Part shown: piece after piece, positions 1-64,000 of the stretch
How positions within the stretch are numbered: the stretch's first letter is position 1
How the letters are laid out: the number at the start of each line of letters is the position of its first letter
DNA from: Rhodothermales bacterium
GTDB lineage: Bacteria; Bacteroidota; Rhodothermia; Rhodothermales; VXPQ01
NCBI GenBank assembly: GCA_951812345.1
Contig: OX638295.1
Location: 2,542,965-2,606,964, forward strand
Direction: 5' to 3'
Length of the DNA: 64,000 nucleotides
Made by a program: the position numbers and the translations under genes
Notes under the pieces: generated by a model
What the model saw: the letters and a program-made list of their open reading frames with translations, nothing else
Told to the model about the DNA's origin: nothing
Database searches by the model: none

Positions 1-2
1 AC

Positions 3-689
3 CTGCATAGCCGCCTGCTGGAGCGGGCCGCCAAGATCAACGAAACGAAGGCGGTTGCGGTGCTGATGAACGATGTGCCCGAATCGCTGCAAGGAAAGGT
101 GAAAGGAGGCGGCTCTCTGACTGCCCTGCCTGTCATCGAGACGCAGGCCGGGGACGTTTCCGCCTATATTCCGACGAACGTGATTTCCATCACGGACGGC
201 CAGATCTATCTGGAGACGAACCTCTTCAATGCGGGGGTGCGCCCGGCTATCGACGTCGGGATTTCCGTATCCCGCGTAGGCGGCAACGCACAAATCAAGG
301 CGATGAAAAAGGTCGCGGGGACGCTGCGCATCGACCTTGCGCAGTACCGCGAATTGCAGGCCTTCTCCAAATTCGGGTCCGACCTGGATCCGGCCACCCA
401 GCGCCAGTTGCTTCGCGGGGAGCGCCTCGTAGAGATTCTGAAGCAGGGTCAGTACGCCCCTGTTCCGGTGGAAGAGCAGGTGGCGGTGGTGTTCGTGGCG
501 ACGCAGGGACTGCTGGACGCGGTGCCGGTGAACCGCCTGCGCGAACTGGAAACCGAATTCATCGGCAAGCTGCAGATACAGCACAAGGATCTGCTCGACG
601 CCATTCGCGAAACGGGCGTGCTTTCGGACGAACACCGGGAAGTGCTCTCCAGTGTCGCGCGCGATATGGCGGACCTTTTCCGGGCGTAG
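3..689 (+). CDS. atpA: F1 ATP synthase alpha subunit, C-terminal ~229 codons (5' end lies upstream of the window)
   Basis: The frame is open from nt 3 ([14 protein letters not shown]...). It carries conserved F1-alpha sequence [32 protein letters not shown]...[15 protein letters not shown]. atpG starts 15 nt downstream. Confidence 0.95.
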
Positions 690-704
690 CGCGCGAGCTG
701 ATTC

Positions 705-1634
705 ATGGCCAATCTTCGGGACATACGGAACAGGATCGACTCGATCCGCAATACGCAGCAGGTGACGCGCGCCATGAAGATGGTGGCTGCCGCCAAACTA
801 CGGCGCGCGCAGGAACGCATATTCAGCACGCGGCCGTATGCATACCGGCTGGGGGCGGTCATCAGCCGGCTCAAGGAACAACTCGACGCCACGGAGCACC
901 CGTTACTGCAGAAGCGTGAACAGGACAAGAGTATCCTGTTTATCGTCGTGACGGCCGATCGCGGTCTGGCGGGGGCCTTCAACGCCAATATTATCAAGAA
1001 AGCGGAACAGGCGATGGCGGCATACGAAGCGGTCCGCAAGGCCGGCAACCTGCATGTGCTTGCCGCGGGCCGGAAAGGGCATGACCATTTCGCCCGCAGG
1101 GGATACCGGATGGTCGGCGATTTTCGCGGCGTCTTCGACCGGATCGAAGTGGAAACGGCCCGGAAGATCGTCGATCAGGCCGTAGACGGGTATCTGAACG
1201 GTACCTGGGACGAAGTAAAGATCGTCTACAACGAATTCCGGAACACCATCGCCCAGAACCGGATCGTCGAACCGTTTCTGCCGATCCCGAAGAAGCAGTT
1301 CCTGACGCCGATCATGGAGACGCTAGGCGAAGGAGATGCTCAGGCGGACAGCAGCGGCAGCCAGGCAGCCGCCGATTCCATTTTCGAGCCGGAAGCGGAA
1401 TCCGTCCTGCACGAGTTATTGCCGAGGTATCTGCACTACCAGGTATGGCGCGTGCTGCTCGAATCGAATGCGGCGGAACAGGGTGCGCGCATGGTGGCCA
1501 TGGACAATGCGACCTCCAATGCGGAAGACTTCCTGCGCAACCTGAAACTGAAGTACAACCGGGCGCGGCAATCCGCGATCACCACGGAGATCATCGAGAT
1601 CGTTTCGGGGGCCAACGCACTGGAAACCGGATAA
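705..1634 (+). CDS. atpG: F1 ATP synthase gamma subunit
   Basis: 309 aa. The N-terminal MANLRDIRNRIDSIRNTQQVTRAMKMVAAAKLRRAQ and C-terminal NRARQSAITTEIIEIVSGANALE are the typical gamma-subunit terminal helices. Confidence 0.95.
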   Translation: MANLRDIRNRIDSIRNTQQVTRAMKMVAAAKLRRAQERIFSTRPYAYRLGAVISRLKEQLDATEHPLLQKREQDKSILFIVVTADRGLAGAFNANIIKKAEQAMAAYEAVRKAGNLHVLAAGRKGHDHFARRGYRMVGDFRGVFDRIEVETARKIVDQAVDGYLNGTWDEVKIVYNEFRNTIAQNRIVEPFLPIPKKQFLTPIMETLGEGDAQADSSGSQAAADSIFEPEAESVLHELLPRYLHYQVWRVLLESNAAEQGARMVAMDNATSNAEDFLRNLKLKYNRARQSAITTEIIEIVSGANALETG

Positions 1635-1749
1635 AATCCGCATCGCGGGGCATCGAACCTCGCAATCCTTCCGGCGTTAGCAGGGGTCGTGAAATGCAAA
1701 CACGATCCAAACACGAAATGCGCGCCGGGATGCGTCCCGCAAGCGCAAC

Positions 1750-1840
1750 GGAGAGGTGGCCGAGCGGCTGAAGGCGCTCCCCTGCTAAGGGAGTATACGG
1801 CGATCCCGTATCGTGGGTTCGAATCCCACCCTCTCCGCCA
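1750..1840 (+). tRNA. tRNA-Ser (anticodon GCT)
   Basis: The cloverleaf is readable by eye: acceptor GGAGAGG/CCTCTCC, anticodon loop CT-GCT-AA, long class II variable arm, T-loop GGTTCGAATCC, discriminator G and an encoded CCA. Confidence 0.9.
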
Positions 1841-1986
1841 TTGGGGGTTTGAAATTATAACCATTCGATCCTAAGATACTTTTTTTGATATCGAATCAGG
1901 CATGTCTGTCAGCATCAAATGACATTGAATGAGCATATCTTACCTTACAATAGACCTCGCACGACGAAAATATAGAAGATTCGGCC

Positions 1987-2940
1987 ATGGGACTTGCAGA
2001 CTTGGTACAATGTGTTGAATTGCTGAAGGAACGCATTCAGTCGCATGGCGCCGCGTTGCGGGAAAACGAAACGCGCACGCGCATGGCGCTGATTGATCCG
2101 CTGCTGCATGCGCTCGGCTGGAACGTATCCGATCCCGGGGTTATTACGCCCGAGTACAGAGTGGCGGAAGGTTGGGCCGACTACGCATTGCTGCGACCCG
2201 ACGGAAGACCGGCTGCCACCGTAGAAGCCAAGAAACTTGGTGCGGGGCTGACCTCTCACCGGATGCAGATGCTCAATTATGCGAATGCGGCTGGCATTAC
2301 ATACGCCGGACTGACCGACGGAAACCATTGGGAGTTATACGATGTCTTCCGGCAGGCAGCGTTGGAGGAAAGGCGGATATTGGAAGTTTCCATCGCCGAT
2401 GCCCCGGCACACGAAAGCGCCCTGAAACTGCTGCTACTCTGGCGACCCAACCTTGCGTCCGGCCAGCCTGTACCAGCCGGCACACCGATTGTTGGCGAAA
2501 CTCCACGACCGACGCCAACGCCTGACGATGTTGAACTGCCGCCCATGCCACGGCCTGTATCCGCGGATTGGGTAGAATTATCCGAATACCATCCGCCAGG
2601 GGGTACCTCGTGCCCAACTGCCATCCGATTCTGGGACGGCAGCGAACGGCCCCTGAAGAATTGGAACGAAATACTTACCGATGTTGTGAGGAAACTCTAT
2701 GCGGAGCAATGGCTCACCCTCGAAGATGTCCCGATAGGATGGAGCAAGAAGGTATACAGCGTGAATACCAAGCCAGTTCACCCAACCGGCAAGCCATTCA
2801 TAAACTACAGAAACATAGAAGGAACGCCGCTGATCGTGAATGTGAACTTGAACGCGGGACAAGTCAGAAAAAACACCAAGAAACTGTTGGATCGCTTCGG
2901 CCAAAAATCCGCCAAGGTATATTTGCGGATAGCGAAATAA
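1987..2940 (+). CDS. HsdR_N-like (PD-(D/E)xK fold) domain protein with Pro-rich linker and unrecognised C-terminal domain
   Basis: The N-terminal ~150 aa (NETRTRMALIDPLLHALGW...ADYALL...ATVEAKKLG...) match my memory of the type I restriction enzyme R N-terminal domain pattern (D...E-x-K). The linker is PRPTPTPDDVELPPMPRP. The last 16 codons and the stop lie inside a repeat also present at 12312. Confidence 0.6.
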   Translation: MGLADLVQCVELLKERIQSHGAALRENETRTRMALIDPLLHALGWNVSDPGVITPEYRVAEGWADYALLRPDGRPAATVEAKKLGAGLTSHRMQMLNYANAAGITYAGLTDGNHWELYDVFRQAALEERRILEVSIADAPAHESALKLLLLWRPNLASGQPVPAGTPIVGETPRPTPTPDDVELPPMPRPVSADWVELSEYHPPGGTSCPTAIRFWDGSERPLKNWNEILTDVVRKLYAEQWLTLEDVPIGWSKKVYSVNTKPVHPTGKPFINYRNIEGTPLIVNVNLNAGQVRKNTKKLLDRFGQKSAKVYLRIAK

Positions 2941-3066
2941 GGCAATTCGGTCTGATTGAACAGATTCCGGCGGGAATTAAGGCGTACCGTTGCAACCTTG
3001 TTCCGACCCAATCAATCCGACGAAACCCATATCAAGACGCATGCGCAGAACCCACAGTCCTTCGTC
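2891..3066 (+). repeat. R-family mosaic repeat, copy a
   Basis: Aligns by eye with 12312-12487 (ATCGCTTCGGCCAAAAATCCGCCAAGGTATATTTGCGGATAGCG...ACCCACAGTCCTTCGTC). Its 3' two-thirds also align with 6453-6575, 7301-7407 and 7408-7490. Confidence 0.7.
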
Positions 3067-3208
3067 AGTCAGATCGAAGAACTGATTTTGAGGCCACTGC
3101 CGATCTGAAGATTCAGCACTGGCCTTAAGAAGATTGGAACAACTAGCCCGAGGGGGTTAAGCCGCTTTTGGGAACGGCCCTCTAGTCGCGACCCATAATA
3201 TTAAGATA

Positions 3209-4445
3209 GGGAATTACCGGTTTAACTTGACATTTTCAATGTAAGTTCTTATATTTACAGATAGTTAGAACGAATATAGAGAGGTCAAAAACATGGCTCA
3301 CAGAACACATCGAAACGGCATATCCGTAATGCAGTTGGCCGAGATGTTTCCCGACGAGGAAGCGGCCCGACGGTGGTTCGAATCCCGCATCTGGCCCGAC
3401 GGGCGCCATTGCCCGCGCTGCAAGAGCACCCGCACCCGCGAGGTGAAGGCTGCAAAGCCTATGCCCTACTGGTGCACCGATTGCCGGAAGTATTTCAGCG
3501 TCAGGGTTGGCACGGTCATGGAAGCCTCCCGGCTTCCGCTGCGCAAGTGGGTATACGCCATCTACCTGCACATGACGAGCCTTAAAGGCGTATCGAGCAC
3601 GAAGATTGCACGGGACATAGATATTCACCAGAGCAGCGCGTGGCATCTGCTCTAACGGATTCGCAAGGCATTCGACGCCGGAGAAGACAATCTCTTCGGC
3701 GGCCCGGTAGAGGTGGACGAGACGTTCGTCGGCGGCAAAGAAGCGAACAAGCACGAGTCGAAGAAGCTGCACGCAGGCAGGGGCGTCGTAGGCAAGACGG
3801 CAGTCGTTGGCGCAAAAGATCGGGCGACCGGCAAGATCAAGGCCGAGGTCGTCGAAGATACGACCGCCGCGACGCTGCATGATTTCGTGCTGGATCATAT
3901 CCTGTTCGGCACCCCCCTGTACACCGACGACAACCGGGCGTATACCGGCCTGCGGTACATCTACGACCTCGACACCGTGAAGCACTCCGTGGGCGAATAC
4001 GTGCGGGGCATGGTGCACACGAACGGGATCGAATCGTTCTGGGCCACGCTGAAGCGGGCGCACAAAGGCGTATATCACAAGTTCAGCAAAAAGCACCTGC
4101 ATCGCTACGTGCAGGACTTCGTTGGTCGCCACGACCTGCGCGATTACGACACGCTGGAGCAAATGGCCGAAGTTGCCCGGAGCATGACCGGCAAACGGCT
4201 CCGGTACGCGGACCTGATCGCATAAAACCTCATTGCCGGGCCATCGAGCCGTCCGGTGCGGCGTGAACATCCCGTCCCTTATTGAACGGGGGATCGGTAG
4301 CGATGAGGTCTACCTGTTCGGAGTTCATTGCTCGCATGAATGCGAGGTTTTCGCCTTGGAACAGCGTATGATTTGTTCAGGCAGATTCCATAGGCGGAAC
4401 ATACGGGCTGGATCAAGGACCCGTCAAGTTAACCCGGTAATTCCC
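3209..4445 (+). mobile_element. IS1595-family insertion sequence, copy 1 (transposase inactivated)
   Basis: IRL is GGGAATTACCGGTTTAACTTGAC (3209-3231). IRR is GTCAAGTTAACCCGGTAATTCCC (4423-4445). It is near-identical to copy 3. Confidence 0.85.
3293..4225 (+). pseudogene. IS1595 (ISXO2-like) transposase with premature stop
   Basis: Colinear with the intact 310-aa copy at 7622-8554, but codon 121 is TAA (3653-3655) where copy 3 has CAA (7982-7984). The ORF track splits it into 3293-3655 and 3713-4225. Confidence 0.85.
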
Positions 4446-4482
4446 TTAAAAAGGGCGTGTCCGCTAAACTGTGTAAGCGGGA

Positions 4483-4863
4483 TTATTGTTCGATGGGGAC
4501 TCTGTCCCCGTAGAGTATGACGAACTGGTTGAGGGCGGCCTTCCAGTCCCGGATCGGCCGCTTCCACTTCTTCGAGGCTTCGCGCAGGCCCAGGTAGAGC
4601 AGTTTGCGCACGGCGTCGTCGTTGGGGAAAGCGCCCCGTCCCTTGACGATTTTGCGCAGGCTGTAGTTCAGCGATTCGATCGCATTGGTGGTGTAGACCA
4701 CCTTGCGGATCGCAGGCGCATAGTCGAAGAAAGGCGCCAGACGCTCCCAGTCCTTCCTCCAGAGCGGAGCGATAGCCGGGTACTTCTCGCTCCATTGTCT
4801 CTCGAAAGCCTCGAGCGCCGCGAGAGCAGCCTCTTCGCTCGGCGCTGCGTAGACCGCGCGCAA
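4483..4863 (-). pseudogene. IS256/Mutator-family transposase, C-terminal 126-codon fragment
   Basis: ...AIRKVVYTTNAIESLNYSLRKIVKGRGAFPNDDAVRKLLYLGL...W is the characteristic IS256-family C-terminus. The N-terminal ~270 codons are absent. Confidence 0.85.
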
Positions 4864-4865
4864 AG

Positions 4866-5446
4866 ACGACGCCCCTGCCTGCGTGCAGCTTCTTCGACTC
4901 GTGCTTGTTCGCTTCTTTGCCGCCGACGAACGTCTCGTCCACCTCTACCGGGCCGCCGAAGAGATTGTCTTCTCCGGCGTCGAACGCCTTGCGAATCCGT
5001 TGGAGCAGGTGCCACGCGCTGCTCTGGTGAATATCTATGTCCCGTGCAATCTTCGTGCTCGATACGCCTTTCAGGCTCGTCATGTGCAGGTAGATGGCGT
5101 ATACCCACTTGCGCAGGGGAAGCCGGGAGGCTTCCATGACCGTGCCAACCCTGACGCTGAAATACTTCCGGCAATCGGTGCACCAGTAGGGCATAGGCTT
5201 TGCAGCCTTCACCTCGCGGGTGCAGGTGCTCTTGCAGCGCGGGCAATGGCGCCCGTCGGGCCAGATGCGGGATTCGAACCATCGTCGGGCCGCTTCCTCG
5301 TCGGGAAACATCTCGGCCAACTGCATTACGGATATGCCGTTTCGATGTGTTCTGTGAGCCATGTTTTTGACCTCTCGATGTTCGTTTTAACTATCTGTAA
5401 ATATAGGAACTTACATCGAAAATGTCAGGTTAACCCGGTAATTCCC
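4866..5446 (-). mobile_element. IS1595-family copy 2, 3'-truncated, inverted orientation
   Basis: The IRL complement is at 5424-5446. The transposase N-terminal ~165 codons (5362 down to ~4866) are near-identical to copy 3 (one C-for-R substitution, CKSTCTREV vs CKSTRTREV) up to ...KKLHAGRGVV. Homology then stops at the junction with the IS256 fragment. Confidence 0.85.
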
Positions 5447-5478
5447 TTTTGTTTCAATGTATATGTATGTTGAACATA

Positions 5479-5507
5479 TTGACAATATGCCGTAGCATAT
5501 TTTAAGT
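5479..5507 (+). promoter_or_regulatory. Candidate sigma70-type promoter for the cargo genes
   Basis: TTGACA (5479-5484), a 17-nt spacer containing the palindrome ATATGC-CGTA-GCATAT, then TTAAGT/TAAGTT. It sits in a ~32% GC stretch 85 nt upstream of the 5593 start. Motif reading only. Confidence 0.3.
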
Positions 5508-5592
5508 TATCGACAGCCTACTGTGATTCCCATACCTTAATCCCTCTAAGCTGTTCATTACGGAAGTAAATTAACAAAAAGAGGTGGAACTC

Positions 5593-5976
5593 ATGCGTAT
5601 TTACGAGACGAGAATAGTGGTGGTCGCTCTTGTGGCCTCCCTCTTTCTCATTTTGTCTGCACAGCATCCTCCAAAGGACGCTTCTGCACAGGTGGCAAAG
5701 GTAATGCTTGATTGTACCCCAAATATAGAAGGCGAATTGCCTCCTGGCTGTGGTGGTGGTGGTGTTGACGGAGGCGGAGGCGGATCAACAGGAACAACAC
5801 CTCCGCCAAGCGCCGGATCGTGCTGCGGCAATAACAAGGTGTGGATGGGGTCTTTTGGATGTATGTCGTGCTGGTCAATAGCCTTTACAGCCGGAATATC
5901 CGCAGGCTCTGTAAATGCTATTCTTGGAGTGGGTGTTGGAATAGGTACTTACATATGGTGCAGAGCTGCTTGTTAA
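5593..5976 (+). CDS. Small Cys-rich, Gly-rich membrane/secreted protein with C-terminal glycine-zipper-like segment (family not recognised)
   Basis: ATG at 5593 is preceded by AGAGGTGG. It has an N-terminal hydrophobic segment IVVVALVASLFLILSA, then GCGGGGVDGGGGGSTGTTPPP, 8 Cys, and a C-terminal AGISAGSVNAILGVGVGIGTYIW. The ORF track starts it at GTG 5584. Confidence 0.5.
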   Translation: MRIYETRIVVVALVASLFLILSAQHPPKDASAQVAKVMLDCTPNIEGELPPGCGGGGVDGGGGGSTGTTPPPSAGSCCGNNKVWMGSFGCMSCWSIAFTAGISAGSVNAILGVGVGIGTYIWCRAAC

Positions 5977-6005
5977 TCACAGAACAACCAGACCAAGGAG
6001 AAACG

Positions 6006-6368
6006 ATGAAACACGCGATCTTGGGCCTTTTGACAGTCCTTGTCATGGCGACGCCCTCTTGGGCTGACGACGAAAAAAATGCCAAAATCGGCCTTGTTGA
6101 AGTTCTTTCCGTTGAGATGCTCCCGTTTATTCGACCTTCGATTGTTCTTCAAGATACCGCTTTAGCCGCTGTGTTCTACGAAGAGCCTGCAGGATGTTGG
6201 ATGGAGCGCCAAGACCAAAGGCTGCACCTTGCCACTTACGTCCACCTTGTGGGAATAGGCATGGAGCTTCCTTACGACTGGACACTTGTTACCCTCGGTT
6301 CGGTTCTTGCCACAGACTATGCCATGTGCAAGATCAAACAGCGCAGACAAAGAAAGCGTGGCAAATAG
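6006..6368 (+). CDS. Small secreted protein with basic C-terminal tail (family not recognised)
   Basis: AAGGAG lies 5 nt upstream of ATG 6006. The signal peptide is MKHAILGLLTVLVMATPSWA and the tail is KIKQRRQRKRGK. It is in frame within track ORF 5841-6368. Confidence 0.5.
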   Translation: MKHAILGLLTVLVMATPSWADDEKNAKIGLVEVLSVEMLPFIRPSIVLQDTALAAVFYEEPAGCWMERQDQRLHLATYVHLVGIGMELPYDWTLVTLGSVLATDYAMCKIKQRRQRKRGK

Positions 6369-6404
6369 CACGTCACGCATTTTCGGAAAACAACGTTAAA
6401 GAAG

Positions 6405-6433
6405 GAGGGGGTTATCATGCCCCCTCTTTTTTT
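6405..6433 (+). terminator. Intrinsic terminator
   Basis: Stem GAGGGGG (6405-6411)/CCCCCTC (6420-6426), an 8-nt loop, then TTTTTTT (6427-6433). It lies 37 nt after the 6368 stop. Confidence 0.65.
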
Positions 6434-6452
6434 CAAGCATTCTTAGAGGTGA

Positions 6453-6637
6453 GAGGTGGTTCGGTTTGATTGGACAGATTTCGGCGGAATTTAAGGTGTA
6501 CTATTGCGACCTTATTCCGACGCAATCAACCAGAAGAGACCCATGTCAAGACACCCACGCAGAACCCATAGTCCTTCGTCCAAGGCGAAGGTAGAAATGG
6601 TCCGAAAAAACTGGACAGTTTCTCCGGACCATTTCTC
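6453..6637 (+). repeat. R-family mosaic repeat, copy b, ending in a 12-bp-stem hairpin
   Basis: GAGGTGGTTCGGTTTGATTGGACAGATTTCGGCGGAATTTAAGGTGTA...GTCCTTCGTCC aligns with copies a, c, d and e. The hairpin is AGAAATGGTCCG (6593-6604)/CGGACCATTTCT (6625-6636). Confidence 0.65.
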
Positions 6638-6711
6638 TTGATACAACGGCCTTCCATACTCCGGGCCATGACCGAAGATATGGCAACTTTCGTATATAAA
6701 TCCCTTCACCT

Positions 6712-7290
6712 ATGAAACGCCTTATACTTCTCTCGCTTTTTCTTTGCATCGCAGCTTCCGTTCATGCTCAATCGGCCTCGTCATGGACCGTAGGAGTGGG
6801 ATACACCGGCATGAAGTTTGTTAATGAAGTGTTCCCTTCGGGGATTTATCTCCAGTCGACAAGGAGAATAAACGGCCATATGGCTGCCGTTGTATCGGTG
6901 ACTAGGTATAGCAAGAACGAGATGGAAGAGGAAGAAGGATTATCCGCCGATGTAACCACTTCTTTTCTTGGCGCGCTCGGTGGAATCATGGTTGTGGCGC
7001 CCCTTACGCCGTCTCCGCTTAATTCGGGGGACTCATTTTTATATGGCACGGCGAAAATAGGTATGGAACGGTTGGAGGCAAAAGTAGAGATCAATATACC
7101 ATCTCTTGGCAACTCCAATATTGACAATTCAGAGAACGGTTTTGCCTTTGAACTTGGGGCCGGACTGCAAGCACGTATACGTCGGTATATAGCCTTGGAC
7201 ATGTCGGTAGCTTACCGCCGTAAGAATTATGAAGAGGATGTTTCGTTTAACAACTTTGTATGGTATGGAGGGCTGATATTCAGGCTATAG
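6712..7290 (+). CDS. Outer-membrane beta-barrel protein (OmpA-like/porin-type small barrel)
   Basis: The signal peptide is MKRLILLSLFLCIAASVHAQ. It shows an alternating hydrophobic beta-strand pattern and a C-terminal ...VWYGGLIFRL with terminal aromatic/hydrophobic residues. Confidence 0.65.
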   Translation: MKRLILLSLFLCIAASVHAQSASSWTVGVGYTGMKFVNEVFPSGIYLQSTRRINGHMAAVVSVTRYSKNEMEEEEGLSADVTTSFLGALGGIMVVAPLTPSPLNSGDSFLYGTAKIGMERLEAKVEINIPSLGNSNIDNSENGFAFELGAGLQARIRRYIALDMSVAYRRKNYEEDVSFNNFVWYGGLIFRL

Positions 7291-7300
7291 CAGGGCGGTA

Positions 7301-7537
7301 GAGGTGGTTCGGTTTGATTGGACAGATTTCGGCGGAATTTAAGGTGTAATGTTGCGACCTTGTTCCGACCCAATTAACCAGAAGAGACCCATGTCAAGAC
7401 GCACAAAGGTGGTTCGGTTTGATTGGACAGATTTCGGCGGAGTTTAAGGTGTAATGTTGCGACCTTGTTCCGAACCAATCAACCATTAGGAGAGAAATGG
7501 TCCGAAAAGACTGGACAGTTTTTCCAGCGTTTTTAAA
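7301..7537 (+). repeat. R-family repeat, copies c and d in tandem (d cut by IS1595 copy 3)
   Basis: 7301-7407 and 7408-7537 both begin (GA)GGTGGTTCGGTTTGATTGGACAGATTTCGGCGGA. Copy d runs into ...GAAATGGTCCGAAAAGACTGGACAGTTTTTCC and ends at the IS IRL. Confidence 0.65.
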
Positions 7538-8774
7538 GGGAATTACCGGTTTAACTTGACATTTTCGATGTAAGTTCCTATATTTACAGGTAGTTAGAAC
7601 GAATATAGAGAGGTCAAAAACATGGCTCACAGAACACATCGAAACGGCATATCCGTAATGCAGTTGGCCGAGATGTTTCCCGACGAGGAAGCGGCCCGGC
7701 GGTGGTTCGAATCCCGCATCTGGCCCGACGGGCGCCATTGCCCGCGCTGCAAGAGCACCCGCACCCGCGAGGTGAAGGCTGCAAAGCCTATGCCCTACTG
7801 GTGCACCGATTGCCGGAAGTATTTCAGCGTCAGGGTTGGCACGGTCATGGAAGCCTCCCGGCTTCCGCTGCGCAAGTGGGTATACGCCATCTACCTGCAT
7901 ATGACGAGCCTTAAAGGCGTATCGAGCACGAAGATTGCACGGGACATAGATATTCACCAGAGCAGCGCGTGGCATCTGCTCCAACGGATTCGCAAGGCGT
8001 TCGACGCCGGAGAAGACAATCTCTTCGGCGGCCCGGTAGAGGTGGACGAGACGTTCGTCGGCGGCAAAGAAGCGAACAAGCACGAGTCGAAGAAGCTGCA
8101 CGCAGGCAGGGGCGTCGTAGGCAAGACGGCGGTCGTTGGCGCAAAAGATCGGGCGACCGGCAAGATCAAGGCCGAGGTCGTCGAAGATACGACCGCCGCG
8201 ACGCTGCATGATTTCGTGCTGGATCATGTCCTGTTCGGCACCCCCCTGTACACCGACGACAACCGGGCGTATACCGGCCTGCGCTACATCTACGACCTCG
8301 ACACCGTGAAGCACTCCGTGGGCGAATACGTGCGGGGCATGGTGCACACGAACGGGATCGAATCGTTCTGGGCCACGCTGAAGCGGGCGCATAAAGGCGT
8401 ATATCACAAGTTCAGCAAAAAGCACCTGCATCGCTACGTGCAGGACTTCGTTGGTCGCCACGACCTGCGCGATTACGACACGCTGGAGCAAATGGCCGAA
8501 GTTGCCCGGAGCATGACCGGCAAACGGCTCCGGTACGCGGACCTGATCGCATAAAACCTCATTGCCGGGCCATCGAGCCGTCCGGTGCGGCGTGAACATC
8601 CCGTCCCTTATTGAATGGGGGATCGGTAGCGATGAGGTCTACCTGTTCGGAGTTCATTGCTCGCATGAATGCGAGGTTGTCGCCTTGGAACAGCGTATGA
8701 TTTGTTCAGGCAGATTCCATAGGCGGAACATACGGGCTGGATCAAGGACCCGTCAAGTTAACCCGGTAATTCCC
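7538..8774 (+). mobile_element. IS1595-family insertion sequence, copy 3 (intact)
   Basis: IRL is at 7538-7560 and IRR at 8752-8774, both the same sequences as in copy 1. It carries a single uninterrupted 310-aa transposase ORF. Confidence 0.9.
7622..8554 (+). CDS. IS1595-family (ISXO2-like DDE) transposase with N-terminal zinc ribbon
   Basis: CPRCKS...CTDCRKYFSVRVGT is the zinc ribbon. It is followed by an ISXO2-like core (VEVDETFVGGK...YTDDNRAYTGL...HTNGIESFWATLKR). Confidence 0.9.
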   Translation: MAHRTHRNGISVMQLAEMFPDEEAARRWFESRIWPDGRHCPRCKSTRTREVKAAKPMPYWCTDCRKYFSVRVGTVMEASRLPLRKWVYAIYLHMTSLKGVSSTKIARDIDIHQSSAWHLLQRIRKAFDAGEDNLFGGPVEVDETFVGGKEANKHESKKLHAGRGVVGKTAVVGAKDRATGKIKAEVVEDTTAATLHDFVLDHVLFGTPLYTDDNRAYTGLRYIYDLDTVKHSVGEYVRGMVHTNGIESFWATLKRAHKGVYHKFSKKHLHRYVQDFVGRHDLRDYDTLEQMAEVARSMTGKRLRYADLIA

Positions 8775-8826
8775 TTAAGATATTCAGGCAAGCAATATAA
8801 ATTTCATGAACGGTGAAGGTGACGCC

Positions 8827-9285
8827 CAAACACGCAGCACCCACAGTCCTTCGTCCGGGGCGAAGATAGCCCTCGCCCCCGTTCGCGGCGATAGCGCGTT
8901 GGCGGAGCTCATCGGAGCCCAATAATCTGTTTTTATCCCCTTTTGAGTAATTTTTATACCTTTTCGGTATATTTTCTCTCCTTTTTATGGGTAGTTTTTA
9001 CTCAAAAAGGCATATTAGGCGCACGGCGTACGTATGTCTTTGGACAGCAAAGGCCGTTGGATGGACAACGCGTACGTGGAGCGCCTCTGGCGCAACTCCA
9101 GATTTAACGGCGGGCCTACGAGACGGTAGGCGAGACCAGAAAGGAAATTGCCGGGCATCTGCGCTACTTCAACGAAGAGCGCCCAACAACGTATTCTACA
9201 AACGGAAACCGCTTGCCAAGGTGGCATAACCCGACGCGGCGCTGCACGTAAACCCACGAAAAAACAGTCCGGTTTTTTTGGACCA
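8827..9285 (+). pseudogene. IS3-family transposase (orfB) 3' remnant with right-end-like terminus
   Basis: It encodes ...DSKGRWMDNAYVERLWR (from 9052), then after a frameshift AYETVGETRKEIAGHLRYFNEERPQQ. This is the DDE 'E' region plus the YN..RPH tail typical of IS3 integrases. It is interrupted by a 74-bp palindromic insert and ends AAACAGTCCGGTTTTTTTGGACCA (9262-9285). Confidence 0.6.
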
Positions 9286-9366
9286 TTTCTCATAACGAGA
9301 TAGGTCTTCATAGGAACTTGCTTTGGTTGCAAAGCGGTTCAAGGACGTGAAGAGGCTCAAAAACCG

Positions 9367-10512
9367 ATGAACCGCGTCCCTGTCCAACCCAAACTGCTCT
9401 GCTGGGCGCGTGAGCGCGCCGGTCACAGTACCGATGCGCTGGCGCGCCGTTTCCCCAAACTCAACGAGTGGGAACGGGGAGAGGTGCAGCCGACGCTCAA
9501 GCAACTCGAAGCCTTCGCGAAGGCGACCCACGCACCGTTGGGGTTCTTCTTTCTTGCCGAGCCGCCGGCCGAACGTTTGCCGATTCCGGATTTTCGCACG
9601 GTCGCCAACATTCACATAGATCACCCGAGTCCGAATCTTCTGGACACTGTCTACCTCTGCCAGCAGCGCCAGGACTGGTACCGCGACTTCGCACGATCCA
9701 TGCATGAGCCGGCGCTGGACTTTGTGGGTTCTGCCAGTCTCGAAGACGATGTGGTCGAGACCGCCGCAACCATGCGGCGCCATCTTGGACTCGATCTTGA
9801 GGAACATCACCAACTCTCCACCTGGACCGATGCGCTGCGACGCTTCATCGAACAGGCGGATACGCTCGGCGTTTTGGTCATGGTCAGTGGCGTCGTAGGT
9901 AGTAACAACCGCCGCAAACTCGATCCCCAAGAGTTTCGCGGCTTCGCGCTGGCCGATCCATTGGCGCCACTGGTCTTCGTCAACGGCGCGGACACCAAGG
10001 CAGCGCAAATGTTTACCCTCGCCCACGAACTTGCGCACCTGTGGCTTGGGGAATCCGGCATCTCGAATGTCGAAGCACGGACCACTCCGGTTCAGGAAGT
10101 GGAGCGCTGGTGTAACCGGGTTGCGGCTGAGTTGCTGGCACCGCTCGCGGAGTTGCATGGCGAGTTCGACAATCATGCCAACCTGCAAGACGAACTCCAA
10201 CGTCTTGCGCGACGCTTCAAAGTCAGTACCCTGGTGATCCTCCGGCGAATTTACGACGCGGGTCTGCTCACGCAGGACGAACTCTGGGCCGAATACGACA
10301 CGGAACTCGCACGGCTGCAGGAATCGCTGAAAAGTAGCGGCGGAAACTTCTACCTGACGCTCGGTGCGCGCGTCAGCAAGCGCTTCGCCCGGGCGATGGT
10401 GGCAAGCACCCTTGAGGGCCGCACCGGGTTCACCGAAGCATTCCGGATGCTGGGCCTGAAGAAGATGAAAACGTTCAACGACCTTGGGCGCAATCTGGAA
10501 GTGATATACTGA
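9367..10512 (+). CDS. XRE-type HTH fused to ImmA/IrrE (COG2856) zinc metallopeptidase
   Basis: The N-terminal HTH is LLCWARERAGHSTDALARRFPKLNEWERGEVQPTLKQLEAFA. The HExxH motif occurs in FTLAHELAHLWLGESG. Confidence 0.85.
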   Translation: MNRVPVQPKLLCWARERAGHSTDALARRFPKLNEWERGEVQPTLKQLEAFAKATHAPLGFFFLAEPPAERLPIPDFRTVANIHIDHPSPNLLDTVYLCQQRQDWYRDFARSMHEPALDFVGSASLEDDVVETAATMRRHLGLDLEEHHQLSTWTDALRRFIEQADTLGVLVMVSGVVGSNNRRKLDPQEFRGFALADPLAPLVFVNGADTKAAQMFTLAHELAHLWLGESGISNVEARTTPVQEVERWCNRVAAELLAPLAELHGEFDNHANLQDELQRLARRFKVSTLVILRRIYDAGLLTQDELWAEYDTELARLQESLKSSGGNFYLTLGARVSKRFARAMVASTLEGRTGFTEAFRMLGLKKMKTFNDLGRNLEVIY

Positions 10513-11006
10513 TGACCTACCTCCTGGATGCCAACGTCTTCATATCCGCCAAGAACCTGCATTACGGCTTGGACTTCTGCCCGGCCTTCTGGGATTGGCT
10601 GGTGACCGGTAACAAGTCCGGGCGTGTCTTCAGTGTCGAGAAGTTAGGAGACGAATTGCAGGCGCTCGGAGACGAATTGTCTGAATGGGCCGCGAAACGA
10701 GGCAACGGGTTCTTCCTGCCGCCGGATGACTCCGTCTTCCCGGCAATGGCTGAGATCAGCGCTTGGACCACTCGCGGACAATATGAACCTGCGGCTGTGG
10801 ACACATTCCTGAAAGTTGCCGACTACTACCTCGTGGCACAGGCTCGTTCTGGCGGACACGCGGTCGTAACGCACGAGGTGCCGTCGGCTTCGACCCGCAA
10901 GATCAAGATTCCCAACGCCTGCATTGGTCTTGGCATCAAGTGCATGACCCCTTACGAGATATTGCGTCTGGAACGGGCACGGTTCGTTCTGGGAACTACC
11001 TCATGA
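10512..11006 (+). CDS. DUF4411 family PIN-like predicted nuclease
   Basis: The N-terminal MTYLLDANVFISAKNLHYGLDFCPAFWDWL is the DUF4411 signature as I recall it. The start overlaps the upstream stop by 1 nt (TGATG). Confidence 0.8.
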   Translation: MTYLLDANVFISAKNLHYGLDFCPAFWDWLVTGNKSGRVFSVEKLGDELQALGDELSEWAAKRGNGFFLPPDDSVFPAMAEISAWTTRGQYEPAAVDTFLKVADYYLVAQARSGGHAVVTHEVPSASTRKIKIPNACIGLGIKCMTPYEILRLERARFVLGTTS

Positions 11007-11149
11007 AATCCCCGCATCCCCCCACAGCGTATATTTAATATTTTCCCCCGCCTCCTACCCGATGGACTCCCGCCGATTTACTTTGGCGCCCACCTGAGGA
11101 TCGCGAACGCGGGAGTAATAACCTGCGAAACACCTTCAAACAAGTTCAC

Positions 11150-12022
11150 ATGATGACCGACATCGGAATTTGGGGAATCGACCGGGACTCCCGGGCCGGA
11201 ACCAAGCTCGACCTTGCCAAGCGTGTTGAGACGGAAGAGATGCTGGAAGACGTTCTGGTAGCGAACCCCAACATGTTGATGCGCAGACTCCAACTGGTCG
11301 GCAGGCAGGTTCCGGTGGAAACAGGATATGTCGACCTGCTGGGCATTGACGACGAGGGTCGGCTGACGGTCTTCGAACTCAAGCGCGAAAAGTTAACGAG
11401 AAAAGCCGTGGCGCAGGTGCTGGACTACGGCAGCTACCTGGAGGACCTGTCCGAATCGGAACTCGCAACCCTCATTGTCGAGGAGTCTGGCAATAACGGG
11501 ATCGACGAAATCACGGACTTCGACGAATGGTACGCAAGCCAGTGGGAAGGCTCTATCAAGCCCGTCCAAATGGTGCTGGTCGGCCTCGGAGCCGACGCGA
11601 ATGCCCGTCGAATGGTCGACTATCTGGCGGAGCGAGGCGTCGACATCGGTATCGTTACGTTCCATGGCTACGCCCACGGCGACGCCATGCTGCTGGCCCG
11701 TCAGGTGCAAACCGCAGACGATCCGCGGACCGGATCGGGCGGTCGCATCTCGAATCAAAAGGCCGCCGAGCAGGAAATGCATCGCAAGGCCGACGAGTAC
11801 GGAGTGGCGAAGCTGTTGCAGGATGTGAGGAAATCGCTGGACTACAGTGTGAAATCGTACTACACAAAAACCGGGATCACCTACCTGCAACGAACGATCA
11901 TATTGCCCGACGACGCGCATGTCCGCACCTCGCATTCCGTTAAGGTGGATGGTCCCGGAAAAATACGCATTATCTTCTCCCCGGGACCGTCGATCTTTGC
12001 CATGATCTGTTCGAGCAGCTGA
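11150..12022 (+). CDS. NucS/DUF91-like PD-(D/E)xK nuclease domain fused to an unrecognised C-terminal region; 3' end probably frameshifted (continues to 12228 in another frame)
   Basis: EEMLEDVLVANPNMLMRRLQLVGRQVPVETGYVDLLGIDDEGRLTVFELKREKLTRKAVAQVLDY follows the NucS C-domain pattern (D...E-x-K). The adjacent frame is open 11944-12228 and reads like a natural continuation (VDLCHDLFEQLKNAIPFE...). Confidence 0.7.
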   Translation: MMTDIGIWGIDRDSRAGTKLDLAKRVETEEMLEDVLVANPNMLMRRLQLVGRQVPVETGYVDLLGIDDEGRLTVFELKREKLTRKAVAQVLDYGSYLEDLSESELATLIVEESGNNGIDEITDFDEWYASQWEGSIKPVQMVLVGLGADANARRMVDYLAERGVDIGIVTFHGYAHGDAMLLARQVQTADDPRTGSGGRISNQKAAEQEMHRKADEYGVAKLLQDVRKSLDYSVKSYYTKTGITYLQRTIILPDDAHVRTSHSVKVDGPGKIRIIFSPGPSIFAMICSSS

Positions 12023-12311
12023 AGAATGCAATCCCGTTCGAGTCCGAGCTGCCGCGCAATCTATCTCCGACGCGCCGCGTTCGGAATCAGTGGTTTTGCC
12101 ATCTGGATAAGGAGACGTGGCAAAACCACAGGAAGCGCCTGATCGATTTTGTCAAGACCGTGCAGAAGGCCTTTGTCGACGAGCGAGAACGCGTAATATC
12201 CGAGTCCGAGGAGATCGGAGAACTGTAAGCGCGCCTTGACCTCAGGTCATCCGCACCCACTCGATGAACTCCTTATCCACTTTAGAGCCTCCTACACAGT
12301 TAAACGGACAC

Positions 12312-12812
12312 ATCGCTTCGGCCAAAAATCCGCCAAGGTATATTTGCGGATAGCGTAATAAAGGCGATTCGGATTGATTGGACATATTTTCGCGGAAATT
12401 AAGGCGTAATGTTTCGGCCTTGTTCCGTCTCAATCAACCCAACGAGACCATATCCAAGACAAACACGCAGAACCCACAGTCCTTCGTCCGGGGCGAAAGT
12501 AGCCCTCGCCCCCGTTCGCGGCAACAGCGCGTCGCCGGAACTCGCCGGAGCCCAAATAATCCGTTTTACCCCCTTTTGAGTAATTTCTATACCTTTTCGG
12601 TATATTTTCTATCCTTTTTATGGGTGGTTTTTACTCAAAAAGGCATATTAGGTGCACGGCGTACGCATCTCTTATAGACGGCAAGGGCCGTTGGATGGAC
12701 AACGCGCACGTGGAGCGCCTCTGGCGCAACTCCAGATTTAACGACGCGCCTACAAGGCGGTAGGTAAGGCCAGAAAGGAAATCGCCGGGCATCTGCGCTA
12801 CTTCAACGAAGC
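12312..12812 (+). repeat. R-family repeat copy e fused to a second IS3-family orfB remnant (direct duplicate of 2891-3066 + 8827-9180)
   Basis: 12312-12487 aligns with 2891-3066. 12460-12812 aligns with 8827-9180, including GRWMDNAHVERLWR (~12686) and the same 74-bp palindromic insert (12568-12641). Confidence 0.7.
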
Positions 12813-12950
12813 AGGCCCCTACCCCATCCCACTTTTCAACATCGGCGTTTTTCGATTGATCGGCCTCGCGATCTACCTTATTTTTAATGACGCCGACGCA
12901 AGGAGCCCGGCAGGAGGCGAATCCTATACCACGACAGGTGTATCAGACCC

Positions 12951-14180
12951 ATGTCCCGCCTCGAACAGAACAAGCAGCGCGAGCCTCACTCCCCCTTAGG
13001 TCGTGAACGTCATCGCCAGACCGGGATGGATGGCGACATTGGAGGGTTCTATGAATTCTTCTCCGGCGCAGGCATGGCGCGCGCCGGGCTTGGCAGCGGG
13101 TGGCGTTGCCTGTTCGCCAATGACATAGACCGCAAGAAGGCCGCCAGCTACCATCGCAACTGGGGCGGCGAAAATCTGGTTTGCGGCGATGTAAATGACG
13201 TTACCACAGGTGACCTGCCCGGCTACGCCGATCTGGCCTGGGCGTCCTTCCCATGCCAGGACCTGTCTCTTGCGGGTAGCGGCGCTGGCCTGAAAGGCGA
13301 ACGTTCAGGCACCTTCTGGCCCTTCTGGCGGCTTATGTTGCAACTCGCGCGCGAGTCCAGAGCGCCGAGCATGATTGTCCTTGAAAACGTATGCGGCGCC
13401 ATTACCTCGCACGGCGGCAAAGACTTTGAAACGATTTGCCGCGCTCTTCGCGATGGCGGTTACGGTTTCGGCCCGTTGGTCGTGAATGCGGCTCTGTTTG
13501 TCCCGCAGTCCCGCCCCCGCCTTCTGATTGTCGCGGTGAAAGATGATGTGATCGTGCCCAGTGCACTAACAGGCGAATTACCAGACGACATTTTCCATAC
13601 GCGCTCCCTCAAGGCCGCTTTCGGTCGATTACCGTCTGATTTGAAAGAAGCCTGGATATGGTGGAGACTCTCGGCTCCGCCAGCACATTCTATCGGTTTC
13701 TCCGATCTGTTTGAGGACGACCCTAAGGGCGTTGCCTGGCACACCACGGAGCAAACGCAAAGACTTCTCGACATGATGAGCGAGGTGAATCACGCAAAGG
13801 TTCGCTCCGCTCAACGTACAGGACGAAGAGTGATCGGCACGGCCTACAAGCGAACACGACGGGACGAATCGGGCCGCAGAGTGCAGCGTGCGGAAGTGCG
13901 TTTCGACAACATAGCGGGTTGCTTGCGAACGCCGGCTGGCGGATCAAGTCGCCAACTCGTCATTGTGGTTGAGGGCCGCAAAGTGCGGTCCCGGTTGATT
14001 TCCAGCCGCGAGACCGCGCGGCTCATGGGATTGCCCGACGAATACGTCCTCCCGGAAAACTACAATGAAGCATATCACCTGACAGGTGATGGGGTTGTGG
14101 TGCCTGTGGTTCGGTTTCTCGCGAACGAAATTTGTGAACCAATCCTGCTGGAAATGATGAGAGCGAGAGAGGCTGCATGA
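12951..14180 (+). CDS. DNA (cytosine-5)-methyltransferase
   Basis: It carries motif I FFSGAGMARAGL, motif IV SFPCQDLSLAG, motif VI VLENV and motif VIII QSRPRLLIVA, with C-terminal GDGVVVPV. The true start may be M26 (13026). Confidence 0.9.
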   Translation: MSRLEQNKQREPHSPLGRERHRQTGMDGDIGGFYEFFSGAGMARAGLGSGWRCLFANDIDRKKAASYHRNWGGENLVCGDVNDVTTGDLPGYADLAWASFPCQDLSLAGSGAGLKGERSGTFWPFWRLMLQLARESRAPSMIVLENVCGAITSHGGKDFETICRALRDGGYGFGPLVVNAALFVPQSRPRLLIVAVKDDVIVPSALTGELPDDIFHTRSLKAAFGRLPSDLKEAWIWWRLSAPPAHSIGFSDLFEDDPKGVAWHTTEQTQRLLDMMSEVNHAKVRSAQRTGRRVIGTAYKRTRRDESGRRVQRAEVRFDNIAGCLRTPAGGSSRQLVIVVEGRKVRSRLISSRETARLMGLPDEYVLPENYNEAYHLTGDGVVVPVVRFLANEICEPILLEMMRAREAA

Positions 14181-15034
14181 GCGTTATCCCTTGCGAATCG
14201 AACGAAGAGCTTGACAAGAAGATCAAAGACTTCGCGGAAACGCTGAAGACGGAATCTCATACGCTCGGCAATCACGGACTCGACGAAAAAGAGTTCTACA
14301 ACAGCGGGCTGTTCAGAGGCGCGATTGAGCGCATTCGCGGCCAGTTTGTCGCAACGATGCGGCAGAAGCGTGACTTCGTTCAGCACATCCTTGATCACAT
14401 GCAGGATCAGGGTTTCATCGACGAATGGACATCCACCGGCATGGGCAACAGGCACGACTACGAAGTGCAACTCCGGTCTGGCCGCACGGCCGTAATTGAA
14501 ATGAAGGGGTGTCTGGATGGGAATAACACCAATATCTTCGAGCGGCCGCCGAACGCCCACGAATTCATTATATGGAGCGTTTGCACAAATGTGGGGGCAG
14601 ACCCGCGGCGTAATGCCTGGTCCGGCATACATACGCGGCTGAGCGCTGAAATTATTTCAAGTGGGCAACTCGTAGATGGCATCGTGATCTGGGATATGGT
14701 TTGCGGCACGATCGGCCGACCATGTCCGAAACTCGTCAGCGATTCGTCCCGCAAAACTGTAGTGGGGCCGTTTTCCCTGCCCCCACCATGTCTGTATCTG
14801 CTGCCTGCGACGATTCCAAGTCCTCGCAATAATCCAAACCCTGAGCCCCAGGCACTCGCAGACGTTCAGATCATGCAAGCGTTCAATGATTGTTTTGGCT
14901 GCCAACCGGAAGAAATCAACCACGTCAGATTCGATGTGGCCTATCAGGGCTCCGATACGGTGCGGACAACACAGATCACGCGCAACGCCAGGATACAGAA
15001 AGAATCCGACCCGACGGTTATAGGGAGATCATAA
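14177..15034 (+). CDS. Putative type II restriction endonuclease (family not recognised)
   Basis: There is an ATGA start/stop overlap with the methyltransferase, and Vsr follows 2 nt later. A possible PD-(D/E)xK motif is HDYEVQL...AVIEMKG. The assignment is by operon context. Confidence 0.5.
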   Translation: MSVIPCESNEELDKKIKDFAETLKTESHTLGNHGLDEKEFYNSGLFRGAIERIRGQFVATMRQKRDFVQHILDHMQDQGFIDEWTSTGMGNRHDYEVQLRSGRTAVIEMKGCLDGNNTNIFERPPNAHEFIIWSVCTNVGADPRRNAWSGIHTRLSAEIISSGQLVDGIVIWDMVCGTIGRPCPKLVSDSSRKTVVGPFSLPPPCLYLLPATIPSPRNNPNPEPQALADVQIMQAFNDCFGCQPEEINHVRFDVAYQGSDTVRTTQITRNARIQKESDPTVIGRS

Positions 15035-15036
15035 CA

Positions 15037-15432
15037 ATGACTTCCGAGCAACGCAGCCGAGTCATGCGTGCCGTCAAGGATAAGGACACCGGAACGGAAA
15101 TGACCGTGCGCCGGCTCGTACATTCCATGGGATACCGTTACCGGCTGCATCGAAAGGACTTGCCGGGAAAGCCCGACCTGGTGTTCGGCCCGCGACGGAA
15201 GGTGATCTTCGTGCATGGATGCTTCTGGCACGGTCACACCTGCAAGCGTGGCGACCGAACGCCAAAGAAAAACCGACGCTACTGGACGAAGAAAATCGGG
15301 CGCAACAAGGAGCGCGATCAGGAACATGTATCGGCGTTGAAAGCGAAAGGCTGGCGAGTGCTGGTAATCTGGGAATGCGAAACGAAAGACACTGAACGGT
15401 TGGGAAAACGGGTACGGGCGTATCTGGCATAG
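15037..15432 (+). CDS. vsr: Very-short-patch repair endonuclease
   Basis: MTSEQRSRVMRAVKDKDTGTEMTVRRLVHSMGYRYRLHRKDLPGKPDLVF...IFVHGCFWHGH...W matches Vsr hallmarks. ATG 15037 is in frame within track ORF 14890-15432. Confidence 0.9.
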   Translation: MTSEQRSRVMRAVKDKDTGTEMTVRRLVHSMGYRYRLHRKDLPGKPDLVFGPRRKVIFVHGCFWHGHTCKRGDRTPKKNRRYWTKKIGRNKERDQEHVSALKAKGWRVLVIWECETKDTERLGKRVRAYLA

Positions 15433-15584
15433 CAGAACAGAGATGGATGAATGCATAAAAGCCATGCACCCGACAGTGATCGAGTAAATAGAAAAACGAA
15501 AATCCACCAAACCTCCCCACACCGTATATTGCCCCGCACCCCACCACCATTACCCCATGTGACCGACCCGACCCCACCCCTCCC

Positions 15585-17087
15585 ATGCCCGATCCAGGAT
15601 ACATCCTCGCCCTCGATCAGGGCACAACCAGTTCGCGCGCCATCCTTTTCGACCATAGCGGCACGATCCGGGGCGTCGCGCAGCGCGAATTCCGGCAGAT
15701 CTTCCCGCAACCCGGCTGGGTCGAACACGACCCGGAGGAAATATGGTCTTCCCAGGCAGGCGTGGCCGCCGATGTGCTGGCGGAAGCGAACCTGTCGGCC
15801 TCCGACGTAGCCGCCATCGGCATCACGAATCAGCGGGAAACGACCGTCGTCTGGGACCGCCGCACCGGCAAGCCGATACATCACGCCATCGTATGGCAGG
15901 ACCGCCGCACCGCGGGCATGTGCGACCGGCTGCGGGAAGCCGGGCACGCCGACTTCATCCGCTCCCGGACCGGTCTCGTCCTCGACGCCTACTTTTCCGG
16001 CACCAAAGTCCGCTGGATGCTCGATAACGTGGAAGACGCCCGGGAACGGGCGGAACGGGGCGAGTTGGCCTTCGGCACCGTGGATTCCTGGCTGATCTGG
16101 AACATGACGCAGGGCCGCGTACACGTCACCGACGCCACGAACGCCTCGCGCACCCTGATCTATAACATCCATACGAACGAGTGGGACGACGAACTGCTCG
16201 ATATCTTCGGCGTGCCCCGCAGCCTGTTGCCGGAGGTCCGCTCGTCGAGCGAGGAGTATGCGAAAACCTCGGAGGATACCTTCATGCCGAACGTCCCCAT
16301 CGCGGGCATCGCGGGGGACCAGCAGGCAGCCCTTTTCGGGCAGGTATGCACCACGCCGGGCATGGTCAAGAATACGTACGGCACCGGGTGCTTCCTGCTG
16401 ATGCAGACGGGCGAGGAAGCCGTGCGATCGGACAACAATCTCCTTACGACCATTGCCTGGCGGATCGGCGACCGGACCGAATATGCCCTGGAGGGCAGCG
16501 TGTTCATCGCGGGCGCCGTCGTACAGTGGCTGCGGGACGGCCTTGGCGTCATCCGGACTTCCTCGGACGTGGAAGCCCTGGCAAGTTCCGTACCCGACAA
16601 CGGGGGCGTGTATTTCGTGCCGGCGTTCACCGGGCTGGGCGCCCCGCACTGGGATCCGTATGCACGGGGAACCGTCACAGGGCTGACGCGCGGCGCTACC
16701 GCCGGACACCTTGCCCGCGCCGCACTGGAAAGCATCGCCTTTCAGACAGCGGACCTGATCCAGGCCATGGAGGCCGATTCGGGGCTGCGCCTCACCGAAC
16801 TGCGCGTTGACGGCGGGGCTACGGCCAACAATCTGCTCATGCAGTTCCAGGCCGACCTGCTGGGCGTCCCTGCGGTGCGTCCTCGCGTCGCCGAAACGAC
16901 CGCACTGGGCGCCGCCTATCTTGCCGGACTTGCGGTAGGCTTCTGGGCGGACCAGGAGGAAATCTCCACGCAATGGCAGGTGGATCGGCGTTTCGAACCC
17001 GCCATGGAACGCGATCTTGCCGAAGATATGCTCGGGCAATGGAGGCGCGCCCTCGAACGCGCCGCAGGATGGGAAACCCCTGCCTGA
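15585..17087 (+). CDS. glpK: Glycerol kinase
   Basis: 500 aa. [17 protein letters not shown]...[12 protein letters not shown]...[13 protein letters not shown] are FGGY-kinase/GlpK signatures. Confidence 0.95.
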
Positions 17088-17157
17088 GGATGGGGATGCC
17101 TTTTTCCCCTCCCGTCGGTACTTTAGGATACTCTACGCACCATCCCTCCTTGCACCC

Positions 17158-17871
17158 ATGACTCCCTTTTTTGCGGAAATCGTCGGAACCGCTTTGCTGG
17201 TTTTGCTGGGCGACGGCGTCGTAGCGAATGTCTTGCTCAAAGGAACCAAGGGCGAGAAATCCGGCTGGATCGTCATCACCTTCGGGTGGGGTATGGCCGT
17301 GTTTGCGGCCGTATTCTGCGTCGCCGCCTTTTCCGGCGCGCATATCAACCCCGCAGTGACCCTCGGACTGGCCACGGCCGGAAAATTTCCCTGGGCGGAC
17401 GTGCCCTTGTACCTGATCGCGCAATTTATCGGCGGTGCGTTGGGCGCCTTCCTGACCTGGCTGCATTATCGCCCGCATTTTCTGCATACCGAAAACGGAG
17501 ACCTGAAGCTGGGCGTTTTCTGCACCGCCCCGGAAATCCGCAGCGCCGGAGCGAATTTCATTTCCGAGGTCATCGGCACGTTCGTGCTCGTTTTCGGCGT
17601 ACTGTATATTGCGGCGCCTGAAGTCGGCCTGGGCGCCCTGGACGCCCTGCCGGTGGGGCTGCTCGTGCTGGCCATCGGCCTGTGCCTCGGCGGAACCACG
17701 GGATATGCGATCAATCCGGCCCGTGACCTGAGCCCGCGCATAATGCATGCTCTCCTTCCCCTCGGAAAAGGCAAGCGGGACAGCGACTGGGGATATGCAT
17801 GGATCCCGGTACTCGGCCCGTTCGCGGGCGGTGCGCTCGCTGCACTGGCCTATGGCGCACTGGGCGCATAG
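17158..17871 (+). CDS. glpF: Aquaglyceroporin / glycerol uptake facilitator (MIP family)
   Basis: Two NPA boxes (GAHINPAVT, YAINPARD). The start is chosen at MTPFFAEIVGTALL, in frame within track ORF 17017-17871. Confidence 0.9.
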   Translation: MTPFFAEIVGTALLVLLGDGVVANVLLKGTKGEKSGWIVITFGWGMAVFAAVFCVAAFSGAHINPAVTLGLATAGKFPWADVPLYLIAQFIGGALGAFLTWLHYRPHFLHTENGDLKLGVFCTAPEIRSAGANFISEVIGTFVLVFGVLYIAAPEVGLGALDALPVGLLVLAIGLCLGGTTGYAINPARDLSPRIMHALLPLGKGKRDSDWGYAWIPVLGPFAGGALAALAYGALGA

Positions 17872-17989
17872 GCCCGCGCGACACCATGCGCGCCGGTGCT
17901 ACGTACCCGCATCCGCACCTGCTCAGGAACCGGAGAGAACGGCAACTTGTATAGAATTAGTTTGCCGGGAAATGATCGAACGGCTACCG

Positions 17990-18076
17990 GGAGGGGTGGC
18001 AGAGCGGACGAATGCACCGGTCTTGAAAACCGGCGTACCCTCGCGGGTACCGGGGGTTCGAATCCCTCCCCCTCCG
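17990..18076 (+). tRNA. tRNA-Ser (anticodon TGA)
   Basis: Acceptor GGAGGGG/CCCCTCC, anticodon loop CT-TGA-AA, long variable arm CGTACCCTCGCGGGTAC, T-loop GGTTCGAATCC, discriminator G. No CCA is encoded. Confidence 0.85.
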
Positions 18077-18259
18077 CGTTTCTTGCCGCCGCGCACCGGT
18101 TTCCGGAGAGCGCAGCTTTTTTTGCAGCGGCGACTGCAACACCGGGACTTTTTTTCCGTAACGGCATGTTAGGCCCGGTGTTTTGCGCTGCGATTCCGCC
18201 TCGGGAGCGAAAAACATCCCCATACGGAACACCCCGAAATTCAGTCCAGGACAGAAATC

Positions 18260-19651
18260 ATGTATATGGTGAACCATGCCGGTCGTTTTCGCCGGACGCC
18301 GCTTTTCGCTCTCCTCCTTGCGGCGGGTATGTTTCTGTTTGCGCCGGGCGGGGGGCGCCACGCACAGGCGCAACAGCCCCGCGTCATCACCTTCGACGAG
18401 GCCCTGCGGATTGCGCTCGACCGGAACGTCCAGGTAAAACAGTCCGGAAACAACATCGAACTGAGCGCCCGGCAGGTGTTTCAGCGGCGGATGGATTTTC
18501 TGCCCTCTTTTTCGATGTCCACCAACGGATCGCGGGGGTCCGGTTTCGCACAGGATCAGGCGGGACGCAACATCCAGTTCACGAGCCAGAACCTGAACGG
18601 ATCGGTTTCGGGCCAGGTGAACCTGTTCGACGGGTTTGCGAATATAGCGGCGCTCCGGCAATCGCAGCACACCCTGCAGGCCAACGAGCTCGCGTACGAT
18701 CAGACCCGGCAAACCGTGGCGTTCGATGTAGCCAACAATTTTCTCTTCTATGTAAATGGGGGGCAACTGGTGCTCATCCAGCAGGAGAATCTGGAGGCCC
18801 AGCGCCAGCTTCTGGACCAGATCGAGGAATTCGTCAATGTCGGGTCGCGTCCCATCTCCGATCTGTACCAGCAGCAGGCGGCTACGGCGCAAGCCGAACT
18901 GAACGTACTTACCTCCGAGCGGGACGCGGAACTCAGCAAGGCCCGGCTTATTCAGGTCCTGCAACTCGACCCGCGGGGCGAGTACGAGTTCGTGGCGCCA
19001 CGCTACGAAGACGTACCTGTCGTTCCCCAGGATTACGACCTGCAGGAACTCTTCGATATCGCGTTCGCGTCGCGCGACGATCTGGCCGCGCAGGAAGCGC
19101 GCATCCGCGCTGCGCAGCAAGGCGTGCGCCTGGCAAAGTCGGTGTTCTGGCCGAGAGTGGACCTCGGCGGCAGTTACCGTTCGAATTACTCGCCGAATGA
19201 TTTTATGAGCAGGTCTTTCCTCGATCAGCTCGAAGGCAACCGGGGCAACTCGCTCGGTTTCAACATCAGCTACTCGATCTTCGACGGTTTTTCCCGGAGT
19301 ACCCAAGTCCAGCAATCCGAGGTGCAATACCGGAACGCGATGCTGGAAATGGAAAGCCTGAGGCAGAATGCGGCCTTGCAGGTAAGGCAGGGGTATCTTG
19401 AATACGAAGCGGCCCGGAAGAGCCTTGAAGTGTCCGAAACGCAAGTGCTTGCCGCCGAACGGGCGCTTGAAGCCTCGCAGAACCGCTACAACGTAGGCGC
19501 CGGTACGCTTGTGGAACTCTCGCAGGCACAGGCCCAGTATGTCTCCGCCGTAAGCAATCGGGTGCAGGCTCAGTACAATTTCCTGTTCCAGGGCAAACTG
19601 GTCGACTTCTTTGTGGGCCGTCTGGACCTTTCGACGCCGTTGTTCGACTGA
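18260..19651 (+). CDS. TolC-family outer membrane efflux protein
   Basis: 463 aa with a signal peptide and two repeated coiled/beta halves. ITFDEALRIALDRNVQVKQ and ...YNVGAGTLVELSQAQ are typical OEP-family motifs. Confidence 0.85.
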   Translation: MYMVNHAGRFRRTPLFALLLAAGMFLFAPGGGRHAQAQQPRVITFDEALRIALDRNVQVKQSGNNIELSARQVFQRRMDFLPSFSMSTNGSRGSGFAQDQAGRNIQFTSQNLNGSVSGQVNLFDGFANIAALRQSQHTLQANELAYDQTRQTVAFDVANNFLFYVNGGQLVLIQQENLEAQRQLLDQIEEFVNVGSRPISDLYQQQAATAQAELNVLTSERDAELSKARLIQVLQLDPRGEYEFVAPRYEDVPVVPQDYDLQELFDIAFASRDDLAAQEARIRAAQQGVRLAKSVFWPRVDLGGSYRSNYSPNDFMSRSFLDQLEGNRGNSLGFNISYSIFDGFSRSTQVQQSEVQYRNAMLEMESLRQNAALQVRQGYLEYEAARKSLEVSETQVLAAERALEASQNRYNVGAGTLVELSQAQAQYVSAVSNRVQAQYNFLFQGKLVDFFVGRLDLSTPLFD

Positions 19652-19710
19652 TTTCGTAACAAGGCGCTCGGCAAACGCACTTTTTCAAACACCTTCCACT
19701 GTTCAAAAAC

Positions 19711-21114
19711 ATGTCGAAAAAATCCAGCGCTACGAAACGCCTGCTGTGGATATTGGGCGGATTGCTCATTCTCCTTGTGGCGTTCGCCATCGTGGGGCGC
19801 GCCACGGGTATGTTCGGTCCGGGAAATTCCGGGACGTTCGTCGAAACGGATGAGGCCGAAGCTCGCAGCATTACGCAGATCGTCACGGCCTCCGGCAGAG
19901 TGCAGCCCGAGGTGGAAGTGATCATCAGTCCGGATGTCTCCGGCGAGATCATCGAACTTCCCGTCAAGGAGGGCGATACCGTGCAACAGGGCATGCTCCT
20001 TGCCCGGATAAAACCTGACTTCTACGTTACGCAGGTCGAACAGGCGCGGGCGGGCGTGTTCCAGGCAAAAGCCTCCATGGCGCAGCGCCAGGCCGATTTG
20101 CTGGAGGCCGAATCGGAACGTACGCGCCAACGGGATTTGTTCGAACGCGCCGCGATCGCCCAGAGCGTGCTCGAACAGGCGGAAACACGGTACGATGTGG
20201 CCGAAGCCGGGCTGGAGGGCGCCAGGTATGCGGTCGAAAGCGCGGAAGCGCGCTTGCGCGAAGCCGAAGAGCAGGTCCGCAAAACAGCCATCTACAGTCC
20301 CATGTCGGGCACGGTCAGCGTGCTCCTGGTGGAACTGGGCGAACGCGTCGTCGGAACCAGTCAGATGGCCGGTACCGTAATGATGCGGGTAGCCCGCCTG
20401 GATCATATGGAGGTTGAAGTCGAGGTGAACGAGAACGAAATCGTCAATGTGGCGGTGGGCGACACGGCGTCCATAGAAGTCGATGCATACCCCGACCGCA
20501 ATTTCCAGGGCGTCGTAACCGAGATCGCCAACTCCGCGCGCACGACCGCAGCCGGAACGCAGGAGCAGGTCACCGAATTCCCCGTCAAGGTGCGTATCCT
20601 GGACGCCCACAACATCCAGGCAGGGTATTCCGACGAACAGCATGTGATTGCGCAGGACGAGGTGCCTGTCCCCATCGGCGATACGCCGCTCTTTCGGCCC
20701 GGTATGAGCGCCACCGTGGATGTCTATACGGAAACGGTCGTTGATGTCGTGGCCGTCCCGATTCAGGCCGTGACCGTGCGCGATTTATCCGGCGTATCCC
20801 TGCAGGACGCCAACGGAGATGCGGAAACAGAGGACGAGAATACGGAGGAGGTCGCCTCGGATTCTTCCCGGACCGACCCAGGGAAGGAAGAATTGAGCAA
20901 GGTGGTGTTCGTCATAGTGGACGGCACGGCCCGGATCGTCGAAGTGGAAACGGGCATATCCGACGACACGCACATCGAGGTGGCCACAGGACTTGCGATC
21001 GGTGACCAGGTCGTTACGGGTCCGTACAGCGCCGTCAGCCGCACGCTGAACCATAGGGATCAGATACGCATCCGCGAGAACGGCACGCCCGATTTCTCGA
21101 GAGCCGGTTCGTAG
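19711..21114 (+). CDS. HlyD/MacA-type periplasmic efflux adaptor
   Basis: It has an N-terminal anchor LLWILGGLLILLVAF, lipoyl/coiled-coil/beta-barrel order (ASGRVQPEVEVIISPDVSGEIIELPVKEGDTV..., a long coiled-coil) and ...PMSGTVS. Confidence 0.85.
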   Translation: MSKKSSATKRLLWILGGLLILLVAFAIVGRATGMFGPGNSGTFVETDEAEARSITQIVTASGRVQPEVEVIISPDVSGEIIELPVKEGDTVQQGMLLARIKPDFYVTQVEQARAGVFQAKASMAQRQADLLEAESERTRQRDLFERAAIAQSVLEQAETRYDVAEAGLEGARYAVESAEARLREAEEQVRKTAIYSPMSGTVSVLLVELGERVVGTSQMAGTVMMRVARLDHMEVEVEVNENEIVNVAVGDTASIEVDAYPDRNFQGVVTEIANSARTTAAGTQEQVTEFPVKVRILDAHNIQAGYSDEQHVIAQDEVPVPIGDTPLFRPGMSATVDVYTETVVDVVAVPIQAVTVRDLSGVSLQDANGDAETEDENTEEVASDSSRTDPGKEELSKVVFVIVDGTARIVEVETGISDDTHIEVATGLAIGDQVVTGPYSAVSRTLNHRDQIRIRENGTPDFSRAGS

Positions 21115-21186
21115 CGGTGCTTCCGGTCAGCCCAGGACGCACTCCTCTGGTTCATATATCAGGACACTCCGATCAAAACCAGCCTC

Positions 21187-21927
21187 ATGGAAGAAAAACG
21201 ACCGCTCATAGCGCTACGCGACATCACCCGGATTTACTACATGGGCGAGCATGAAGTGCATGCCCTTGCCGGCGTGTCGCTGGATGTATTCGAGAACGAA
21301 TACGTAGCGATCATGGGCGCTTCCGGCTCAGGAAAATCCACGTTGATGAATCTCGTAGGGTGTCTGGATTCGCCGACAGGCGGCGCCTACTATCTCAATG
21401 GGCAACGCGTCAGCGAGATGACCGATAACGAACTGGCCAATGTGCGCAATCGCGAGATAGGGTTCGTATTCCAGACATTCAACCTGCTTGCGCGGGCCGA
21501 TTGCATGCACAATGTGGAATTGCCGCTGATATACAGCGGTATCCGGCGCAGGGAGCGGCGCCAGATGGCGGAGCATGCGCTGGAGAGCGTTGGGTTGGCC
21601 GACCGCGTGGACCACAAACCGAATGAACTGTCGGGGGGTCAGCGGCAGCGTGTCGCAGTGGCAAGGGCCCTGGTCAACAGACCCTCGATCATTCTGGCCG
21701 ACGAGCCGACAGGCAACCTCGACACGAAAACGGGCAGGGAAATCATGTACCTGTTCGAGCAGCTCTACCGGCAGGGAAATACCTTGCTCGTCGTTACGCA
21801 CGAAAACGACGTTGCGCAACATGCGCGCCGGATTATCCGCCTGGTTGACGGAGAAGTGGATAGCGACGTAAAGGTGGACAACCCCGTACTCGCTTCCGTT
21901 TCCATCGCCGATCAGGCAGCCGCCTGA
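21187..21927 (+). CDS. ABC transporter ATP-binding protein (MacB/LolD-type, stand-alone)
   Basis: Walker [11 protein letters not shown]-loop, signature LSGGQRQR, Walker B IILADEPT. Confidence 0.9.
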
Positions 21928-22092
21928 CCCACTATTTCTTTCGCCACAATCCGGGAAAGAATGTGTTTCCGCTGCCGGACAGGCAGCCCCTGCACGTGGC
22001 GTTCCAGACAGTCTTTTCCCTTTACTTTTTCCTGCGCACTGTCTGAGCGAACCGCATCTCGCCAGACTTCGGGCAGTCCCGGCGTAATCGAC

Positions 22093-22620
22093 TTACGAAG
22101 CGCCGCGTCGTCGAGGTCCGAACGTACAGCGGTACTCTTCCTCCACACGCTTGAAGCGTATCGGCAAATCCGTCGGGTGCGTCAACACGGCCTGGAACGG
22201 CACCGATTCGGCAGCGGCTGTCAGACAATCTTCTGCGGGAATTTCCACGAGGTACTCGGCGACAATTGTCGAATCCATCCGGTCAAGGGACAGGAACGTG
22301 ACGGCGTAGCCGCTGGTGATTTGCGGCAGGGCTACGAGAAGCACCATCGCCTGGGAAAAATCCACGGACAGGAAGGGCGCCACGGGGCGAAGCGAATCCT
22401 GCCAGGCCGCCCAGGTTTCCTGATCCCGAATAACGACTTCCAGGGTGTCTTTAAGGGGTCCGTGCTGGCCGTAGCCGATGGCCGCAAAATGCAACGGCTC
22501 CGGAATAGGCTCTTCCTCCGAAACCGATTCAGAACTGCAAGCACCGAGCAGCAAACCCGGAATCAGGAGCAGCGGAAGTACAGAAATACGAATGCGCCTT
22601 GCAGCGCATGGCGACTTCAT
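22093..22620 (-). CDS. Lipoprotein of unknown function
   Basis: The lipobox is LLLGAC. The start overlaps the stop of the upstream permease gene by 1 nt (TAATG on the minus strand). No family is recognised with confidence. Confidence 0.5.
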   Translation of the reverse strand: MKSPCAARRIRISVLPLLLIPGLLLGACSSESVSEEEPIPEPLHFAAIGYGQHGPLKDTLEVVIRDQETWAAWQDSLRPVAPFLSVDFSQAMVLLVALPQITSGYAVTFLSLDRMDSTIVAEYLVEIPAEDCLTAAAESVPFQAVLTHPTDLPIRFKRVEEEYRCTFGPRRRGAS

Positions 22621-23843
22621 TATTCGTAGCGAAGCGAATCGATGGGATTCAGCCGGGCCGCCTTGAGAGCCGGGTAACCGCCGAACACAAGGGCCACGCA
22701 GGCTACGATGGCTACGGTCACGCCGGCCCAGACCCAGGGGATTGTGGCGGAAATGTTAAAATACAGCGCCGTGCCGTTACCGGCCAGTACGCCGAGAAGA
22801 AAACCGGCGCCTCCCCCGATCTGGCACAGGAAAATGGCCTCCAGAATAAATTGCCGCATAATGTCTCTCCTGCGGGCGCCGAGCGCTTTGCGGATACCGA
22901 TCTCGCGCGTTCGTTCCGTAACCGAAACGAGCATGATATTCATGATCCCGATGCCGGCAGCAAGAAGAGAAATAAGCCCGATGGCGGCGCCGGCCTGGGT
23001 GAGCACCGTGGTAAACTGATCGAAGATGGCTCGCATGGAGTCGTTCGTTTCGACGACGAAGTCGTTGTCTTCGCCGGGCGGCACCTTGCGAATAGCCCGC
23101 AGGCGACCGATCACCTCTTCCATGCCGGCGGTAATAAATTGCGGGCCCGGCGTACGCACGCTGGTCGAGGAAATGTTGCGATGGGCGCCGCCGTATCTGA
23201 GAAAGAGCGTCTGCATCGGCGCAAACACCCTGTTGTCCATGTTGAAGCCCAGGAAATTGCCCTTGGGCTCCAGCACGCCGATCACCTGATAGCGCGCGCC
23301 GCCGAATTCGGTTACCTTGCCAATAGGATTTTCGCTTGCGAACAATTCTTCGGCGACACTCGCCCCGAGGATCGTCACCTTCCTGCCGTACTGGACATCT
23401 TCGGGCGTAAAGTTGCGCCCGTATTCGATCGTGTAGCTGAAGTTGCCTACAAAATTCTCGTCGGTGCCCAGAATGGCTACATTGGGTTCCGTTTCGCGGG
23501 CGCCGTAACGGATGGCGGTCATGTCGAAATCCTCGATGACGCTCACCACCAGATACTCGTCCAGCGACCGCTTGAGCCGGTCAATCTGCTCCATCGTAAT
23601 CCTCGGGCGGTACCGGAAATCCCGGTCGGTGACCGAAAAGCTTTCGTAGCGGGAGATCGTGAAGGTGGATGTCCCGAGGAAAGACATCTTCTCCTCGAAA
23701 TACACGTCGATCACTTTCACCGCCGTAATCGATACAATGATGGCGAATACGCCGATCACCATGCCGAGCAAGGTCAGCATGGTGCGCATTTTGTTGGTGC
23801 GCAAGGAGGTCCAGGCAGAGGCTATGATGTCCCGCAGTTCCAT
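22620..23843 (-). CDS. ABC transporter permease, MacB-like periplasmic domain + FtsX
   Basis: 407 aa. The N-terminal TM is followed by a large periplasmic domain. The C-terminal FtsX region is ...SLLAAGIGIMNIMLVSVTERTREIGIRKALGA... Confidence 0.85.
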   Translation of the reverse strand: MELRDIIASAWTSLRTNKMRTMLTLLGMVIGVFAIIVSITAVKVIDVYFEEKMSFLGTSTFTISRYESFSVTDRDFRYRPRITMEQIDRLKRSLDEYLVVSVIEDFDMTAIRYGARETEPNVAILGTDENFVGNFSYTIEYGRNFTPEDVQYGRKVTILGASVAEELFASENPIGKVTEFGGARYQVIGVLEPKGNFLGFNMDNRVFAPMQTLFLRYGGAHRNISSTSVRTPGPQFITAGMEEVIGRLRAIRKVPPGEDNDFVVETNDSMRAIFDQFTTVLTQAGAAIGLISLLAAGIGIMNIMLVSVTERTREIGIRKALGARRRDIMRQFILEAIFLCQIGGGAGFLLGVLAGNGTALYFNISATIPWVWAGVTVAIVACVALVFGGYPALKAARLNPIDSLRYE

Positions 23844-23864
23844 GAACAGGCGTAGGTCGTCGGG

Positions 23865-25121
23865 TTATTCGTAGCGGAGCGATTCGATGGGATCCGATTT
23901 GGCGCCCGCCCAGGCCGGAGCCAATCCGAAAATGAGTCCTACAAGCGTGCAGATCGCAAAAGCGAGAAAGATTGTTCCGATCGGCAGCAGGGTCGGAAGC
24001 GACAGGGCAAGACTGATAATCTGGGCGCACAGGGTAGCGAATGCGACGCCGATGAACCCTCCGACAAGGCAGATGGCCACCGCTTCGATCAGAAACTGGA
24101 TCAGGATCGTGCGGCGGCGCGCCCCGACCGCCTTGCGGAGCCCGATTTCCTTCGTACGCTCCTTGACCGAGACGAACATGATGTTCATCACGCCGATGCC
24201 GCCCACAAGGAGCGCCAGCGCCGTCAGGAAGATGCCGACGCCGTAAATCATGCGCTTGACCGGAGCCAACTGGGCCCGCAGTTCTTCCTGTTCGTTGATC
24301 TCGAAATTGTCGTCTTCGGCGGCGTCAACGGAGCGCGCCACGCGAACGATGCCGGTCAATTCATCCTTGGCCTGATCCAGATCGGCGCCCGGGGCAAGCC
24401 TGGCCTGCACCGAGACATCCCTGTATCGCAAGCCGAAGGCATTGGCGAATGCCTGCAAGGGAATGCGCGCTTGCTGGTCTACAGATCCCGGCCCTTCGGC
24501 GCCCTGGCCTTTTTTCTCCATCACGCCGATCACCTGAAACTGGTGCCCTGCAATACGGATGGATTTGCCGAGCGGATTTTCCACGGGAAACAATGTTTCC
24601 GCTACCGAAGCGCCAATCACGGCCACACGGCGCGCCGTCCGGTTGTCCATTTCCGAATAGAACCGCCCCGAAGCGAGTTCCACGACATGTACGCGCTCAT
24701 ACTCGCCCGTGGACCCCTGGATCGACACGGGAGCAATGGAATTCCCGCCGTAGGTGACCGGCCTGGACGTGGACACGACCGGGGCGGCGGCGGTAATAAG
24801 CCGGGCGCGCTCCAAAACGACCTCCGCAAGTTCGGGCTCGATCTGCGGACGATTCATGTATTCCCACCATTTGGTGTTCGGACCGCCTGTCCATGGCCAC
24901 TTTTCGATATACACCACATCCGTTCCCAACTCGGAAAGGGTGTTCTCGAAAAACTGCTCGATGCCGTTGATGACGGTGACCATCGAAGTCACCGAGGTAA
25001 TGCCGATCACAATGCCAACCATCGTCAGGGCCGACCGCATTTTGTGCGATGCGATGGCGCGCAAAGCGGTCCGGAGCGCTTCGAGAAGCTCGTACAGCAG
25101 AAAATTCAGTTTCTTGACCAC
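23865..25121 (-). CDS. ABC transporter permease, MacB-like periplasmic domain + FtsX (paralog)
   Basis: 418 aa with the same architecture: ...LLVGGIGVMNIMFVSVKERTKEIGLRKAVGA... Confidence 0.85.
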   Translation of the reverse strand: MVKKLNFLLYELLEALRTALRAIASHKMRSALTMVGIVIGITSVTSMVTVINGIEQFFENTLSELGTDVVYIEKWPWTGGPNTKWWEYMNRPQIEPELAEVVLERARLITAAAPVVSTSRPVTYGGNSIAPVSIQGSTGEYERVHVVELASGRFYSEMDNRTARRVAVIGASVAETLFPVENPLGKSIRIAGHQFQVIGVMEKKGQGAEGPGSVDQQARIPLQAFANAFGLRYRDVSVQARLAPGADLDQAKDELTGIVRVARSVDAAEDDNFEINEQEELRAQLAPVKRMIYGVGIFLTALALLVGGIGVMNIMFVSVKERTKEIGLRKAVGARRRTILIQFLIEAVAICLVGGFIGVAFATLCAQIISLALSLPTLLPIGTIFLAFAICTLVGLIFGLAPAWAGAKSDPIESLRYE

Positions 25122-25247
25122 GGGAAAAATGCAGGGTCAGGCGTGGGAAAACAGCGGGCTGCCAAACTGCCAAAACGGCCGATGCGCATACAGGCGGCCC
25201 AAACGTATACGTGATTAGGAGCAAAAAGATACGTTGCCTGATTCATT

Positions 25248-25310
25248 GCTTCGTCATTCCTTGCCAGCACGCCTTTCAGCCTCTGAACTTTGCGGACTTG
25301 ATCAGAGTAT
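25248..25310. repeat. GGATAC-TIR element, right-end fragment
   Basis: TGCTTCGTCATTCCTTGCCAGC...CTCTGAACTTTGCGGACTTGATCAGAGTAT matches 25500-25566 of the full copy. Confidence 0.75.
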
Positions 25311-25315
25311 TTATA

Positions 25316-25568
25316 GGATACTCTGATCAAAACCGCTTCGCCCAGCGCTTCACGTTCGCACGTCAGGACATCATGATTCCATCGTTGAAATCTGCGGAAA
25401 ACACTGAGGTTTCGGGCATCGCGGGCGTGAAGCGCCCTTCGGGAGGCTGCGAGAAGCGCGCTGGCTTTGTCATTCCTCATTGTGTGGGACCTGCCACACT
25501 GCTTCGTCATTCCTTGCCAGCGCGCCCCTCGCAAGCCTCTGAACTTTGCGGACTTGATCAGAGTATCC
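25316..25568. repeat. GGATAC-TIR element, full copy (MITE-like, 253 bp)
   Basis: Perfect 15-bp terminal inverted repeats: GGATACTCTGATCAA (25316-25330) and TTGATCAGAGTATCC (25554-25568). The internal core is shared with 45813, 53251 and 59321. Confidence 0.8.
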
Positions 25569-25624
25569 TAATAGTTTTGCGTTCTTGACTTCCCCATTTC
25601 TGGCGAAATATTCGGGTCCCGCTT

Positions 25625-26953
25625 ATGAACGGTTCGATGAACAGGCGAAATTTCATCAGGACATCCGCGCTGGGGGGCACAGCCCTCGGTCTGGCGCCGG
25701 CGACAATTCGCGCGTTTGCGTCCGGCGCGCCCAGCGATGCGATCCGGGTGGCCGTCATGGGGGTGAACAGCCGGGGCGGCGGCCTTGCCAACTCATTCGC
25801 TCAACAGAGTAATACAAACATACGATACATTTGCGATGTTGACGCCCGGGCGACCAGGCAAGTGTCGAGGAATGTGAGCGGAATACAGGATGAGATGGTA
25901 GAGGGAATACCCGATTTCCGGCGCGCGCTGGAAGATCCGGATGTGGACGCGCTGGTCATTGCAGCGCCCGATCATTGGCATGCCCCCGCCACAATCCTCG
26001 GTTTGCAGGCCGGCAAACATGTGTATGTCGAGAAGCCCTGTGGACACAACCCGCAGGAAGGGGAACTACTCGTGGCAGCGCAAGAACGATACGGCGGGAT
26101 CGTGCAGATGGGCACGCAGCAACGCTCCGGGCCCGCAACCATCGAGGCGATCCGTATGATCCATGATGGCGTGATAGGACGGCCGTACTTTGCGCGCACC
26201 TGGTACGCCAATACGCGGGGGCCCATAGGGCGCGGCAAGCCCGCGCCGGTTCCCCGCTGGCTGGATTACGAATTGTGGCAAGGCCCGGCGCCGCGTACGC
26301 CGTACCGCGACAATGTGGTGCATTACAACTGGCACTGGTTCTGGCGCTGGGGCACCGGCGAGGTGTGCAACAACGGCACGCATGAAATCGATGTGGCCCG
26401 GTGGGCGCTGGGCGTGGATTTCCCCGTTCGCGTCAATTCGAGCGGCGGGCGGTACCACTTCGACGACGATTGGGAGTTTTACGATACGCAGGACGTGTCT
26501 TTCGACTTCGAGGAGGGAAAAACGATCACCTGGGAAGGCAGAAGTTGCAACGGGTTTCCTGTGCTAAACCGGGGACGAGGCACTGTGGTGCATGGGACCG
26601 ACGGAACGATATTGGTGGACAGGAACGGGTACGTGCTCTACGACAAGGAAAATGCCGTCGTGAAGGAGGTCAAGGAAAAGGATCTGGAGTCCACCATGGA
26701 CACGACCGGCGGCGGCGGTCAGACGAACCGGCACATAGCCAACTTCCTCGAAGCCATTCGCGATGGGCGTCCGGTGCATTCCTCCATCGACGAAGGACAC
26801 AAGAGCGTCCTGTTATGTCACCTTGCGAACATCGCGCAGAAAGTCGGCGAGACGCTGCACTGCGATCCGGGCAACGGACATATTACCGGGAATCCCGAAG
26901 CCATGGAATACTGGGCGCGGGACTACGAACCCGGCTGGGAACCCACGGTCTGA
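25625..26953 (+). CDS. Gfo/Idh/MocA-family oxidoreductase with TAT signal
   Basis: The twin-arginine leader is MNRRNFIRTSALGGTALGLA. The Rossmann region is IRVAVMGVNSRGG, followed by ...EKP.... Confidence 0.85.
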   Translation: MNGSMNRRNFIRTSALGGTALGLAPATIRAFASGAPSDAIRVAVMGVNSRGGGLANSFAQQSNTNIRYICDVDARATRQVSRNVSGIQDEMVEGIPDFRRALEDPDVDALVIAAPDHWHAPATILGLQAGKHVYVEKPCGHNPQEGELLVAAQERYGGIVQMGTQQRSGPATIEAIRMIHDGVIGRPYFARTWYANTRGPIGRGKPAPVPRWLDYELWQGPAPRTPYRDNVVHYNWHWFWRWGTGEVCNNGTHEIDVARWALGVDFPVRVNSSGGRYHFDDDWEFYDTQDVSFDFEEGKTITWEGRSCNGFPVLNRGRGTVVHGTDGTILVDRNGYVLYDKENAVVKEVKEKDLESTMDTTGGGGQTNRHIANFLEAIRDGRPVHSSIDEGHKSVLLCHLANIAQKVGETLHCDPGNGHITGNPEAMEYWARDYEPGWEPTV

Positions 26954-27010
26954 CGCCATAACATCTCCAGGCCGCACACCCGATCATGGCCCCTGCAACC
27001 CGTACGTACG

Positions 27011-28663
27011 CTATGGCTGTACGGTAATCGTGGCCATGGTTTCGGGGCTTTCGGCGTAACCGTAGCGAATCGCTTTGGTCCGGATCGTAGTGGTCTTTCC
27101 CGGTTCGAGGCGGATCGGGCGGGCATAGAGTTTCCAGTGCGGCGCCTCGCCTTCGTCGGTCGTGTAAGCAATGGAGGCCCCGTCCGTGCCGACCTCGATG
27201 ATGATCTCGACAGGACCATCCTGCTCCGCCTCCACCTCCCTGTCGATATCGTTGCGCCTCAGAATGAGCGGCGTGGCCGTAACGGGCTGCTCCTCGCCCA
27301 TCCACATCTGCCGGACCATCTGATCTTCGGACAGATGCCCTTTTTCGTCGATGTCGAGCATCCAGGCGTCCAACTCGGCGCGCATCCGGTGCAACACGTC
27401 GCGCAGCGCAGGATCGTCCGCCAGATTGTTGACCTCATGCGGGTCGGCCTGCATGTCGTAGAGTTCCTCCGGGGGACGGCTGTCGCGCAGCCACAGTTGC
27501 TGCACTTCATCAAGTTCGCCCGCAATATTCAGGCGGAATATTTCCTGAATGATAGACGAGCGGTTGCGGTACGGAACGAATTGCACGTACGGCTTTTCCG
27601 GGTGAAAATTGCGAATGTATTTGTACCGCTTGTCGCGGGCGGCCCGGACCATATCGTAGACCATATCGATGCGGTCCCGGGCGGCGTAGATATATTCGCG
27701 CGGCGGAGCCTCCGCATCGCCAAGGAAAGGCATGCCATCCATGTGCGCGGGAATGGAAACCCCGGAAAGCGACAACACGGTGGGCCCCAAATCGACCAGA
27801 CTGACAAGCCGTTCGCTGGCCGAACCGGGCGCTTGCTGCCCGGGCGTCCGCACGATGAGCGGAACAAGTATGCCGGAATCGTAGAGCCAGCGCTTGGCGC
27901 GGGGCAGGCCGTCGCCGTGATCGCCCCAGAAAAAGACCACCGTATTGTCGGCAAGGCCATCCTCTTCCAGTTGGCGCAGAATTTCCCCGGCCTGCTCGTC
28001 GAGACGGGCAATGTTGTCATAATGTTTGGCCAATTGCCGCCGCACTTCCGGGGTATCCGGATAGTACGGGGGCAGTTCGAGCGCATTCGGGTCCGTGGTC
28101 GTTTCCTCGTCCGGAGTCACCCAGCTTTGGCTCTCGTGCGTAATCCCGAAATTGAATACGGAAAAGAACGGCTGGCCTTCCTTGCGAAGCGGGCTGCGCC
28201 AGTGCGCCCCCCGCTTGTGCTCGTCCCAGATCGTGACGGGGGTACCGATCTGGTAGTCGGTTTTGAAATCGTTCGTCGTGAAATACCCGGCTGCCCGGAG
28301 ATATTCCGTAAAGGCCTTCACGTACGGAGGAGGCGTAGCATGATACGGCGTGGGAATGCCTGGCGCATCGTGGGTGGTGCGCATATGATGCCCTCCCCAG
28401 CCGTTCTGGTGCATGCCTGTGATGATGGCCGCCCGGCTCGGCGCGCACACCCCGGCGGTAGTGAAGGCCTGCGTGTACCGGGTCCCCTCGGAAGCAAGGC
28501 GATCGAGGTTAGGCGTGTTCGCTACGGCGTCGCCGTAGGCGCCGAACCGCAAGCCGACGTCCTCGGCGGAAATCCAGACGATGTTGGGCCGGTCCTGCGC
28601 AATGGCAGGCGGCGCAGCAAACAAGAGCAAACAAAGAAGCGCAACGGCGAACGGTATTCTCAT
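27011..28663 (-). CDS. Sulfatase (arylsulfatase A family)
   Basis: The signal peptide is [35 protein letters not shown] is present, and the formylglycine motif C-A-P-S-R lies in [16 protein letters not shown]. The start is chosen at M15 of the track ORF. Confidence 0.85.
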
Positions 28664-28884
28664 GGCAACGTTCTGATGAATGGAAAACGAAATATAAGCA
28701 AACATAGCGGATACCGAACGGTCCTGATTTTCCAGGCCTGCCGCCCTTGTTCGCCGTGGATTTTCGAGACATGTTTTTCCGGCGCATGTCCTGAGGATTC
28801 GTTTTCTTAATAGGATTCTGTATGGAGGCCGTCATGCGCACAGCAGGCGGCGTCCGGACAGGGACGGTATTTCGATAAACTCCC

Positions 28885-31824
28885 ATGGACGACCGGATCA
28901 CGATTCGCGGCGCGCGCGCCCACAATCTTCGGAATATCGATGTAGATATTCCGAGGGAGCAACTTGTGGTCATAACCGGCCTGTCCGGTTCAGGCAAATC
29001 GAGCCTTGCCTTCGACACGATCTATGCCGAAGGACGGCGCCGCTATATGGAAAGCCTGAGCGCCTATGCCCGGCAGTTTCTGGGCATGATGGAACGGCCC
29101 GATGTCGATTTCATCGACGGCCTCTCCCCCGTGATCGCCATCGATCAAAAGACGGTCAGCCGCAATCCCCGGTCCACGGTGGGTACGGTCACGGAGATCT
29201 ACGATTTCATCCGTCTGCTTTTTGCGCGGGCGGGCACGCCGTATTCGTACCTCTCCGGCGCCCCGATGCGAAAGCAGTCCGATGACGAGATCATCGACGA
29301 GATCGCGTCCTTCCCCGAAGGAACCCGCATGATGCTGCTGGCGCCGGTCGTACGGGCGCGCAAGGGGCACTACCGGGAACTCTTCGAACAGATGAAGAAG
29401 CAGGGCTTTCAGCGCGTACGCATCGACGGGGAGGCGCAGGAAATCGAACCGGGTATGAAAGTAGACCGGTACAAGACGCACGACATCGAGGTCGTGGTGG
29501 ACCGCATCGTGATCAAGGAAGGCATTCGCTCCCGAATCGCCCGGTCGGCAGAGACCGCGCTCGGCATGGGCGGCGGAACGCTGATCGTGCAGGCGACGGA
29601 CGGGCCGAAAACAGGCGATCATCTGATGAGCCGTCACCTGTTCAGTCCGGAAGACGGGCTTTACTACGAAGACGCCTCGCCGAACATGTTTTCCTTCAAC
29701 ACGCCCTATGGAGCGTGCCCCGAATGCAACGGCCTCGGCAATCGCCGGGAAATCGACCCGGAGCTGGTTATTCCGGATCCGTCCCGCACCATTGCCGAGG
29801 GCGGACTCGTCCCGCTGGGCAAACCGCGCGATATCTGGATATTCAACCAGTTGCGGGCGGTGGCTGCCGCCTGCGGTTTCGGGTTCGACACGCCGGTCGG
29901 GGACCTGACGGAAACGCAGCAGGAAACCCTGCTCTTCGGCGCCGGCGAGGAGAAATTCGACATCGTGTATACCTACAAGAACAGGGAAGTATGCTACCGG
30001 CACCGCTTCGACGGCGTCTACGGGTACATCCGGCACACGTACGACACCACCTCGTCGAACACCCAACGCAAATGGGCCGAGTCGTTCATGCGGCAGATGT
30101 CGTGCAGCGACTGCGGGGGCGGTCGGTTGAAAAAAGAAAGCCTGTCGTACCGGATCGGAACCTGCAACATCGCCGACCTGGTCCGGATGGATCTGGTCGG
30201 GCTGCGCGCGTTTTTCGACGAGGCGGCGTTCTCCGACCGCCAGCAAATCATTGCCCGCCCCATCGTCAAGGAAATCAGGGAACGCCTCGATTTTCTGATC
30301 TCCGTCGGGGTAGGGTATCTGAGCCTGGATCGCGCGGCGCGTACGCTGTCCGGCGGGGAAAGCCAGCGCATTCGCCTGGCGACCCAGATCGGGACGCGCC
30401 TTACCGGCGTGTTGTATGTGCTGGACGAGCCCTCCATCGGCCTGCATCCAAGCGACCATTCCAGACTGATCGATTCCCTGCGGCAATTGCGCGACCTCGG
30501 CAATTCGGTGCTCGTCGTCGAGCACGACCGGGAGATGATCGAGGCTGCCGATTTTGTAGTGGACCTCGGACCGGGCGCCGGAGAACATGGCGGCCATGTC
30601 ATGGGGGCCACGACGCCCGAGGCGTTGCCGATCGGAATAAACGGTCACACAAGCCTTACGGCGGCATACCTCCGGGGGATACGGCGCATCCATGTACCGA
30701 AACGCCGCCGGAACGGCTCCGGAAAGCGTCTGGCGCTCGAGGGCGCCACCGGGCACAATCTGAAAGGCGATCCCTTCGCATTTCCGCTGGGCGCCTTCGT
30801 ATGCGTTACGGGCGTGTCAGGGTCCGGTAAATCCAGTCTGGTCAACCAGACGCTGTATCCCCTGTTGGCTCAACGGCTTCACGGCGCCAGAACCCCGCCG
30901 TTGCCTTTCGAATCCCTGAAAGGCACAGAGCACATCGACAAAGTCATCGACATCGATCAGAGCCCGATCGGAAGAACGCCCCGGTCGAACCCCGCCACCT
31001 ATACGAACCTGTTTACCTCGATCCGGGATTTGTTCGCGCAGCTTCCGGAATCGAAAATCCGCGGATACGGAAAAGGCCGATTTTCCTTCAATACGAAAGG
31101 AGGGCGGTGCGAGACATGCAAGGGCGCCGGTATCGTCAAACTGGAGATGAATTTTCTGCCCGACGTGTATGTGGAATGTGATACCTGCAAGGGCCACCGC
31201 TACAACACGGAAACGCTGGAAGTACGCTACAAGGGAAAGAACATTGCGGACGCGCTGGATATGACGGTATCCGAGGCGCTGGCGTTTTTCGAACACATCC
31301 CTCGCATCGAACGGAAACTGCGCACACTCGACTCGGTGGGGCTGGGATATATCCGGCTCGGACAACCCTCCACCACATTATCCGGCGGCGAGGCGCAACG
31401 GGTCAAACTGGCGCGGGAGCTTTCGAGACCGGGAACCGGGCGCACCCTGTACATTCTCGACGAACCGACCACGGGGCTGCATTTCGAAGACATCCGGCAC
31501 TTGCTGGTGGTCCTCGATGCGCTGGTGCAAAAAGGCAACACTGTGCTGATCATCGAACACAATATGGATGTGGTCAAGGTAGCGGACTGGATCGTGGACA
31601 TGGGGCCGGTCGGCGGTACGCAGGGCGGGCATATTCTGTTTTCGGGCGCCCCGGAAGACCTCGCCCGAACGCATACCGCTACCGCAGAATATTTACGGGA
31701 GGAGCTGGAACGATTTGACGAAACGTCCGAGGAAGAAGATACCCGGAGCCTTGACCTGGACGCCCTGACTTCCGACGAAGCAGGTGAAGAAGAACTTGCC
31801 TTTCCCCTCTCTTCGTCCGCCTGA
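28885..31824 (+). CDS. uvrA: Excinuclease ABC subunit A
   Basis: 979 aa. [44 protein letters not shown] is present, with two ABC modules and zinc-finger CxxC pairs. It also has an acidic ~40-aa C-terminal tail. Confidence 0.95.
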
Positions 31825-31848
31825 CCGCACAGACCCTTAGCCGTACCG

Positions 31849-32241
31849 ATGCCGGAACCGCCTTTTATACCCGCCTATCGTAAACCGGACGCCGAAGGCG
31901 TCTGGATGCAGTTCGACAATACGGTCGCGATCCGCCACATCGTGCGCGCGGAAGATACGTTCGAGCAGGCCGCGGCGGCCGTTTTCAACTACCTGAAAAA
32001 AGCGCAGGGGGATTTCCCCGACTGGCCGAGGGTGCTCTACCTTGATCTGGAAGGACACACCGGGGAGTACGCCGGATTCGACGCCGACTTTTACGAGTTC
32101 CAGCAGGAGTTCTTCTTTTCGACGATGGCGCCGTTCCTGACCGGGTTTCATATGCCGCTTACCGGGGCTCTCGTCAATCCGGAAACGCAACGCAACGACC
32201 TGCCGGACGAACTGGTCGTGAGAATGCCGGACGCCTCCTGA
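31849..32241 (+). CDS. Hypothetical protein
   Basis: 130-aa ORF with balanced, acidic composition, starting 24 nt after uvrA. The competing antisense ORF (31837-32469) is R/S/P-rich. No family is recognised. Confidence 0.45.
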   Translation: MPEPPFIPAYRKPDAEGVWMQFDNTVAIRHIVRAEDTFEQAAAAVFNYLKKAQGDFPDWPRVLYLDLEGHTGEYAGFDADFYEFQQEFFFSTMAPFLTGFHMPLTGALVNPETQRNDLPDELVVRMPDAS

Positions 32242-32266
32242 CAGGGCAGCAAAGACAACGGATAGC

Positions 32267-33298
32267 TCAGGCGTCTCCGGACCGTACGGCCACGTTGCTG
32301 AGAAGATCGGAGGTTCCATCCCGGTCTTTCTTTCCGTTCCGGTGGCGCACGTCCAGGACCTGAATGCAGATTGCGCCCAGGACGATAAACAGTCCGGACA
32401 GGATCTCGAGTGCGGACGGTTGCGTCCGGATGGTTGCCCATGCAAGCCATAGTGCGGCAAGGGGAACAAGGTTGCCGTAGAGCACCACCCGGGTCGGTCC
32501 CAGTTTTTTCAGCGCGCGCACCTTGGCCCACTGGCCGATACCGACACCGACAGCGCCCCCGAAAATAATAGCTATCCAGGTCCAGGCGCCGAGTTCCAGC
32601 CAGGATTCGCCTGTGAGTGCGGGCAGGGCGATAGCGAGATAAACCATGCCGCCAATAGCGGTACGGGCCGCCACCATGGCCGTGGCGCCATACCGGGCCG
32701 CAAGGGGTTTGATGAAATGCAGTTCGGCAACCGCCATGAGCAGTGCCAGAACGAGTAACAGATCGCCGAGCCAATATCCCTTGTCAGCGCGAAAACCGTC
32801 GAAGGCCAGCGTGAACGTGCCGAGCGCCGCCAGCACAATGCCGACGTATCCAAGACGGCCGATGCGTTCCGTACCCAGCACGTATCCCAGCGCACAACTG
32901 AGCACCGGGCCCAATGCCAACCACAAGGATGCCCGGGCGCCGTGGGTAAGTCCAAGTCCTTCAATGCCGAGCCACGGGGCAAGCGTGGCGCCCAGAATAG
33001 CAACGACAAGCAAACGCGGCCAATCTTTTTTATGCACCCGGGGAAAGAGGCGAGTGCCCTTCGCCGTTTCTCCAGCTCCAAAAAAGAGCTGAAAATACAG
33101 CATGGTGATCATGGCCGCGCCCCCGAGAAGAAATCGGGAGACGGAAAACCCGATAGGAGACATCTCGCGAAGCGCCACTTCGGCGAGTACGAAATTCCCG
33201 CCCCAAAGTATGACAAAAACCAGCAACAGGACATGGTGGGGCCAGGCGGCCTCCTCACTTCCGTCGAGGTCAGGTTGCTTGTGTTCGTCCGGATTCAT
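32267..33298 (-). CDS. EamA/DMT-family transporter
   Basis: There are about ten hydrophobic segments in two EamA halves (VFVILWGGNFVLAEVAL..., ...VVLYGNLVPLAALWLAW). Confidence 0.8.
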   Translation of the reverse strand: MNPDEHKQPDLDGSEEAAWPHHVLLLVFVILWGGNFVLAEVALREMSPIGFSVSRFLLGGAAMITMLYFQLFFGAGETAKGTRLFPRVHKKDWPRLLVVAILGATLAPWLGIEGLGLTHGARASLWLALGPVLSCALGYVLGTERIGRLGYVGIVLAALGTFTLAFDGFRADKGYWLGDLLLVLALLMAVAELHFIKPLAARYGATAMVAARTAIGGMVYLAIALPALTGESWLELGAWTWIAIIFGGAVGVGIGQWAKVRALKKLGPTRVVLYGNLVPLAALWLAWATIRTQPSALEILSGLFIVLGAICIQVLDVRHRNGKKDRDGTSDLLSNVAVRSGDA

Positions 33299-33393
33299 TG
33301 GGGAAATGCTGCTTCACGGGTCGCTCCGCAAAAATAGGCAAACGACCGGACATAGAAAGTGGTCCGCCGGACGCACCACCCTGTCGGGATATG

Positions 33394-36300
33394 CTATGCA
33401 GCCCGAGACGCGCGTTCGACGATTTTGACAGCTTCGTCGAATTGCACGCCAACGATACGGGAAACGCCGGGTTCTTGCATGGTGACGCCGTACAATCGAT
33501 CCGCCGCCTCCATCGTTAACTTGTTGTGTGTAACGAGAACGAATTGCGTGTGTTCTGCAAACCGCCGGATCATGCGCATGAAGCGCTGGACGTTCTTGTC
33601 GTCGAGAGGAGCATCTACCTCATCGAGAATACAGAAGGGACTCGGCTTGACAAGGTAAATGCCAAACAGGAGTGCAATCGCCGTAAGAGCTTTCTCACCC
33701 CCGGAAAGCAACGAGGTGGCTGACGACGTTTTACCCCCGGGACGGGCCTGGATGCGGATAGCCGTTTCGAGCGGATGCCCCGGATCTTCCAGCACCAGAT
33801 CGGCGACCGCTTCTTCCCCGAACAGATCCTGAAACGTTTGTCGGAAATGGCGCCGGATATCTTCGAACGTTTTCATGAACCTCGCCGAGGCGGTAGCATT
33901 GATCTCGTCGATCGTTTCGAGCAGTGTCTTTTCGGCCGCTTCGAGATCTTGCTGTTGCTGCGTGAGGAATTCGAGCCGTTTCGTTTCCTCTTCCCAGGTT
34001 TCGAGTGCGAGTTCGTTAACGCTTCCCATGGTGCGCAGGCGGAGACGCAATGCGCTCACTTCCTCCCGGGCAGCCTCTTCCTCAAAATCTTCCGGCATCA
34101 GGATAGACGCCTCTGCCACTGCTTCCGGAAGCGACACAGCAAAATCTCCGACAACTTGCTCAACCAATGCATCCGTGCGGGTCCGGATTTCGGTAAGCCG
34201 CAATTCACGCATGTGCTCCTGCTCCACCAATTGCTGGCGGCGATCCCGTACTCCTTGTAATTCACCCTCGAGGATCGCGATGTCCTTCCGGATGGCTTGC
34301 AGATCGCCTTCCGACCGGTCCACCGCCTCCTGCAGCACAGCTTGCTTCTCTTCCATGCCGGGCCAGTCGGTCGCCAGTTTTTCCAGCCGACCGCTGGTCT
34401 GTTGCATTTTCCGATCGAGTTCGTCTATGCGAAGAGTGCGAGCTTTCGTACGGTCCTGCAAGTCCTGAAGCCGGCCACGTGCACGATCAAGGTCTCGCTG
34501 CAAGTTCTCGTACCGGTTGCGCGCCTTCAGCGCCTCAAGACTCGCATCGCTGTATATCCCTGCTGCCGCACGGCTTTCGGTTTCGGCGGTTTGGAATGCC
34601 GTTTCCGCTTCGGTAAGCCGGGATCGGATTACGTCCAGGCTCCCGGCAGCTTGTGCAAGATCCTCGCTGAGGCGTTTGCTCTCGCGGCCTGTCCCTTCGA
34701 GAAATGCCTTCGCCTCTTCGCATTTGTTCGCGAGCGCTTCCTGTCGCTGTTCGGCCGCGTCCAGATTGAACACAGCCTGTGCAGCTTCCCGCTCCGCTTT
34801 CGCGAGGCTCCGCTCGACCTCGGCAAGTTGTTCGCGGCATGCTTCGCCCGAAACGGCGGTCATTTCGGTGCGGTGCTTGCTGATGGTTCCTTCCGCGGCC
34901 TTGATATCGCTTCGGATGGCCTGCAAACGGCGACGCGTGGTTTCCAGTTGTTGCCGGCGCTCAAGGCGTCCCGACGCCAACGCATCGCCTTCCTCCTCAC
35001 TGCCTGCGTGCAGAACTCCTTGCCCATCGACCCATTCGCCGGTGCGTGCAAAGAATCGCACCCCGAAAGCAGTCCGGGCGGCGAGTTGTTCCGCCTCGTC
35101 GAGCGTATCGACAACGTATGCATCGTGCAACAGCAGACGAGCAAGGCGGGCGTATTTGTCGGAATCGACATGCCGGGCAGTAATGCGTACGCTTTCCTCA
35201 AGCGATGCAGCCTGCGCGGGACAGTGGCTTTCCGATGCCATCGTATCCGGTATCCGGTCCAGAACAATGAACGTGGCCCGACCCTGGCCGTTGCGGCGCA
35301 ATTGTTCGATGGCTGCCCGGGCTTCGTGGTCGGACTCGACTACAATGCACCCGGCGAAAGGACCAAGGGCGGCGGCGAGAGCGACGCGATCCGCACCCTT
35401 ACATGCAAGCAGGTCGGCTACCGTGGTCAATCTTCCGCTCGACCATTCCGAAGTTGCCAGATACTGCACGGCCCCGGAGCAATCCTCGTACGACGTAAGC
35501 ATGCTCTCCAGCAATCGGGCCGATGCTCCAAGCGCCTCCCGCTCGCGTTCGAGTTGATGTAACCGGTCGAGTGCTTTGTCAAGACATTCCCGGATATGCG
35601 TCTCCTCCTGCGTAGCCCGTTCCAAAGCGAGCCGGGTCTGCTCGACAGCAACCGTTGCCTCGGACTTTAGGGTTTCCGTATCCGCCGCAAGCGTACGCAG
35701 TCCGGTAAGCGACTCTTCCGCCTCACGCCGTTCCGTTTCCGCATCCGCCATATTCTTCTGCACCAGGTCCTGCTGACCGACGATTTTGTCGAGTTGGCGG
35801 CGTTGTGAGGCATGTTTTTCTTCGTGCGTACGTTCCTCTGCGCGAAGATGCTGCAATACCTGCTGTTTTTCCTCGCTGGCGGCACGGCGCGTGTCGCGTT
35901 CGCGCTCTGCAGCGGCAAGCCGGTTCTCCGCCTCGTACAGAGCAGGTTCGGCTTCCTTCAATGCCTTTTCCACCTCTTCAATCTCCTGCGCCATGTCAAT
36001 GCGGCGCATTGCAGCGGTTTGCTGCTCCTCCTCCATGCGTTGACGTTCGCCGCGCGCAGATTCCAACCGCTCTTCCCCAAGACGCTGCTCCGTTTCCAGT
36101 TCGCGCTGTTTGTCTATGTGTGCGTACAGGCTGGTGCGTTCTGCATCAAGGCGCTTTTCGCAGGCAAGCAACTTCTCCCGGAGCGCATTCAGCGCATCCG
36201 CCTGATCGGTTTCCTGTTGGGTTGCATGCGTCGTTTGCTCGCTCAAACCCGTCGTTTCGTTATGGAGCCTGCTTTGTTCTTCGGTCAGGCGCGCATATTC

Positions 36301-36996
36301 GATGCTGGCGAGCGCCAGTTCAATCTCACGCAGGCGGTTCCGGGCCTTCTTGTAGCGCTCCGCTTGTCCGGCCTGCCGCTTGAGACTCCGAACCTGTTTG
36401 GCGATTTCGTCCGTAAGGTCCCGAATGCGCTCGAGATCGTTCCGGGTCGCATCCAGTCTTCCGAGCGTTTGGCGCCGACGCACCTTGTATTTCGTGATGC
36501 CGGCGGCTTCCTCGAACAGACGCCGCCGATCATCGGTGTTTTCGGACAGAATCTCGTCGATCATCTTGAGCTCGATGACCGAATACGCACCGGCGCCCAT
36601 GCCGGTGTCCATGAAAAGATCCATAATGTCCCGAAGGCGACACGTTACGCCGTTCATGGCATACTCGGAATCGCCGGATCGGTACAGGCGACGTCCCAGT
36701 TGCACCTCATCGTACCGGGCAGGAAGAATATGCCGGTTATTCTCGATCGTCAACAGCACTTCGGACATGCCCAGCGGCTTGCGCTGCGACGCCCCGTTGA
36801 AAATGACGTTCTCCATTTTGTCGGAACGGAGAATGCGGGTTCGCTGCTCGCCGATCACCCAACGCAAGGCGTCCACAATATTCGACTTGCCGCATCCGTT
36901 AGGACCTACGATGGCCGTAATACCCGCATCGAAATGCAGCACGGTGCGATCCGCGAAGCTTTTAAAGCCATGCAATTCGAGTTTGCTCAGATACAT
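33394..36996 (-). CDS. smc: Chromosome segregation protein SMC
   Basis: 1200 aa. MYLSKLELHGFKSFADRTVLHFDAGITAIVGPNGCGKSNIVDALRWV starts the protein, followed by long coiled coils and a hinge. C-terminal motifs are LSGGEKALTAIALLF and FCILDEVDAPLDD. Confidence 0.95.
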   Translation of the reverse strand: MYLSKLELHGFKSFADRTVLHFDAGITAIVGPNGCGKSNIVDALRWVIGEQRTRILRSDKMENVIFNGASQRKPLGMSEVLLTIENNRHILPARYDEVQLGRRLYRSGDSEYAMNGVTCRLRDIMDLFMDTGMGAGAYSVIELKMIDEILSENTDDRRRLFEEAAGITKYKVRRRQTLGRLDATRNDLERIRDLTDEIAKQVRSLKRQAGQAERYKKARNRLREIELALASIEYARLTEEQSRLHNETTGLSEQTTHATQQETDQADALNALREKLLACEKRLDAERTSLYAHIDKQRELETEQRLGEERLESARGERQRMEEEQQTAAMRRIDMAQEIEEVEKALKEAEPALYEAENRLAAAERERDTRRAASEEKQQVLQHLRAEERTHEEKHASQRRQLDKIVGQQDLVQKNMADAETERREAEESLTGLRTLAADTETLKSEATVAVEQTRLALERATQEETHIRECLDKALDRLHQLEREREALGASARLLESMLTSYEDCSGAVQYLATSEWSSGRLTTVADLLACKGADRVALAAALGPFAGCIVVESDHEARAAIEQLRRNGQGRATFIVLDRIPDTMASESHCPAQAASLEESVRITARHVDSDKYARLARLLLHDAYVVDTLDEAEQLAARTAFGVRFFARTGEWVDGQGVLHAGSEEEGDALASGRLERRQQLETTRRRLQAIRSDIKAAEGTISKHRTEMTAVSGEACREQLAEVERSLAKAEREAAQAVFNLDAAEQRQEALANKCEEAKAFLEGTGRESKRLSEDLAQAAGSLDVIRSRLTEAETAFQTAETESRAAAGIYSDASLEALKARNRYENLQRDLDRARGRLQDLQDRTKARTLRIDELDRKMQQTSGRLEKLATDWPGMEEKQAVLQEAVDRSEGDLQAIRKDIAILEGELQGVRDRRQQLVEQEHMRELRLTEIRTRTDALVEQVVGDFAVSLPEAVAEASILMPEDFEEEAAREEVSALRLRLRTMGSVNELALETWEEETKRLEFLTQQQQDLEAAEKTLLETIDEINATASARFMKTFEDIRRHFRQTFQDLFGEEAVADLVLEDPGHPLETAIRIQARPGGKTSSATSLLSGGEKALTAIALLFGIYLVKPSPFCILDEVDAPLDDKNVQRFMRMIRRFAEHTQFVLVTHNKLTMEAADRLYGVTMQEPGVSRIVGVQFDEAVKIVERASRAA

Positions 36997-37491
36997 ATCA
37001 GCCGTGCAGTCTGCAAAGACAGATCAGAAAAACGGGCCCGGACAGGAGCGTCGGTGCAGCCCGCGCCATGTTGCCATTATGTTATCAATAGTGTCGACAG
37101 CCCATTCGTCGAAAACAATAAAACGGTTCTAAAACCGTTTTGCAAGTACCATATGCCTTTTACGCACGATTGTGCATAAATAACCTGCTCCGCCTGAAAA
37201 AAAGGAAATGCCCGGAATCAACCGCCATATAATCCGTTATTGCGCAAGGTGTATGCCTGACACGATCCGGACCGTCGTCTGCGGGACCACATGCGTCCGG
37301 ACGCAATGGATGTCGCTGAAGAAAATGCGGGGGCAACGTAACCTGCACGACAATCTCCCGTAAAGGAACTGTATATGGCAGGGAATTTGCTTGAAATGAA
37401 ACGGTGCACGTAGCCCGCTGACGAAACATGGGCGGCTGTGCACGCAAACACACCCCTCGGTCTTACCTCCGCCGATGGTGTGTGCCACGGA

Positions 37492-37548
37492 GGAGGGCCT
37501 TGCATGCGGACTGGAGCCCCGACATGCCTGGCCCTCCTTTTTCTTTTT
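37492..37548 (+). terminator. Strong intrinsic terminator with no annotated upstream gene
   Basis: Outer stem GGAGGGCC (37492-37499)/GGCCCTCC (37530-37537), inner stem GCATG/CATGC, then TTTTTCTTTTT (37538-37548). Confidence 0.5.
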
Positions 37549-37551
37549 ACA

Positions 37552-37590
37552 GGATACTCCGATTGCGTCTGCAAATCTCAGAGTGTATCC
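37552..37590. repeat. GGATAC-TIR element, minimal TIR-to-TIR remnant
   Basis: GGATACTCCGAT...TCAGAGTGTATCC: both ends resemble the family TIR with only ~15 nt between them. Confidence 0.45.
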
Positions 37591-37605
37591 TGATCCTGTA
37601 GCGCC

Positions 37606-38955
37606 TCAGAGCGTCCAGGGCGCCCGCATGGGCCGTCCGAGCATCTCGTTGGCCGAAGCGTCGTCAAGCACCACTTCCCGGTCCGGATCCCATCTCAGAT
37701 CACGGCCCAACTGCATAGCGATATTGCCAAGGTGAGCAATGGAAATCGAGCGGTGCGCCTCCTCGATCGGGGCTATCGGTTCGGTACCGGCGATCACGCT
37801 GTCGATGAAGTCCTGATGATGATTGTCGCTGTGATACAGGCGGGTATCCTGATCGCTCAGGATGGTGCTCCAGATGGCCGGGTCGGAAACCTCATGGCCT
37901 CCGCGAGACACAAATATCCATCCGTCGTCCCCTTCGAAACGAACGCCTCTCTGCTCATCGCTGGTGACGATCATGGTCACCCCATTGGCGTATTCGGCCT
38001 CGAAGTAATATTCCGTGGCGGTATTCCACAAATCGTTCTCCGGGAAGGTACCCTTGGCATTGCGGATGGCTATCGGGCCGGTTCGGGCCGTTCCCATGCC
38101 CCACTGCGCAATGTCGGGATGATGCCCGCCCCAGTCCGTCACTTGCCCGCCGGAGTAATCAAGAATCCAGCGGAAATTGACGTGGCACCGCGCAGGGCTG
38201 TATTCCGCTTCCGGAGCGGGGCCAAGCCAGAGGTCATAGTTGAAGCCTTCGGGCACCGGCTCCGGCTCTTTCCGGTCGCCGGTTTCGCCGAAGTCCGGCT
38301 GTCCCGGCGGGAGGCCGCATCGCACCGTGCGTAATGTGCCGATCCGTCCGTTCAACACGAGCTCGCAGGCATGACGGAAACGCTCGTTGGAGCGCTGCTG
38401 ACTACCGGTCTGGAACACAACCCCTGCCTCCTTTACGGCATCGCTCATGGCCCGCCCTTCCTTGACGGTAAGCGAGAGGGGTTTTTCCCCGTAAATGTGC
38501 TTGCCGGCGCGCGCGGCGGCGATCACCGGAATGGCGTGCCAGTGGTCCGGCGTGGAAACCACGACTGCATCGATATCGTCGCGGGCCAGCAACTCTCGAA
38601 AATCTTCGTACCCCTCGCAGGCAGAGTATTTCCCGGAGCGTATCTGCTTGCTGTGGGTAAAATTCACTAACTGCTGTGCAGGTTCTCTGCCCGCGTAGCC
38701 GCCGTTCCAGTACCCGTAGCTCGCCCGGTTTACGTCGCAGACGGCCGCAATCTGTACCTGCTCGTTTCCGAGGAATCGTCTCACATGCCCGGTTCCCATA
38801 TTGCCCGTGCCGATGAATCCGAGCGTTATGCGATCGCTGGGGGCCGGACGGCTGGCGCGTCCGAGGGCAGACGCCGGGACAATGCTGGGTAGAGCAAGCC
38901 CTCCGGCAAGGAGTGCGCCTGTCTTCAAGAAGTCGCGTCGATTTTTGGATTTCAT
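37606..38955 (-). CDS. Gfo/Idh/MocA-family oxidoreductase with TAT signal
   Basis: The leader is MKSKNRRDFLKTGALLAGGLALP. The Rossmann region is ITLGFIGTGNMG. The start is chosen at M17 of the track ORF. Confidence 0.85.
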   Translation of the reverse strand: MKSKNRRDFLKTGALLAGGLALPSIVPASALGRASRPAPSDRITLGFIGTGNMGTGHVRRFLGNEQVQIAAVCDVNRASYGYWNGGYAGREPAQQLVNFTHSKQIRSGKYSACEGYEDFRELLARDDIDAVVVSTPDHWHAIPVIAAARAGKHIYGEKPLSLTVKEGRAMSDAVKEAGVVFQTGSQQRSNERFRHACELVLNGRIGTLRTVRCGLPPGQPDFGETGDRKEPEPVPEGFNYDLWLGPAPEAEYSPARCHVNFRWILDYSGGQVTDWGGHHPDIAQWGMGTARTGPIAIRNAKGTFPENDLWNTATEYYFEAEYANGVTMIVTSDEQRGVRFEGDDGWIFVSRGGHEVSDPAIWSTILSDQDTRLYHSDNHHQDFIDSVIAGTEPIAPIEEAHRSISIAHLGNIAMQLGRDLRWDPDREVVLDDASANEMLGRPMRAPWTL

Positions 38956-39007
38956 GACGTTTCGGGGTCTATGGGCGGGACATTCCAACTGAAAAGGTAA
39001 CACTTAG

Positions 39008-39040
39008 GGATACTCTGATCAAGACCGCTTCGCTCAGCAC
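39008..39040. repeat. GGATAC-TIR element, left-end fragment
   Basis: GGATACTCTGATCAAGACCGCTTCGCTCAGCAC matches the first 33 nt of the family. Confidence 0.6.
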
Positions 39041-39047
39041 GTACGCA

Positions 39048-39566
39048 TCAGGCGTCCGCACCGCCAGCCAGGGCAGCGAGCGCCTCTCCCGTCACGCGCA
39101 TGGTCGTCCATTCGTTCATCGATTCGGCGCCGAGCCGCTCGTAAAGCCGGATGGCGTTTTCGTTCCAATCCAGGACGGACCATTCAAGGCGTCCGCATCC
39201 GCGCGCGACCGCCAGATCGGCCACCTGCGTAAGAAACGCCGTGCCGAAGCCGCGCCCGCGCCAGACAGGATCCACATAGATGTCTTCCAGATAAATGCCG
39301 GGCTTCGCCAGGAAGGTGGAGTAATTGTGGAAGAAGAGCGCAAAGCCCACCGGAGCGCCCTCGAATTCGCCGATAAGCACTTCGGCGTATGCGCGGGGTC
39401 CGAACAGGGTATTCCGGAGCGCTTCTTCCGTGGCCAGACATTCGTGCTCGAGCCGCTCGAATCTGGCCAGCCCCAGGATAAATGCATGGATGAGCGGCAC
39501 ATCGTCCCGACTGGCGGGCCGAATGGTAAAACCCGGAATAGGCGTCCGGGGAGTAGTTTCATGCAT
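39048..39566 (-). CDS. GNAT-family N-acetyltransferase
   Basis: 172 aa. The acetyl-CoA motif is DIYVDPVWRGRGFGTAFL... Confidence 0.85.
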   Translation of the reverse strand: MHETTPRTPIPGFTIRPASRDDVPLIHAFILGLARFERLEHECLATEEALRNTLFGPRAYAEVLIGEFEGAPVGFALFFHNYSTFLAKPGIYLEDIYVDPVWRGRGFGTAFLTQVADLAVARGCGRLEWSVLDWNENAIRLYERLGAESMNEWTTMRVTGEALAALAGGADA

Positions 39567-39619
39567 GGTAGTATAAGGCTATGCCGACACACCCGTTCGG
39601 CCGCAACGCGGACGACAAT

Positions 39620-41806
<2,187 letters not shown>

Positions 41807-42198
41807 TCAAATACGTGTTTTTCGTCGACAAATGCGGGTTCCGATGCGCGCGGGACCCTGTATCCGGAAAGGATACTCCTTGAAATACGGGTCACCCGCG
41901 CATCGTTGTGCATTCAGTACTACGAAAAGCGTACCGGAAGCCCATTTTATGACAATTTGGCAGAGTGCGAAGGAGGGTGGATCGTATCTGCATGTTCGCT
42001 GATCGTTTGGTGGGGACGTTTACAGGGCAAGCATTAGGAACGCCCGAATACAGCGCCTCGTACCAGATAGAAAGGACCGCCCGTCGAATACAGGCGCTAC
42101 GGAATGTTGCGGAAGCCTCGATATTGCGCCAGCTGGTCCGCCAGACCCGAACGACAAACTTCCCGATTGATTTCAGGCAGCCCGGGAGCAAACAAGCC

Positions 42199-42480
42199 AT
42201 GAAAAACGTACCGGCGGAAGAAGATGCCTGGTGGCGTCATTTTCAGGAGCTTCTGGATGAGCAGATCGATTTTCCGGACGAGTATGTGTTCAAGTTCATC
42301 GTGCCTTCCCGCAGTTTGAACGCTCTCAAGAATATCTTTGGACAGCACCCGGTTACGGTGCGGGCGTCATCCAAAGGGCGGTATCTCAGCGTCACAGCGA
42401 AAATGGAAATGCATTCCAGCGATGAAATCGTCGCGTTGTACCAGGCCGCGGCAAAAGTGGAGCAGATCATGATGCTCTGA
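42199..42480 (+). CDS. DUF493 (YbeD-like) family protein
   Basis: 93 aa. ...FPDEYVFKFIVPS...VTVRASSKGRYLSVTAKMEMHSSDEIVALYQ resembles the YbeD pattern. The start is chosen at MKNVPAEE within track ORF 41965-42480. Confidence 0.6.
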   Translation: MKNVPAEEDAWWRHFQELLDEQIDFPDEYVFKFIVPSRSLNALKNIFGQHPVTVRASSKGRYLSVTAKMEMHSSDEIVALYQAAAKVEQIMML

Positions 42481-42581
42481 AATAGCGGCTAAAATGAGTA
42501 AAAAAGGCGCAAAAAAGGTATAGAATAAGGTGTAAAAAAGTATAGAAAAGGCGCTTTTTAGTACTTCTTCCGCAAAACGCT

Positions 42582-43622
42582 ATGAAACTGACATTCAGAT
42601 GGTATGGCCCCGGCGATCCGGTATCCCCGGCGTACATCCGGCAAATTCCCCGCATGACGGGAATTGTGAGTTCGCTCCGGGATTGTGCGCCGGGCGAGGT
42701 ATGGCCGCGGGAAAGCGTGCGCGCGCTACGGAAAACGATCGAGGGGGCGGGCCTGCGTTTCTCGGTGGTGGAATCGATCAACATACACGAAGACATCAAA
42801 CTGGGCCGGCCGGGCCGTGACGCCTTGATTGCCCGGTACGGGCAAAGCGTGGAAGCGGTGGCTGCGGAAGGCGTGCCGGTCATCTGCTACAATTTCATGC
42901 CGGTTTTCGACTGGCTGCGTACGGATCTGGCGATGCTCCAACCGGATGGATCGACTGCGTTGCGGTTCGATCAGAAGGATATGGAAGCCATCGATTTTTC
43001 CGAGGGAACGCAAGATCTGCCGGGGTGGCACGCCGCCTATACGGGCGAAGAAATCACCGCATTGCGCGCCGCGTACGCTGAAGTCTCGGAAGAAGATCTG
43101 TGGAACAATCTGGCGTATTTCCTGGAACGCATCGTGCCTGTAGCCGAACGGGCCGGCGTGCGTCTTGCCATTCACCCCGACGATCCGCCCTGGTCCGTGG
43201 CGGGATTCCCGCGCATTATCACGAGCGGCGGCGCACTGAAACGGGTTACGCAACTGGTGAACAGCGAAGCGAACGGCGTGACGCTGTGCACCGGTTCGCT
43301 GGGCGCAAATCCCGCCGAAGCCGCCCGGCTGCCGGAGACGATTCGTTCGCTGGCGGGACGCATTCATTTTGTGCATGCGCGCAACGTCACCCATCTGGGA
43401 GACCGGTCTTTCCAGGAGAGCGTACATCCCGATGGCGATGTGGATATGGCGGCCGTGATGGAGGCCCTGCTGGAGATCGGATTCGACGGGCCGGGCCGGC
43501 CGGATCACGGGCGTATGATCTGGGGAGAAGAAGGGCTGGCGGGATACGGTTTGTACGACCGCGCGCTGGGAGCCGCGTACATGGCCGGCCTGTGGGACGC
43601 TACCGTGCGCAGCACAGCCTGA
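42582..43622 (+). CDS. uxuA: Mannonate dehydratase
   Basis: MKLTFRWYGPGDPVSPAYIRQIP... and ...IHFVHARNV... are UxuA hallmarks. Confidence 0.85.
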   Translation: MKLTFRWYGPGDPVSPAYIRQIPRMTGIVSSLRDCAPGEVWPRESVRALRKTIEGAGLRFSVVESINIHEDIKLGRPGRDALIARYGQSVEAVAAEGVPVICYNFMPVFDWLRTDLAMLQPDGSTALRFDQKDMEAIDFSEGTQDLPGWHAAYTGEEITALRAAYAEVSEEDLWNNLAYFLERIVPVAERAGVRLAIHPDDPPWSVAGFPRIITSGGALKRVTQLVNSEANGVTLCTGSLGANPAEAARLPETIRSLAGRIHFVHARNVTHLGDRSFQESVHPDGDVDMAAVMEALLEIGFDGPGRPDHGRMIWGEEGLAGYGLYDRALGAAYMAGLWDATVRSTA

Positions 43623-43729
43623 CAAACGCTGCGAAACGCGCTCTGAGCGGGGGGCTGCATGCCGGGCACTCCACGGCAGGCGCGTATCGCGTATCTTTAT
43701 GGTCGAGTATGCCTCGATAATGCAGGCCC

Positions 43730-45790
<2,061 letters not shown>

Positions 45791-45812
45791 TCCGACCTTT
45801 CGCTGCAGTTAA

Positions 45813-45960
45813 GGATGCTCTGATCAAGTCCACTTCGATCAGCGCTTCACTTTCACGCGTAAAGGACGATATGCTTGCATCGTTGAAACCAGCGAAAAAC
45901 ACGGCGGATTCGGGTTGTCTCGGCCATGAAGCGCCCTTCGGGAGGCTGAAAGAGGGGCGC
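45813..45960. repeat. GGATAC-TIR element, left end + core (no right TIR)
   Basis: GGATGCTCTGATCAAGTCCACTTCGATCAGCGCTTCAC...GAAGCGCCCTTCGGGAGGCTG aligns with the family core. Confidence 0.7.
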
Positions 45961-45998
45961 TATAAGAAGAAAAACGCCCTCGCATGGGAAGGATCGGG

Positions 45999-46709
45999 TC
46001 ACACCGGCGAATGTAGAGCCGCCGTGGCATCCGAAAGAATCACCGTCTCCCGAAGCCCGCGGATATGCGAGGCGGGCAGGGCCGGGTCGTTGTCGAGGAC
46101 GCGCCGAAGCGTTTCCCGCTTGGCCGCCCCCGCAACCATAAACACCACCGTGTCCGCCCGATTGAGCACGGCCGGAGTGAGCGTGATCCGTTCTCTCGGC
46201 GGCCTGTAGGCAGGCCCCTCTACGGCCACGGCCCACCGGTCCGGCGCCGGGGCATATCCCGGAAAGAGCGAAGCCGTGTGTCCATCCTCCCCGATCCCGA
46301 GCAAAGCAAGGTCGAAGGTTTTGCCCTGGGCAGGGCCGAAGCATTCCCGCAGAATGGCTTCGTAGTCGTCCGCAGCGGCTTCGGGCGTGTCGAGCGAGGT
46401 GTTTACCGGATACAGATTCGCCTCCGAAATCGGCACGCGGTCGACGAACAGGCGGCGGGCCGCCCAAAAATTATTGCCGGGATGATCTTCAGGTACAAAC
46501 CGCTCGTCGGCCCAGAACAATCGGATGTCGGACCATGGCAACGAGCGTCCTTCCGTGCTGCCAAGCAACGAAAAAAGGCCCTCCGGCGTCGATCCGCCGG
46601 AAAGACAAATACTGCACGGCGCGCCTGCGTCCGCCTTTACGCGAAGCATGCACAAGGCCGCATGACTCAGCGCATCGAGGTGCTCGTACGTTTCCAGCCG
46701 TCGTTTCAT
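45999..46709 (-). CDS. pgl: 6-phosphogluconolactonase
   Basis: 236 aa. ...ICLSGGSTPEGLF... and ...LGIGEDGHTASLFPG... are the family motifs. It lies 13 nt downstream of zwf. Confidence 0.85.
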   Translation of the reverse strand: MKRRLETYEHLDALSHAALCMLRVKADAGAPCSICLSGGSTPEGLFSLLGSTEGRSLPWSDIRLFWADERFVPEDHPGNNFWAARRLFVDRVPISEANLYPVNTSLDTPEAAADDYEAILRECFGPAQGKTFDLALLGIGEDGHTASLFPGYAPAPDRWAVAVEGPAYRPPRERITLTPAVLNRADTVVFMVAGAAKRETLRRVLDNDPALPASHIRGLRETVILSDATAALHSPV

Positions 46710-46722
46710 GGAAGGCCGCGCC

Positions 46723-48129
46723 TCACGAAGCGGAATTCGGACCCGTCGATCCGGGAGCGTACGGATGCACCGGCAAGCTGGCTTCGAGAACCGGCGTGTA
46801 GAGCCGCCACGAGTTGATCACTTCGTCGGCATGCACGAACAGCGTCTGGTCTCCCTGGATCACATCGCCAAGCAGCGTTTCGTAGGCTTCCGGGAGATCG
46901 CCGAACACCTCGTCGTAGCGGAAGCGGAGCCTTCTCGGAGTCAGCCTGAGCGGCATGCGAGGCTGCTTGACGTCAAAGTGCAGGTTGAACCCTTCGTCCG
47001 GTTGCAACGTGATTTCGAGGATGTTGGGGCGGACGTTGCAGGTATCCTCGTAGGGCCGGAAGAGCGAGACCGGGGCCGGCTGAAACCGGATCGCAATGCG
47101 GGTGCGCTTTTCGGGCATGCGCTTGCCTGTTTCGAGAGTAAACGGAACGCCTCGCCAACGCCAGTTGGCGATCTCCATGCGCAGGCGGACGAACGTTTCG
47201 GTAGTGGACCCGTCCGGCACCCCCGTTTCCTCGCGGTATGCCCGTACGGGCTCGCCGTCCACTTCGCCGGCGGCATACTGGCCCAGCAGCACATCCTCGG
47301 GGCGGAGCGGAACGATGGATTCCAGCACCTTTATTTTTTCCTGCCGGATGGAGTCGGCATCGAACCGGGCGGGCGCCTCCATCGCAACCAGCGAGAGCAA
47401 CTGCGTAATATGGTTCTGCACCATGTCCCGCAACGCCCCCGACTGGTCGTAATATCCCGCGCGCGTTTCCACGCCCAGGTCTTCGTGCACCTGGATATCG
47501 ACCCGTTCGATCTGCCCCCGGTGCCATACGCTCTCGAAAAGCGCATTGCCGAACCGGAAAACCAGTAGGTTCTGTACGGTTTCCTTTCCGAGATAGTGAT
47601 CGATGCGAAATATCTGGGATTCGGAGAAATACCGGTGTACGAGATCGTTCAGCGCATGGGCCGACGTCAGATCGTGCCCGAACGGCTTTTCGATGACGAG
47701 CCGCGCCCAGCCTGGCGTCTCGTGGAGATTGGCCTGCCCGAGGGCTTCGATGGTTCCGGGGAACGTCTTTGGGGGCAGAGCAAGATAAAAAACCCGGTTG
47801 CCGGGCAGACCGCATTCCTTTTCGATGGAGGCAATCCGGCGCGCAAGTCCATCGTAGCCGCTGCCGCCCCCCAACGACTGGTAGAACACGTGATCATCGC
47901 ACCAGGCGGAAAGATCGGAGCCCTCCGGATGCCGCTCGTGCAGTGCGTCGCGGACACTGTCCCGGAAAGCTGCATCGGACATATCGGACCGGGCCACGCC
48001 GAGAATGTGGCAACAGCGCAGTTCGTTATGCCGCTCCATGAGATGGAACAGGGCGGGCGCCAGTTTGCGCGACGTCAGATCGCCGCTGGCGCCGAGGATA
48101 ACGAAAAGGTGAGGTTGGAAAGAGCGCAT
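46723..48129 (-). CDS. zwf: Glucose-6-phosphate 1-dehydrogenase
   Basis: The NADP site is FVILGASGDLTSRKL and the active-site motif is RIDHYLGKE. Confidence 0.95.
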   Translation of the reverse strand: MRSFQPHLFVILGASGDLTSRKLAPALFHLMERHNELRCCHILGVARSDMSDAAFRDSVRDALHERHPEGSDLSAWCDDHVFYQSLGGGSGYDGLARRIASIEKECGLPGNRVFYLALPPKTFPGTIEALGQANLHETPGWARLVIEKPFGHDLTSAHALNDLVHRYFSESQIFRIDHYLGKETVQNLLVFRFGNALFESVWHRGQIERVDIQVHEDLGVETRAGYYDQSGALRDMVQNHITQLLSLVAMEAPARFDADSIRQEKIKVLESIVPLRPEDVLLGQYAAGEVDGEPVRAYREETGVPDGSTTETFVRLRMEIANWRWRGVPFTLETGKRMPEKRTRIAIRFQPAPVSLFRPYEDTCNVRPNILEITLQPDEGFNLHFDVKQPRMPLRLTPRRLRFRYDEVFGDLPEAYETLLGDVIQGDQTLFVHADEVINSWRLYTPVLEASLPVHPYAPGSTGPNSAS

Positions 48130-48187
48130 ACAGTTCGGGCGGTACCGTTAAACCGGGCAAGCGGTGCTCCGCCGATGGGGGATTGCC

Positions 48188-48415
48188 TTACGCATAACCG
48201 CCTGCCGCGATACGGTCAAGGTACGCATGGACATGGCTCGCTTTGCCTTCCCGAACAAGTTGGCTTGGAGTCATGCCCCCGAATCCCTGCATCGGTTCGG
48301 AGCGAAACCAGACATACGCCAACCAAAGAGAACCGGTTTGCGTTTTCACCCGCTTGAGAATCCCCAGCATTTCCCGGATTCTTGCAGTTTCTGACAAAAT
48401 ATCCGATGGTCGCAT
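48188..48415 (-). CDS. DUF2384 (Xre/MbcA/ParS-type antitoxin C-terminal domain) protein, short and orphan
   Basis: ...WLAYVWFRSEPMQGFGGMTPSQLVREGKASHVHAYLDRIAAGGYA matches the toxin-binding domain pattern. There is no RES-type partner next to it. Confidence 0.5.
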   Translation of the reverse strand: MRPSDILSETARIREMLGILKRVKTQTGSLWLAYVWFRSEPMQGFGGMTPSQLVREGKASHVHAYLDRIAAGGYA

Positions 48416-48484
48416 GTCGTGCTTCTATACTGTTCCGTTGAAAAATAGGGGCTTTCGCTTGAAAAATCCCAGGAACCCTTTCCC

Positions 48485-49399
48485 CTACGACGCCTCCGTC
48501 CGGGATTCGTTCAGCAACCAGTCGATCAGACGCTCTGCATAGTTCGAGGTAAGCCAGGGACCGTGCGAGCCCTCGTTGATCCTCCAGAGCTCGACCGTAA
48601 TTCCGTCCTGGCAGCCCTCACGATAGCGAATGCGGTCGGTTTCCGCACCGGCGTGGGCATTGTCGATATCGATGGAGGAAAGTTCTTCGGCGCTGGAAAG
48701 ATCGCATCCCGCACGTTCGGCCCAGCGCTCCACCACATCCTCCGCGCCGGCGTATCCGGTGCCTTCGGTAGTTCCTGCATAGAGAATGATGTCGTCGTCG
48801 GTGCCGTGGATGTGCAGTACGGAAACCGGCGGCGCCTCCTCGCAACGGGTTGGATCCAGAAACGAGGTACCCGCAAGCGGAGCGATCGCGGTCAGACCCG
48901 GAAAACCTTCACAGGCAAGGCGGTAGGACATGAATCCTCCGTTTGAGTGTCCGACCGAAAAGATGCGGTCCACCTGGATATACTCGCCTGCCTCTTCGAT
49001 GAGGCTGGAGAGATAGCCCACGTCATCCACGTCGGACTCGAAAAAGTCGCAGCAGAAGTCTGTGGCGTTCCAGAAGCGTACGCCGCTGGGATCGCGCGTG
49101 CCGGCAGGCAGGATCAGTGCAAAGTTGTCGGCGTCGACCCGTTCGGAAAGGCCCCAATATGCATCATGGTCCGCGGGATTTCCCGAATAACCGTGCAGAC
49201 TGAGTACGACAGGAAGGGGACCCATGACATCGTACCCCATAGGCAGTTTCAGGGTAGCGGGACGGTCGCCGCCTATGGTATACACCGTTTGCTGCGTGAC
49301 GGGTTCGGGCAGAATTTCTTCCTGCATCGACTTGCTGCAACCGGCCAGCAGGAAGGCCGGAAGGATACAGGCAAGAAGCGAACGAGGCGCCAGCGGCAT
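48485..49399 (-). CDS. Alpha/beta-hydrolase esterase lipoprotein (PHB-depolymerase/LpqC-like)
   Basis: The lipobox is LLAGCS and the nucleophile elbow is GHSNGG. The His region is LHIHGTDDD. Confidence 0.7.
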   Translation of the reverse strand: MPLAPRSLLACILPAFLLAGCSKSMQEEILPEPVTQQTVYTIGGDRPATLKLPMGYDVMGPLPVVLSLHGYSGNPADHDAYWGLSERVDADNFALILPAGTRDPSGVRFWNATDFCCDFFESDVDDVGYLSSLIEEAGEYIQVDRIFSVGHSNGGFMSYRLACEGFPGLTAIAPLAGTSFLDPTRCEEAPPVSVLHIHGTDDDIILYAGTTEGTGYAGAEDVVERWAERAGCDLSSAEELSSIDIDNAHAGAETDRIRYREGCQDGITVELWRINEGSHGPWLTSNYAERLIDWLLNESRTEAS

Positions 49400-49511
49400 C
49401 GGGGCAAAAGGAAAGGTCGGAAGGAATTCGATCCCGGTTTTCAGGAGAAGCAGTGCGGGTGCAGGGGCTTGCTCTTATAATACGGATACGGACACAATGC
49501 CTGCACAGCCG

Positions 49512-50162
49512 TTACCCCACATAACGGACCACCGTATCGAACGGCAGTTTTTCGATGTCCGGCACTTCGGTGTCCTGACTCGGATAGCCCGCTACGAGCA
49601 GCAGGAACGGCGTTTCGTTGCGCGGCCTGTCCAGAATCTCGTTCAGAAAACCCATGGGGCTGGGCGTGTGCGTAAGGGTGGCGACGCCCGCATGGTGTAG
49701 CGCCGCGATCAAAAAACCTGTGGCAATGCCCACCGATTCCGACGTGTAATAGTTCTTGATGCGTTTGCCGTCCTTGCCCAAACCATAGCGTTCGAGAAAG
49801 ATAGCGATAAGCACCGGAGCCTCTTCAAGGAACGGTTTGTGTTCGTTCGTTTCGAACGGGACCAGCGCTTCCAGCCACTCGGGGGTAGCCCGCCGGGTGT
49901 AGAATTCATGCTCCTCGGCTTCCGCCGCCGTGCGGATTTTGGACTTGATCCCGGCGTCGCGCACCACCACGAAGCGCCATGGCTGGCGATTCGCGCCGCT
50001 CGGCGCAGAGGACGCAACGAGTAACGCAGCGTCGAGCACTTCGTCCGGGATAGGCCGGGTATCGAAATGGCGGACGGTGCGGCGGCGCACCATGTCTTCC
50101 GCGAAGCGCTGCGCGCGCTCGATCGCCTCGTCCGGAGAGTAGGAAACAGGCTGGAGTTTCAT
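49512..50162 (-). CDS. Nitroreductase-family flavoprotein
   Basis: RRTVRHFDTRPIPDEVLDAALLVASSAPSGANRQPWRFVVV is the nitroreductase N-terminal signature. Confidence 0.8.
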   Translation of the reverse strand: MKLQPVSYSPDEAIERAQRFAEDMVRRRTVRHFDTRPIPDEVLDAALLVASSAPSGANRQPWRFVVVRDAGIKSKIRTAAEAEEHEFYTRRATPEWLEALVPFETNEHKPFLEEAPVLIAIFLERYGLGKDGKRIKNYYTSESVGIATGFLIAALHHAGVATLTHTPSPMGFLNEILDRPRNETPFLLLVAGYPSQDTEVPDIEKLPFDTVVRYVG

Positions 50163-50398
50163 GATAGCGGGTGAGGTTTTCCGGACAGATAAGACAAAAA
50201 GTGACCGTTAAAACGGTTTGACGGTCAGAAGTGTCCGGGAAACGGATACTGCGCCAAAAAGCATACAATCTGGCGCACGGCAGGGGTTAATGCACCACAT
50301 GTGTCGTACAAACGATCTTGTGCGCCACTTTGACGGAAAAGTGTCGCATAAATTCATTTATGCGTCATAGGCGTCGATCAAAATACCCGCCCCCCGCC

Positions 50399-50911
50399 TC
50401 AAAGATACCGCTCCCGCAAAACCCCAAGATGATGTTGCGTATGTCCTGTGGTGATCCAGGCTATGCTCCGTACGGAAAACTCGCAACCGCTGGCGTGTCC
50501 GCGGCGATCCCATGCGTCATCCGGCAGCCCCTTGAAAAGTAATACGGTGGCATGCCGCGCCGCATCCCACTCTTCGACCAGTTCCGCAAGGGCTCGCTCA
50601 TCCGCGCCCGACGCAGCAACGTATTCGTTCTCGTCGAATCCCGGATAATGCGCCTTGTCGCCCCGGGCAAAGGCCATGGCCCGCATCGCGAACATCCGCT
50701 CGCTGTCGATCAGGTGCCCCACCATCTCGCGCACCGACCACTTGCCCGGCGCATAGCGATACCGCTCGCGGTCGGGAGACACGTCTGCCGTCACACGGGC
50801 AAGGTCATTCCGCTGCGCATCGAGCGTAGCCATGATCGGACCGTCCGGGGCTTCCATTATGTACGGTCGATAGAAATCGGCGTATTCGTCGCTATGGGGT
50901 CTGCGTTGCAT
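50399..50911 (-). CDS. DinB-family protein
   Basis: It reads as a four-helix DinB_2 pattern (...KWSVREMVGHLIDSERMF..., ...WITTGHTQHHLGVL). The start is chosen at M18 of track ORF 50399-50962. Confidence 0.7.
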   Translation of the reverse strand: MQRRPHSDEYADFYRPYIMEAPDGPIMATLDAQRNDLARVTADVSPDRERYRYAPGKWSVREMVGHLIDSERMFAMRAMAFARGDKAHYPGFDENEYVAASGADERALAELVEEWDAARHATVLLFKGLPDDAWDRRGHASGCEFSVRSIAWITTGHTQHHLGVLRERYL

Positions 50912-51076
50912 AGTATTAGCCGATATTACGCCAAATGACACGGGATGCGAATTACGCAGCACAAAGGCCCTGCATGAAATTTCGAATCGGACGAAAGGCT
51001 TCGTGATCCAGATTCCAATAGCCGCCGTAATACGCCTGTCAAGCGACGGGCGTTCTCCCGCCCATCGGTTCCTCTT

Positions 51077-51970
51077 CTACCACACCTCGCCCGGTGCGTA
51101 CAGCTTCTTCGCCGGTCCGATCAGCTTCTTGTCGGGCTTCGTTACACGCCGCCGGGCATCTTCCTGGTAGGGAAGGTGCTCCAGCACGTAGCGCATGCAG
51201 TTGAGGCGCGCCCGCTTTTTGTCGTCCGACTTGATCACCACCCAGGGCGACGTTTTGGTGTCGGTCGCCGCGAACATCGTTTTCTTCGCCTCCGTGTACT
51301 CGTCCCACAACGAGAGCGACCGGAGGTCCACGTCGCTGATTTTCCACTGCTTGAGCGGGTTCCGGGCGCGCGACACGAACCGCCTAAGCTGCTCCTCGCG
51401 GCTTACCGAGAACCAGAACTTGAAAAGGTGGAATCCGTCGTTCACCAGCAGTTCTTCGAACGTCGCGACATCTCTCAGGAAACGGAGGTGCTCGGCCGGC
51501 GTGCAAAAACCCATTACCGGCTCGACCACTGCCCGGTTGTACCAGGAACGGTCAAAGAAAACGATCTCCCCCCTGGACGGCAGACACTCCACATAGCGCT
51601 GGAAGTACCACTGCCCACGCTCCCTTTCGGAAGGAACCGGCAGCGCCACCACCAGAGCGCTCCGCGGGTTAAGGTGCTCCATGAACCGCTTGATCGTTCC
51701 CCCTTTCCCGGCCGCGTCGCGCCCCTCGAAAAGCAGCACGACCCGCTGGCCCGTCTCCTTGAACCACCGCTGCATCTTCAGCAACTCGACCTGCAGTTCC
51801 GCCTTCCGGCGCTCGTACTCGGCGCGGGCGAGCTTGGTCCTGTACGGGTAAGACGCGCTGATGATCTCCCGCCTGTCAGCCTCTTCGACCTTATTACGAA
51901 TCTCGACAGGGATATTGGCGGTCGGCAGCAGAAGCCCCAACTCATTGCGTTCCTGTGTGGAGACGGTCAT
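51077..51970 (-). CDS. ppk2: Polyphosphate kinase 2
   Basis: The Walker A motif is FEGRDAAGKGGTIKR, followed by ...FDRSWYNR..., the PPK2 family pattern. Confidence 0.9.
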   Translation of the reverse strand: MTVSTQERNELGLLLPTANIPVEIRNKVEEADRREIISASYPYRTKLARAEYERRKAELQVELLKMQRWFKETGQRVVLLFEGRDAAGKGGTIKRFMEHLNPRSALVVALPVPSERERGQWYFQRYVECLPSRGEIVFFDRSWYNRAVVEPVMGFCTPAEHLRFLRDVATFEELLVNDGFHLFKFWFSVSREEQLRRFVSRARNPLKQWKISDVDLRSLSLWDEYTEAKKTMFAATDTKTSPWVVIKSDDKKRARLNCMRYVLEHLPYQEDARRRVTKPDKKLIGPAKKLYAPGEVW

Positions 51971-52084
51971 GGAAAAACCCTGCTTCTATCAGAATGGTTG
52001 CTATGCCCCGAGGATAACACGGATCGTACGACCCGATGCTCCAGAGTTTCCCCTTCCGGGTCGCGCACGGAGCACTCGAAACCC

Positions 52085-52735
52085 TCAAAACGGCCAACGA
52101 AACTGCGCGGCCAATTTGTCCCTGTCCTCTTCCAGAGTAGGGATAGCCCGCTCCCCCACCGCCCGGGAAAGATTGCGGTTGGTGGTATGAATCTCGCCAA
52201 TCAGACGCGGATACCAGGAAAAAGCTGCCTTCAATCCCTGCTCATCGTAGAAGTCGGTGGCGGTTATCTGCGCCGGTACCAACACTGTCACCGTGAACTG
52301 GTTCAGTTGGGTGACGGTCTCTTCAAGGGTTTCCAGCAACGGTGTACCCCCGATGATATTACTGATGATATATTTACTCAGCGATGCGAAATTCGTGCCA
52401 TCGAAGGCGGCCTCCAATACGCTACCCCGGTACAGGTAATACAAATCGCTCGGCAGCAAGTCCGGTTGTCCACCTTCCTCGATCTCGGCCACTACTGCGA
52501 GGTGCTTCTGGAGCTTCCCGTTTTCCTGGTCGAGATGGGCGTAAAGCACCTGAAATTCAAGAATCAGGCTGTCGTAGTACTGGAGTTGCATGGACCGCTC
52601 ATGCTGCCTTTCCTGGTAGCCGTTAAACAGGAAAGCGAGGTAGACGCCGAGGAAAACGATCACCAGTTCCATGGCGAACCAGCCCAGGTTCTTATTCTTG
52701 ATAAACCTCGTTTTGAAAAACCTCGTGATAAACAT
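52085..52735 (-). CDS. Hypothetical membrane-anchored protein
   Basis: There is a single N-terminal TM (WFAMELVIVFLGVYLAFLF), then a soluble region. The start is chosen at M22 of the track ORF. No family is recognised. Confidence 0.4.
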   Translation of the reverse strand: MFITRFFKTRFIKNKNLGWFAMELVIVFLGVYLAFLFNGYQERQHERSMQLQYYDSLILEFQVLYAHLDQENGKLQKHLAVVAEIEEGGQPDLLPSDLYYLYRGSVLEAAFDGTNFASLSKYIISNIIGGTPLLETLEETVTQLNQFTVTVLVPAQITATDFYDEQGLKAAFSWYPRLIGEIHTTNRNLSRAVGERAIPTLEEDRDKLAAQFRWPF

Positions 52736-52782
52736 GTATCGCCTCCGTACAGGGAGATATGCAAAAAGGTGAAGCAGCCGCC

Positions 52783-53211
52783 CTACTCCTCCGCCCACGG
52801 ATCGTACGACCCAACGCTCCAGAGTTGCCCTTCCGGATCGCGGACGGCGAAGAGGCTCCCGCCATAGGGCTGCTCTTCCAGTTCCATGACAATACGCGCC
52901 CCCTTTGCTTTCACATGGTCGTAGAGCGCCTTGATGTCGCTTTCGCCGACCACAATGTAGGCCGCCTGCGTGAGTTTCCCTTCGGGTTCGGAGGCGACCA
53001 CATGATGCCCATGTTCGTCGTCCCGCATGGAACCGAGCATGACCATGCCACCGCCAAGCGTGAGTTGGGCATGGGCAATTTTGTCCTCGCCATGCGGGAC
53101 CACAAGGCGTCGTTCAAAACCAAGCACGCTGCACAGCCACTCGATGGCGGCGTGCGCATCGCGGTAGCGCAGGCCGGGAATGACGGTGGATCGGAGGGTT
53201 TCCTGCTGCAT
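52783..53211 (-). CDS. Glyoxalase/bleomycin-resistance (VOC) family protein
   Basis: 142 aa. ...IPGLRYRDAHAAIEWLCSVLGFE... and ...EEQPYGGSLFAVRDPEGQLWSV... are present. Confidence 0.8.
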   Translation of the reverse strand: MQQETLRSTVIPGLRYRDAHAAIEWLCSVLGFERRLVVPHGEDKIAHAQLTLGGGMVMLGSMRDDEHGHHVVASEPEGKLTQAAYIVVGESDIKALYDHVKAKGARIVMELEEQPYGGSLFAVRDPEGQLWSVGSYDPWAEE

Positions 53212-53250
53212 GGATTACGGCCAGTATGATTGCAATCTTTTGAGAATATA

Positions 53251-53399
53251 GAATACTCTGACCAAAACCGCTTCGCTCAGCACTTCACGTTCGCGCGTAA
53301 ACGACATCATGATTCCATCGTCGGAATCAAGCACTGCGAATTCGGGGCGTCGCGGACATGACGCGCCCTTCGGGAGGCTGCGAACTTAATCAGAGTTCC
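53251..53399. repeat. GGATAC-TIR element, short form with both (degenerate) ends
   Basis: GAATACTCTGACCAAAACCGCTTCGCTCAGCAC...GCGCCCTTCGGGAGGCTGCGAACTTAATCAGAGTTCC. Confidence 0.7.
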
Positions 53400-53536
53400 T
53401 GTGCTCGACAAGCACCGAGCGACGCACCCGCGCGTACTCTCTCCCGCCGCCCGCCGGAACGAAATAACCTGTCGTACCGGAACGGCATGGCCTCTCTCCC
53501 GTCCACGCGCCGGAACGGAAACAACACGCAAACGAT

Positions 53537-54679
53537 ATGAAGGATACTCTGAAGAAAGAACTGCTCATGCCCGCTCATAACCTCTCCGGCCCCATGCGCT
53601 CCTTTCTTTCCCTCTCCGGTATGCTTCTGGGTCTGCTTGCTCTCTCGGCGGCCGGATGCGACAGCGATTCCGGCATGGAGGAGGTCACGCCGGACCCCAA
53701 CCGCGATTACCCGGCGCTTAAAACTCTTGCCGTACATCCTGTTGGCGTGGCCATCCAGGCGGTACACCTGTCCAGCTCGGACCGCACCACCGTGATCAAG
53801 AAGGTATTCAACAGCATCACGGCCGAGTGGGAAATGAAGATGAACCCGATATCCGTCGGGCCGGGATCGTACAACTGGACCGGAGCCGACGCGCTGGTGG
53901 ATTTCGCGGAGGAAAACGGCATGCAGGTCCACGGGCATACGCTCGTGTGGCACCAGACGGCGCCATCCTGGATGGAAAACTTCGGGGGGGACGACGAGGC
54001 GTTCGAAGAGGCCGTAAAAGAATACATCACGACCGTCATAGAACGCTACAAGGGACGCGTCGTGAGTTGGGATGTGATCAACGAAGCATTCGACGACGAA
54101 CGGGGAGCATTACGCAACAGCGTGTTCCGGCGCAGGATGGGCGACGATTACATTGCCCGGCTGTTCCAGTATGCCCGGGAAGCCGATCCGGACCTGCTGC
54201 TTTTCTACAACGATTACGGGCTCACCTGGAGCCTGCCCAAGCGCCGCGCCGTGATGAGGATGCTCGACGACTTTCAGGAGCGGGGCATCCCCATAGACGG
54301 CGTGGGATTGCAAATGCACATAGCCTGGGACGGCCCGTCCCTCGAAGTAATCACCGAAACCATGGACGAGGTGGTGAAGCGCGGCCTGAAACTGCATCTC
54401 TCCGAACTGGATGTGCGCATCAACACGGACGGTAGCCTGCAATCCTGGAATACGGCGCGGGGAAATATTCAGAAGGAGCGCGTCAAGGAGGTCGTAGCCG
54501 CCTTCAACCGGATTCCCGAGGAGCAGCGCTTCGCCATCACCCTGTGGGGACTGCGCGATCCGGACACCTGGCTCATCGATTTTTACGACCGGCCGGAGTG
54601 GCCGCTCCTGTTCGATGCGAGACTGCTCCCAAAACCCGCCTATTACGGATTTGTCGAGGCGCTGCAGGAGGCGCAGTGA
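53537..54679 (+). CDS. GH10 endo-1,4-beta-xylanase, lipoprotein
   Basis: The acid/base region is WDVINEA and the nucleophile region is HLSELDV. The lipobox is LSAAGC. The real start may be M20 (53594). Confidence 0.9.
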   Translation: MKDTLKKELLMPAHNLSGPMRSFLSLSGMLLGLLALSAAGCDSDSGMEEVTPDPNRDYPALKTLAVHPVGVAIQAVHLSSSDRTTVIKKVFNSITAEWEMKMNPISVGPGSYNWTGADALVDFAEENGMQVHGHTLVWHQTAPSWMENFGGDDEAFEEAVKEYITTVIERYKGRVVSWDVINEAFDDERGALRNSVFRRRMGDDYIARLFQYAREADPDLLLFYNDYGLTWSLPKRRAVMRMLDDFQERGIPIDGVGLQMHIAWDGPSLEVITETMDEVVKRGLKLHLSELDVRINTDGSLQSWNTARGNIQKERVKEVVAAFNRIPEEQRFAITLWGLRDPDTWLIDFYDRPEWPLLFDARLLPKPAYYGFVEALQEAQ

Positions 54680-54722
54680 ATCCTTAGTATCTACTGCACC
54701 TCCTGCCTTCCGCGCTTGTTCT

Positions 54723-57002
54723 CTACTTCACCAGCATCATTCGTTTGGTCTGCACAAAGGAGGCGCCCGCTTCGAGGCGGTACAGATACACGCCGGACGT
54801 AAGCCCGGAGGCATCGAACCGCACCGTGTGCTCGCCGCCAGCCAATGAGGTATTGTCGAGCAGCGCAGCCACCTCCCGGCCCAGTACATCGAATACGCGC
54901 AGCGTCACCTGCTCCGCTTGCGGCAACTGGAAACGAATGCTGGTAGACGGATTGAACGGATTCGGGTAGTTCTGCGCCAGGGCATACGCTTCCGGCAGTT
55001 CCGGTTCGTCTTCGCTGGATACGGGAACGTACTGGCTACTGTGAATCATCGTCACGGTTTGCCACTGGCTCGGCGTATTCCACCAGGTGTTGTCCACTGT
55101 GGGGTTGAGGCTCCAGGTAATCTGGTGCACGCGCGGCGGCTGGCCTCCTCCCCCGTCGGCGTCGTTCAGCGTAATCGTAAAAGGCATGAAGCGGGGGGCG
55201 TCGTTCTCCCCGGGAAAAGCAGCGTCGGCGTCGCCGGTATACTTAACCTGCGGGGTAGGAAAATACGCCAGCATGTTGTAGCCATCCGTATCCATCTCGT
55301 ACGCGGCGCCGCCGACATTCGGCTTGTCGCCGGGACCACCTTCGGCGGCCACGTTTGTTTTGCCCGTCGCATCGTTCGCGCTCCCGTGGGGGGACAGGCG
55401 GAACTGGTAATCGGGGAAGGCGCCGCGCATCATATCGCTGTGCGGAGAACCGCCCAGTATCGATCCCCCGGCGTCGCGCACGTCGTAGTTCCCCCATCCG
55501 AGTTCAATGGAATCGAACTGCCAGGCGCCTTCCGGTCCATCGGCGGCCGGGGCGAAATCGAGTATGTCGTCAGTAACTTCGGCATAGATCCATACCTCCG
55601 GAGACAACCCCATGGCGTCGTCTCCCTCGTAATACGCCACCCAGACGGATGCGGAGAGATCGTCGTTGTTATCGGGCAATGTGACACCGAGCTCGGAGAG
55701 CTGCGAATGCGTATCGTCGACGACGAACGGCATGGACCCCTCTGGGAAACCCTCGTTCGATACGGTCCTCGCATTATTGACCGCGTTAAACAGCATCTCG
55801 GCCTGCGCATCCGTCAACGACAGGATCGGCGGCGAAATGGCAAGGTCCGGGTTGTCTATTTCCACCGCGCTGTTCGATACGTCCGGGTTCTCCACTCCGG
55901 ATGCGCTCAGGCTGGTGACCGCATAGTAAAGCGTCGAACCGGAAGACGAAAACGCATAAGGCACCTCGACCTCATGCCGCACCTCGTAAGGAGAAGCGGA
56001 CACCTTCTGCAGAAACGTTACGTTCGCCGCGCTCACATCCGTGATCGGATCTCCACTGAAATACACATTGTATCCCCCGAAATCGGGATTGTGGGTCCAG
56101 GAAATCACATTGGCGGGACCGTCGGCTCCCACGCTCACGCCGGACATGGCCGCAGGCAGCCCCGAAGCATCCCCCAGATCAAGATCGGCCGGGCCGATAA
56201 ACACGTCGTCCAGATAGATGGGGCCGTTGGAATCTCCGCCTATGTTCGGGTCCCAGTCCCAGTGCACGCCCAGAGACCAGACATTATTCCATTCGAATTC
56301 TGTCCACAGATCGGGCCGCTGCCGGGTATCCGGCCCCAACAGATCGAGCCCGATCTCGAAGTTTGCCCAAGAACCGGCGTATATCCACTGCGCTTCGTGT
56401 CCCGAGATGGTGCCGTCTGTCTTGCCTGCTTCGAGTTCCGCGTAGGTCGGGGGCGGGAGCACCACCGACACCTCGTGCCATTCCCCGTTGCGCATGTCGG
56501 TCGGTATGATCCAGCGCAAGCGGAAGGGGTTATTTCCGGTTTCTCCGATATTCTCCGCGAAATCCTCGAGCTGAATCCCGAGGGCATGCTCATTTCCGCC
56601 GGACGAAGCGTTGGCCGCATCCACCAGAATGCGAAAATGGAGGACGTTCTCGGCCTCCCGGTTGGCCGTCATATCGCGAGGCATGCCGTCAGGAAGGTCA
56701 GTGGCGCCAAAACGAAACCCGTGGTATGCGTAGGTGCCCGGGCTGAGTTCCAACACCTTGTTGTCGCTGCCATCCGGATCGTCGACTACCTCGCCGCCGT
56801 CGACCCGTGGAATATCGAGATTCACCCCATCCACGAAAAAGATGTAGTGATCGCCAAGCGCCGGAGCCTGCGCCTGGGCATTATGCGCAACGACGCCCGT
56901 GAAAAGCAGGGCTGCGGCAGCGAACCCTGCAGATCCGGCTATGAAACGGTGAACTGCACGACCGAAGAAATGGATGGTCTGGTGATTATTAGCGGTATGC
57001 AT
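54723..57002 (-). CDS. Large secreted protein with T9SS C-terminal sorting domain (probable carbohydrate-binding modules)
   Basis: The C-terminus NYPNPFNPSTSIRFQLPQAEQVTLRVFDVLGREVA...GVYLYRLEAG...KRMMLVK is a Por/T9SS tail. There is a signal peptide ending AQAQA. The start is chosen at M20 of the track ORF. Confidence 0.75.
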   Translation of the reverse strand: MHTANNHQTIHFFGRAVHRFIAGSAGFAAAALLFTGVVAHNAQAQAPALGDHYIFFVDGVNLDIPRVDGGEVVDDPDGSDNKVLELSPGTYAYHGFRFGATDLPDGMPRDMTANREAENVLHFRILVDAANASSGGNEHALGIQLEDFAENIGETGNNPFRLRWIIPTDMRNGEWHEVSVVLPPPTYAELEAGKTDGTISGHEAQWIYAGSWANFEIGLDLLGPDTRQRPDLWTEFEWNNVWSLGVHWDWDPNIGGDSNGPIYLDDVFIGPADLDLGDASGLPAAMSGVSVGADGPANVISWTHNPDFGGYNVYFSGDPITDVSAANVTFLQKVSASPYEVRHEVEVPYAFSSSGSTLYYAVTSLSASGVENPDVSNSAVEIDNPDLAISPPILSLTDAQAEMLFNAVNNARTVSNEGFPEGSMPFVVDDTHSQLSELGVTLPDNNDDLSASVWVAYYEGDDAMGLSPEVWIYAEVTDDILDFAPAADGPEGAWQFDSIELGWGNYDVRDAGGSILGGSPHSDMMRGAFPDYQFRLSPHGSANDATGKTNVAAEGGPGDKPNVGGAAYEMDTDGYNMLAYFPTPQVKYTGDADAAFPGENDAPRFMPFTITLNDADGGGGQPPRVHQITWSLNPTVDNTWWNTPSQWQTVTMIHSSQYVPVSSEDEPELPEAYALAQNYPNPFNPSTSIRFQLPQAEQVTLRVFDVLGREVAALLDNTSLAGGEHTVRFDASGLTSGVYLYRLEAGASFVQTKRMMLVK

Positions 57003-57209
57003 AAGAGCCTCGCTCAGGAAGGAAATGGCGTAGTAAGTTGTAAGATGCCTATGGTGCAAGATTGACTATTTACGCGAAAATTTCACGTAATGCAAGGATT
57101 TTCCATATAATGCCTATGCCTACATGCTGTGGCATGTACATAACGGTTCTGTAGAGTATAGTGCTGTATTAGGTCCGTATCGGTTTCGTATCGCAAGAAG
57201 AAAAAAACC

Positions 57210-59312
57210 ATGAAAAAAAACCATATTCGCAAGGCACGCGCGTTATTGCGGGCAGGCATCCGGTATGCCGCAGGCGTCGTTTCGGTTTTTCTCCTGATTC
57301 TTCCGGCACAGGGGCAAGGCTTTTTTCGAACCGAGGGTAGGCAGATCCTCAATCGGGACGGCGATCCCGTCGTCATACGCGGACTCGGGCTGGGCGGCTG
57401 GCTTGTGCCGGAGGGATATATGCTCCACATTTTTCCCCCCGATGGCGGCTCTCCGCGTTCCATCCGGGCACAGATAGCGAGCCTGATCGGCGAGAGCGGA
57501 GCGGATCGTTTTTTCGAGATATACCGGGCCAAATACGTCGCAGAAAAAGATATTGCGGCTATCGCCGAATGGGGATTCGATCATATTCGCCTGCCCATGC
57601 ATTACAACCTGCTCTTCGACCCGGATACCGAAACGTTCATCGAGAGCGGGTTTAAAACGATCGACGACCTTCTCGACTGGTGCCGCAAGTACGATATCGA
57701 TCTCATTCTGGACATGCACGCCGCGCCCGGCGGCCAGAACCATGGCGAGATCAGCGACAGCGACGGCGTGGCCCGTCTCTGGACGGAGCCCGACCCGTAT
57801 CAGGACCAACTGGTGACCGTATGGACCGAGATCGCCCGACGCTACGTAAACGAGCCATACATCATCGGATATGACCTGATCAACGAACCCGTCACGCCCG
57901 GCTGCCGCGACGGTGCAGCCTCTTGCGCCCCGGGCAGCCCCAACGAGTGGACTGGAGAGGAGCAATCGGAAGCCCTGCGCGCGCTGTACGTGCGGCTCAT
58001 CGAAGCCGTCCGCCAGATCGATACGAACCATATCATTTTTATAGAGGGGAATTACTACGCCACCACATTCCCTCCGGAACTGGAAAACCTCCCCGACGAC
58101 AATATCGTCTACGCCTTCCACAAGTACTGGAACGCCACGGACGTCGGCACCATCAACTATCTTCTGGATTTTAGCGAAAAAACCAACGTACCGCTCTGGC
58201 TGGGCGAATCGGGAGAAAACTCGAATCCGTGGTTCTTTGCGGTAACCCGGCTCGCGGAAAGACACGGGATCGGCTGGAACTGGTGGACGCACAAGAAAAT
58301 AGCGACGATCACCAGCCCGCTTTCCGCGCCGTTTACGCCGGGCTACAAGGATGTACTCGACTACTGGAACGGCAACGGGCCCCGTCCTGCCCCGCGAGCA
58401 GCCAGCGAGGGACTCTTCTCCATGGCGGAGGGGTTGGACCTCGATTCCTGCATCACGCGGCCCGGCGTCCTTGCCGCGCTTTTGGATCCGGATTACGCCA
58501 CGCTGCGCAAACCCTTCAAAGAACATCCCATCCCCGGCATCGTCAACGCCGTGGATTACGATATCGGACATGCGGGCACCACCTACCACGACAGCGATCT
58601 CATGCGGGTCGATGGACGAGACGGGGTCGGCAACCAGGGGTATGAATACCGAAATGACGGAGTGGATATCGAGAAATCCAAAGACCCGGAAGGCTTCGAA
58701 TATAATGTGGGGTGGATCCAAACGGGCGAATGGCTGACCTGGACCGTGCAGATCGAGAAGACGGGAATCTATGACGTCGAAATTCGCGTCGCCGCCGATG
58801 CGGCGGATAATGGCGGCGTCTTGCACCTCGCGCTGAACAACGAACGGCTTGGCGCCAATGTAGTTGTGCCCGTCACCGGCGGGTGGCAGACGTGGCAATC
58901 GGTATGGATGCGCGATGTGACGCTGCCCGCCGGCGAGCATATCCTGAGAATGAACGTGCGCAATGGAGGGTTCAACGTGAACCGGATGCGCTTTACGCTG
59001 AAGGAAGTCACCTCCGTCGAACAGGCGGACGAACTCCCGGAGGCGATGCGGCTGGAAGGAGCCTGGCCCAATCCGTTTTCCGGAGAAGTCAATCTGGCGT
59101 TCCGAACCGACCGACCCGTACGGGCCCGCCTCGAAATGGTGGACTTGCTGGGACGCACCGTGTATACGCATGCCCCGGAAGCGTTCGGGACGGGAGAACA
59201 CACGTTGTCCGTAAGCGCCGACCTGCCTCCGGGTATGTATTTCTCGCGCCTGTTTCTGGAAGACGGGGAACGCACGCACCTCCTGACAGCGCCCGTAACG
59301 GCTATACCATAA
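57210..59312 (+). CDS. GH5 glycoside hydrolase + CBM6-like module + T9SS C-terminal domain
   Basis: The catalytic region has DLINEP (acid/base) and WLGESGEN (nucleophile). The CBM6-like region is VNAVDYD...GWIQTGEWLTWTV...GGWQTWQ.... The tail is WPNPFSGEVNLAF...GMYFSRL. Confidence 0.85.
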   Translation: MKKNHIRKARALLRAGIRYAAGVVSVFLLILPAQGQGFFRTEGRQILNRDGDPVVIRGLGLGGWLVPEGYMLHIFPPDGGSPRSIRAQIASLIGESGADRFFEIYRAKYVAEKDIAAIAEWGFDHIRLPMHYNLLFDPDTETFIESGFKTIDDLLDWCRKYDIDLILDMHAAPGGQNHGEISDSDGVARLWTEPDPYQDQLVTVWTEIARRYVNEPYIIGYDLINEPVTPGCRDGAASCAPGSPNEWTGEEQSEALRALYVRLIEAVRQIDTNHIIFIEGNYYATTFPPELENLPDDNIVYAFHKYWNATDVGTINYLLDFSEKTNVPLWLGESGENSNPWFFAVTRLAERHGIGWNWWTHKKIATITSPLSAPFTPGYKDVLDYWNGNGPRPAPRAASEGLFSMAEGLDLDSCITRPGVLAALLDPDYATLRKPFKEHPIPGIVNAVDYDIGHAGTTYHDSDLMRVDGRDGVGNQGYEYRNDGVDIEKSKDPEGFEYNVGWIQTGEWLTWTVQIEKTGIYDVEIRVAADAADNGGVLHLALNNERLGANVVVPVTGGWQTWQSVWMRDVTLPAGEHILRMNVRNGGFNVNRMRFTLKEVTSVEQADELPEAMRLEGAWPNPFSGEVNLAFRTDRPVRARLEMVDLLGRTVYTHAPEAFGTGEHTLSVSADLPPGMYFSRLFLEDGERTHLLTAPVTAIP

Positions 59313-59320
59313 ATACTATA

Positions 59321-59495
59321 GGATACTCTGATTAAAACCGCTTCGCTCGGCATTGCACTTTCGCACGTAAGGGACGTCATGATTCTATCGTAGGAATCAG
59401 GGGAAGCGCTGCGAATTCGGGGCATCGCGGGCGTGACGCACCCTTCGGGAGGCAGAGAGCGGTGCAGGCGTGACGCGCCCTTCGGGAGGATGAGA
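59321..59495. repeat. GGATAC-TIR element, left end + core with internal 33-bp duplication
   Basis: GGATACTCTGATTAAAACCGCTTCGCTCGGC... is followed by the GCGTGACGC(A/G)CCCTTCGGGAGG module, present twice (~59431 and ~59468). Confidence 0.7.
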
Positions 59496-59735
59496 GGAAC
59501 AGGCAGGGTGAGCGAAATACGCCATCGCAGAAGACCTTTCTGCGCCCCATTATTTCGCACGCCTTTTTCCGAAAAACGGGAAACGCGGGGCCTCACCCGT
59601 GCAACCATCTCCTTTTATTTACGTATCGCGCAAAAAGGATAGTGGTTCAAATGGGCCTGTAGTCGAGTAGTACGCGTCATATCTTGCCATTTGGTCCGTT
59701 AAAAAGGCTTCAAGCAACCAATTTCCCCCCCTTTC

Positions 59736-62435
59736 ATGCTTGCGACGGCGCGTATTCTGTGTTTTTTCATACTGGGGTTTGCAGCGATGACGCGTCTGGC
59801 CCCCGCAGGCTGGAGTCAGACGCACACCCGCGTGCAGGACGTCTCCATGGAGGACCCCGCCGGGATACAGGTCGTTACCGCGACGGCCGCGGCTGAGGCT
59901 ATACAGATAGACGGTCGGCTGGACGAATCGGCCTGGGCGCAGGGTGTAATCGCCGACCGGTTTTTCCAGTTGGATCCCCTTGAAGGGATGCCGGCGACCG
60001 AGCGCACCGAAGCCATCGTGCTGTACGACAGCGACGCTATCTATGTCGGCGCCCGCCTGTTCGACAGCGCGCCGGACTCGATTATCGCTCGTCTGGGCCG
60101 CCGCGATGCACAGTTGGAATCCGATTTTTTCGCGGTCTGCCTGGATCCGTATCTGGACCGCCGCAGCGGATACTATTTCGGCCTGAACGCCGCCGGCACC
60201 CTCCATGACGGGGTGCTCGTGAACGACAACAGCGACGATTCTGACTGGGATGGTGTGTGGCAAGGGCGCGTCCAGCGGACATCGTATGGATGGACGGCCG
60301 AGATGCGCATTCCCTATTCGCAACTGCGGTTCTACCAGCAGGACCGGTATGTGTGGGGCATCAACTTCATACGCGGCATCTCGCGCAAGCAGGAGCGCGC
60401 GTATCTGGTCTACACGCCCAGTGACGAAAGCGGCTTCGTGAGCCGCTTCCCGGAACTGGTGGGCATTCGGGATATCAGCCCGAGCCGCCAACTGGAGATT
60501 ATCCCTTACGTCACATCGCGCGCCTCCTACGATCAAACGGCCGGCGAAGGCAATCCGTTCAACGACGGCTCCGTGTACGGTCTGGACGGCGGCGTGGACG
60601 TACGGTACGCCCTGACGTCCAACCTGACGATGAACGCCACGGTAAATCCGGATTTCGGGCAGGTGGAGGTGGACCCGGCCGTCATCAACCTGAGTGACTA
60701 CGAGACATACTTCTCGGAAAAACGTCCGTTTTTCGTGGAGGGGGCTTCCGTGTTCGGCGACTTCGGAATGGGCGGCCCCAGATTTAACCTGAGTTTTAAC
60801 AACAGTCCGTCGTTTTTCTACAGTCGCCGCATCGGGCGTTCGCCCGCGGGCAGATTACCCGGTCATGCGTTTTCGGATATGCCGGACGGTACGCGCATCC
60901 TCGGAGCCACGAAGGTGGTGGGCAAGTTGGCCGGCAATTGGAACGTGGGAACTCTGCAGGCGCTCACGGGCCGGGAGCATGCCCGGCTGCAGAGCGGGAC
61001 CGGGGTGCGATCCGAAGCGGAGGTAGAGCCGACAACCTACTACGGCGTGTACCGCGCCCAGAAAGAATTCACGGACGGACGCCATGGACTGGGCTTTATG
61101 TCCACCGTCAACCAGCGGTTTTTCTCGGACGAGCGCCTCATGGACCAGATGAACAAGCGGTCGTTGAGCTTCGGCGTGGACGGGTGGACCTTCCTCGACA
61201 GGGAAAACACATGGGTCCTGAATGGCTGGGCCGGTTTGTCTCACCTCAATGGGACCGAGCAGCGGCTGCTCGATATCCAGCGCAGTTCGCTACATTATTT
61301 CCAGCGCCCGGACGTCGATCATGTCCGCATCGACAGTAGCGCCACGTCGCTGAGCGGATGGGCCGGACGAATTGGCCTGAGCAAGGAACGCGGGCGCCTT
61401 TCCTTCAATACGGCCATTGAAGCGGTATCTCCTTCCTTCGACGTAAACGACGCCGGTTTCCAATCCAGCTCGGACGCCATCAATAGCCATATCGGATTGG
61501 GATACAGCTGGAACGACCCCACCCGCTTTACAAGGGACGCCTTTGTGCTTGCCGCCCTGTTCCGGGGCGTCGATTTCTCCGGGAATGCGTTCTCGACAGG
61601 CGCCTTTGTCTTCTCCCGCATCGAATTCCTGAATTACTACACCGCGTTCGGGCGCTTTTTCGCCACGCCGGAAACCATGACCAGGCGGCGCACGCGCGGC
61701 GGTCCATTGACGCTGGAGCCGGGCGGCATGGGCATGGACGTATCCCTGTCTTCGGACCGGCGCAAGAAGTTTGTGGTCGGCCTGGGCGTGGATATGGAAC
61801 GCGGGGAATCCGGAAAGGAAACGGGACTGGAAGTGGACATCGAGTGGCAGGCGGCGCCCAACATAGCCCTTGCCATCAGCCCTTCCGTTTCATGGGAAAC
61901 CGAAAAGAGCCAGTGGGTCGGCGCCTTCGACGATCCGCTGGCTGCGCGGACGTTCGGAAAGCGGTATGTATTCGCCAAACTCGACCAGATAACCCTGGCG
62001 TCCACCGTACGGCTCAACTGGACGTTTACTCCGGAACTGAGTTTTCAGTTGTATGCGCAGCCGCTCGTTGCCGTGGGCGACTACTCGGAGTACAAGGAAC
62101 TGGCCCGCTCGCGCTCCTATGACTTTGTGCGCTACGGGGAAGCAGGCTCGACGTTCGATGCGGAAACGCTGGTGGCGGATCCGGACGGACCCGGCGGACT
62201 TGCCGAAACCATCGAGCTTCCCAACCGCGACTTCAATATAGCTTCACTCCGGGGAACGGCCGTGGCGCGCTGGGAATACCGGCCGGGCTCTACGCTGTAT
62301 CTGGTCTGGACACAGCAGCGATCCGACTTTACGAACGATCCTTATTTCGACTTCGGCCCGTCGTTCAACCAGTTGGCGACAGCGCCCATGCAGAATGTGT
62401 TCGTGCTGAAAATGAACTGGTGGTTCAGTTCGTAG
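59736..62435 (+). CDS. DUF5916 / CBM9-like domain protein (outer-membrane-associated)
   Basis: 899 aa with a signal peptide. IQIDGRLDESAWAQ...F.Q..P..G is a CBM9-like N-terminus. The long beta-rich C-terminal region ends ...VFVLKMNWWFSS. Confidence 0.75.
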   Translation: MLATARILCFFILGFAAMTRLAPAGWSQTHTRVQDVSMEDPAGIQVVTATAAAEAIQIDGRLDESAWAQGVIADRFFQLDPLEGMPATERTEAIVLYDSDAIYVGARLFDSAPDSIIARLGRRDAQLESDFFAVCLDPYLDRRSGYYFGLNAAGTLHDGVLVNDNSDDSDWDGVWQGRVQRTSYGWTAEMRIPYSQLRFYQQDRYVWGINFIRGISRKQERAYLVYTPSDESGFVSRFPELVGIRDISPSRQLEIIPYVTSRASYDQTAGEGNPFNDGSVYGLDGGVDVRYALTSNLTMNATVNPDFGQVEVDPAVINLSDYETYFSEKRPFFVEGASVFGDFGMGGPRFNLSFNNSPSFFYSRRIGRSPAGRLPGHAFSDMPDGTRILGATKVVGKLAGNWNVGTLQALTGREHARLQSGTGVRSEAEVEPTTYYGVYRAQKEFTDGRHGLGFMSTVNQRFFSDERLMDQMNKRSLSFGVDGWTFLDRENTWVLNGWAGLSHLNGTEQRLLDIQRSSLHYFQRPDVDHVRIDSSATSLSGWAGRIGLSKERGRLSFNTAIEAVSPSFDVNDAGFQSSSDAINSHIGLGYSWNDPTRFTRDAFVLAALFRGVDFSGNAFSTGAFVFSRIEFLNYYTAFGRFFATPETMTRRRTRGGPLTLEPGGMGMDVSLSSDRRKKFVVGLGVDMERGESGKETGLEVDIEWQAAPNIALAISPSVSWETEKSQWVGAFDDPLAARTFGKRYVFAKLDQITLASTVRLNWTFTPELSFQLYAQPLVAVGDYSEYKELARSRSYDFVRYGEAGSTFDAETLVADPDGPGGLAETIELPNRDFNIASLRGTAVARWEYRPGSTLYLVWTQQRSDFTNDPYFDFGPSFNQLATAPMQNVFVLKMNWWFSS

Positions 62436-62521
62436 GAGTGTATTATGCATTTATTGCATAGATCGGGGTACTTCTATTCGAAAAATGCATAGAAGGAATT
62501 ATTCTCTTTGGGAAATTAGAC

Positions 62522-63778
62522 ATGTGCCCGGTCAGCTCCATCCGTCGCATCTCTTTCCTTGTCCTCTTGCTCGTCATCCTGGGAGGATGCGGTTCCAATA
62601 CGGATGGCAGGGATGAAGACACGGTTTCCTCCGAGTCGTTTCAACGTACAATTCCCTTGTCCCCCGAGGCCGCGCACTTCGTGCGACTGGCGCGGCAGGC
62701 GCTGGCCCGTCAGAACTACGTGCAGGGACTCGCCTTCGCCGACAGCGCGATAACGCACGCGCCTTTTGCCCCCGACGGCCACTTCGTGCAGGGGCTGATT
62801 TATTTCGAGTTGGGACGCATTGACGAAGCAGGGGCGTCGTGGCGCAAGGTGGAACGAATGCAGCCCGATTACCCCGGACTTGCCCACAATCTCGGGAATG
62901 TGGCGTTCCAGGACCGTCGCTACCGCGAGGCGCTGACCTTCTACACACGAGAGACCGAGCGCAGCAACGACCCCAACCCGTGGCACGGACTCGGCGGTAC
63001 CCACGAGGTGCTGGGCAACGCAGCGGAGGCGCGGGAAGCCTACCTGCAGGCCGTTGCCCTCGATCCGGACTACATTCCTGCGTATGCCGCGCTTACCGAC
63101 TGGTATGAACGCGAAGGCGACTTCAACGCGGCGCTGGCGAATGCCCAGCAGGCTTTTGCCCTCGACACGACCAACCTCGCATATCGTTACAAGGTAGGCG
63201 CCCTGCGCCGCCGGGTGGGTGAACCGGCTGCGGCGATTCCGCACCTGCGCGCCGTGCTGGAGGCCCAACCATGGAACTACCAGGCCGCCTTCTCCCTGGG
63301 CCAGTCATTACGGGATCTGGGGCGGTCGGATGAGGCCGCCGCGATGCTTGCCCAAGCTGACCAATTGCGCGCGGAGCAACAGGACGTCGCGCGCTACGGG
63401 CGCGAAGCGCGAACCACGCCGGAAAGTTTCCAGACGCAATTGATCTATGCCGATGCATTGCGCCGCTCGGGCCGGCTGGAAGAAGCGCTTAAGGTCTATA
63501 ATGTCGCGCTCAGCCTGCGCCCGCAAAATCTGGCGCTGCAAGCCAACATCGCCACGCTGTATGCGCAAACGGGGCGGCATGCTGAAGCCGAAACATTGTT
63601 CAACGAGGTGCTGCACATCGACTCGACGCATGCCGAGGCATGGGCCAATCTGGGTTTGCTGTATCTGAGTACGGGGCAGCTCGTAAAGGCGGACGCCGCG
63701 CTGCATCGCGCATTCCGCTACGGCGAGGGCAACCCTGCGGTAGAGGCGGTTCGGGAACGGCTTGGCCAGCGCCGGTGA
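62522..63778 (+). CDS. TPR-repeat lipoprotein
   Basis: The lipobox is LVILGGCGS. There are multiple 34-aa TPR units (W..LG..Y...G....A...Y..AL.LDP). Confidence 0.8.
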   Translation: MCPVSSIRRISFLVLLLVILGGCGSNTDGRDEDTVSSESFQRTIPLSPEAAHFVRLARQALARQNYVQGLAFADSAITHAPFAPDGHFVQGLIYFELGRIDEAGASWRKVERMQPDYPGLAHNLGNVAFQDRRYREALTFYTRETERSNDPNPWHGLGGTHEVLGNAAEAREAYLQAVALDPDYIPAYAALTDWYEREGDFNAALANAQQAFALDTTNLAYRYKVGALRRRVGEPAAAIPHLRAVLEAQPWNYQAAFSLGQSLRDLGRSDEAAAMLAQADQLRAEQQDVARYGREARTTPESFQTQLIYADALRRSGRLEEALKVYNVALSLRPQNLALQANIATLYAQTGRHAEAETLFNEVLHIDSTHAEAWANLGLLYLSTGQLVKADAALHRAFRYGEGNPAVEAVRERLGQRR

Positions 63779-64000
63779 ATCTTTTCCGGGGGCACGCTCC
63801 GCCAGGCGTCATTCCCAGGTGGCGATGTCGGGGCCCGTCATTCCCCGTCGAGTGTCATGATCCGGTCAAACAACAGGCTGTCCGTCGTCACGGTTGCCTG
63901 ATCGTAAAGTCGTCGGAGGAGACGGTACTCGTTGTAGCGCGGGGCAACAACCCGCTGGAGCGAATCCCTCGCGGCCGCATACGTGGTTGCCGGTTCCGCG

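Follow-up and report, generated by a model that had tools for sequence, protein, structure and literature searches.

A compound transposon of the IS1595 family and its surroundings in an island of a sponge-associated Rhodothermales bacterium

Two IS1595-family copies and the DNA between them

The window analysed here is a 64-kb stretch (64,000 nucleotides; GCA_951812345.1 OX638295.1:2542965-2606964) from an uncultured, IS-rich, sponge-associated Rhodothermales lineage. Two direct IS1595-type copies of 1237 bp, here called IS_A and IS_B, enclose about 3 kb of cargo (4446-7537), and the coordinates and sequences that a first-pass annotation had given for them proved correct to the base. IS_A, cargo, and IS_B together span 5,566 bp and lie between the two parts of an IS3-family remnant, with the following features:

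2946-3066, plus strand: IS3-family remnant with an internal deletion, 5' part (start of orfA and left inverted repeat), recipient of a 5,766-bp block
3044-3066, plus strand: left copy of a 23-bp direct repeat bounding that block, CGCAGAACCCACAGTCCTTCGTC
3067-3200, plus strand: X-left, putative original target context, 134 bp (last ~16-20 codons of a DUF3800-family gene and downstream DNA)
3201-3208, no strand: left copy of the target-site duplication, TTAAGATA, abutting the outer end of IS_A
3209-4445, plus strand: IS_A, IS1595-family copy of 1237 bp with an intact outer left inverted repeat (IRL)
4446-4452, no strand: 7-bp spacer, TTAAAAA, from the right end of IS_A to the end of an IS256-family remnant
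4453-4865, minus strand: IS256 (Mutator) family remnant (terminal inverted repeat GGGCGTGTCCGCTAAACTGTGTAAG and the last 126 transposase codons)
4866-5446, minus strand: IS_C, a third IS1595 copy, inverted and truncated (IS positions 1-581 only)
5593-5976, plus strand: orphan ORF of 127 aa from ATG, Gly-/Cys-rich, with a signal-peptide-like N-terminus
6006-6368, plus strand: near-orphan ORF of 120 aa, no family match in Pfam or NCBIfam
6448-6640, plus strand: MITE-like IS3-family derivative (left inverted repeat and orfA start joined to a right-end hairpin)
6712-7290, plus strand: gene for a 192-aa outer-membrane beta-barrel protein (OMP; Pfam OMP_b-brl)
7297-7537, plus strand: MITE pieces of IS3 origin, two in tandem and both partial (7297-7400; 7403-7537), the latter abutting the left end of IS_B
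7538-8774, plus strand: IS_B, IS1595-family copy of 1237 bp with an unbroken 310-aa transposase ORF (7622-8554) and an intact outer right inverted repeat (IRR)
8775-8782, no strand: right copy of the target-site duplication, TTAAGATA, abutting the outer end of IS_B
8783-8832, plus strand: X-right, putative original target context on the other side, 50 bp (first ~18 nt colinear with the related contig L098)
8833-8855, plus strand: right copy of the 23-bp direct repeat bounding the 5,766-bp block, CGCAGCACCC..., one mismatch
8856-9291, plus strand: IS3-family remnant continued, 3' part (right-end hairpin and debris of orfA/orfB)

IS_A and IS_B lie in the same orientation and are 98.95% identical, with 13 mismatches over 1237 positions, spanning IS positions 30 to 1142. 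The outer ends are unchanged, the outer left and right inverted repeats each being identical to their counterpart in the partner copy, and the 23-bp terminal inverted repeats, GGGAATTACCGGTTTAACTTGAC and GTCAAGTTAACCCGGTAATTCCC, match at 22 of 23 positions. The transposase gene of IS_A is interrupted by an in-frame TAA at 3653-3655 that leaves fragments at 3293-3655 and 3713-4225, entered as two separate protein records (120 aa and 170 aa) in the annotation of the source contig; IS_A is a pseudogene. Five transitions, the nonsense codon among them, are private to IS_A when it is set against IS_B, IS_C, and five metagenome copies, while the polymorphisms shared by IS_A and IS_B show a mixed pattern. 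The ORF of IS_B is full length and predicted to encode a transposase, with residues 1-310 or 4-310 aligning to its relatives. Because the two IS copies are directly oriented, the compound transposon that they bound is 'pseudo-compound' by the stricter nomenclature.

The family assignment is based on profile matches of the IS_B ORF to Pfam DDE_Tnp_IS1595 (PF12762; 1.5e-39, 135.9 bits), to Pfam Zn_ribbon_IS1595 (PF12760; 30.5 bits against a cut-off of 25.4) at N-terminal residues 20-66, and to NCBIfam transpos_IS1595 (NF033547; 169.4 bits against a cut-off of 75). With its length of 1237 bp, single ORF, 23-bp inverted repeats, and zinc ribbon, the element is placed by sequence in the IS1595 family. 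The nearest IS relatives are 75-76% identical at the protein level and have the termini GGGAATTA...GTTGAC in common with it. Full copies of these relatives in OZ252093.1 are flanked by 8-bp AT-rich duplications in 9 of 13 cases and by a 7-bp duplication in one more, the remaining 3 of 13 having none; two pairs of independent IS copies in this sequence have the same flank 8-mer. Further 8-bp duplications surround IS copies in L059, L071, and L078. No full single insertion of this exact IS with its two flanks turned up, and the IS copies examined in L001 and L021 yielded no duplication. The premise that IS1595-family elements create 8-bp duplications is borne out by the relatives and by the experimentally studied transposon Tn7052 (PMC7835479). 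We know of no established transposition chemistry for the family.

The cargo is mostly debris and is not an adaptive module. The IS256-family remnant matches Pfam Transposase_mut (2.1e-25) and NCBIfam transpos_IS256, is 93-96% identical to full copies in OZ252093.1, and has an end confirmed by comparison with L014; an 8-bp microhomology, ACGACGCC, marks its fusion to IS_C, which shares 97.6-97.8% identity with IS_A and IS_B. The 127-aa ORF has no Pfam or NCBIfam match and no homologue at E<=1e-3, and the 120-aa ORF has only ten distant matches (29-38% identity, most of them similar in length) among 1.84 billion representatives. A full-length IS3-family parent of the MITE-like derivative, with orfA and orfB, is present in L013. 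The OMP gene has ~84.5% nucleotide identity to a gene that relatives carry in a core locus (TMEM220-OMP-Sua5), with homology ending at the gene borders, and the cargo appears to hold the sole copy of this gene; if so, a gene of housekeeping context has been captured into mobile DNA. The cargo proteins were found in the source contig only, and plasmids gave only a distant match to the IS256 remnant. None of the syntenic relatives has the cargo, and neither a second copy of it in the loci fetched nor a second insertion of the IS_A-cargo-IS_B unit at another site was found.

The duplication, the original target, and the present locus

The 8-mer TTAAGATA occurs only twice in the whole window on either strand, immediately outside the two IS copies. 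The inner flanks, TTAAAAAG (4446-4453) and TTTTTAAA (7530-7537), differ from each other, as the first-pass annotation had also reported, and from the outer 8-mers, and neither IS_A nor IS_B has a duplication of its own, their flank pairs matching at 5/8 and 4/8 positions. A duplication of the length typical of the family therefore surrounds the whole unit and not the single copies. The chance identity of the outer 8-mers, originally put at 1/65536, was estimated too optimistically because this IS lineage prefers AT-rich sites: the value rises to ~2.5e-4 with base frequencies from 12 duplications of close relatives and to ~1.4e-3 with the published Tn7052 site profile (PMC7835479). The coincidence argument by itself is accordingly weaker than first stated, and an empty site in L098 makes it unnecessary.

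In L098, the outer flanks are contiguous: window positions 3085-3208 joined to 8783-8800 are colinear with L098 ~395-531. Where the window reads ...CATAATA-TTAAGATA-[block]-TTAAGATA-TTCAGGCAAGCAA, this ~83% identical homologue reads ...CATAATA-TAGGGTA-TTCGGGCAAGCAA, with a single, diverged target copy of 7 nt (TAGGGTA) in the place of TTAAGATA. The empty site that had been predicted was thus recovered as a diverged homologue with one target copy, while the exact 30-mer was absent from the relatives' syntenic loci and from JGI metagenome contigs. X-left is 82.9% identical to L098 402-511, a stretch that runs from the last part of a DUF3800 gene into the sequence beyond it, and X-right has no significant similarity to L098 beyond 8800. 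These alignments indicate that the original target lay downstream of a DUF3800 gene and not at the present locus. From the contiguous flanks in L098 and the 8-bp AT-rich duplications of the relatives, it follows that IS-cargo-IS very probably entered a single site as a unit, as the first-pass annotation had proposed, naming composite transposition or recombination of an IS-plus-cargo circle into a resident IS as possible routes; Tn7052 provides a precedent (PMC7835479).

At the present locus, the insertion is larger than the transposon. Comparison with L094 and L095, contigs whose cassette is 99-100% identical to that of the window and whose IS3 remnant is uninterrupted, delimits a 5,766-bp block (3067-8832), and this block is missing from the syntenic loci L006, L007, and L008 as well. 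X-left is likewise absent from all five, and rve_3 fragments are called in L006, L007, and L008 at the place that matches the 3' part of the IS3 remnant. No IS1595 activity accounts for the 23-bp repeat. With the unit sitting inside a 5,766-bp insertion flanked by this repeat, sequence comparison speaks clearly against transposition into the present chromosomal locus. Divergence between the flanking cassette and L094 is only 0.3-0.7%, and this closeness, set beside the 13 differences between IS_A and IS_B, implies that the pair is not a fresh duplicate born at the present locus.

An HSDR_N-like gene adjoins the IS3-family remnant at this locus, and the tRNA-Ser-adjacent island has restriction-modification and other defence-like genes. 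The stop codon of IS_A and its 13 mismatches with IS_B, IS_C, the IS256 remnant, the debris character of the cargo, the different original target, and the larger block had all been missed in the first-pass annotation.

A proposed history and its rivals

In the history favoured here, the transposase of an intact copy (today IS_B alone) would have acted on the outer IRL of IS_A and the outer IRR of IS_B, moving the unit in one piece into the AT-rich site TTAAGATA and duplicating those 8 bp. This site would have belonged to a variant of the tRNA-Ser-adjacent island, ~75 bp past the end of the DUF3800 gene. Later, the transposon, with 134 bp of its old target on one side and 50 bp on the other, would have been copied or recombined into the IS3-family remnant, yielding the 5,766-bp insertion bounded by the 23-bp repeat; in this relocation, allelic variants of the island probably recombined illegitimately or through short homology. 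That IS_A-cargo-IS_B entered one site whole is highly probable, and the chances that it did so by composite transposition specifically are about even. As for the second step, it is unlikely, though worth considering, that IS3 remnants and MITE derivatives are recurrent landing pads rather than the scene of a one-off illegitimate recombination, with island pieces, circular or linear and including IS1595 compound transposons, being captured between variants through ~23-28 bp of homology. Were this the case, the tRNA-Ser island of these sponge symbionts would have a mechanism for shuffling cassettes.

The same arrangement could have been reached through a circle, or translocatable unit, if a single IS had first inserted at TTAAGATA and a circle of IS plus cargo, excised elsewhere from between two direct copies, had then entered the resident IS by homologous recombination. 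Such an event gives exactly IS-cargo-IS with the old duplication outside, and a comparable route has been proposed for ISApl4/Tn7560 (PMC12561309). IS_A and IS_B are directly oriented, their differing inner flanks are expected as halves of two other duplications, and their mixed shared polymorphisms are compatible with chimeric copies; IS-IS recombination is also evidently frequent in the lineage, 3 of the 13 copies in OZ252093.1 having no duplication. However, a single-IS intermediate at the TTAAGATA site was not found in any locus fetched, and what experiments have shown for a pair of IS1595-family copies is recA-independent transposition of the unit. Circle integration is the less likely of the two routes, though a realistic one. 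Direct orientation with an outer 8-bp duplication is also the signature of an unresolved cointegrate, in which an IS on a small circular donor, the rest of which became the cargo, transposed replicatively into TTAAGATA and duplicated both IS and target. Copies made in this way would be identical at birth, yet 13 of 1237 positions distinguish IS_A from IS_B, beside a cassette only 0.3-0.7% from L094; the cargo consists of IS debris and chromosomal genes, with no replication function among the Pfam and NCBIfam matches, and replicative cointegrate formation is undocumented for the IS1595 family. A cointegrate is therefore very unlikely.

Two independent IS insertions around DNA that had always lain between them would make the outer 8-mer identity a coincidence of AT-rich preference, and the raised chance estimates (~2.5e-4 to 1.4e-3) and the two cases of a shared flank 8-mer among independent copies in OZ252093.1 lend this some plausibility. 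Nevertheless, nothing but the target separates the outer flanks in L098, neither IS has its own duplication, and the cargo is missing in every syntenic relative; this explanation is highly improbable and close to refuted already. It is scarcely credible that IS-cargo-IS is an artefact of a repeat collapsed or wrongly joined during metagenome assembly. The lineage is uncultured and known from metagenome assemblies only, but 13 differences tell IS_A from IS_B, each of the four junctions is unique in sequence, the source contig measures 2.82 Mb, and the related assemblies are long-read contigs; moreover, a biological event accounts exactly for the duplication and for the empty site in L098.

With whole-unit entry followed by relocation as the preferred reading, the transposon is of an ordinary bacterial type, the new point being a later move by recombination that carried it, along with a little of the DNA it had first entered, into the remains of an IS3 element within a variable island. 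It would also make the aftermath of a transposition visible: one of the bounding copies degenerates, IS debris accumulates in the cargo, and the transposon is relocated passively by recombination between island variants. For genome scans, the lesson is that a perfect target duplication proves insertion of a unit somewhere, though not necessarily at the current locus.

Comparison with known systems

The pseudo-compound transposons and translocatable units of IS26, a member of the IS6 family with a defined cointegrate/conservative mechanism, resemble the present unit in direct orientation, an 8-bp duplication, and a possible circle-into-resident-IS route. Membership of the IS26 type is excluded, the transposase being of the IS1595 and not the IS6 family, and topology alone is held in common. 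The cap locus of Haemophilus influenzae type b, reportedly described by Kroll and colleagues in 1991 as a compound transposon bracketed by direct repeats of IS1016 (an IS1595-family element), is similar in that such repeats bracket chromosomal genes, but it is ~18 kb long and amplified by IS-IS recombination, and no such amplification is seen here.

Tn7560, a 5,765-bp ISApl4 pseudo-compound transposon of Actinobacillus pleuropneumoniae, is similar in overall size and in its direct IS1595-family (IS1016 group) copies (PMC12561309). Single ISApl4 insertions make 8-bp A/T-rich duplications, and many genomic copies exist, some without a duplication owing to recombination (PMC12561309). In contrast, the bounding ISApl4 copies in AP_123 lack an 8-bp duplication, which in the present unit is perfect, and ISApl4 is only 712 bp long and encloses resistance-gene cargo (PMC12561309).

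An experimental parallel is offered by Tn7052 (ISEc69-mcr-2-pap2-ISEc69), whose direct IS1595-family copies move as a unit in a recA mutant and generate 8-bp AT-rich duplications (PMC7835479). In both systems two direct copies surround a few kb of cargo. One functional transposase suffices for Tn7052, and in the present unit IS_B would be its only source. The Tn7052 duplication has A/T at positions 1, 2, 7, and 8 (PMC7835479), a profile that TTAAGATA fits. The ISEc69 transposase has 217 aa, compared with 310 aa and an N-terminal zinc ribbon in the 1237-bp IS described here, and the DNA between IS_A and IS_B holds no resistance gene but an outer-membrane protein gene and two orphan ORFs amid IS debris. 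One flanking copy is already a pseudogene in the present unit, which is hosted by an uncultured sponge-associated Rhodothermales lineage and known from sequence alone, while the mobility of Tn7052 was shown directly. IS1595-family compound transposons were thus already known experimentally from Tn7052 and Tn7560, and the present one adds to a known type without overturning current understanding. It offers a clean natural case, outside clinical resistance, of an IS1595-family pair that would have moved chromosomal DNA as a unit.

Anatomy of the transposon and its cargo

The transposon (5,566 bp) is bounded by two IS1595-family copies, IS_A (3209-4445) and IS_B (7538-8774), which lie in direct orientation and measure 1237 bp each. 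The two are 98.95% identical, with 13 mismatches. Their terminal inverted repeats, GGGAATTACCGGTTTAACTTGAC and GTCAAGTTAACCCGGTAATTCCC, match at 22/23 positions. The anatomy and sequences that the first-pass annotation had claimed for this IS-cargo-IS arrangement matched exactly when the window was re-read.

Features of the transposon and its cargo (window positions)
3201-3208 and 8775-8782: outer 8-bp flanks, both TTAAGATA
Inner flanks of IS_A and IS_B: TTAAAAAG and TTTTTAAA
Inner junctions: CCCTTAAAAAGGGCGTGTCC; the ACGACGCC fusion; CCAGCGTTTTTAAAGGGAATTACC
4453-4865, minus strand: IS256-family remnant (terminal inverted repeat and last 126 codons), beginning 7 bp past IS_A
4866-5446, inverted: IS_C, an IS1595 copy truncated to IS positions 1-581
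6448-6640: MITE-like derivative of an IS3-family element, left end fused to right-end hairpin
6712-7290: outer-membrane beta-barrel (OMP) gene (Pfam OMP_b-brl)
Between the OMP gene and IS_B, reaching IS_B: two further partial MITE pieces

The 8-mer TTAAGATA occurs nowhere else on either strand of the 64 kb. The IS_B ORF (7622-8554, 310 aa) encodes an IS1595-family transposase, recognized by Pfam DDE_Tnp_IS1595 (135.9 bits) and Zn_ribbon_IS1595 and by NCBIfam transpos_IS1595 (169 bits; cut-off 75). IS_A is a pseudogene: through a C to T change at IS position 445 it has gained an in-frame TAA (3653-3655), which splits the transposase gene into 120-aa and 170-aa fragments that the source contig records as separate proteins. 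With IS_C and five metagenome copies as the reference for polarity, the 13 differences comprise 5 private transitions in IS_A, 1 private change in IS_B and 7 polymorphisms common to other copies.

The cargo (4446-7537; 3,092 bp) is mostly IS debris together with a probably displaced outer-membrane protein gene. The IS256-family remnant is joined to IS_C at an 8-bp microhomology, ACGACGCC (junction region 4858-4873), indicating a microhomology-mediated deletion. IS1595-type copies lie repeatedly 7-40 bp from an IS256-family end, at 4445-4453 of the window and in two loci of the related genome OZ252093.1 (L014 10959-10999, and L016), and this proximity may reflect a common preference for AT-rich spots. 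Two adjoining ORFs follow: 5593-5976, which begins like a signal peptide and has a run of Gly as well as numerous Cys residues, returned zero homologues at E<=1e-3, and 6006-6368 returned ten distant matches alone (29-38% identity). They could conceivably encode a putative secreted peptide and its partner protein. Identity of these ORFs (120 aa; 127 aa, compared as a 130-aa GTG-start form) with TMEM220, the neighbor of the OMP gene in relatives, was ruled out on comparison.

The OMP gene (6704-7292) has ~84.5% nucleotide identity to a gene that occupies a conserved locus in related genomes, in the order TatD-SpoIID-AP_endonuc_2-TMEM220-OMP-Sua5-...-DnaK-...-RecA. Homology ends a few bases from the start and stop codons, with IS3-derived MITE sequence on either side in the window. 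The cargo copy is the only OMP homologue recorded for the 2.82-Mb source contig in the protein collection, and we infer that the OMP gene probably moved into mobile DNA instead of being duplicated. In the plasmid collection, the IS had no DNA match and the cargo matched solely via distant IS256 similarity.

Target duplications and the original insertion site

Relatives of the IS_B transposase among species-representative genomes were found in long-read MAGs, the nearest being Rhodothermales, and many of these MAGs appear to be sponge-associated. The closest representative genome, OX638293.1 (92-94% nucleotide identity in core flanks), holds an internally deleted copy of the IS_A/IS_B element. 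The two nearest sister ISs, present as full copies in the related genome OZ252093.1, have 75-76% protein identity to the IS of the window and the same GGGAATTA...GTTGAC termini. Their duplications were counted on a hand-curated copy set instead of the output of a generic inverted-repeat/duplication finder, which across all 78 related loci picked up near-perfect inverted-repeat copies only. The OZ252093.1 copies (L009-L017, L024 and L082-L084) carry an 8-bp duplication in 9/13 cases, a 7-bp duplication in 1/13 and none in 3/13. These duplications are AT-rich (AATTTTAA, AAAACAAA, CAAAAAAA, TTTTATTT, CTAAAAAA, TAATTTTT, TTTCGTTT and others), so that the 8-bp rule cited for IS1595 elements is true of the lineage in the window. 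The flank 8-mers AAAACAAA and TTTCGTTT are each common to a pair of independent copies, which, together with the three copies that have no duplication, points to a lineage in which certain targets are strongly preferred and IS-IS recombination is frequent. Near-identical IS copies at two further loci (L001 and L021, the latter internally deleted) have no clear duplication. A pattern scan of viral contigs did not find the inverted-repeat pattern of the IS.

The exact empty site is expected to read as a DUF3800 gene followed by ...CATAATATTAAGATATTCAGGCAAGC. The predicted 30-mer was found neither in JGI metagenome contigs nor in the syntenic loci of relatives, and pattern scans of the JGI contigs gave zero matches to the left flank plus target (CGCGACCCATAATATTAAGATA) or to an internal 22-mer of X-left, the original target context left of the transposon (3067-3200). 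The closest homologue of the neighboring M78 peptidase led to L098, another variant of the window's island, with which 3085-3208 plus 8783-8800 of the window is colinear (~395-531 of L098, ~83% identity). Where the window reads CATAATA-TTAAGATA-[block]-TTAAGATA-TTCAGGCAAGCAA, L098 reads CATAATA-TAGGGTA-TTCGGGCAAGCAA. The alignment and junction together indicate that the outer flanks are naturally adjacent, with a single target copy between them. L098 thus provides, in a diverged homologue, the empty-site check that the first-pass annotation had proposed, and its contiguous flanks support the proposal that IS-cargo-IS inserted as a unit.

X-left takes in the final ~16-20 codons of a DUF3800-family gene (...ADLK[IV][QR]HWP*) and ~75 bp downstream, and the transposon's original target is a DUF3800 downstream region elsewhere than the present locus. 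X-right, the target context on the other side (8783-8832), has no significant extended homology to L098 past ~8800. X-left and X-right were also considered as a diverged, circularly permuted IS3 orfA and rejected, local alignments being no better than shuffles.

Probable relocation into a variable tRNA-Ser island

The present locus lies in a variable island (1846-15576) directly downstream of tRNA-Ser(GCT), between atpG and glpK. The island is missing altogether from the atpG-glpK locus of OX638293.1 and L097; L094, a contig from JGI metagenome 3300002734 whose 'PetF' prefix hints that the sample came from the sponge Petrosia ficiformis, has a 3.6-kb version, and the islands of L006, L007 and L008 contain extra DUF5343 and HEPN genes. 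That of L098 holds DUF3800, two bPH_2 genes, an IS256 remnant, M78, a NucS-like gene and an 856-aa ORF. The window island is a mosaic, its M78 5' half and NucS-like gene being 97% identical to L098, and its M78 3' half and DUF4411 being nearer to L094. A second block (11022-15500), which has no counterpart in L094, looks like a restriction-modification cassette.

Features of the island and of the IS3-derived repeat family (window positions unless stated)
11150-12022: NucS-like gene
12312-12818: second IS3-remnant module, with 50 nt from the HSDR_N-like gene's 3' end
12951-14180: Dcm
14177-15034: 285-aa ORF
14890-15432: Vsr
2946-3066, 6454-6594, 7302-7400, 7407-7485, 8831-8869 and 12362-12502: IS3-derived repeat copies
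L013 11650-12950: full-length IS3-family form (orfA and orfB)
3044-3066 and 8833-8855: 23-bp direct repeat bounding the 5,766-bp block, one mismatch

The IS3-derived repeats (~120-140 nt) consist of the left inverted repeat and orfA start of an IS3-family element. An unrelated dispersed repeat of ~140 nt (25312-25452, 45809-45961, 53247-53383, 59317-59453, plus 39008-39038) occurs four to five times, its copies being 74-83% identical and the short fifth fragment reaching 94%, and had no Rfam match at gathering thresholds.

L094 and L095 carry a cassette of an HSDR_N-like gene and an internally deleted IS3-family remnant that is 99.3-100% identical to 1846-3066 and 8833-9246 of the window, against merely 91-95% in the core flanks. 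The remnant is unbroken in both (...GCGCAGAACCCACAGTCCTTCGTC|CGGGGCGAAG...), and the same continuity is seen in the distant syntenic loci L006, L007 and L008 and in the paralogous module at 12312-12818. Compared with these loci, the window contains an extra 5,766 bp (3067-8832), an insertion made up of X-left (134 bp), the transposon and X-right (50 bp). The 23-bp repeat bounding it corresponds to the IS3 orfA start, whose full-length parent, with orfA and orfB, is found in L013. IS_A and IS_B have diverged by 1.05% and one copy has decayed, as compared with 0.3-0.7% between the surrounding cassette and L094. The most economical reading of these sequences is that an already old transposon reached the present locus passively, bringing with it part of the target it had occupied before.

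The right junction resembles the product of recombination with a further IS3-type copy: the 28 nt there, AAACACGCAGCACCCACAGTCCTTCGTC, agree at 27/28 positions with the paralogous copy at 12.3 kb. The left junction, inside the DUF3800 3' end, looks illegitimate. The block may have entered by homology-facilitated illegitimate recombination of one allelic island variant with another, by Campbell-type integration of a circle through ~23-28 bp of homology, or by template switching.

Origin of the transposon and known IS1595-family systems

The interpretation of insertion as a unit is supported, and the feature is real and was correctly observed. IS-cargo-IS very probably entered one site as a whole. 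A transposase acting on the outer ends would insert it as a unit, and we consider this the most likely origin, at about an even chance. Integration of a circle of IS and cargo into a resident IS is possible, if rather doubtful, and an unresolved cointegrate is improbable, being disfavored by the 13 differences between IS_A and IS_B. An origin by inversion was rejected: when one inner flank, TTTTTAAA, is reverse-complemented, it agrees with the other, TTAAAAAG, over 7 nt only at a 1-nt offset, so the two do not form a reverse-complement pair. The chance identity of the outer 8-mers, first put at 1.5e-5, had been understated, since the AT bias of the duplications lifts it to ~2.5e-4 to 1.4e-3; coincidence has only a slight probability, as does an assembly artefact.

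Composite transposition by a direct IS1595-family pair is already established from experiment. In a recA mutant, Tn7052 (ISEc69-mcr-2-ISEc69) transposed as one piece, and the 8-bp AT-rich duplications that it generated are fixed for A/T at positions 1, 2, 7 and 8 (PMC7835479), a site profile with which TTAAGATA agrees. Tn7560 (ISApl4) provides a second IS1595-family case, for which the circle route has also been discussed (PMC12561309). To this picture, the present element adds a DUF3800-downstream target, a probable later relocation within a 5.77-kb block with a 23-bp flanking repeat, and a cargo mostly of IS debris and a probably displaced OMP gene.

Follow-up and report, generated by a model that had tools for sequence, protein, structure and literature searches.

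The window, i.e., the whole stretch of 64,000 nucleotides that was analysed, contains a segment of 5566 bp (3209-8774) that carries an IS1595-family element at each end and encloses a cargo of only three genes, ORF1, ORF2 and ORF3 (Table 1). The segment is bordered on both sides by 8-bp target duplications, TTAAGATA, and the corresponding empty site was identified in a sister, congeneric species (G011:C459), where one related copy of the octamer is present and the flanks are contiguous and uninterrupted. The insertion junction is also spanned by matches in G007, G004 and G008; an empty site sought within the same genome was not found. With insertion sequences at both ends, the 8-bp duplication and the empty site in relatives, the segment is an IS1595 composite transposon.

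Table 1. Features of the composite transposon and its cargo (positions in the window)
Feature	Position	Strand	Remarks
Left target-site duplication	3201-3208	.	TTAAGATA; octamer read directly, identical at 8775-8782
IS1595-family copy 1, outer left end	3209-4445	+	Repeats D1, I2 and D4; ORFs compared with the intact copy
IS256/Mutator-type transposase gene, 3' fragment	4446-4865 (ORF 4483-4863)	-	PF00872
Truncated inverted IS1595 copy	4866-5446	-	Inverted repeat I1; its terminal repeat adjoins the cargo
AT-rich leader 5' of ORF1	5447-5592	+	41-44% GC; Shine-Dalgarno-like AGAGGTGG
ORF1, 127 aa	5593-5976	+	ATG start; in-frame GTG at 5584
ORF2, 120 aa	6006-6368	+	Signal-like N-terminus; invariant C64 and C108
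Intrinsic terminator after ORF2	6397-6437	+	GC-rich stem and 7 U; dG -24.2 kcal/mol, z = -3.2
Internally deleted IS3-family element, MITE-like, 186 bp	6452-6637	+	143-nt left end and ~45-nt right end
ORF3, 192 aa, small outer-membrane beta-barrel	6712-7290	+	PF13505 OMP_b-brl
Two partial IS3-end repeat copies	7300-7537	+	Repeat families D2, D3 and D6
IS1595-family copy, outer right end	7538-8774	+	Intact 310-aa transposase at 7622-8554
Right target-site duplication	8775-8782	.	TTAAGATA; octamer identical to 3201-3208

The transposase of the right outer copy matches PF12762 (E = 1.5e-39) and NF033547 (E = 9.4e-50); compared with this intact copy, the transposase frame of the left outer copy is split (3293-3655 and 3713-4225). 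Between the left copy and the cargo lie the remnant of an IS256/Mutator-type gene, whose product matches Transposase_mut with E = 2.1e-25 over profile positions 277-378 of 379, and the truncated inverted IS1595 copy, 98% complementary to the right-hand element (4866-5449 versus 7535-8118). The sole match of an Rfam scan was a tRNA at 1750-1837.

The GC content of the cargo (5447-7537) is 47.5%, counted over 5450-7534, versus 58.5% genome-wide, and GC3 is 0.41, 0.54 and 0.49 for ORF1, ORF2 and ORF3, respectively, versus 0.78 for the flanking IS1595 transposase. The cargo is thus AT-rich, as stated in an initial annotation of this DNA, which also described it as a horizontally acquired foreign module. 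The composite structure, the duplications and the empty site show the module to be mobile, but its foreign origin is unsupported, since every homologue found comes from the same Rhodothermales genus or from metagenome contigs; on those contigs that were checked (barrel loci only) the flanking genes are 83-95% identical to those of this genome. Nor does the low GC content point to recent import, as in relatives, too, where the barrel gene occupies a conserved chromosomal site, its GC content is ~49-51%. Other copies of the cassette adjoin integrase, IS3 or IS1595 genes.

ORF1 and ORF2 are separated by 29 nt, and the hairpin with a U-tract predicted after ORF2 was recovered at the expected place; the scan also used for sigma-70 promoters reported its palindrome on the minus strand. 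The same cannot be said of a promoter candidate proposed at 5479, since the sigma-70 scan called no plus-strand promoter across 5447-5592. The MITE-like element that follows the terminator belongs to a family whose left end occurs in more than 30 copies in the genome; in the full IS3 copies the left and right ends are ~1.25 kb apart and enclose an orfA/orfB (rve) pair. Because the terminator and this miniature IS stand between ORF2 and ORF3, co-transcription of all three genes, suggested earlier, is unlikely. In G011 a gene encoding a 136-aa membrane protein is located between ORF2 and ORF3, no remnant of which was found in the window.

Products of the three cargo genes

The ORF1 protein is composed, in order, of a signal-like N-terminus, a disordered G/S/T/P linker, a beta-hairpin and a C-terminal hydrophobic helical hairpin flanked by CxxC and CxxxC motifs. 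By hydropathy the N-terminus is a Sec-type hydrophobic signal. All the traits first noted in this protein, namely the hydrophobic N-terminus, the G/S/T/P spacer, the eight cysteines and the Gly-rich C-terminus, are present. The hydrophobic segment is rich in Gly, Ala and Ser (~40% small residues). GxxxG occurs three times in the window allele; the small-xxx-small zipper attributed to the protein holds for this allele but not as a conserved family trait: a strict glycine zipper is missing from several family members. None of the glycine-zipper Pfam families (Gly-zipper_Omp, Gly-zipper_YMGG, Rick_17kDa_Anti, Bacteriocin_IIc, Entericidin) was listed for ORF1 at E <= 1, a listing from which HMMER filters remove most of what lies beyond an E value of ~0.1.

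A profile search of 1.84 billion protein representatives yielded only five true relatives of ORF1, with the eight cysteines in 5/5. The invariant cysteines define the family pattern C..C..CCG[ND]N..CxxC..(27-33)..CxxxC, at pairwise identities of 22-61%. A word-based search of 5.8 billion proteins returned no ORF1 relative, the window's own ORF1 being missing from those gene calls, and ORF2 retrieved itself alone.

The ORF2 protein, preceded by the Shine-Dalgarno-like AAGGAG, consists of a putative signal peptide, an acidic low-confidence region, a C-terminal helical hairpin and a polybasic tail, in agreement with the signal-like N-terminus, basic tail and ribosome-binding site of the initial annotation. 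Its two invariant cysteines, C64 and C108, both sit at the hairpin of the AF2 model. Membrane anchoring of ORF2 is uncertain, since the C-terminal segment is weakly hydrophobic (Kyte-Doolittle < 1) and includes charged residues. No NCBIfam model for C-terminal sorting (PEP-CTERM and relatives) matched ORF2 at E <= 1, and no credible match to it emerged among 400 further genomes from the phylum.

Taken as a whole, the AF2 models of ORF1 and ORF2 are of low quality (mean pLDDT 56 for the former, 60 for the latter), with the C-terminal helical hairpin of each reaching ~70-83, a moderate confidence. A Foldseek comparison of both models, proposed at the outset, gave no fold match: there was no significant hit for ORF1 against PDB or for ORF2 against PDB and the viral folds of BFVD. 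Paralogy of the two proteins is not supported (hhalign probability 3%), despite the ...Y..C[RK] hairpin at the end of each. Searches of Pfam, NCBIfam, PHROGs, PADLOC and PDB sequences produced no credible match for either protein, which agrees with the earlier failure to recognise a family. Both are conserved and retain their invariant cysteines in other genomes, and on this ground ORF1 and ORF2 are to be regarded as real genes of undescribed families.

ORF3 scores 36.2 bits against PF13505, above the gathering threshold of 28.7 bits, with residues 6-182 covering profile positions 2-167 of 175, which upholds its designation as an outer-membrane beta-barrel. A six-frame search of the genome with the same profile gave 35.6 bits for ORF3 and 5 PF13505-like matches altogether; E values against the NCBIfam OmpX and Adr models are about 0.02. 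The signal-like N-terminus, MKRLILLSLFLCIAASVHA followed by Q, would be a putative signal peptide ending in SVHA, and the C-terminus, ...GGLIFRL, has Phe at -3 and a final residue that is not aromatic. Homologues are 70-81% identical (75% in G011), and among 400 further genomes from the phylum there was no credible match outside the genus. Judging by its profile match and distribution, ORF3 belongs to a genus-restricted subfamily of the PF13505 small barrels (OmpX, OmpA N-domain, Opa, Ail/Lom type). All three cargo products look exported.

Divergence, linkage and decay within the genus

ORF1 is present in 4/12 species. Between species whose GlpK proteins are 94-97% identical, ORF1 is only 34-41% and ORF2 only 26-33% identical to the window alleles, and the divergence of ORF1 is spread over its whole length. 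The dN/dS values are 0.32-0.40 for ORF2 pairs and 0.34-0.68 for the barrel. That ORF1 and ORF2 co-vary counts for little as evidence, since neighbouring genes do so by linkage alone.

A small barrel gene adjoins ORF1 in six of the seven ORF1 lineages, and ORF2 is found 3' of ORF1 in four, directly so in G011:C642 and L034-37, the latter being an ORF1-ORF2 pair with no barrel. The three genes occur together in two other species, against the objection raised at the outset that the trio might never recur. In G009 and L033, where ORF1 is accompanied by a barrel, ORF2 was absent from the ~6 kb downstream and from the 4.3-kb contig, respectively. The barrels adjoining ORF1 are distantly related to one another (hhalign 87% and 61%), and that of the window is 70-77% identical to the barrels of four sequenced relatives (P0013-P0019). 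In relatives a barrel 70-81% identical to ORF3 is located at a conserved chromosomal site, flanked by sua5 and a gene of the TMEM220-like type; neither ORF1 nor ORF2 was called there in the 8-9 kb analysed. In the genome studied here this core site has no barrel, i.e., the gene is polymorphic for presence there. A barrel fragment of G009 was checked as a possible further copy at this site and lies elsewhere.

Several loci contain ORF2 in the company of a damaged ORF1 or with none nearby. In G011:C575 an ORF1 with stop codons is directly followed by an intact ORF2, and in G006 an ORF2 lies beside IS1595 with ORF1 absent within 12 kb. In L046-48 a C-terminal fragment of ORF1 precedes a complete ORF2 and a second one truncated at the N-terminus, and L049 carries a hybrid ORF2. 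The L046-48 fragment is closest, by eye, to the C-terminus of ORF1 from G011:C642, and the nearest relative of the ORF2 adjoining it is that of G011:C642 (56%). Survival of ORF2 beyond ORF1 is the pattern expected for an immunity gene, and the generic arrangement of toxin and immunity genes, with a small downstream gene persisting beside a degraded partner, is present here. The earlier guess at a bacteriocin/immunity pair thereby gains indirect support.

Possible functions of the cassette

The reading preferred here, held tentatively and with somewhat less than even confidence, is that the transposon carries a genus-restricted, fast-evolving cassette for competition between bacteria. From the sequence features we infer the following scheme. 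ORF1 would be exported by the Sec pathway and its eight cysteines oxidised in the periplasm; the Gly/Ala/Ser-rich hydrophobic helical hairpin would be stapled by CxxC...CxxxC, and the stapled toxin may act on the membrane of neighbouring cells. ORF2, expressed from the same bicistronic transcript, would be the cognate immunity protein, exported and, through its C-terminal hairpin and polybasic tail, retained at the inner membrane. The barrel may be a surface partner, namely a resistant replacement of the targeted receptor, as in the Bacteroides BSAP loci, or, alternatively, an anchor or release factor for ORF1.

Against this scheme speaks the fact that the cassette contains no exporter to carry a peptide delivered by Sec through the outer membrane; eight-stranded barrels are not known to act as peptide channels. 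Two further observations count against it: the barrel is also found alone at the conserved chromosomal site in relatives, and the ORF1-barrel loci of G009 and L033 have no ORF2 in reach. If the competition reading is true, the locus represents a family of small antibacterial peptides, rich in disulfides and not described before, with their own immunity protein, in a lineage that is little studied and for the most part uncultured, and a second, independent case of a toxin gene travelling with a variant outer-membrane protein in Bacteroidota-related bacteria; it is also a concrete three-gene set moved within the genus by an IS-bounded transposon. If it is false, the repeated association of an eight-cysteine exported protein with a small barrel still indicates some envelope function. 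A bolder version, in which ORF1 is the first of a novel class of antibacterial peptides in Rhodothermales, exported by Sec as "stapled hairpins" with four disulfides, and producers are protected doubly, by ORF2 as a dedicated exported immunity protein and by a replacement allele of the small barrel that serves the toxin as receptor, the whole kit moving within the genus on IS1595 transposons and integrase-linked islets, is considered quite unlikely.

A rather unlikely alternative is a module for envelope surface variation or phage exclusion, in which the barrel would be a variable surface protein (e.g., a decoy or receptor for phages), ORF1 and ORF2 would be periplasmic or membrane accessories modifying, masking or stabilising it, and the fast divergence would result from an arms race with phages, not bacteria. 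The barrel is indeed the most constant neighbour of ORF1, evolves fast and is polymorphic for presence at the core site, and copies of the cassette adjoin integrases and IS elements. However, PADLOC and PHROGs models remained unmatched and no viral fold was recovered, the ORF1-ORF2 pair of L034-37 has no barrel, and the ORF1 C-terminal fragments trailed by ORF2 copies are left unexplained.

It is very unlikely that the genes encode a self-assembling surface or matrix system, with ORF1 as an aggregation-prone, cysteine-rich protein of the hydrophobin or amyloid kind displayed via the barrel and ORF2 as its chaperone or nucleator. Fungal hydrophobins have eight conserved cysteines, the same number as ORF1, but the cysteine spacing of ORF1 differs from theirs and the protein has no internal repeats. 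Its Gly/Ala/Ser-rich hydrophobic segment and disordered Gly-rich linker would suit such a role, and glycine-zipper proteins of the CdzC type do form outer-membrane aggregates (PMC5380434); yet from a matrix protein one would not expect alleles so extremely divergent, a patchy occurrence of ORF1 or the survival of ORF2 in its absence.

The invariant vicinal and CxxC cysteines of ORF1 and the location of the cassette on a transposon recall the small Mer-type membrane proteins with cysteine pairs that are also transposon-borne, and ORF1 might use its CC, CxxC and CxxxC motifs in the periplasm to bind a soft metal or in redox reactions. Such thiol or metal handling is highly improbable and was rejected for Mer-like systems: no Mer, Cop or Cus family matched at E <= 1, reductase, regulator and efflux genes are absent from all loci examined, and genes for metal resistance as a rule show good conservation, unlike the 30-40% identity seen here within one genus. 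The chance that ORF1 and/or ORF2 are accidental open frames in IS-flanked junk DNA is negligible, for although the region has an odd composition and the public gene calls that were searched do not include ORF1 of the window, the full-length homologues with open frames and invariant cysteines in several species, dN/dS below 1, and the ribosome-binding sites and terminator in place in effect refute this view.

Comparison with known antagonistic systems

Among the described systems, Cdz of Caulobacter crescentus, with the glycine-zipper bacteriocins CdzC and CdzD and the small inner-membrane immunity protein CdzI (PMC5380434), shares with the cassette small (~85-130 aa), hydrophobic, Gly-rich exported proteins and a small gene alongside, which in the case of ORF2 would be of the immunity type. 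The Cdz toxins remain associated with the outer membrane (PMC5380434), a hint that an outer-membrane component encoded nearby may have a part to play. The Cdz proteins, however, are delivered by type I secretion, have a cleaved leader and long stretches of GxxxGxxxG repeats and possess no conserved set of cysteines, whereas ORF1 has a Sec-type signal and eight invariant cysteines, no conserved strict zipper and no sequence similarity to them. No cdzAB-like type I secretion genes were found in the transposon or related loci, and the cassette is thus not of the Cdz type.

The barrel has a parallel in the Bacteroidales secreted antimicrobial proteins BSAP-1 and BSAP-2, whose toxin gene adjoins that of a resistant, target-replacing outer-membrane protein (PMC4999547). 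The likeness extends to the same phylum-level lineage, to the position of a toxin gene (here the putative ORF1) beside a variant outer-membrane beta-barrel, and to the polymorphism of the barrel among close relatives; this genome has none at the core site and carries the 70-77% identical copy next to ORF1. In contrast, the BSAPs are large MACPF pore formers and ORF1 is a 127-aa cysteine-rich peptide, no MACPF domain was matched by ORF1 or ORF2, and a separate immunity gene like ORF2 is lacking in the BSAP loci.

Class II microcins and class IIb two-peptide bacteriocins resemble ORF1 in size, Gly-rich hydrophobicity and the GxxxG motifs (in this allele), in having disulfides in some members, and in the adjacent small gene, in the case of ORF2 a putative immunity gene, but they depend on double-glycine leaders and dedicated ABC exporters with a C39 peptidase, both of which are absent here. 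No ABC transporter or peptidase genes of this kind lie beside the cassette in the loci examined, the ABC genes of L034 being of the sugar-uptake type.

In CDI and Rhs polymorphic toxin loci, orphan arrays of toxin tips and immunity genes are met, in which a displaced C-terminal fragment with its own immunity gene is located downstream of the full-length gene. ORF1 differs from these toxins, which are large filaments or shells whose tips can be exchanged, in being a small single-domain protein; it is the ORF1 fragment of L046-48, followed by its ORF2 copies, that resembles such arrays.

Transposon carrier and cargo genes

The low-GC cargo with three ORFs described in the initial annotation was recovered, with ORF1-ORF3 at the sizes it had given (Table). 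Its GC content is 47.5% as against 58.5% for the genome, and third-position GC is 0.41-0.54 in its ORFs versus 0.78 in the adjoining IS1595 transposase. The 5566-bp block enclosing the cargo has an identical TTAAGATA octamer on either side, and its joined flanks run uninterrupted in other species of the genus, which identifies it as a composite transposon inserted here; the alignment with one contig of genome G011 (G011:C459) crosses the insertion junction without a break and has one TTATGATG copy. Since the transposase is intact in the right IS1595 copy and split in the left one, it is probably the right one that mobilises the composite.

ORF1 and ORF2 are separated by only 29 nt, each preceded by a Shine-Dalgarno-like site. 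A strong terminator follows ORF2, ahead of a 186-bp element considered an internally deleted, MITE-like copy because its two ends are those of an IS3-family element of ~1.3 kb. With the terminator and this element in between, ORF1-ORF2 probably form one unit and ORF3 another, and co-transcription of all three, put forward for testing in the initial annotation, is unlikely. The IS3-family element (orfA/orfB, rve domain) has multiplied its 143-nt left end to over 30 copies in the 2.8-Mb genome, some of them in internally deleted MITE-like units such as that between ORF2 and ORF3; at its copy in locus L003 the last codons and stop of a 479-aa gene come from the IS end. Its right end, a palindromic piece of ~44 nt (GAAATGGTCCG...CGGACCATTTC), is found by itself as well, immediately before the G011:C642 homologue of ORF1.

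Coordinates of the features in the window and in the related loci
Feature	Location	Size	Remarks
Window	2,542,965-2,606,964		Part of one 2.82-Mb contig
Composite transposon	window 3209-8774	5566 bp	
Third IS1595 copy	window 3209-4445		
Left IS1595 transposase	window 3293-4225		Split into 120-aa and 170-aa frames
Truncated inverted IS1595	window 4866-5446		Left border of cargo, fused to IS256 tail
Cargo	window 5447-7537		
ORF1	window 5593-5976	127 aa	
ORF2	window 6006-6368	120 aa	
IS3-derived element	window 6452-6637	186 bp	Both ends match IS3-family element elsewhere in genome
IS3 right-end palindrome	window 6593-6637; L030 769-810	~44 nt	
ORF3	window 6712-7290	192 aa	PF13505 small outer-membrane beta-barrel, Pfam threshold passed
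Other IS3-family copies	window 7300-7537, 2938-3043; G000:C1:1059090-1060378 (L003 1501-2789)		
Intact IS1595	window 7538-8774		Right border of cargo
Right IS1595 transposase	window 7622-8554		Intact
SpoIID-to-DnaK setting, window genome	1,398,504-1,402,389		Place of barrel, G000:C1:1401384-1401424, only ~40 bp
Chromosomal-site barrel, relatives	L039, L041-L044, L050, 4001-4591 each		Low GC; 70-77% identical to ORF3 in five checked
ORF2 array	L046-L048 7646-8605		2.3 kb downstream of full-length ORF1
Hybrid ORF2	L049 7646-8167		Single copy
Lone ORF2 and IS1595	L027 (genome G006) about 5190-7860		IS1595 frameshifted
Distant ORF1 paralogue	L056 (G011:C483) 1307-1744	145 aa from GTG	141-142 aa from first ATGs
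Barrel-like protein	L056 1799-2383	194 aa	55 bp after ORF1 paralogue

ORF1 and ORF2: distribution and divergence

As anticipated, ORF1 and ORF2 belong to no recognised family: searches of Pfam, NCBIfam, PHROGs, PADLOC and PDB sequences gave no credible match, and both are taken to represent undescribed families. In six-frame searches of 60 relatives, ORF1 homologues were confined to three sister species, and ORF2 homologues were likewise found in only three. When 1.84 billion representative proteins were searched with a profile, the true relatives of ORF1 numbered five, beside one false match of low complexity. Among 400 other genomes of the phylum ORF3 had no match and ORF2 no credible one, its sole match being broken by three stop codons. 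The true ORF1 relatives from the profile search, 22-61% identical in pairs, all have eight cysteines in the arrangement C...C...CCG[ND]N...CxxC...(27-33)...CxxxC-end; those of ORF2 retain C64, C108, the AVEV-LP motif and the C[KR]-basic tail. On comparative grounds, ORF1 and ORF2 are genes. ORF2 has a dN/dS of 0.32-0.40 and ORF3 one of 0.34-0.68. The window alleles are only 34-41% (ORF1) and 26-33% (ORF2) identical to their homologues, although the species concerned share 94-97% identity in GlpK; the cassette is therefore hypervariable. The public gene calls, as far as searched, lack ORF1 of the window genome but include homologues of it from other assemblies.

At three kinds of locus ORF2 has outlived ORF1. 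Stop codons interrupt the ORF1 that lies ahead of an intact ORF2 in G011:C575; in G006, ORF2 adjoins IS1595 and no ORF1 lies within 12 kb; in L046-48 a C-terminal piece of ORF1 has two ORF2 copies after it, one full-length and the other truncated at its N-terminus. The single ORF2 of L049, where an IS3 separates the barrel from ORF1, is apparently a recombinant of two ORF2 copies. In G006 (L027) the lone ORF2 and the IS1595 are enclosed by a direct repeat of the upstream gene's 3' end, so that the segment VPHAVFQHLANAHPEEELIKVLYWIAANP... is encoded twice, which suggests insertion plus duplication.

The linked barrel

ORF1, ORF2 and a barrel also occur together outside the window. In G011:C642, ORF1-ORF2 are followed by a 136-aa membrane protein and a barrel 75% identical to ORF3, and in G010 ORF1 is followed by a distantly related 206-aa barrel and a convergent ORF2. 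A barrel (30-33% identical) is divergent from ORF1 in G009 and L046-49, L033 carries ORF1 with a G010-type barrel, and G011:C483 a distant ORF1 paralogue with a barrel-like protein; in L034-37, ORF1-ORF2 adjoin an integrase and lack a barrel. As the whole genome has only five PF13505-like hits, chance can hardly account for an adjacent barrel in six of the seven ORF1 lineages. Remote homology connects the barrel types (hhalign 87% and 61%). The G011:C483 paralogue has a CMTCW motif, one Cys instead of CC and the C-terminal end WCVAFN; its signal-bearing neighbour ends in Phe and has no Pfam hit, with remote similarity to the G010-type barrel.

The nearest homologues of ORF3 (70-81% identical) occupy a conserved chromosomal setting in the order SpoIID, AP-endonuclease-2, TMEM220-like gene, barrel, Sua5, DnaK, and the genes called in the surrounding 8-9 kb of each include no ORF1 or ORF2. 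The window genome has the same setting with the barrel place nearly empty (Table), a presence/absence polymorphism at a core locus. Barrel GC is about 49-51% at this site too; low GC thus characterises the genes themselves and does not prove that they were imported recently, and the foreign origin assumed initially is not supported. What stands of the earlier interpretation is a mobile cassette with apparently exported products; a source outside the genus and a single operon are not supported.

Predicted architecture and possible function

Each of the three proteins begins with a signal-like segment, in agreement with the predicted envelope or exported products. The AF2 model of ORF1 (mean pLDDT 56) consists of a disordered linker (residues 24-72) and a C-terminal module of moderate confidence (~70-77), in which a beta-hairpin (82-92) leads into a helical hairpin (93-105 and 109-126). 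The helical hairpin has CxxC at its start and CxxxC at its end, a placement that suggests to us two stapling disulfides. In ORF2 (mean pLDDT 60) the acidic region is of low confidence and a helical hairpin (69-85 and 90-119) is at ~80; C64 and C108 are positioned where they could bridge it. Kyte-Doolittle hydrophobicity is moderate for the ORF1 hairpin (1.1-1.5) and weak for that of ORF2 (<1), and the two families have no detectable relationship. The glycine zipper noted in ORF1 holds for the window allele, but its GxxxG motifs are unconserved across the family, which keeps instead, from one cysteine pair to the other, a hydrophobic stretch some 30 residues long with a Gly/Ala/Ser content of ~40%.

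Several traits together give the appearance of a toxin/immunity cassette: ORF1 is predicted to be a small exported hydrophobic hairpin stapled by its cysteines, the partner gene downstream is closely coupled to it, alleles have diverged to an extreme degree, occurrence is patchy and confined to the genus, mobile elements carry the genes, and partner genes persist beside degraded ORF1 or its fragments. We hold this reading tentatively, at somewhat under even chances. In function the nearest precedents are the glycine-zipper bacteriocins of the Cdz system, which come with an immunity protein of the inner membrane (PMC5380434), and the glycine-zipper toxin tips (PMC10434224); the kind of system that the two undescribed families most resemble is already known. 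The ORF1-barrel linkage recalls the BSAP loci of Bacteroides, in which the toxin gene adjoins a gene for a resistant protein that replaces the toxin's target in the outer membrane (PMC4999547). Against toxin/immunity, the cassette offers ORF1 no way through the outer membrane, ORF2 is out of reach at two loci that have ORF1 and a barrel, and ORF2 is weakly hydrophobic. A role in the envelope or in phage exclusion, centred on the barrel, is doubtful but comes next; a self-assembling surface protein is improbable, and thiol or metal handling more improbable still. That the first two ORFs arose by chance is hardly credible, their homologues keeping invariant cysteines.

Follow-up and report, generated by a model that had tools for sequence, protein, structure and literature searches.

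Background

The Correia elements of Neisseria (CREE/NEMIS) are abundant intergenic repeats of 100-160 bp, which are bounded by TIRs, lie at TA-type targets and duplicate TA. These repeats form hairpins, are transcribed together with adjacent genes and in some cases contain promoter elements; they are not known to have a parent transposase. IS5 of E. coli is the type of the IS5 group of insertion sequences (IS).

The MITEs of Porphyromonas gingivalis, namely BrickBuilt, MITE239, MITE464/PgRS and MITE700, have IS5-family ISPg elements as partners (PMC4596501). Examples of type II MITEs are the ATR element of Neisseria, which goes with ISNme1, and QMITE2 of Coxiella (PMC10969869, PMC4596501).

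Here, we describe a repeat family in the window, i.e. the whole stretch of 64,000 nt that was analysed (Rhodothermales bacterium GCA_951812345.1, contig OX638295.1, positions 2,542,965-2,606,964, forward strand). The repeats of the window are very probably copies and decayed scars of one non-coding type II MITE family of approximately 253 bp. Judged from its termini, the family is almost certainly mobilised through the ends of an IS5-type IS and hence by the enzyme of that IS. The kind of element is ordinary, the family itself is undescribed and has a hairpin-rich core, and its hosts are sponge-associated Rhodothermales bacteria.

Like the P. gingivalis MITEs, whose TIRs match those of resident IS5-family elements exactly or almost exactly, the family is non-coding, combines IS5-type TIRs with an unrelated interior, and its copies are often partial and nested (PMC4596501). 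However, there is no sequence similarity between them (the TIR begins with GAGACC in P. gingivalis and with GGATACTC here), the interior consists of nested inverted repeats instead of tandem minisatellite repeats, the flanks carry a clean 4-bp TTAA signal instead of the variable-length duplications of BrickBuilt, and the host clade is a different one. With type II MITEs the family shares the small size, the TIR boundaries, duplications that fade over time, AT-rich intergenic targets, transcripts predicted to form very stable stem-loops and a similarity to the parent that is confined to the TIRs (PMC10969869, PMC4596501), but unlike type II MITEs in general it is G+C-rich inside. We also measured an orientation bias with respect to the downstream gene, whereas the word "orientation" is absent from the review PMC10969869.

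The Rhodothermales family resembles the Correia elements in its TIR-bounded, intergenic and hairpin-forming character and its TA-type targets. It differs from them in its length of approximately 253 bp, the 4-bp signal and the IS5 parent, and there is no sequence relationship.

Results

Pieces of the family in the window

The 15-bp ends of the element read GGATACTCTGATCAA, and with up to two mismatches this sequence occurs nine times in the window (0.13 matches expected by chance). The pieces were located with an nhmmer profile built on 24 full copies (full copies of the family are 243-266 bp long), and the window contains 8-9 pieces in 64 kb (Table 1). Every copy listed in the preliminary description was recovered by this search: the full copy with its perfect inverted ends, the short form with degenerate ends, the two copies consisting of left end and core, the TIR-to-TIR stub and the end fragment given as 39008-39040, which is a left end and reaches 39042. 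The end fragment given as 25248-25310 is present as well, but its start lies 12 bp further left. The UUCG-hairpin module, which had been described as duplicated in the copy at 59321, is indeed repeated at 59459-59508. One or two scars come in addition to the copies listed before, namely the one at 53542-53553 and, possibly, the one at 21162-21180. The copies had been placed mostly in convergent or tail-to-head gaps; according to codon-usage gene calls, this applies to 45813 (convergent) and to 59321, 39008 and 37552 (co-directional), but not to 25316 and 53251, which lie in divergent gaps.

Table 1 Pieces of the MITE family and related sites, in positions of the window
Feature	Position	Strand	Evidence
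Possible left-end remnant GGACACTCCGATCAAAACC	21162-21180	+	two mismatches to TIR; uncertain
Right-end fragment, model 176-252	25236-25310	+	profile match; repeat families D12 and D14
Full copy, 253 bp	25316-25568	+	model 1-254, E = 8.6e-83
Empty target site upstream of uvrA	28804-28820	.	TAAT at ~28807-28810; relatives filled
End-to-end stub: left TIR, ~11 nt, right TIR	37552-37590	+	reads GGATACTCCGAT..CTCAGAGTGTATCC
Left-end remnant, model 1-35	39008-39042	+	profile and TIR match
Left end and core, model 1-149, right part lost	45813-45961	+	profile match
Short form, model ~1-139 and degenerate right TIR	53251-53399	+	profile match 53253-53383 = model 3-139
12-bp in-frame scar	53542-53553	+	TIR match; relatives without the 12 bp
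Left end and core (model 1-144), right end lost	59321-59508	+	profile match to 59463; repeat family D5

The full copy has perfect 15-bp TIRs (25316-25330 and 25554-25568), flanks reading TATA and TAAT, and 93.7% identity to the family consensus, the highest value among the 32 full copies. The right-end fragment lies head-to-tail with it at a distance of 5 bp, and a tandem junction like this one exists at L025 6728-7239. Of the related species, L177 retains 28 bp of the left end here, and no recognisable copy was found in the alignment of L242.

The substitutions are not periodic by codon position (0.105/0.117/0.122, p = 0.23), and in 17 of 32 copies indels put the sequence out of frame with the consensus, in agreement with the earlier statement that none encodes a credible protein. 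The search for a known RNA family that had been proposed gave no match: the Rfam 15 scan of the window returned two tRNAs only and left the MITE copies unmatched, and a scan of 25200-25620 returned nothing better than E = 0.9, all far below the gathering scores.

Age and decay of the copies

Most copies of the window are old insertions in common with sister species. Copies at the same site are 79-88% identical across species, the third codon positions of the neighbouring genes 70-90%, and resident copies thus drift at about the rate of third codon positions. Whole hairpin domains have been deleted piecemeal, which gave rise to the forms with left end and core, the short form, the stub and the 12-bp scar. 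The stub is a deletion scar and is absent at the same site in L177 and L242. The short form is the result of an internal deletion that removed the right hairpin domain, and its degenerate right end reads CTTAATCAGAGTTCC, up to 53399. The remnant at 39008 lies in a 44-bp gap with minus-strand genes on either side. L177 has a 1-35 piece and a 1-151 copy there and L242 a remnant of the right end, so decay has taken a different course in each of the three lineages. At the site of 45813, L166 carries approximately 108 bp of unrelated sequence.

The 12-bp scar is located just after the ATG of the gene at 53537-54679 (TGAA/GGATACTC/TGAA) and consists of 8 nt of the TIR and a repeat of the 4-bp target; in four related species the site reads ATGAAGAAA or ATAAAGGGG and the 12 bp are missing. 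The candidate remnant at 21162 lies 6 nt upstream of the ATG of the gene at 21187, and relatives are approximately 26 bp shorter there, in an ambiguous alignment.

Distribution, mobility and target sites

Exact 26-mer matches were found in Rhodothermales MAGs only, in eight species genomes. The loci examined comprise 32 full-length and many partial copies; approximately 30 sites come from a partial sample of OX638293, and in X1 and X2, the DNA runs containing the window, the depth of the element is approximately 75-180 times that of its flanks. Two copies of OX638293 are 96.4% identical and have different flanks and sites, and the second L028 copy is missing from one RNA contig.

Species differ in being filled or empty at three sites. 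At 59321, L167 carries the insertion directly after TTAA, and L166, L168 and L169 are empty (...AATGATTTAA/GGAAAAG in L168). At 53251, the insertion is found in L167 and L166 with an identical left junction (ATATA/GG) and with different right parts lost, and it is absent in L168 and L169. The situation is reversed upstream of uvrA, where the window is empty and full copies are present in L177 (flanks TTAC/TTAC) and L242 (flanks TTAA/TTCC).

An inspection of the flanks for target-site duplications, as had been suggested, was carried out on 52 two-ended copies. A bias, towards T-T-A-A, is confined to exactly four positions on either side; positions 5 and 6 outwards show none. Perfect direct matches over all four positions flank 11 copies, three of them with non-palindromic sequences (TTTA, TCAA and TTAC); none of the window copies has a perfect 4-bp duplication.

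The probable IS5-family parent

The preliminary description had also proposed to search for a transposase-bearing parent with the same TIRs, and a 1171-bp IS5-family element was found, with copies in the related genome OZ246975. The candidate parent (L056:852-2022) has the ends GGATACTCTGATTTAATCC and GGATACTCTGATCAATCC, and its transposase of 315 aa matches NF033581 (IS5 family; E = 2.4e-99, 332 bits, cut-off 140), PF01609 (DDE_Tnp_1, E = 1.9e-30) and PF05598. OZ246975 holds at least ten copies, ten of which are 99.7-100% identical. Exact 4-bp direct duplications flank seven of ten OZ246975 copies and the L056 copy, which may be among these ten (TTAA, TTGA, TGTA, TAAA, TTAA, TTGA, ATGT and TAAG). 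With its DDE_Tnp_1 transposase, a length within approximately 1-1.5 kb, short TIRs and a fixed short duplication, the parent is an IS5-family element, and it also corresponds to the IS5 group (NF033581) in its size of approximately 1.2 kb, its single transposase, the GGA ends and the TA-centred 4-bp duplications. The transposase is at most approximately 50% identical to the IS5-family proteins on the plasmid records searched.

The MITE, unlike the IS5 group, has no transposase. Its ends are identical to those of the IS in 15 of 15 bases on one side and in 13-14 of 15 on the other; the similarity is confined to 15-20 bp at the ends and the interiors are unrelated. In size, lack of coding, TIRs, target duplication, copy number, parent and site differences, the family is a type II MITE as defined in PMC10969869 (approximately 50-1000 bp non-coding, TIRs, target-site duplication, multiple copies, an autonomous partner with matching TIRs, filled and empty sites). 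The earlier reading as a non-autonomous transposable element is therefore borne out by many copies in at least eight species genomes, the 4-bp flank signal, the IS5 parent and the filled and empty sites.

An IS5-type DDE transposase would bind the GGATACTCTGAT(C/T)AA ends in trans, excise the MITE and reinsert it at T(T/A)(A/T)A, with duplication of 4 bp. New copies would often hit a TTAA adjoining an existing copy, which would yield head-to-tail arrays. The family gives the impression of being largely fossil in the window's organism. The only relatives of the IS seen in runs X1 and X2 are approximately 94% identical and occur at 1-2 times genome depth; these related copies appear to carry internal deletions (351 bp and 505 bp, with positions 1465-1617 uncovered), and their assignment to this organism is uncertain.

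Discussion

The fold of the core and how it is kept

Nested inverted repeats make up the core, i.e. the TIR stem, which is paired in 96.9% of cells (32 copies), a pair of long internal stems and a hairpin in the centre. The full copy of the window folds at -123 kcal/mol (z = -8.1), and both strands of the element fold equally well (z = -8). Double changes were counted in 75 cells, compared with 34.7 +/- 4.7 after shuffling (a number that 0 of 500 shuffles reached), and covariation was seen in 24 pairs, compared with 16.9 (3 of 500 as high). The three species' copies at site 53251 differ from one another at 15-21 positions; 6-9 of the pairs show a one-sided change and none a two-sided one. The fold is therefore real and covaries between subfamilies, but pairing is not maintained in copies that stay at the same site. 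Since pairing is kept along transposing lineages and not in resident copies, we infer that the fold matters for the spread of the element, or for its tolerance at the moment of insertion, rather than as a host gene.

A mutational origin of the covariation is unlikely, but it deserves consideration. Template switching within DNA hairpins (quasipalindrome correction), a mechanism established by Ripley and by Lovett, would use one arm as the template for the other and so make complementary changes without selection. It could also produce inverted-complement flanks, which are not predicted by simple cut-and-paste with a 4-bp stagger and which are found, in non-palindromic form, in four copies elsewhere (TTAT/ATAA, TACA/TGTA, TATT/AATA and ATAC/GTAT, the second of them extending to 8 bp). 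Complementary changes in the TIRs (GGATGC..GCATCC in L025 and GGAAGC..GCTTCC in L177) point in the same direction, and the equal folding of both strands is expected of a structure at the DNA level. However, the absence of two-sided changes among the three species' copies at 53251 argues that in-place correction is not frequent. The copies of L177 and L242 differ by six compensated pairs, but they are members of different subfamilies, and a single TTAA/TTAC site that was hit twice independently would fit equally well.

A possible role of the element in RNA

The preliminary description had alternatively considered a family of small structured RNAs. As a stand-alone RNA this reading is not supported, given the missing Rfam match, the equal folding of both strands and the uncompensated drift at roughly third-position rate. 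A related idea, to which we give little credence, is that of a functional cis-acting RNA module (a leader, a processing or stability element, or in some subfamilies a portable promoter) that is spread by transposition and kept for its effect on the neighbouring gene. At 24 of 29 independent sites, copies of at least 100 nt share the direction of the gene downstream of them (p = 5e-4). Where the neighbouring genes are co-directional, 13 sense copies stand against 3 antisense copies (p = 0.02), and many copies fill the whole gap and end 2-40 nt upstream of the next start codon. The covariation above shuffles would fit such a module, and so would two unpaired GTCATTCC boxes, which are 94-97% conserved while conservation is uneven along the element. 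The conservation of these boxes together with the orientation bias exceeds the needs of a purely selfish neutral element.

RNA depth also rises in a step within the element: in the metatranscriptome X25, a different sample with unstranded contigs that may include DNA, element contigs have a depth of 495-689 from model position ~78 to the end, compared with 40 at ~17-77. The step is present on both L028 copies, right after a promoter-like site (TTGAAA-16-TAGATT). This site occurs in only 3 of 35 copies, a fourth passes the criteria at a different position, and none was found within the full copy of the window or the L026 copies. Furthermore, same-site copies lose pairing without compensation, the deletions in resident copies are piecemeal and differ from lineage to lineage, and among the departures from Watson-Crick pairing there is no excess of G-U (141) over A-C (155), all of which argues against a module kept for its effect on the neighbouring gene, as do the equal folding of both strands and the missing Rfam match.

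An assignment to REP/REPIN-type elements moved by a RAYT (HUH-type) enzyme, with a coincidental IS5 end match, was judged extremely improbable: many intergenic, hairpin-forming copies with pairing kept between them would suit it, but not the exact 4-bp flank signal with some direct duplications, ends that match an active IS5-family element of the same clade (15/15 bases at one end) or a 253-bp unit with defined ends in place of REP units of 20-40 nt.

Conclusions

Within the reading as an IS5-type MITE family, the core may act as an orientation-dependent cis module, either required for tolerance of the element near genes or of use to them (as a leader, processing or stability element in sense, as a portable promoter of some subfamilies, or through harm done in antisense), although we regard this as rather improbable. 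If true, it would account for the excess of sense copies, for stems that covary between subfamilies, for the conserved unpaired GTCATTCC boxes and for the rise in RNA depth within the element, and it would mean that an IS5-type MITE is rewiring transcripts at many loci in sponge symbionts.

Results and discussion

Judged from their sequences, the repeats of the window are a type II MITE that is presumably mobilised by an IS5-family transposase and reaches high abundance within a single clade of Rhodothermales from sponges. The preliminary description had proposed a non-autonomous transposable element, and this reading is now backed by a parent insertion sequence (IS) with the same terminal inverted repeats (TIRs), by a 4-bp signal in the flanks and by the finding of filled and empty sites. 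All repeat copies that it had listed were recovered when 24 full copies were combined into a profile, with nhmmer for searching and hmmalign for alignment, and the perfect inverted ends of the copy at 25316-25568 as well as the duplicated UUCG module in the 59321 copy were confirmed (see the table, where model positions are coordinates in this profile and L-numbers denote fetched loci of related Rhodothermales genomes).

Coordinates of MITE copies, parent IS, stems of the core and compared insertion sites
Feature	Location	Details
Full MITE copy	window 25316-25568	model 1-254
MITE piece	window 25236-25310	model 176-252
MITE piece	window 39008-39042	model 1-35
MITE piece	window 45813-45961	model 1-149
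MITE piece	window 53253-53383	model 3-139, then degenerate right end to 53399
MITE piece	window 59321-59463	model 1-144
Second UUCG module of the 59321 copy	window 59459-59508	model 103-152
Parent IS, 1171 bp	L056 852-2022	ends GGATACTCTGATTTAATCC and GGATACTCTGATCAATCC
Stem P2	model 30-45	paired with 107-122
Stem P3	model 125-152	paired with 203-229
Stem P4, central hairpin	model 170-174	paired with 181-185
Site 59321		filled: window, L167; empty: L166, L168, L169
Site 53251		filled, same left junction: window, L167, L166; absent: L168, L169
Site 39008		window 35 bp; L177 1-35 piece and 1-151 copy; L242 right-end remnant
Site 25316		L177: 28-bp left-end remnant
Site upstream of uvrA	window ~28807	window empty; full copy in L177 (TTAC/TTAC) and L242
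Inverted-flank copies	L007:7612-7885, L008:3525-3798, L016:3377-3559, L026:1385-1657	
Abutting ends	L157:2606-2620, L162:2606-2620, window 25298-25330, L025:6975-6990	

Within the window, the TIR 15-mer GGATACTCTGATCAA has nine matches at up to two mismatches, compared to 0.13 expected, the repeat finder sorted the listed copies into families, and all copies have the same orientation. The stub at 37552-37590 consists of a left end fused almost directly to a right end. Directly before it (37497-37551) lies a GC-rich hairpin (GGAGGGCC...GGCCCTCC) followed by TTTTTCTTTTT, which is kept in L177 and L242 and resembles a plus-strand intrinsic terminator. Unrelated to the MITE family are the 584-bp repeats at 3208-8118, which occur in direct and inverted order with 98% identity, and the tRNA genes at 1750-1837 and 17990-18076.

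Between distant TIR pairs of the first 37 loci, no transposase was found. The parent search used the TIR plus a next base that is seen in no MITE end, and it returned L056 from the related genome OZ246975. The IS present there carries a single 315-aa reading frame, and searches with its protein hit the NCBIfam model NF033581 ('IS5 family transposase', E = 2.4e-99) as well as PF01609 (DDE_Tnp_1) and PF05598. The identical transposase is encoded at at least ten places in OZ246975, and ten fetched IS copies are 99.7-100% identical. Exact 4-bp direct repeats flank seven of these ten as well as the L056 copy that was read first, which may be among the ten. Since most of these repeats (TTAA, TTGA, TGTA, TAAA, TTAA, TTGA, ATGT, TAAG) are non-palindromic, they are true duplications. 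The similarity between MITE and IS is confined to 15-20 bp at each end, and the repeats are therefore type II MITEs according to the definition in PMC10969869. The MITEs of P. gingivalis and their IS5-family ISPg partners stand in the same relation (PMC4596501). In the samples of the window, relatives of the IS are ~94% identical to the OZ246975 element and reach 1-2x genome depth; they show internal deletions of 351 bp and 505 bp, and positions 1465-1617 are uncovered. These deleted relatives suggest, but do not prove, that the window organism lacks a working transposase.

The flanks of the MITE were inspected for target-site duplications, as the preliminary description had proposed. Among 52 two-ended copies, exactly four positions per side are biased (T39 T30 A32 A42 at -4 to -1 on the left, T44 T31 A29 A36 at +1 to +4 on the right), and no bias is seen further out, at positions 5 and 6. 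Eleven copies have perfect direct matches at all four positions, three of them non-palindromic (TTTA, TCAA, TTAC). In four other copies, the non-palindromic flanks are perfect inverted complements of each other (TTAT/ATAA, TATT/AATA, ATAC/GTAT, TACA/TGTA), and in L008 (TACA/TGTA) this inversion extends to 8 bp (GCACTACA/TGTAGTGC). By a hand estimate from the flank frequencies, well under one such copy is expected by chance. Flanks of this kind are not predicted by a 4-bp staggered insertion; they could arise by template switching within the palindrome or by insertion into pre-existing palindromes. Copies of both IS and MITE often abut the end of another copy across a single TTAA-like tetranucleotide, which suggests that new insertions prefer the target that a resident copy has duplicated next to it; such a preference would account for the head-to-tail arrays.

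Two scans fetched the syntenic regions of seven related genomes, of which five were informative, with ~80-90% nucleotide identity to the window. A 563-aa plus-strand ORF (51176-52867) served as a query and retrieved syntenic loci; it is probably not a real gene, and the codon-usage model prefers 51077-51970 and 52085-52798 on the minus strand. At site 59321, the left junction in L167 lies exactly after TTAA, at the point where L168 reads ...AATGATTTAA and continues with GGAAAAG. At site 53251, the filled lineages differ in which right part of the element is lost. The gene at 53537-54679 starts ATG AAG GAT ACT CTG AAG and contains, just after the ATG, 12 bp (53542-53553, GGATACTC plus a second TGAA) that are missing from four related species. 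Positions 53538-53553 read TGAA, GGATACTC and TGAA, with four residues added to the protein, and the 12 bp comprise 8 nt of the TIR together with the duplicate of a 4-bp target, the in-frame leftover of an otherwise deleted insertion. In the window, the members of the family are mostly old and decaying. The chromosome OX638293 contains two copies at different sites that are 96.4% identical, which implies fairly recent movement there. Moreover, one 1015-nt contig of the sponge metatranscriptome run X25 runs from position 5791 of L028 straight on to 6056, bypassing the second MITE copy of this locus, so a relative with the empty allele was present in that sponge sample.

The core of the element is made up of nested inverted repeats (P2 to P4), with the TIR stem as P1. 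Two unpaired GTCATTCC boxes have a conservation of 0.94-0.97, second only to the ends; they were considered as transposase sites common to IS and MITE, but the IS has no such boxes and the idea was rejected. The two strands of the full copy in the window fold with equal stability, at -123.2 and -127.2 kcal/mol, both with z = -8.1. In the alignment of 32 full copies, pairing cells amount to 89% versus 87.3% after shuffling (0/500 shuffles as high), cells changed on both sides to 75 versus 34.7 +/- 4.7 (0/500), pairs with two-sided changes to 24 versus 16.9 (3/500) and the covariation score to 0.145 versus 0.115 (0/500). This score falls to 0.040-0.056 when the pairing partners are slid by 1-3 columns. 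The non-Watson-Crick pairs show no RNA strand asymmetry (141 G-T versus 155 A-C) and therefore give no pointer to one transcribed strand. Frequent deletion forms drop whole hairpin domains, joining model positions 1-40 to ~110-253 or keeping 1 to ~140-150, either alone or together with the right end, and slippage across stable hairpins would account for them.

Between species, copies that share a site have 79-88% identity, which is close to the 70-90% found at third codon positions in the adjacent genes. At site 53251, the copies of three species have 15-21 differences, and 6-9 stem pairs are changed one-sidedly but none two-sidedly. Apparently, the fold is not maintained in resident copies. 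The two copies upstream of uvrA (L177:9654-9908 and L242:9662-9919) differ by 11 two-sided changes where ~3 are expected; six of these keep Watson-Crick pairing, and the compensated pairs include both TIRs (GGAAGC..GCTTCC versus GGATAC..GTATCC). Since the two copies come from different subfamilies, the simpler reading is that one TTAA/TTAC site was hit by separate insertions, and the differences are likely due either to such a double insertion into a hot spot or to replacement by gene conversion. We conclude that the pairing persists in lineages that transpose and is not preserved by the host at individual sites; the element may require it in order to move or to be tolerated when it arrives.

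A coding function of the element was rejected. A stop-free frame runs through the whole element on the plus strand in 22 of 32 copies (15 in one frame, seven in another) and on the minus strand in one, and model position 59 shows AAGGA-N4-ATG; the window stretch concerned is 25372-25576. However, codon periodicity is lacking and indels often shift the frame, which bears out the earlier statement that no credible protein is encoded. The open frame leads to spurious N-terminal extensions of downstream ORFs (for example 4259-5449 in L087 and ORF 25211-25588 in the window).

For the analysis of orientation, genes were called by a log-odds model of codon usage that had learned from long ORFs; it is crude but has no built-in orientation preference. 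The downstream gene is co-oriented with the element at 51 of all 67 sites. The strict set (minimum copy length 100 nt, confidently called neighbours no more than 600 bp away, species-shared sites merged) comprises 29 independent sites, and co-orientation is found at 24 of them (p = 5e-4). Thirteen of the 29 are co-directional sense and three co-directional antisense (p = 0.021), 11 are divergent and two convergent. A replication-strand bias was rejected as the cause: the sign of the GC skew in OX638293 agrees at only ~18 of 28 sites (hand tally), a weaker link than that to the downstream gene. Together with a fold conserved between subfamilies but not in residents, the orientation bias suggests that selection acts when the element inserts.

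The idea that the element generally contains a promoter was likewise rejected. Both L028 copies have a sigma-70-like TTGAAA-16-TAGATT in rightward direction, with a terminator-like hairpin on the other strand, but this site occurs in only three of 35 copies; one further copy meets the promoter criteria at another position, and neither a promoter-like site nor a terminator was found inside the full copy of the window or inside the L026 copies. X25 contains contigs of the element, with a depth of 495-689 over 25393-25575, 40 over 25332-25392 and 0 on the immediate unique flanks; in the DNA runs, the depth varies little along the element. The depth step is repeated on both L028 copies, just past the -10-like hexamer. 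The X25 contigs are unstranded, stem from another sample than that of the window and may be partly of DNA origin; all they show is the presence of the element in RNA, with its right two-thirds better represented.

An exact 26-mer scan with one genome per species yielded 37 stretches, all from Rhodothermales MAGs (eight species genomes). Twenty-five copies align end to end with the window copy at 76-89% identity, and internally deleted forms recur. In the DNA runs, the summed depth of the element is ~75-180x that of the flanks (window depth ~37 and ~20), a value that pools all organisms of the sample and does not equal the copy number in the genome of the window. No Rfam family matches the element at gathering or permissive thresholds, plasmid records gave no MITE match, and a description of this MITE family was not found in the published literature.

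Conclusions

The orientation bias, the covariation at the level of subfamilies and the copies with inverted flanks are genuine. The family makes up a large share of the otherwise puzzling intergenic sequence in this uncultured sponge-associated Rhodothermales clade, and it is advisable to mask it before these genomes are searched for small RNAs, promoters or CRISPR-like repeats. Its shared and lineage-specific insertions are markers for the order of species splits. Moreover, the window and its relatives show clearly how MITEs die, namely by deletion of hairpin domains and by leaving in-frame scars.
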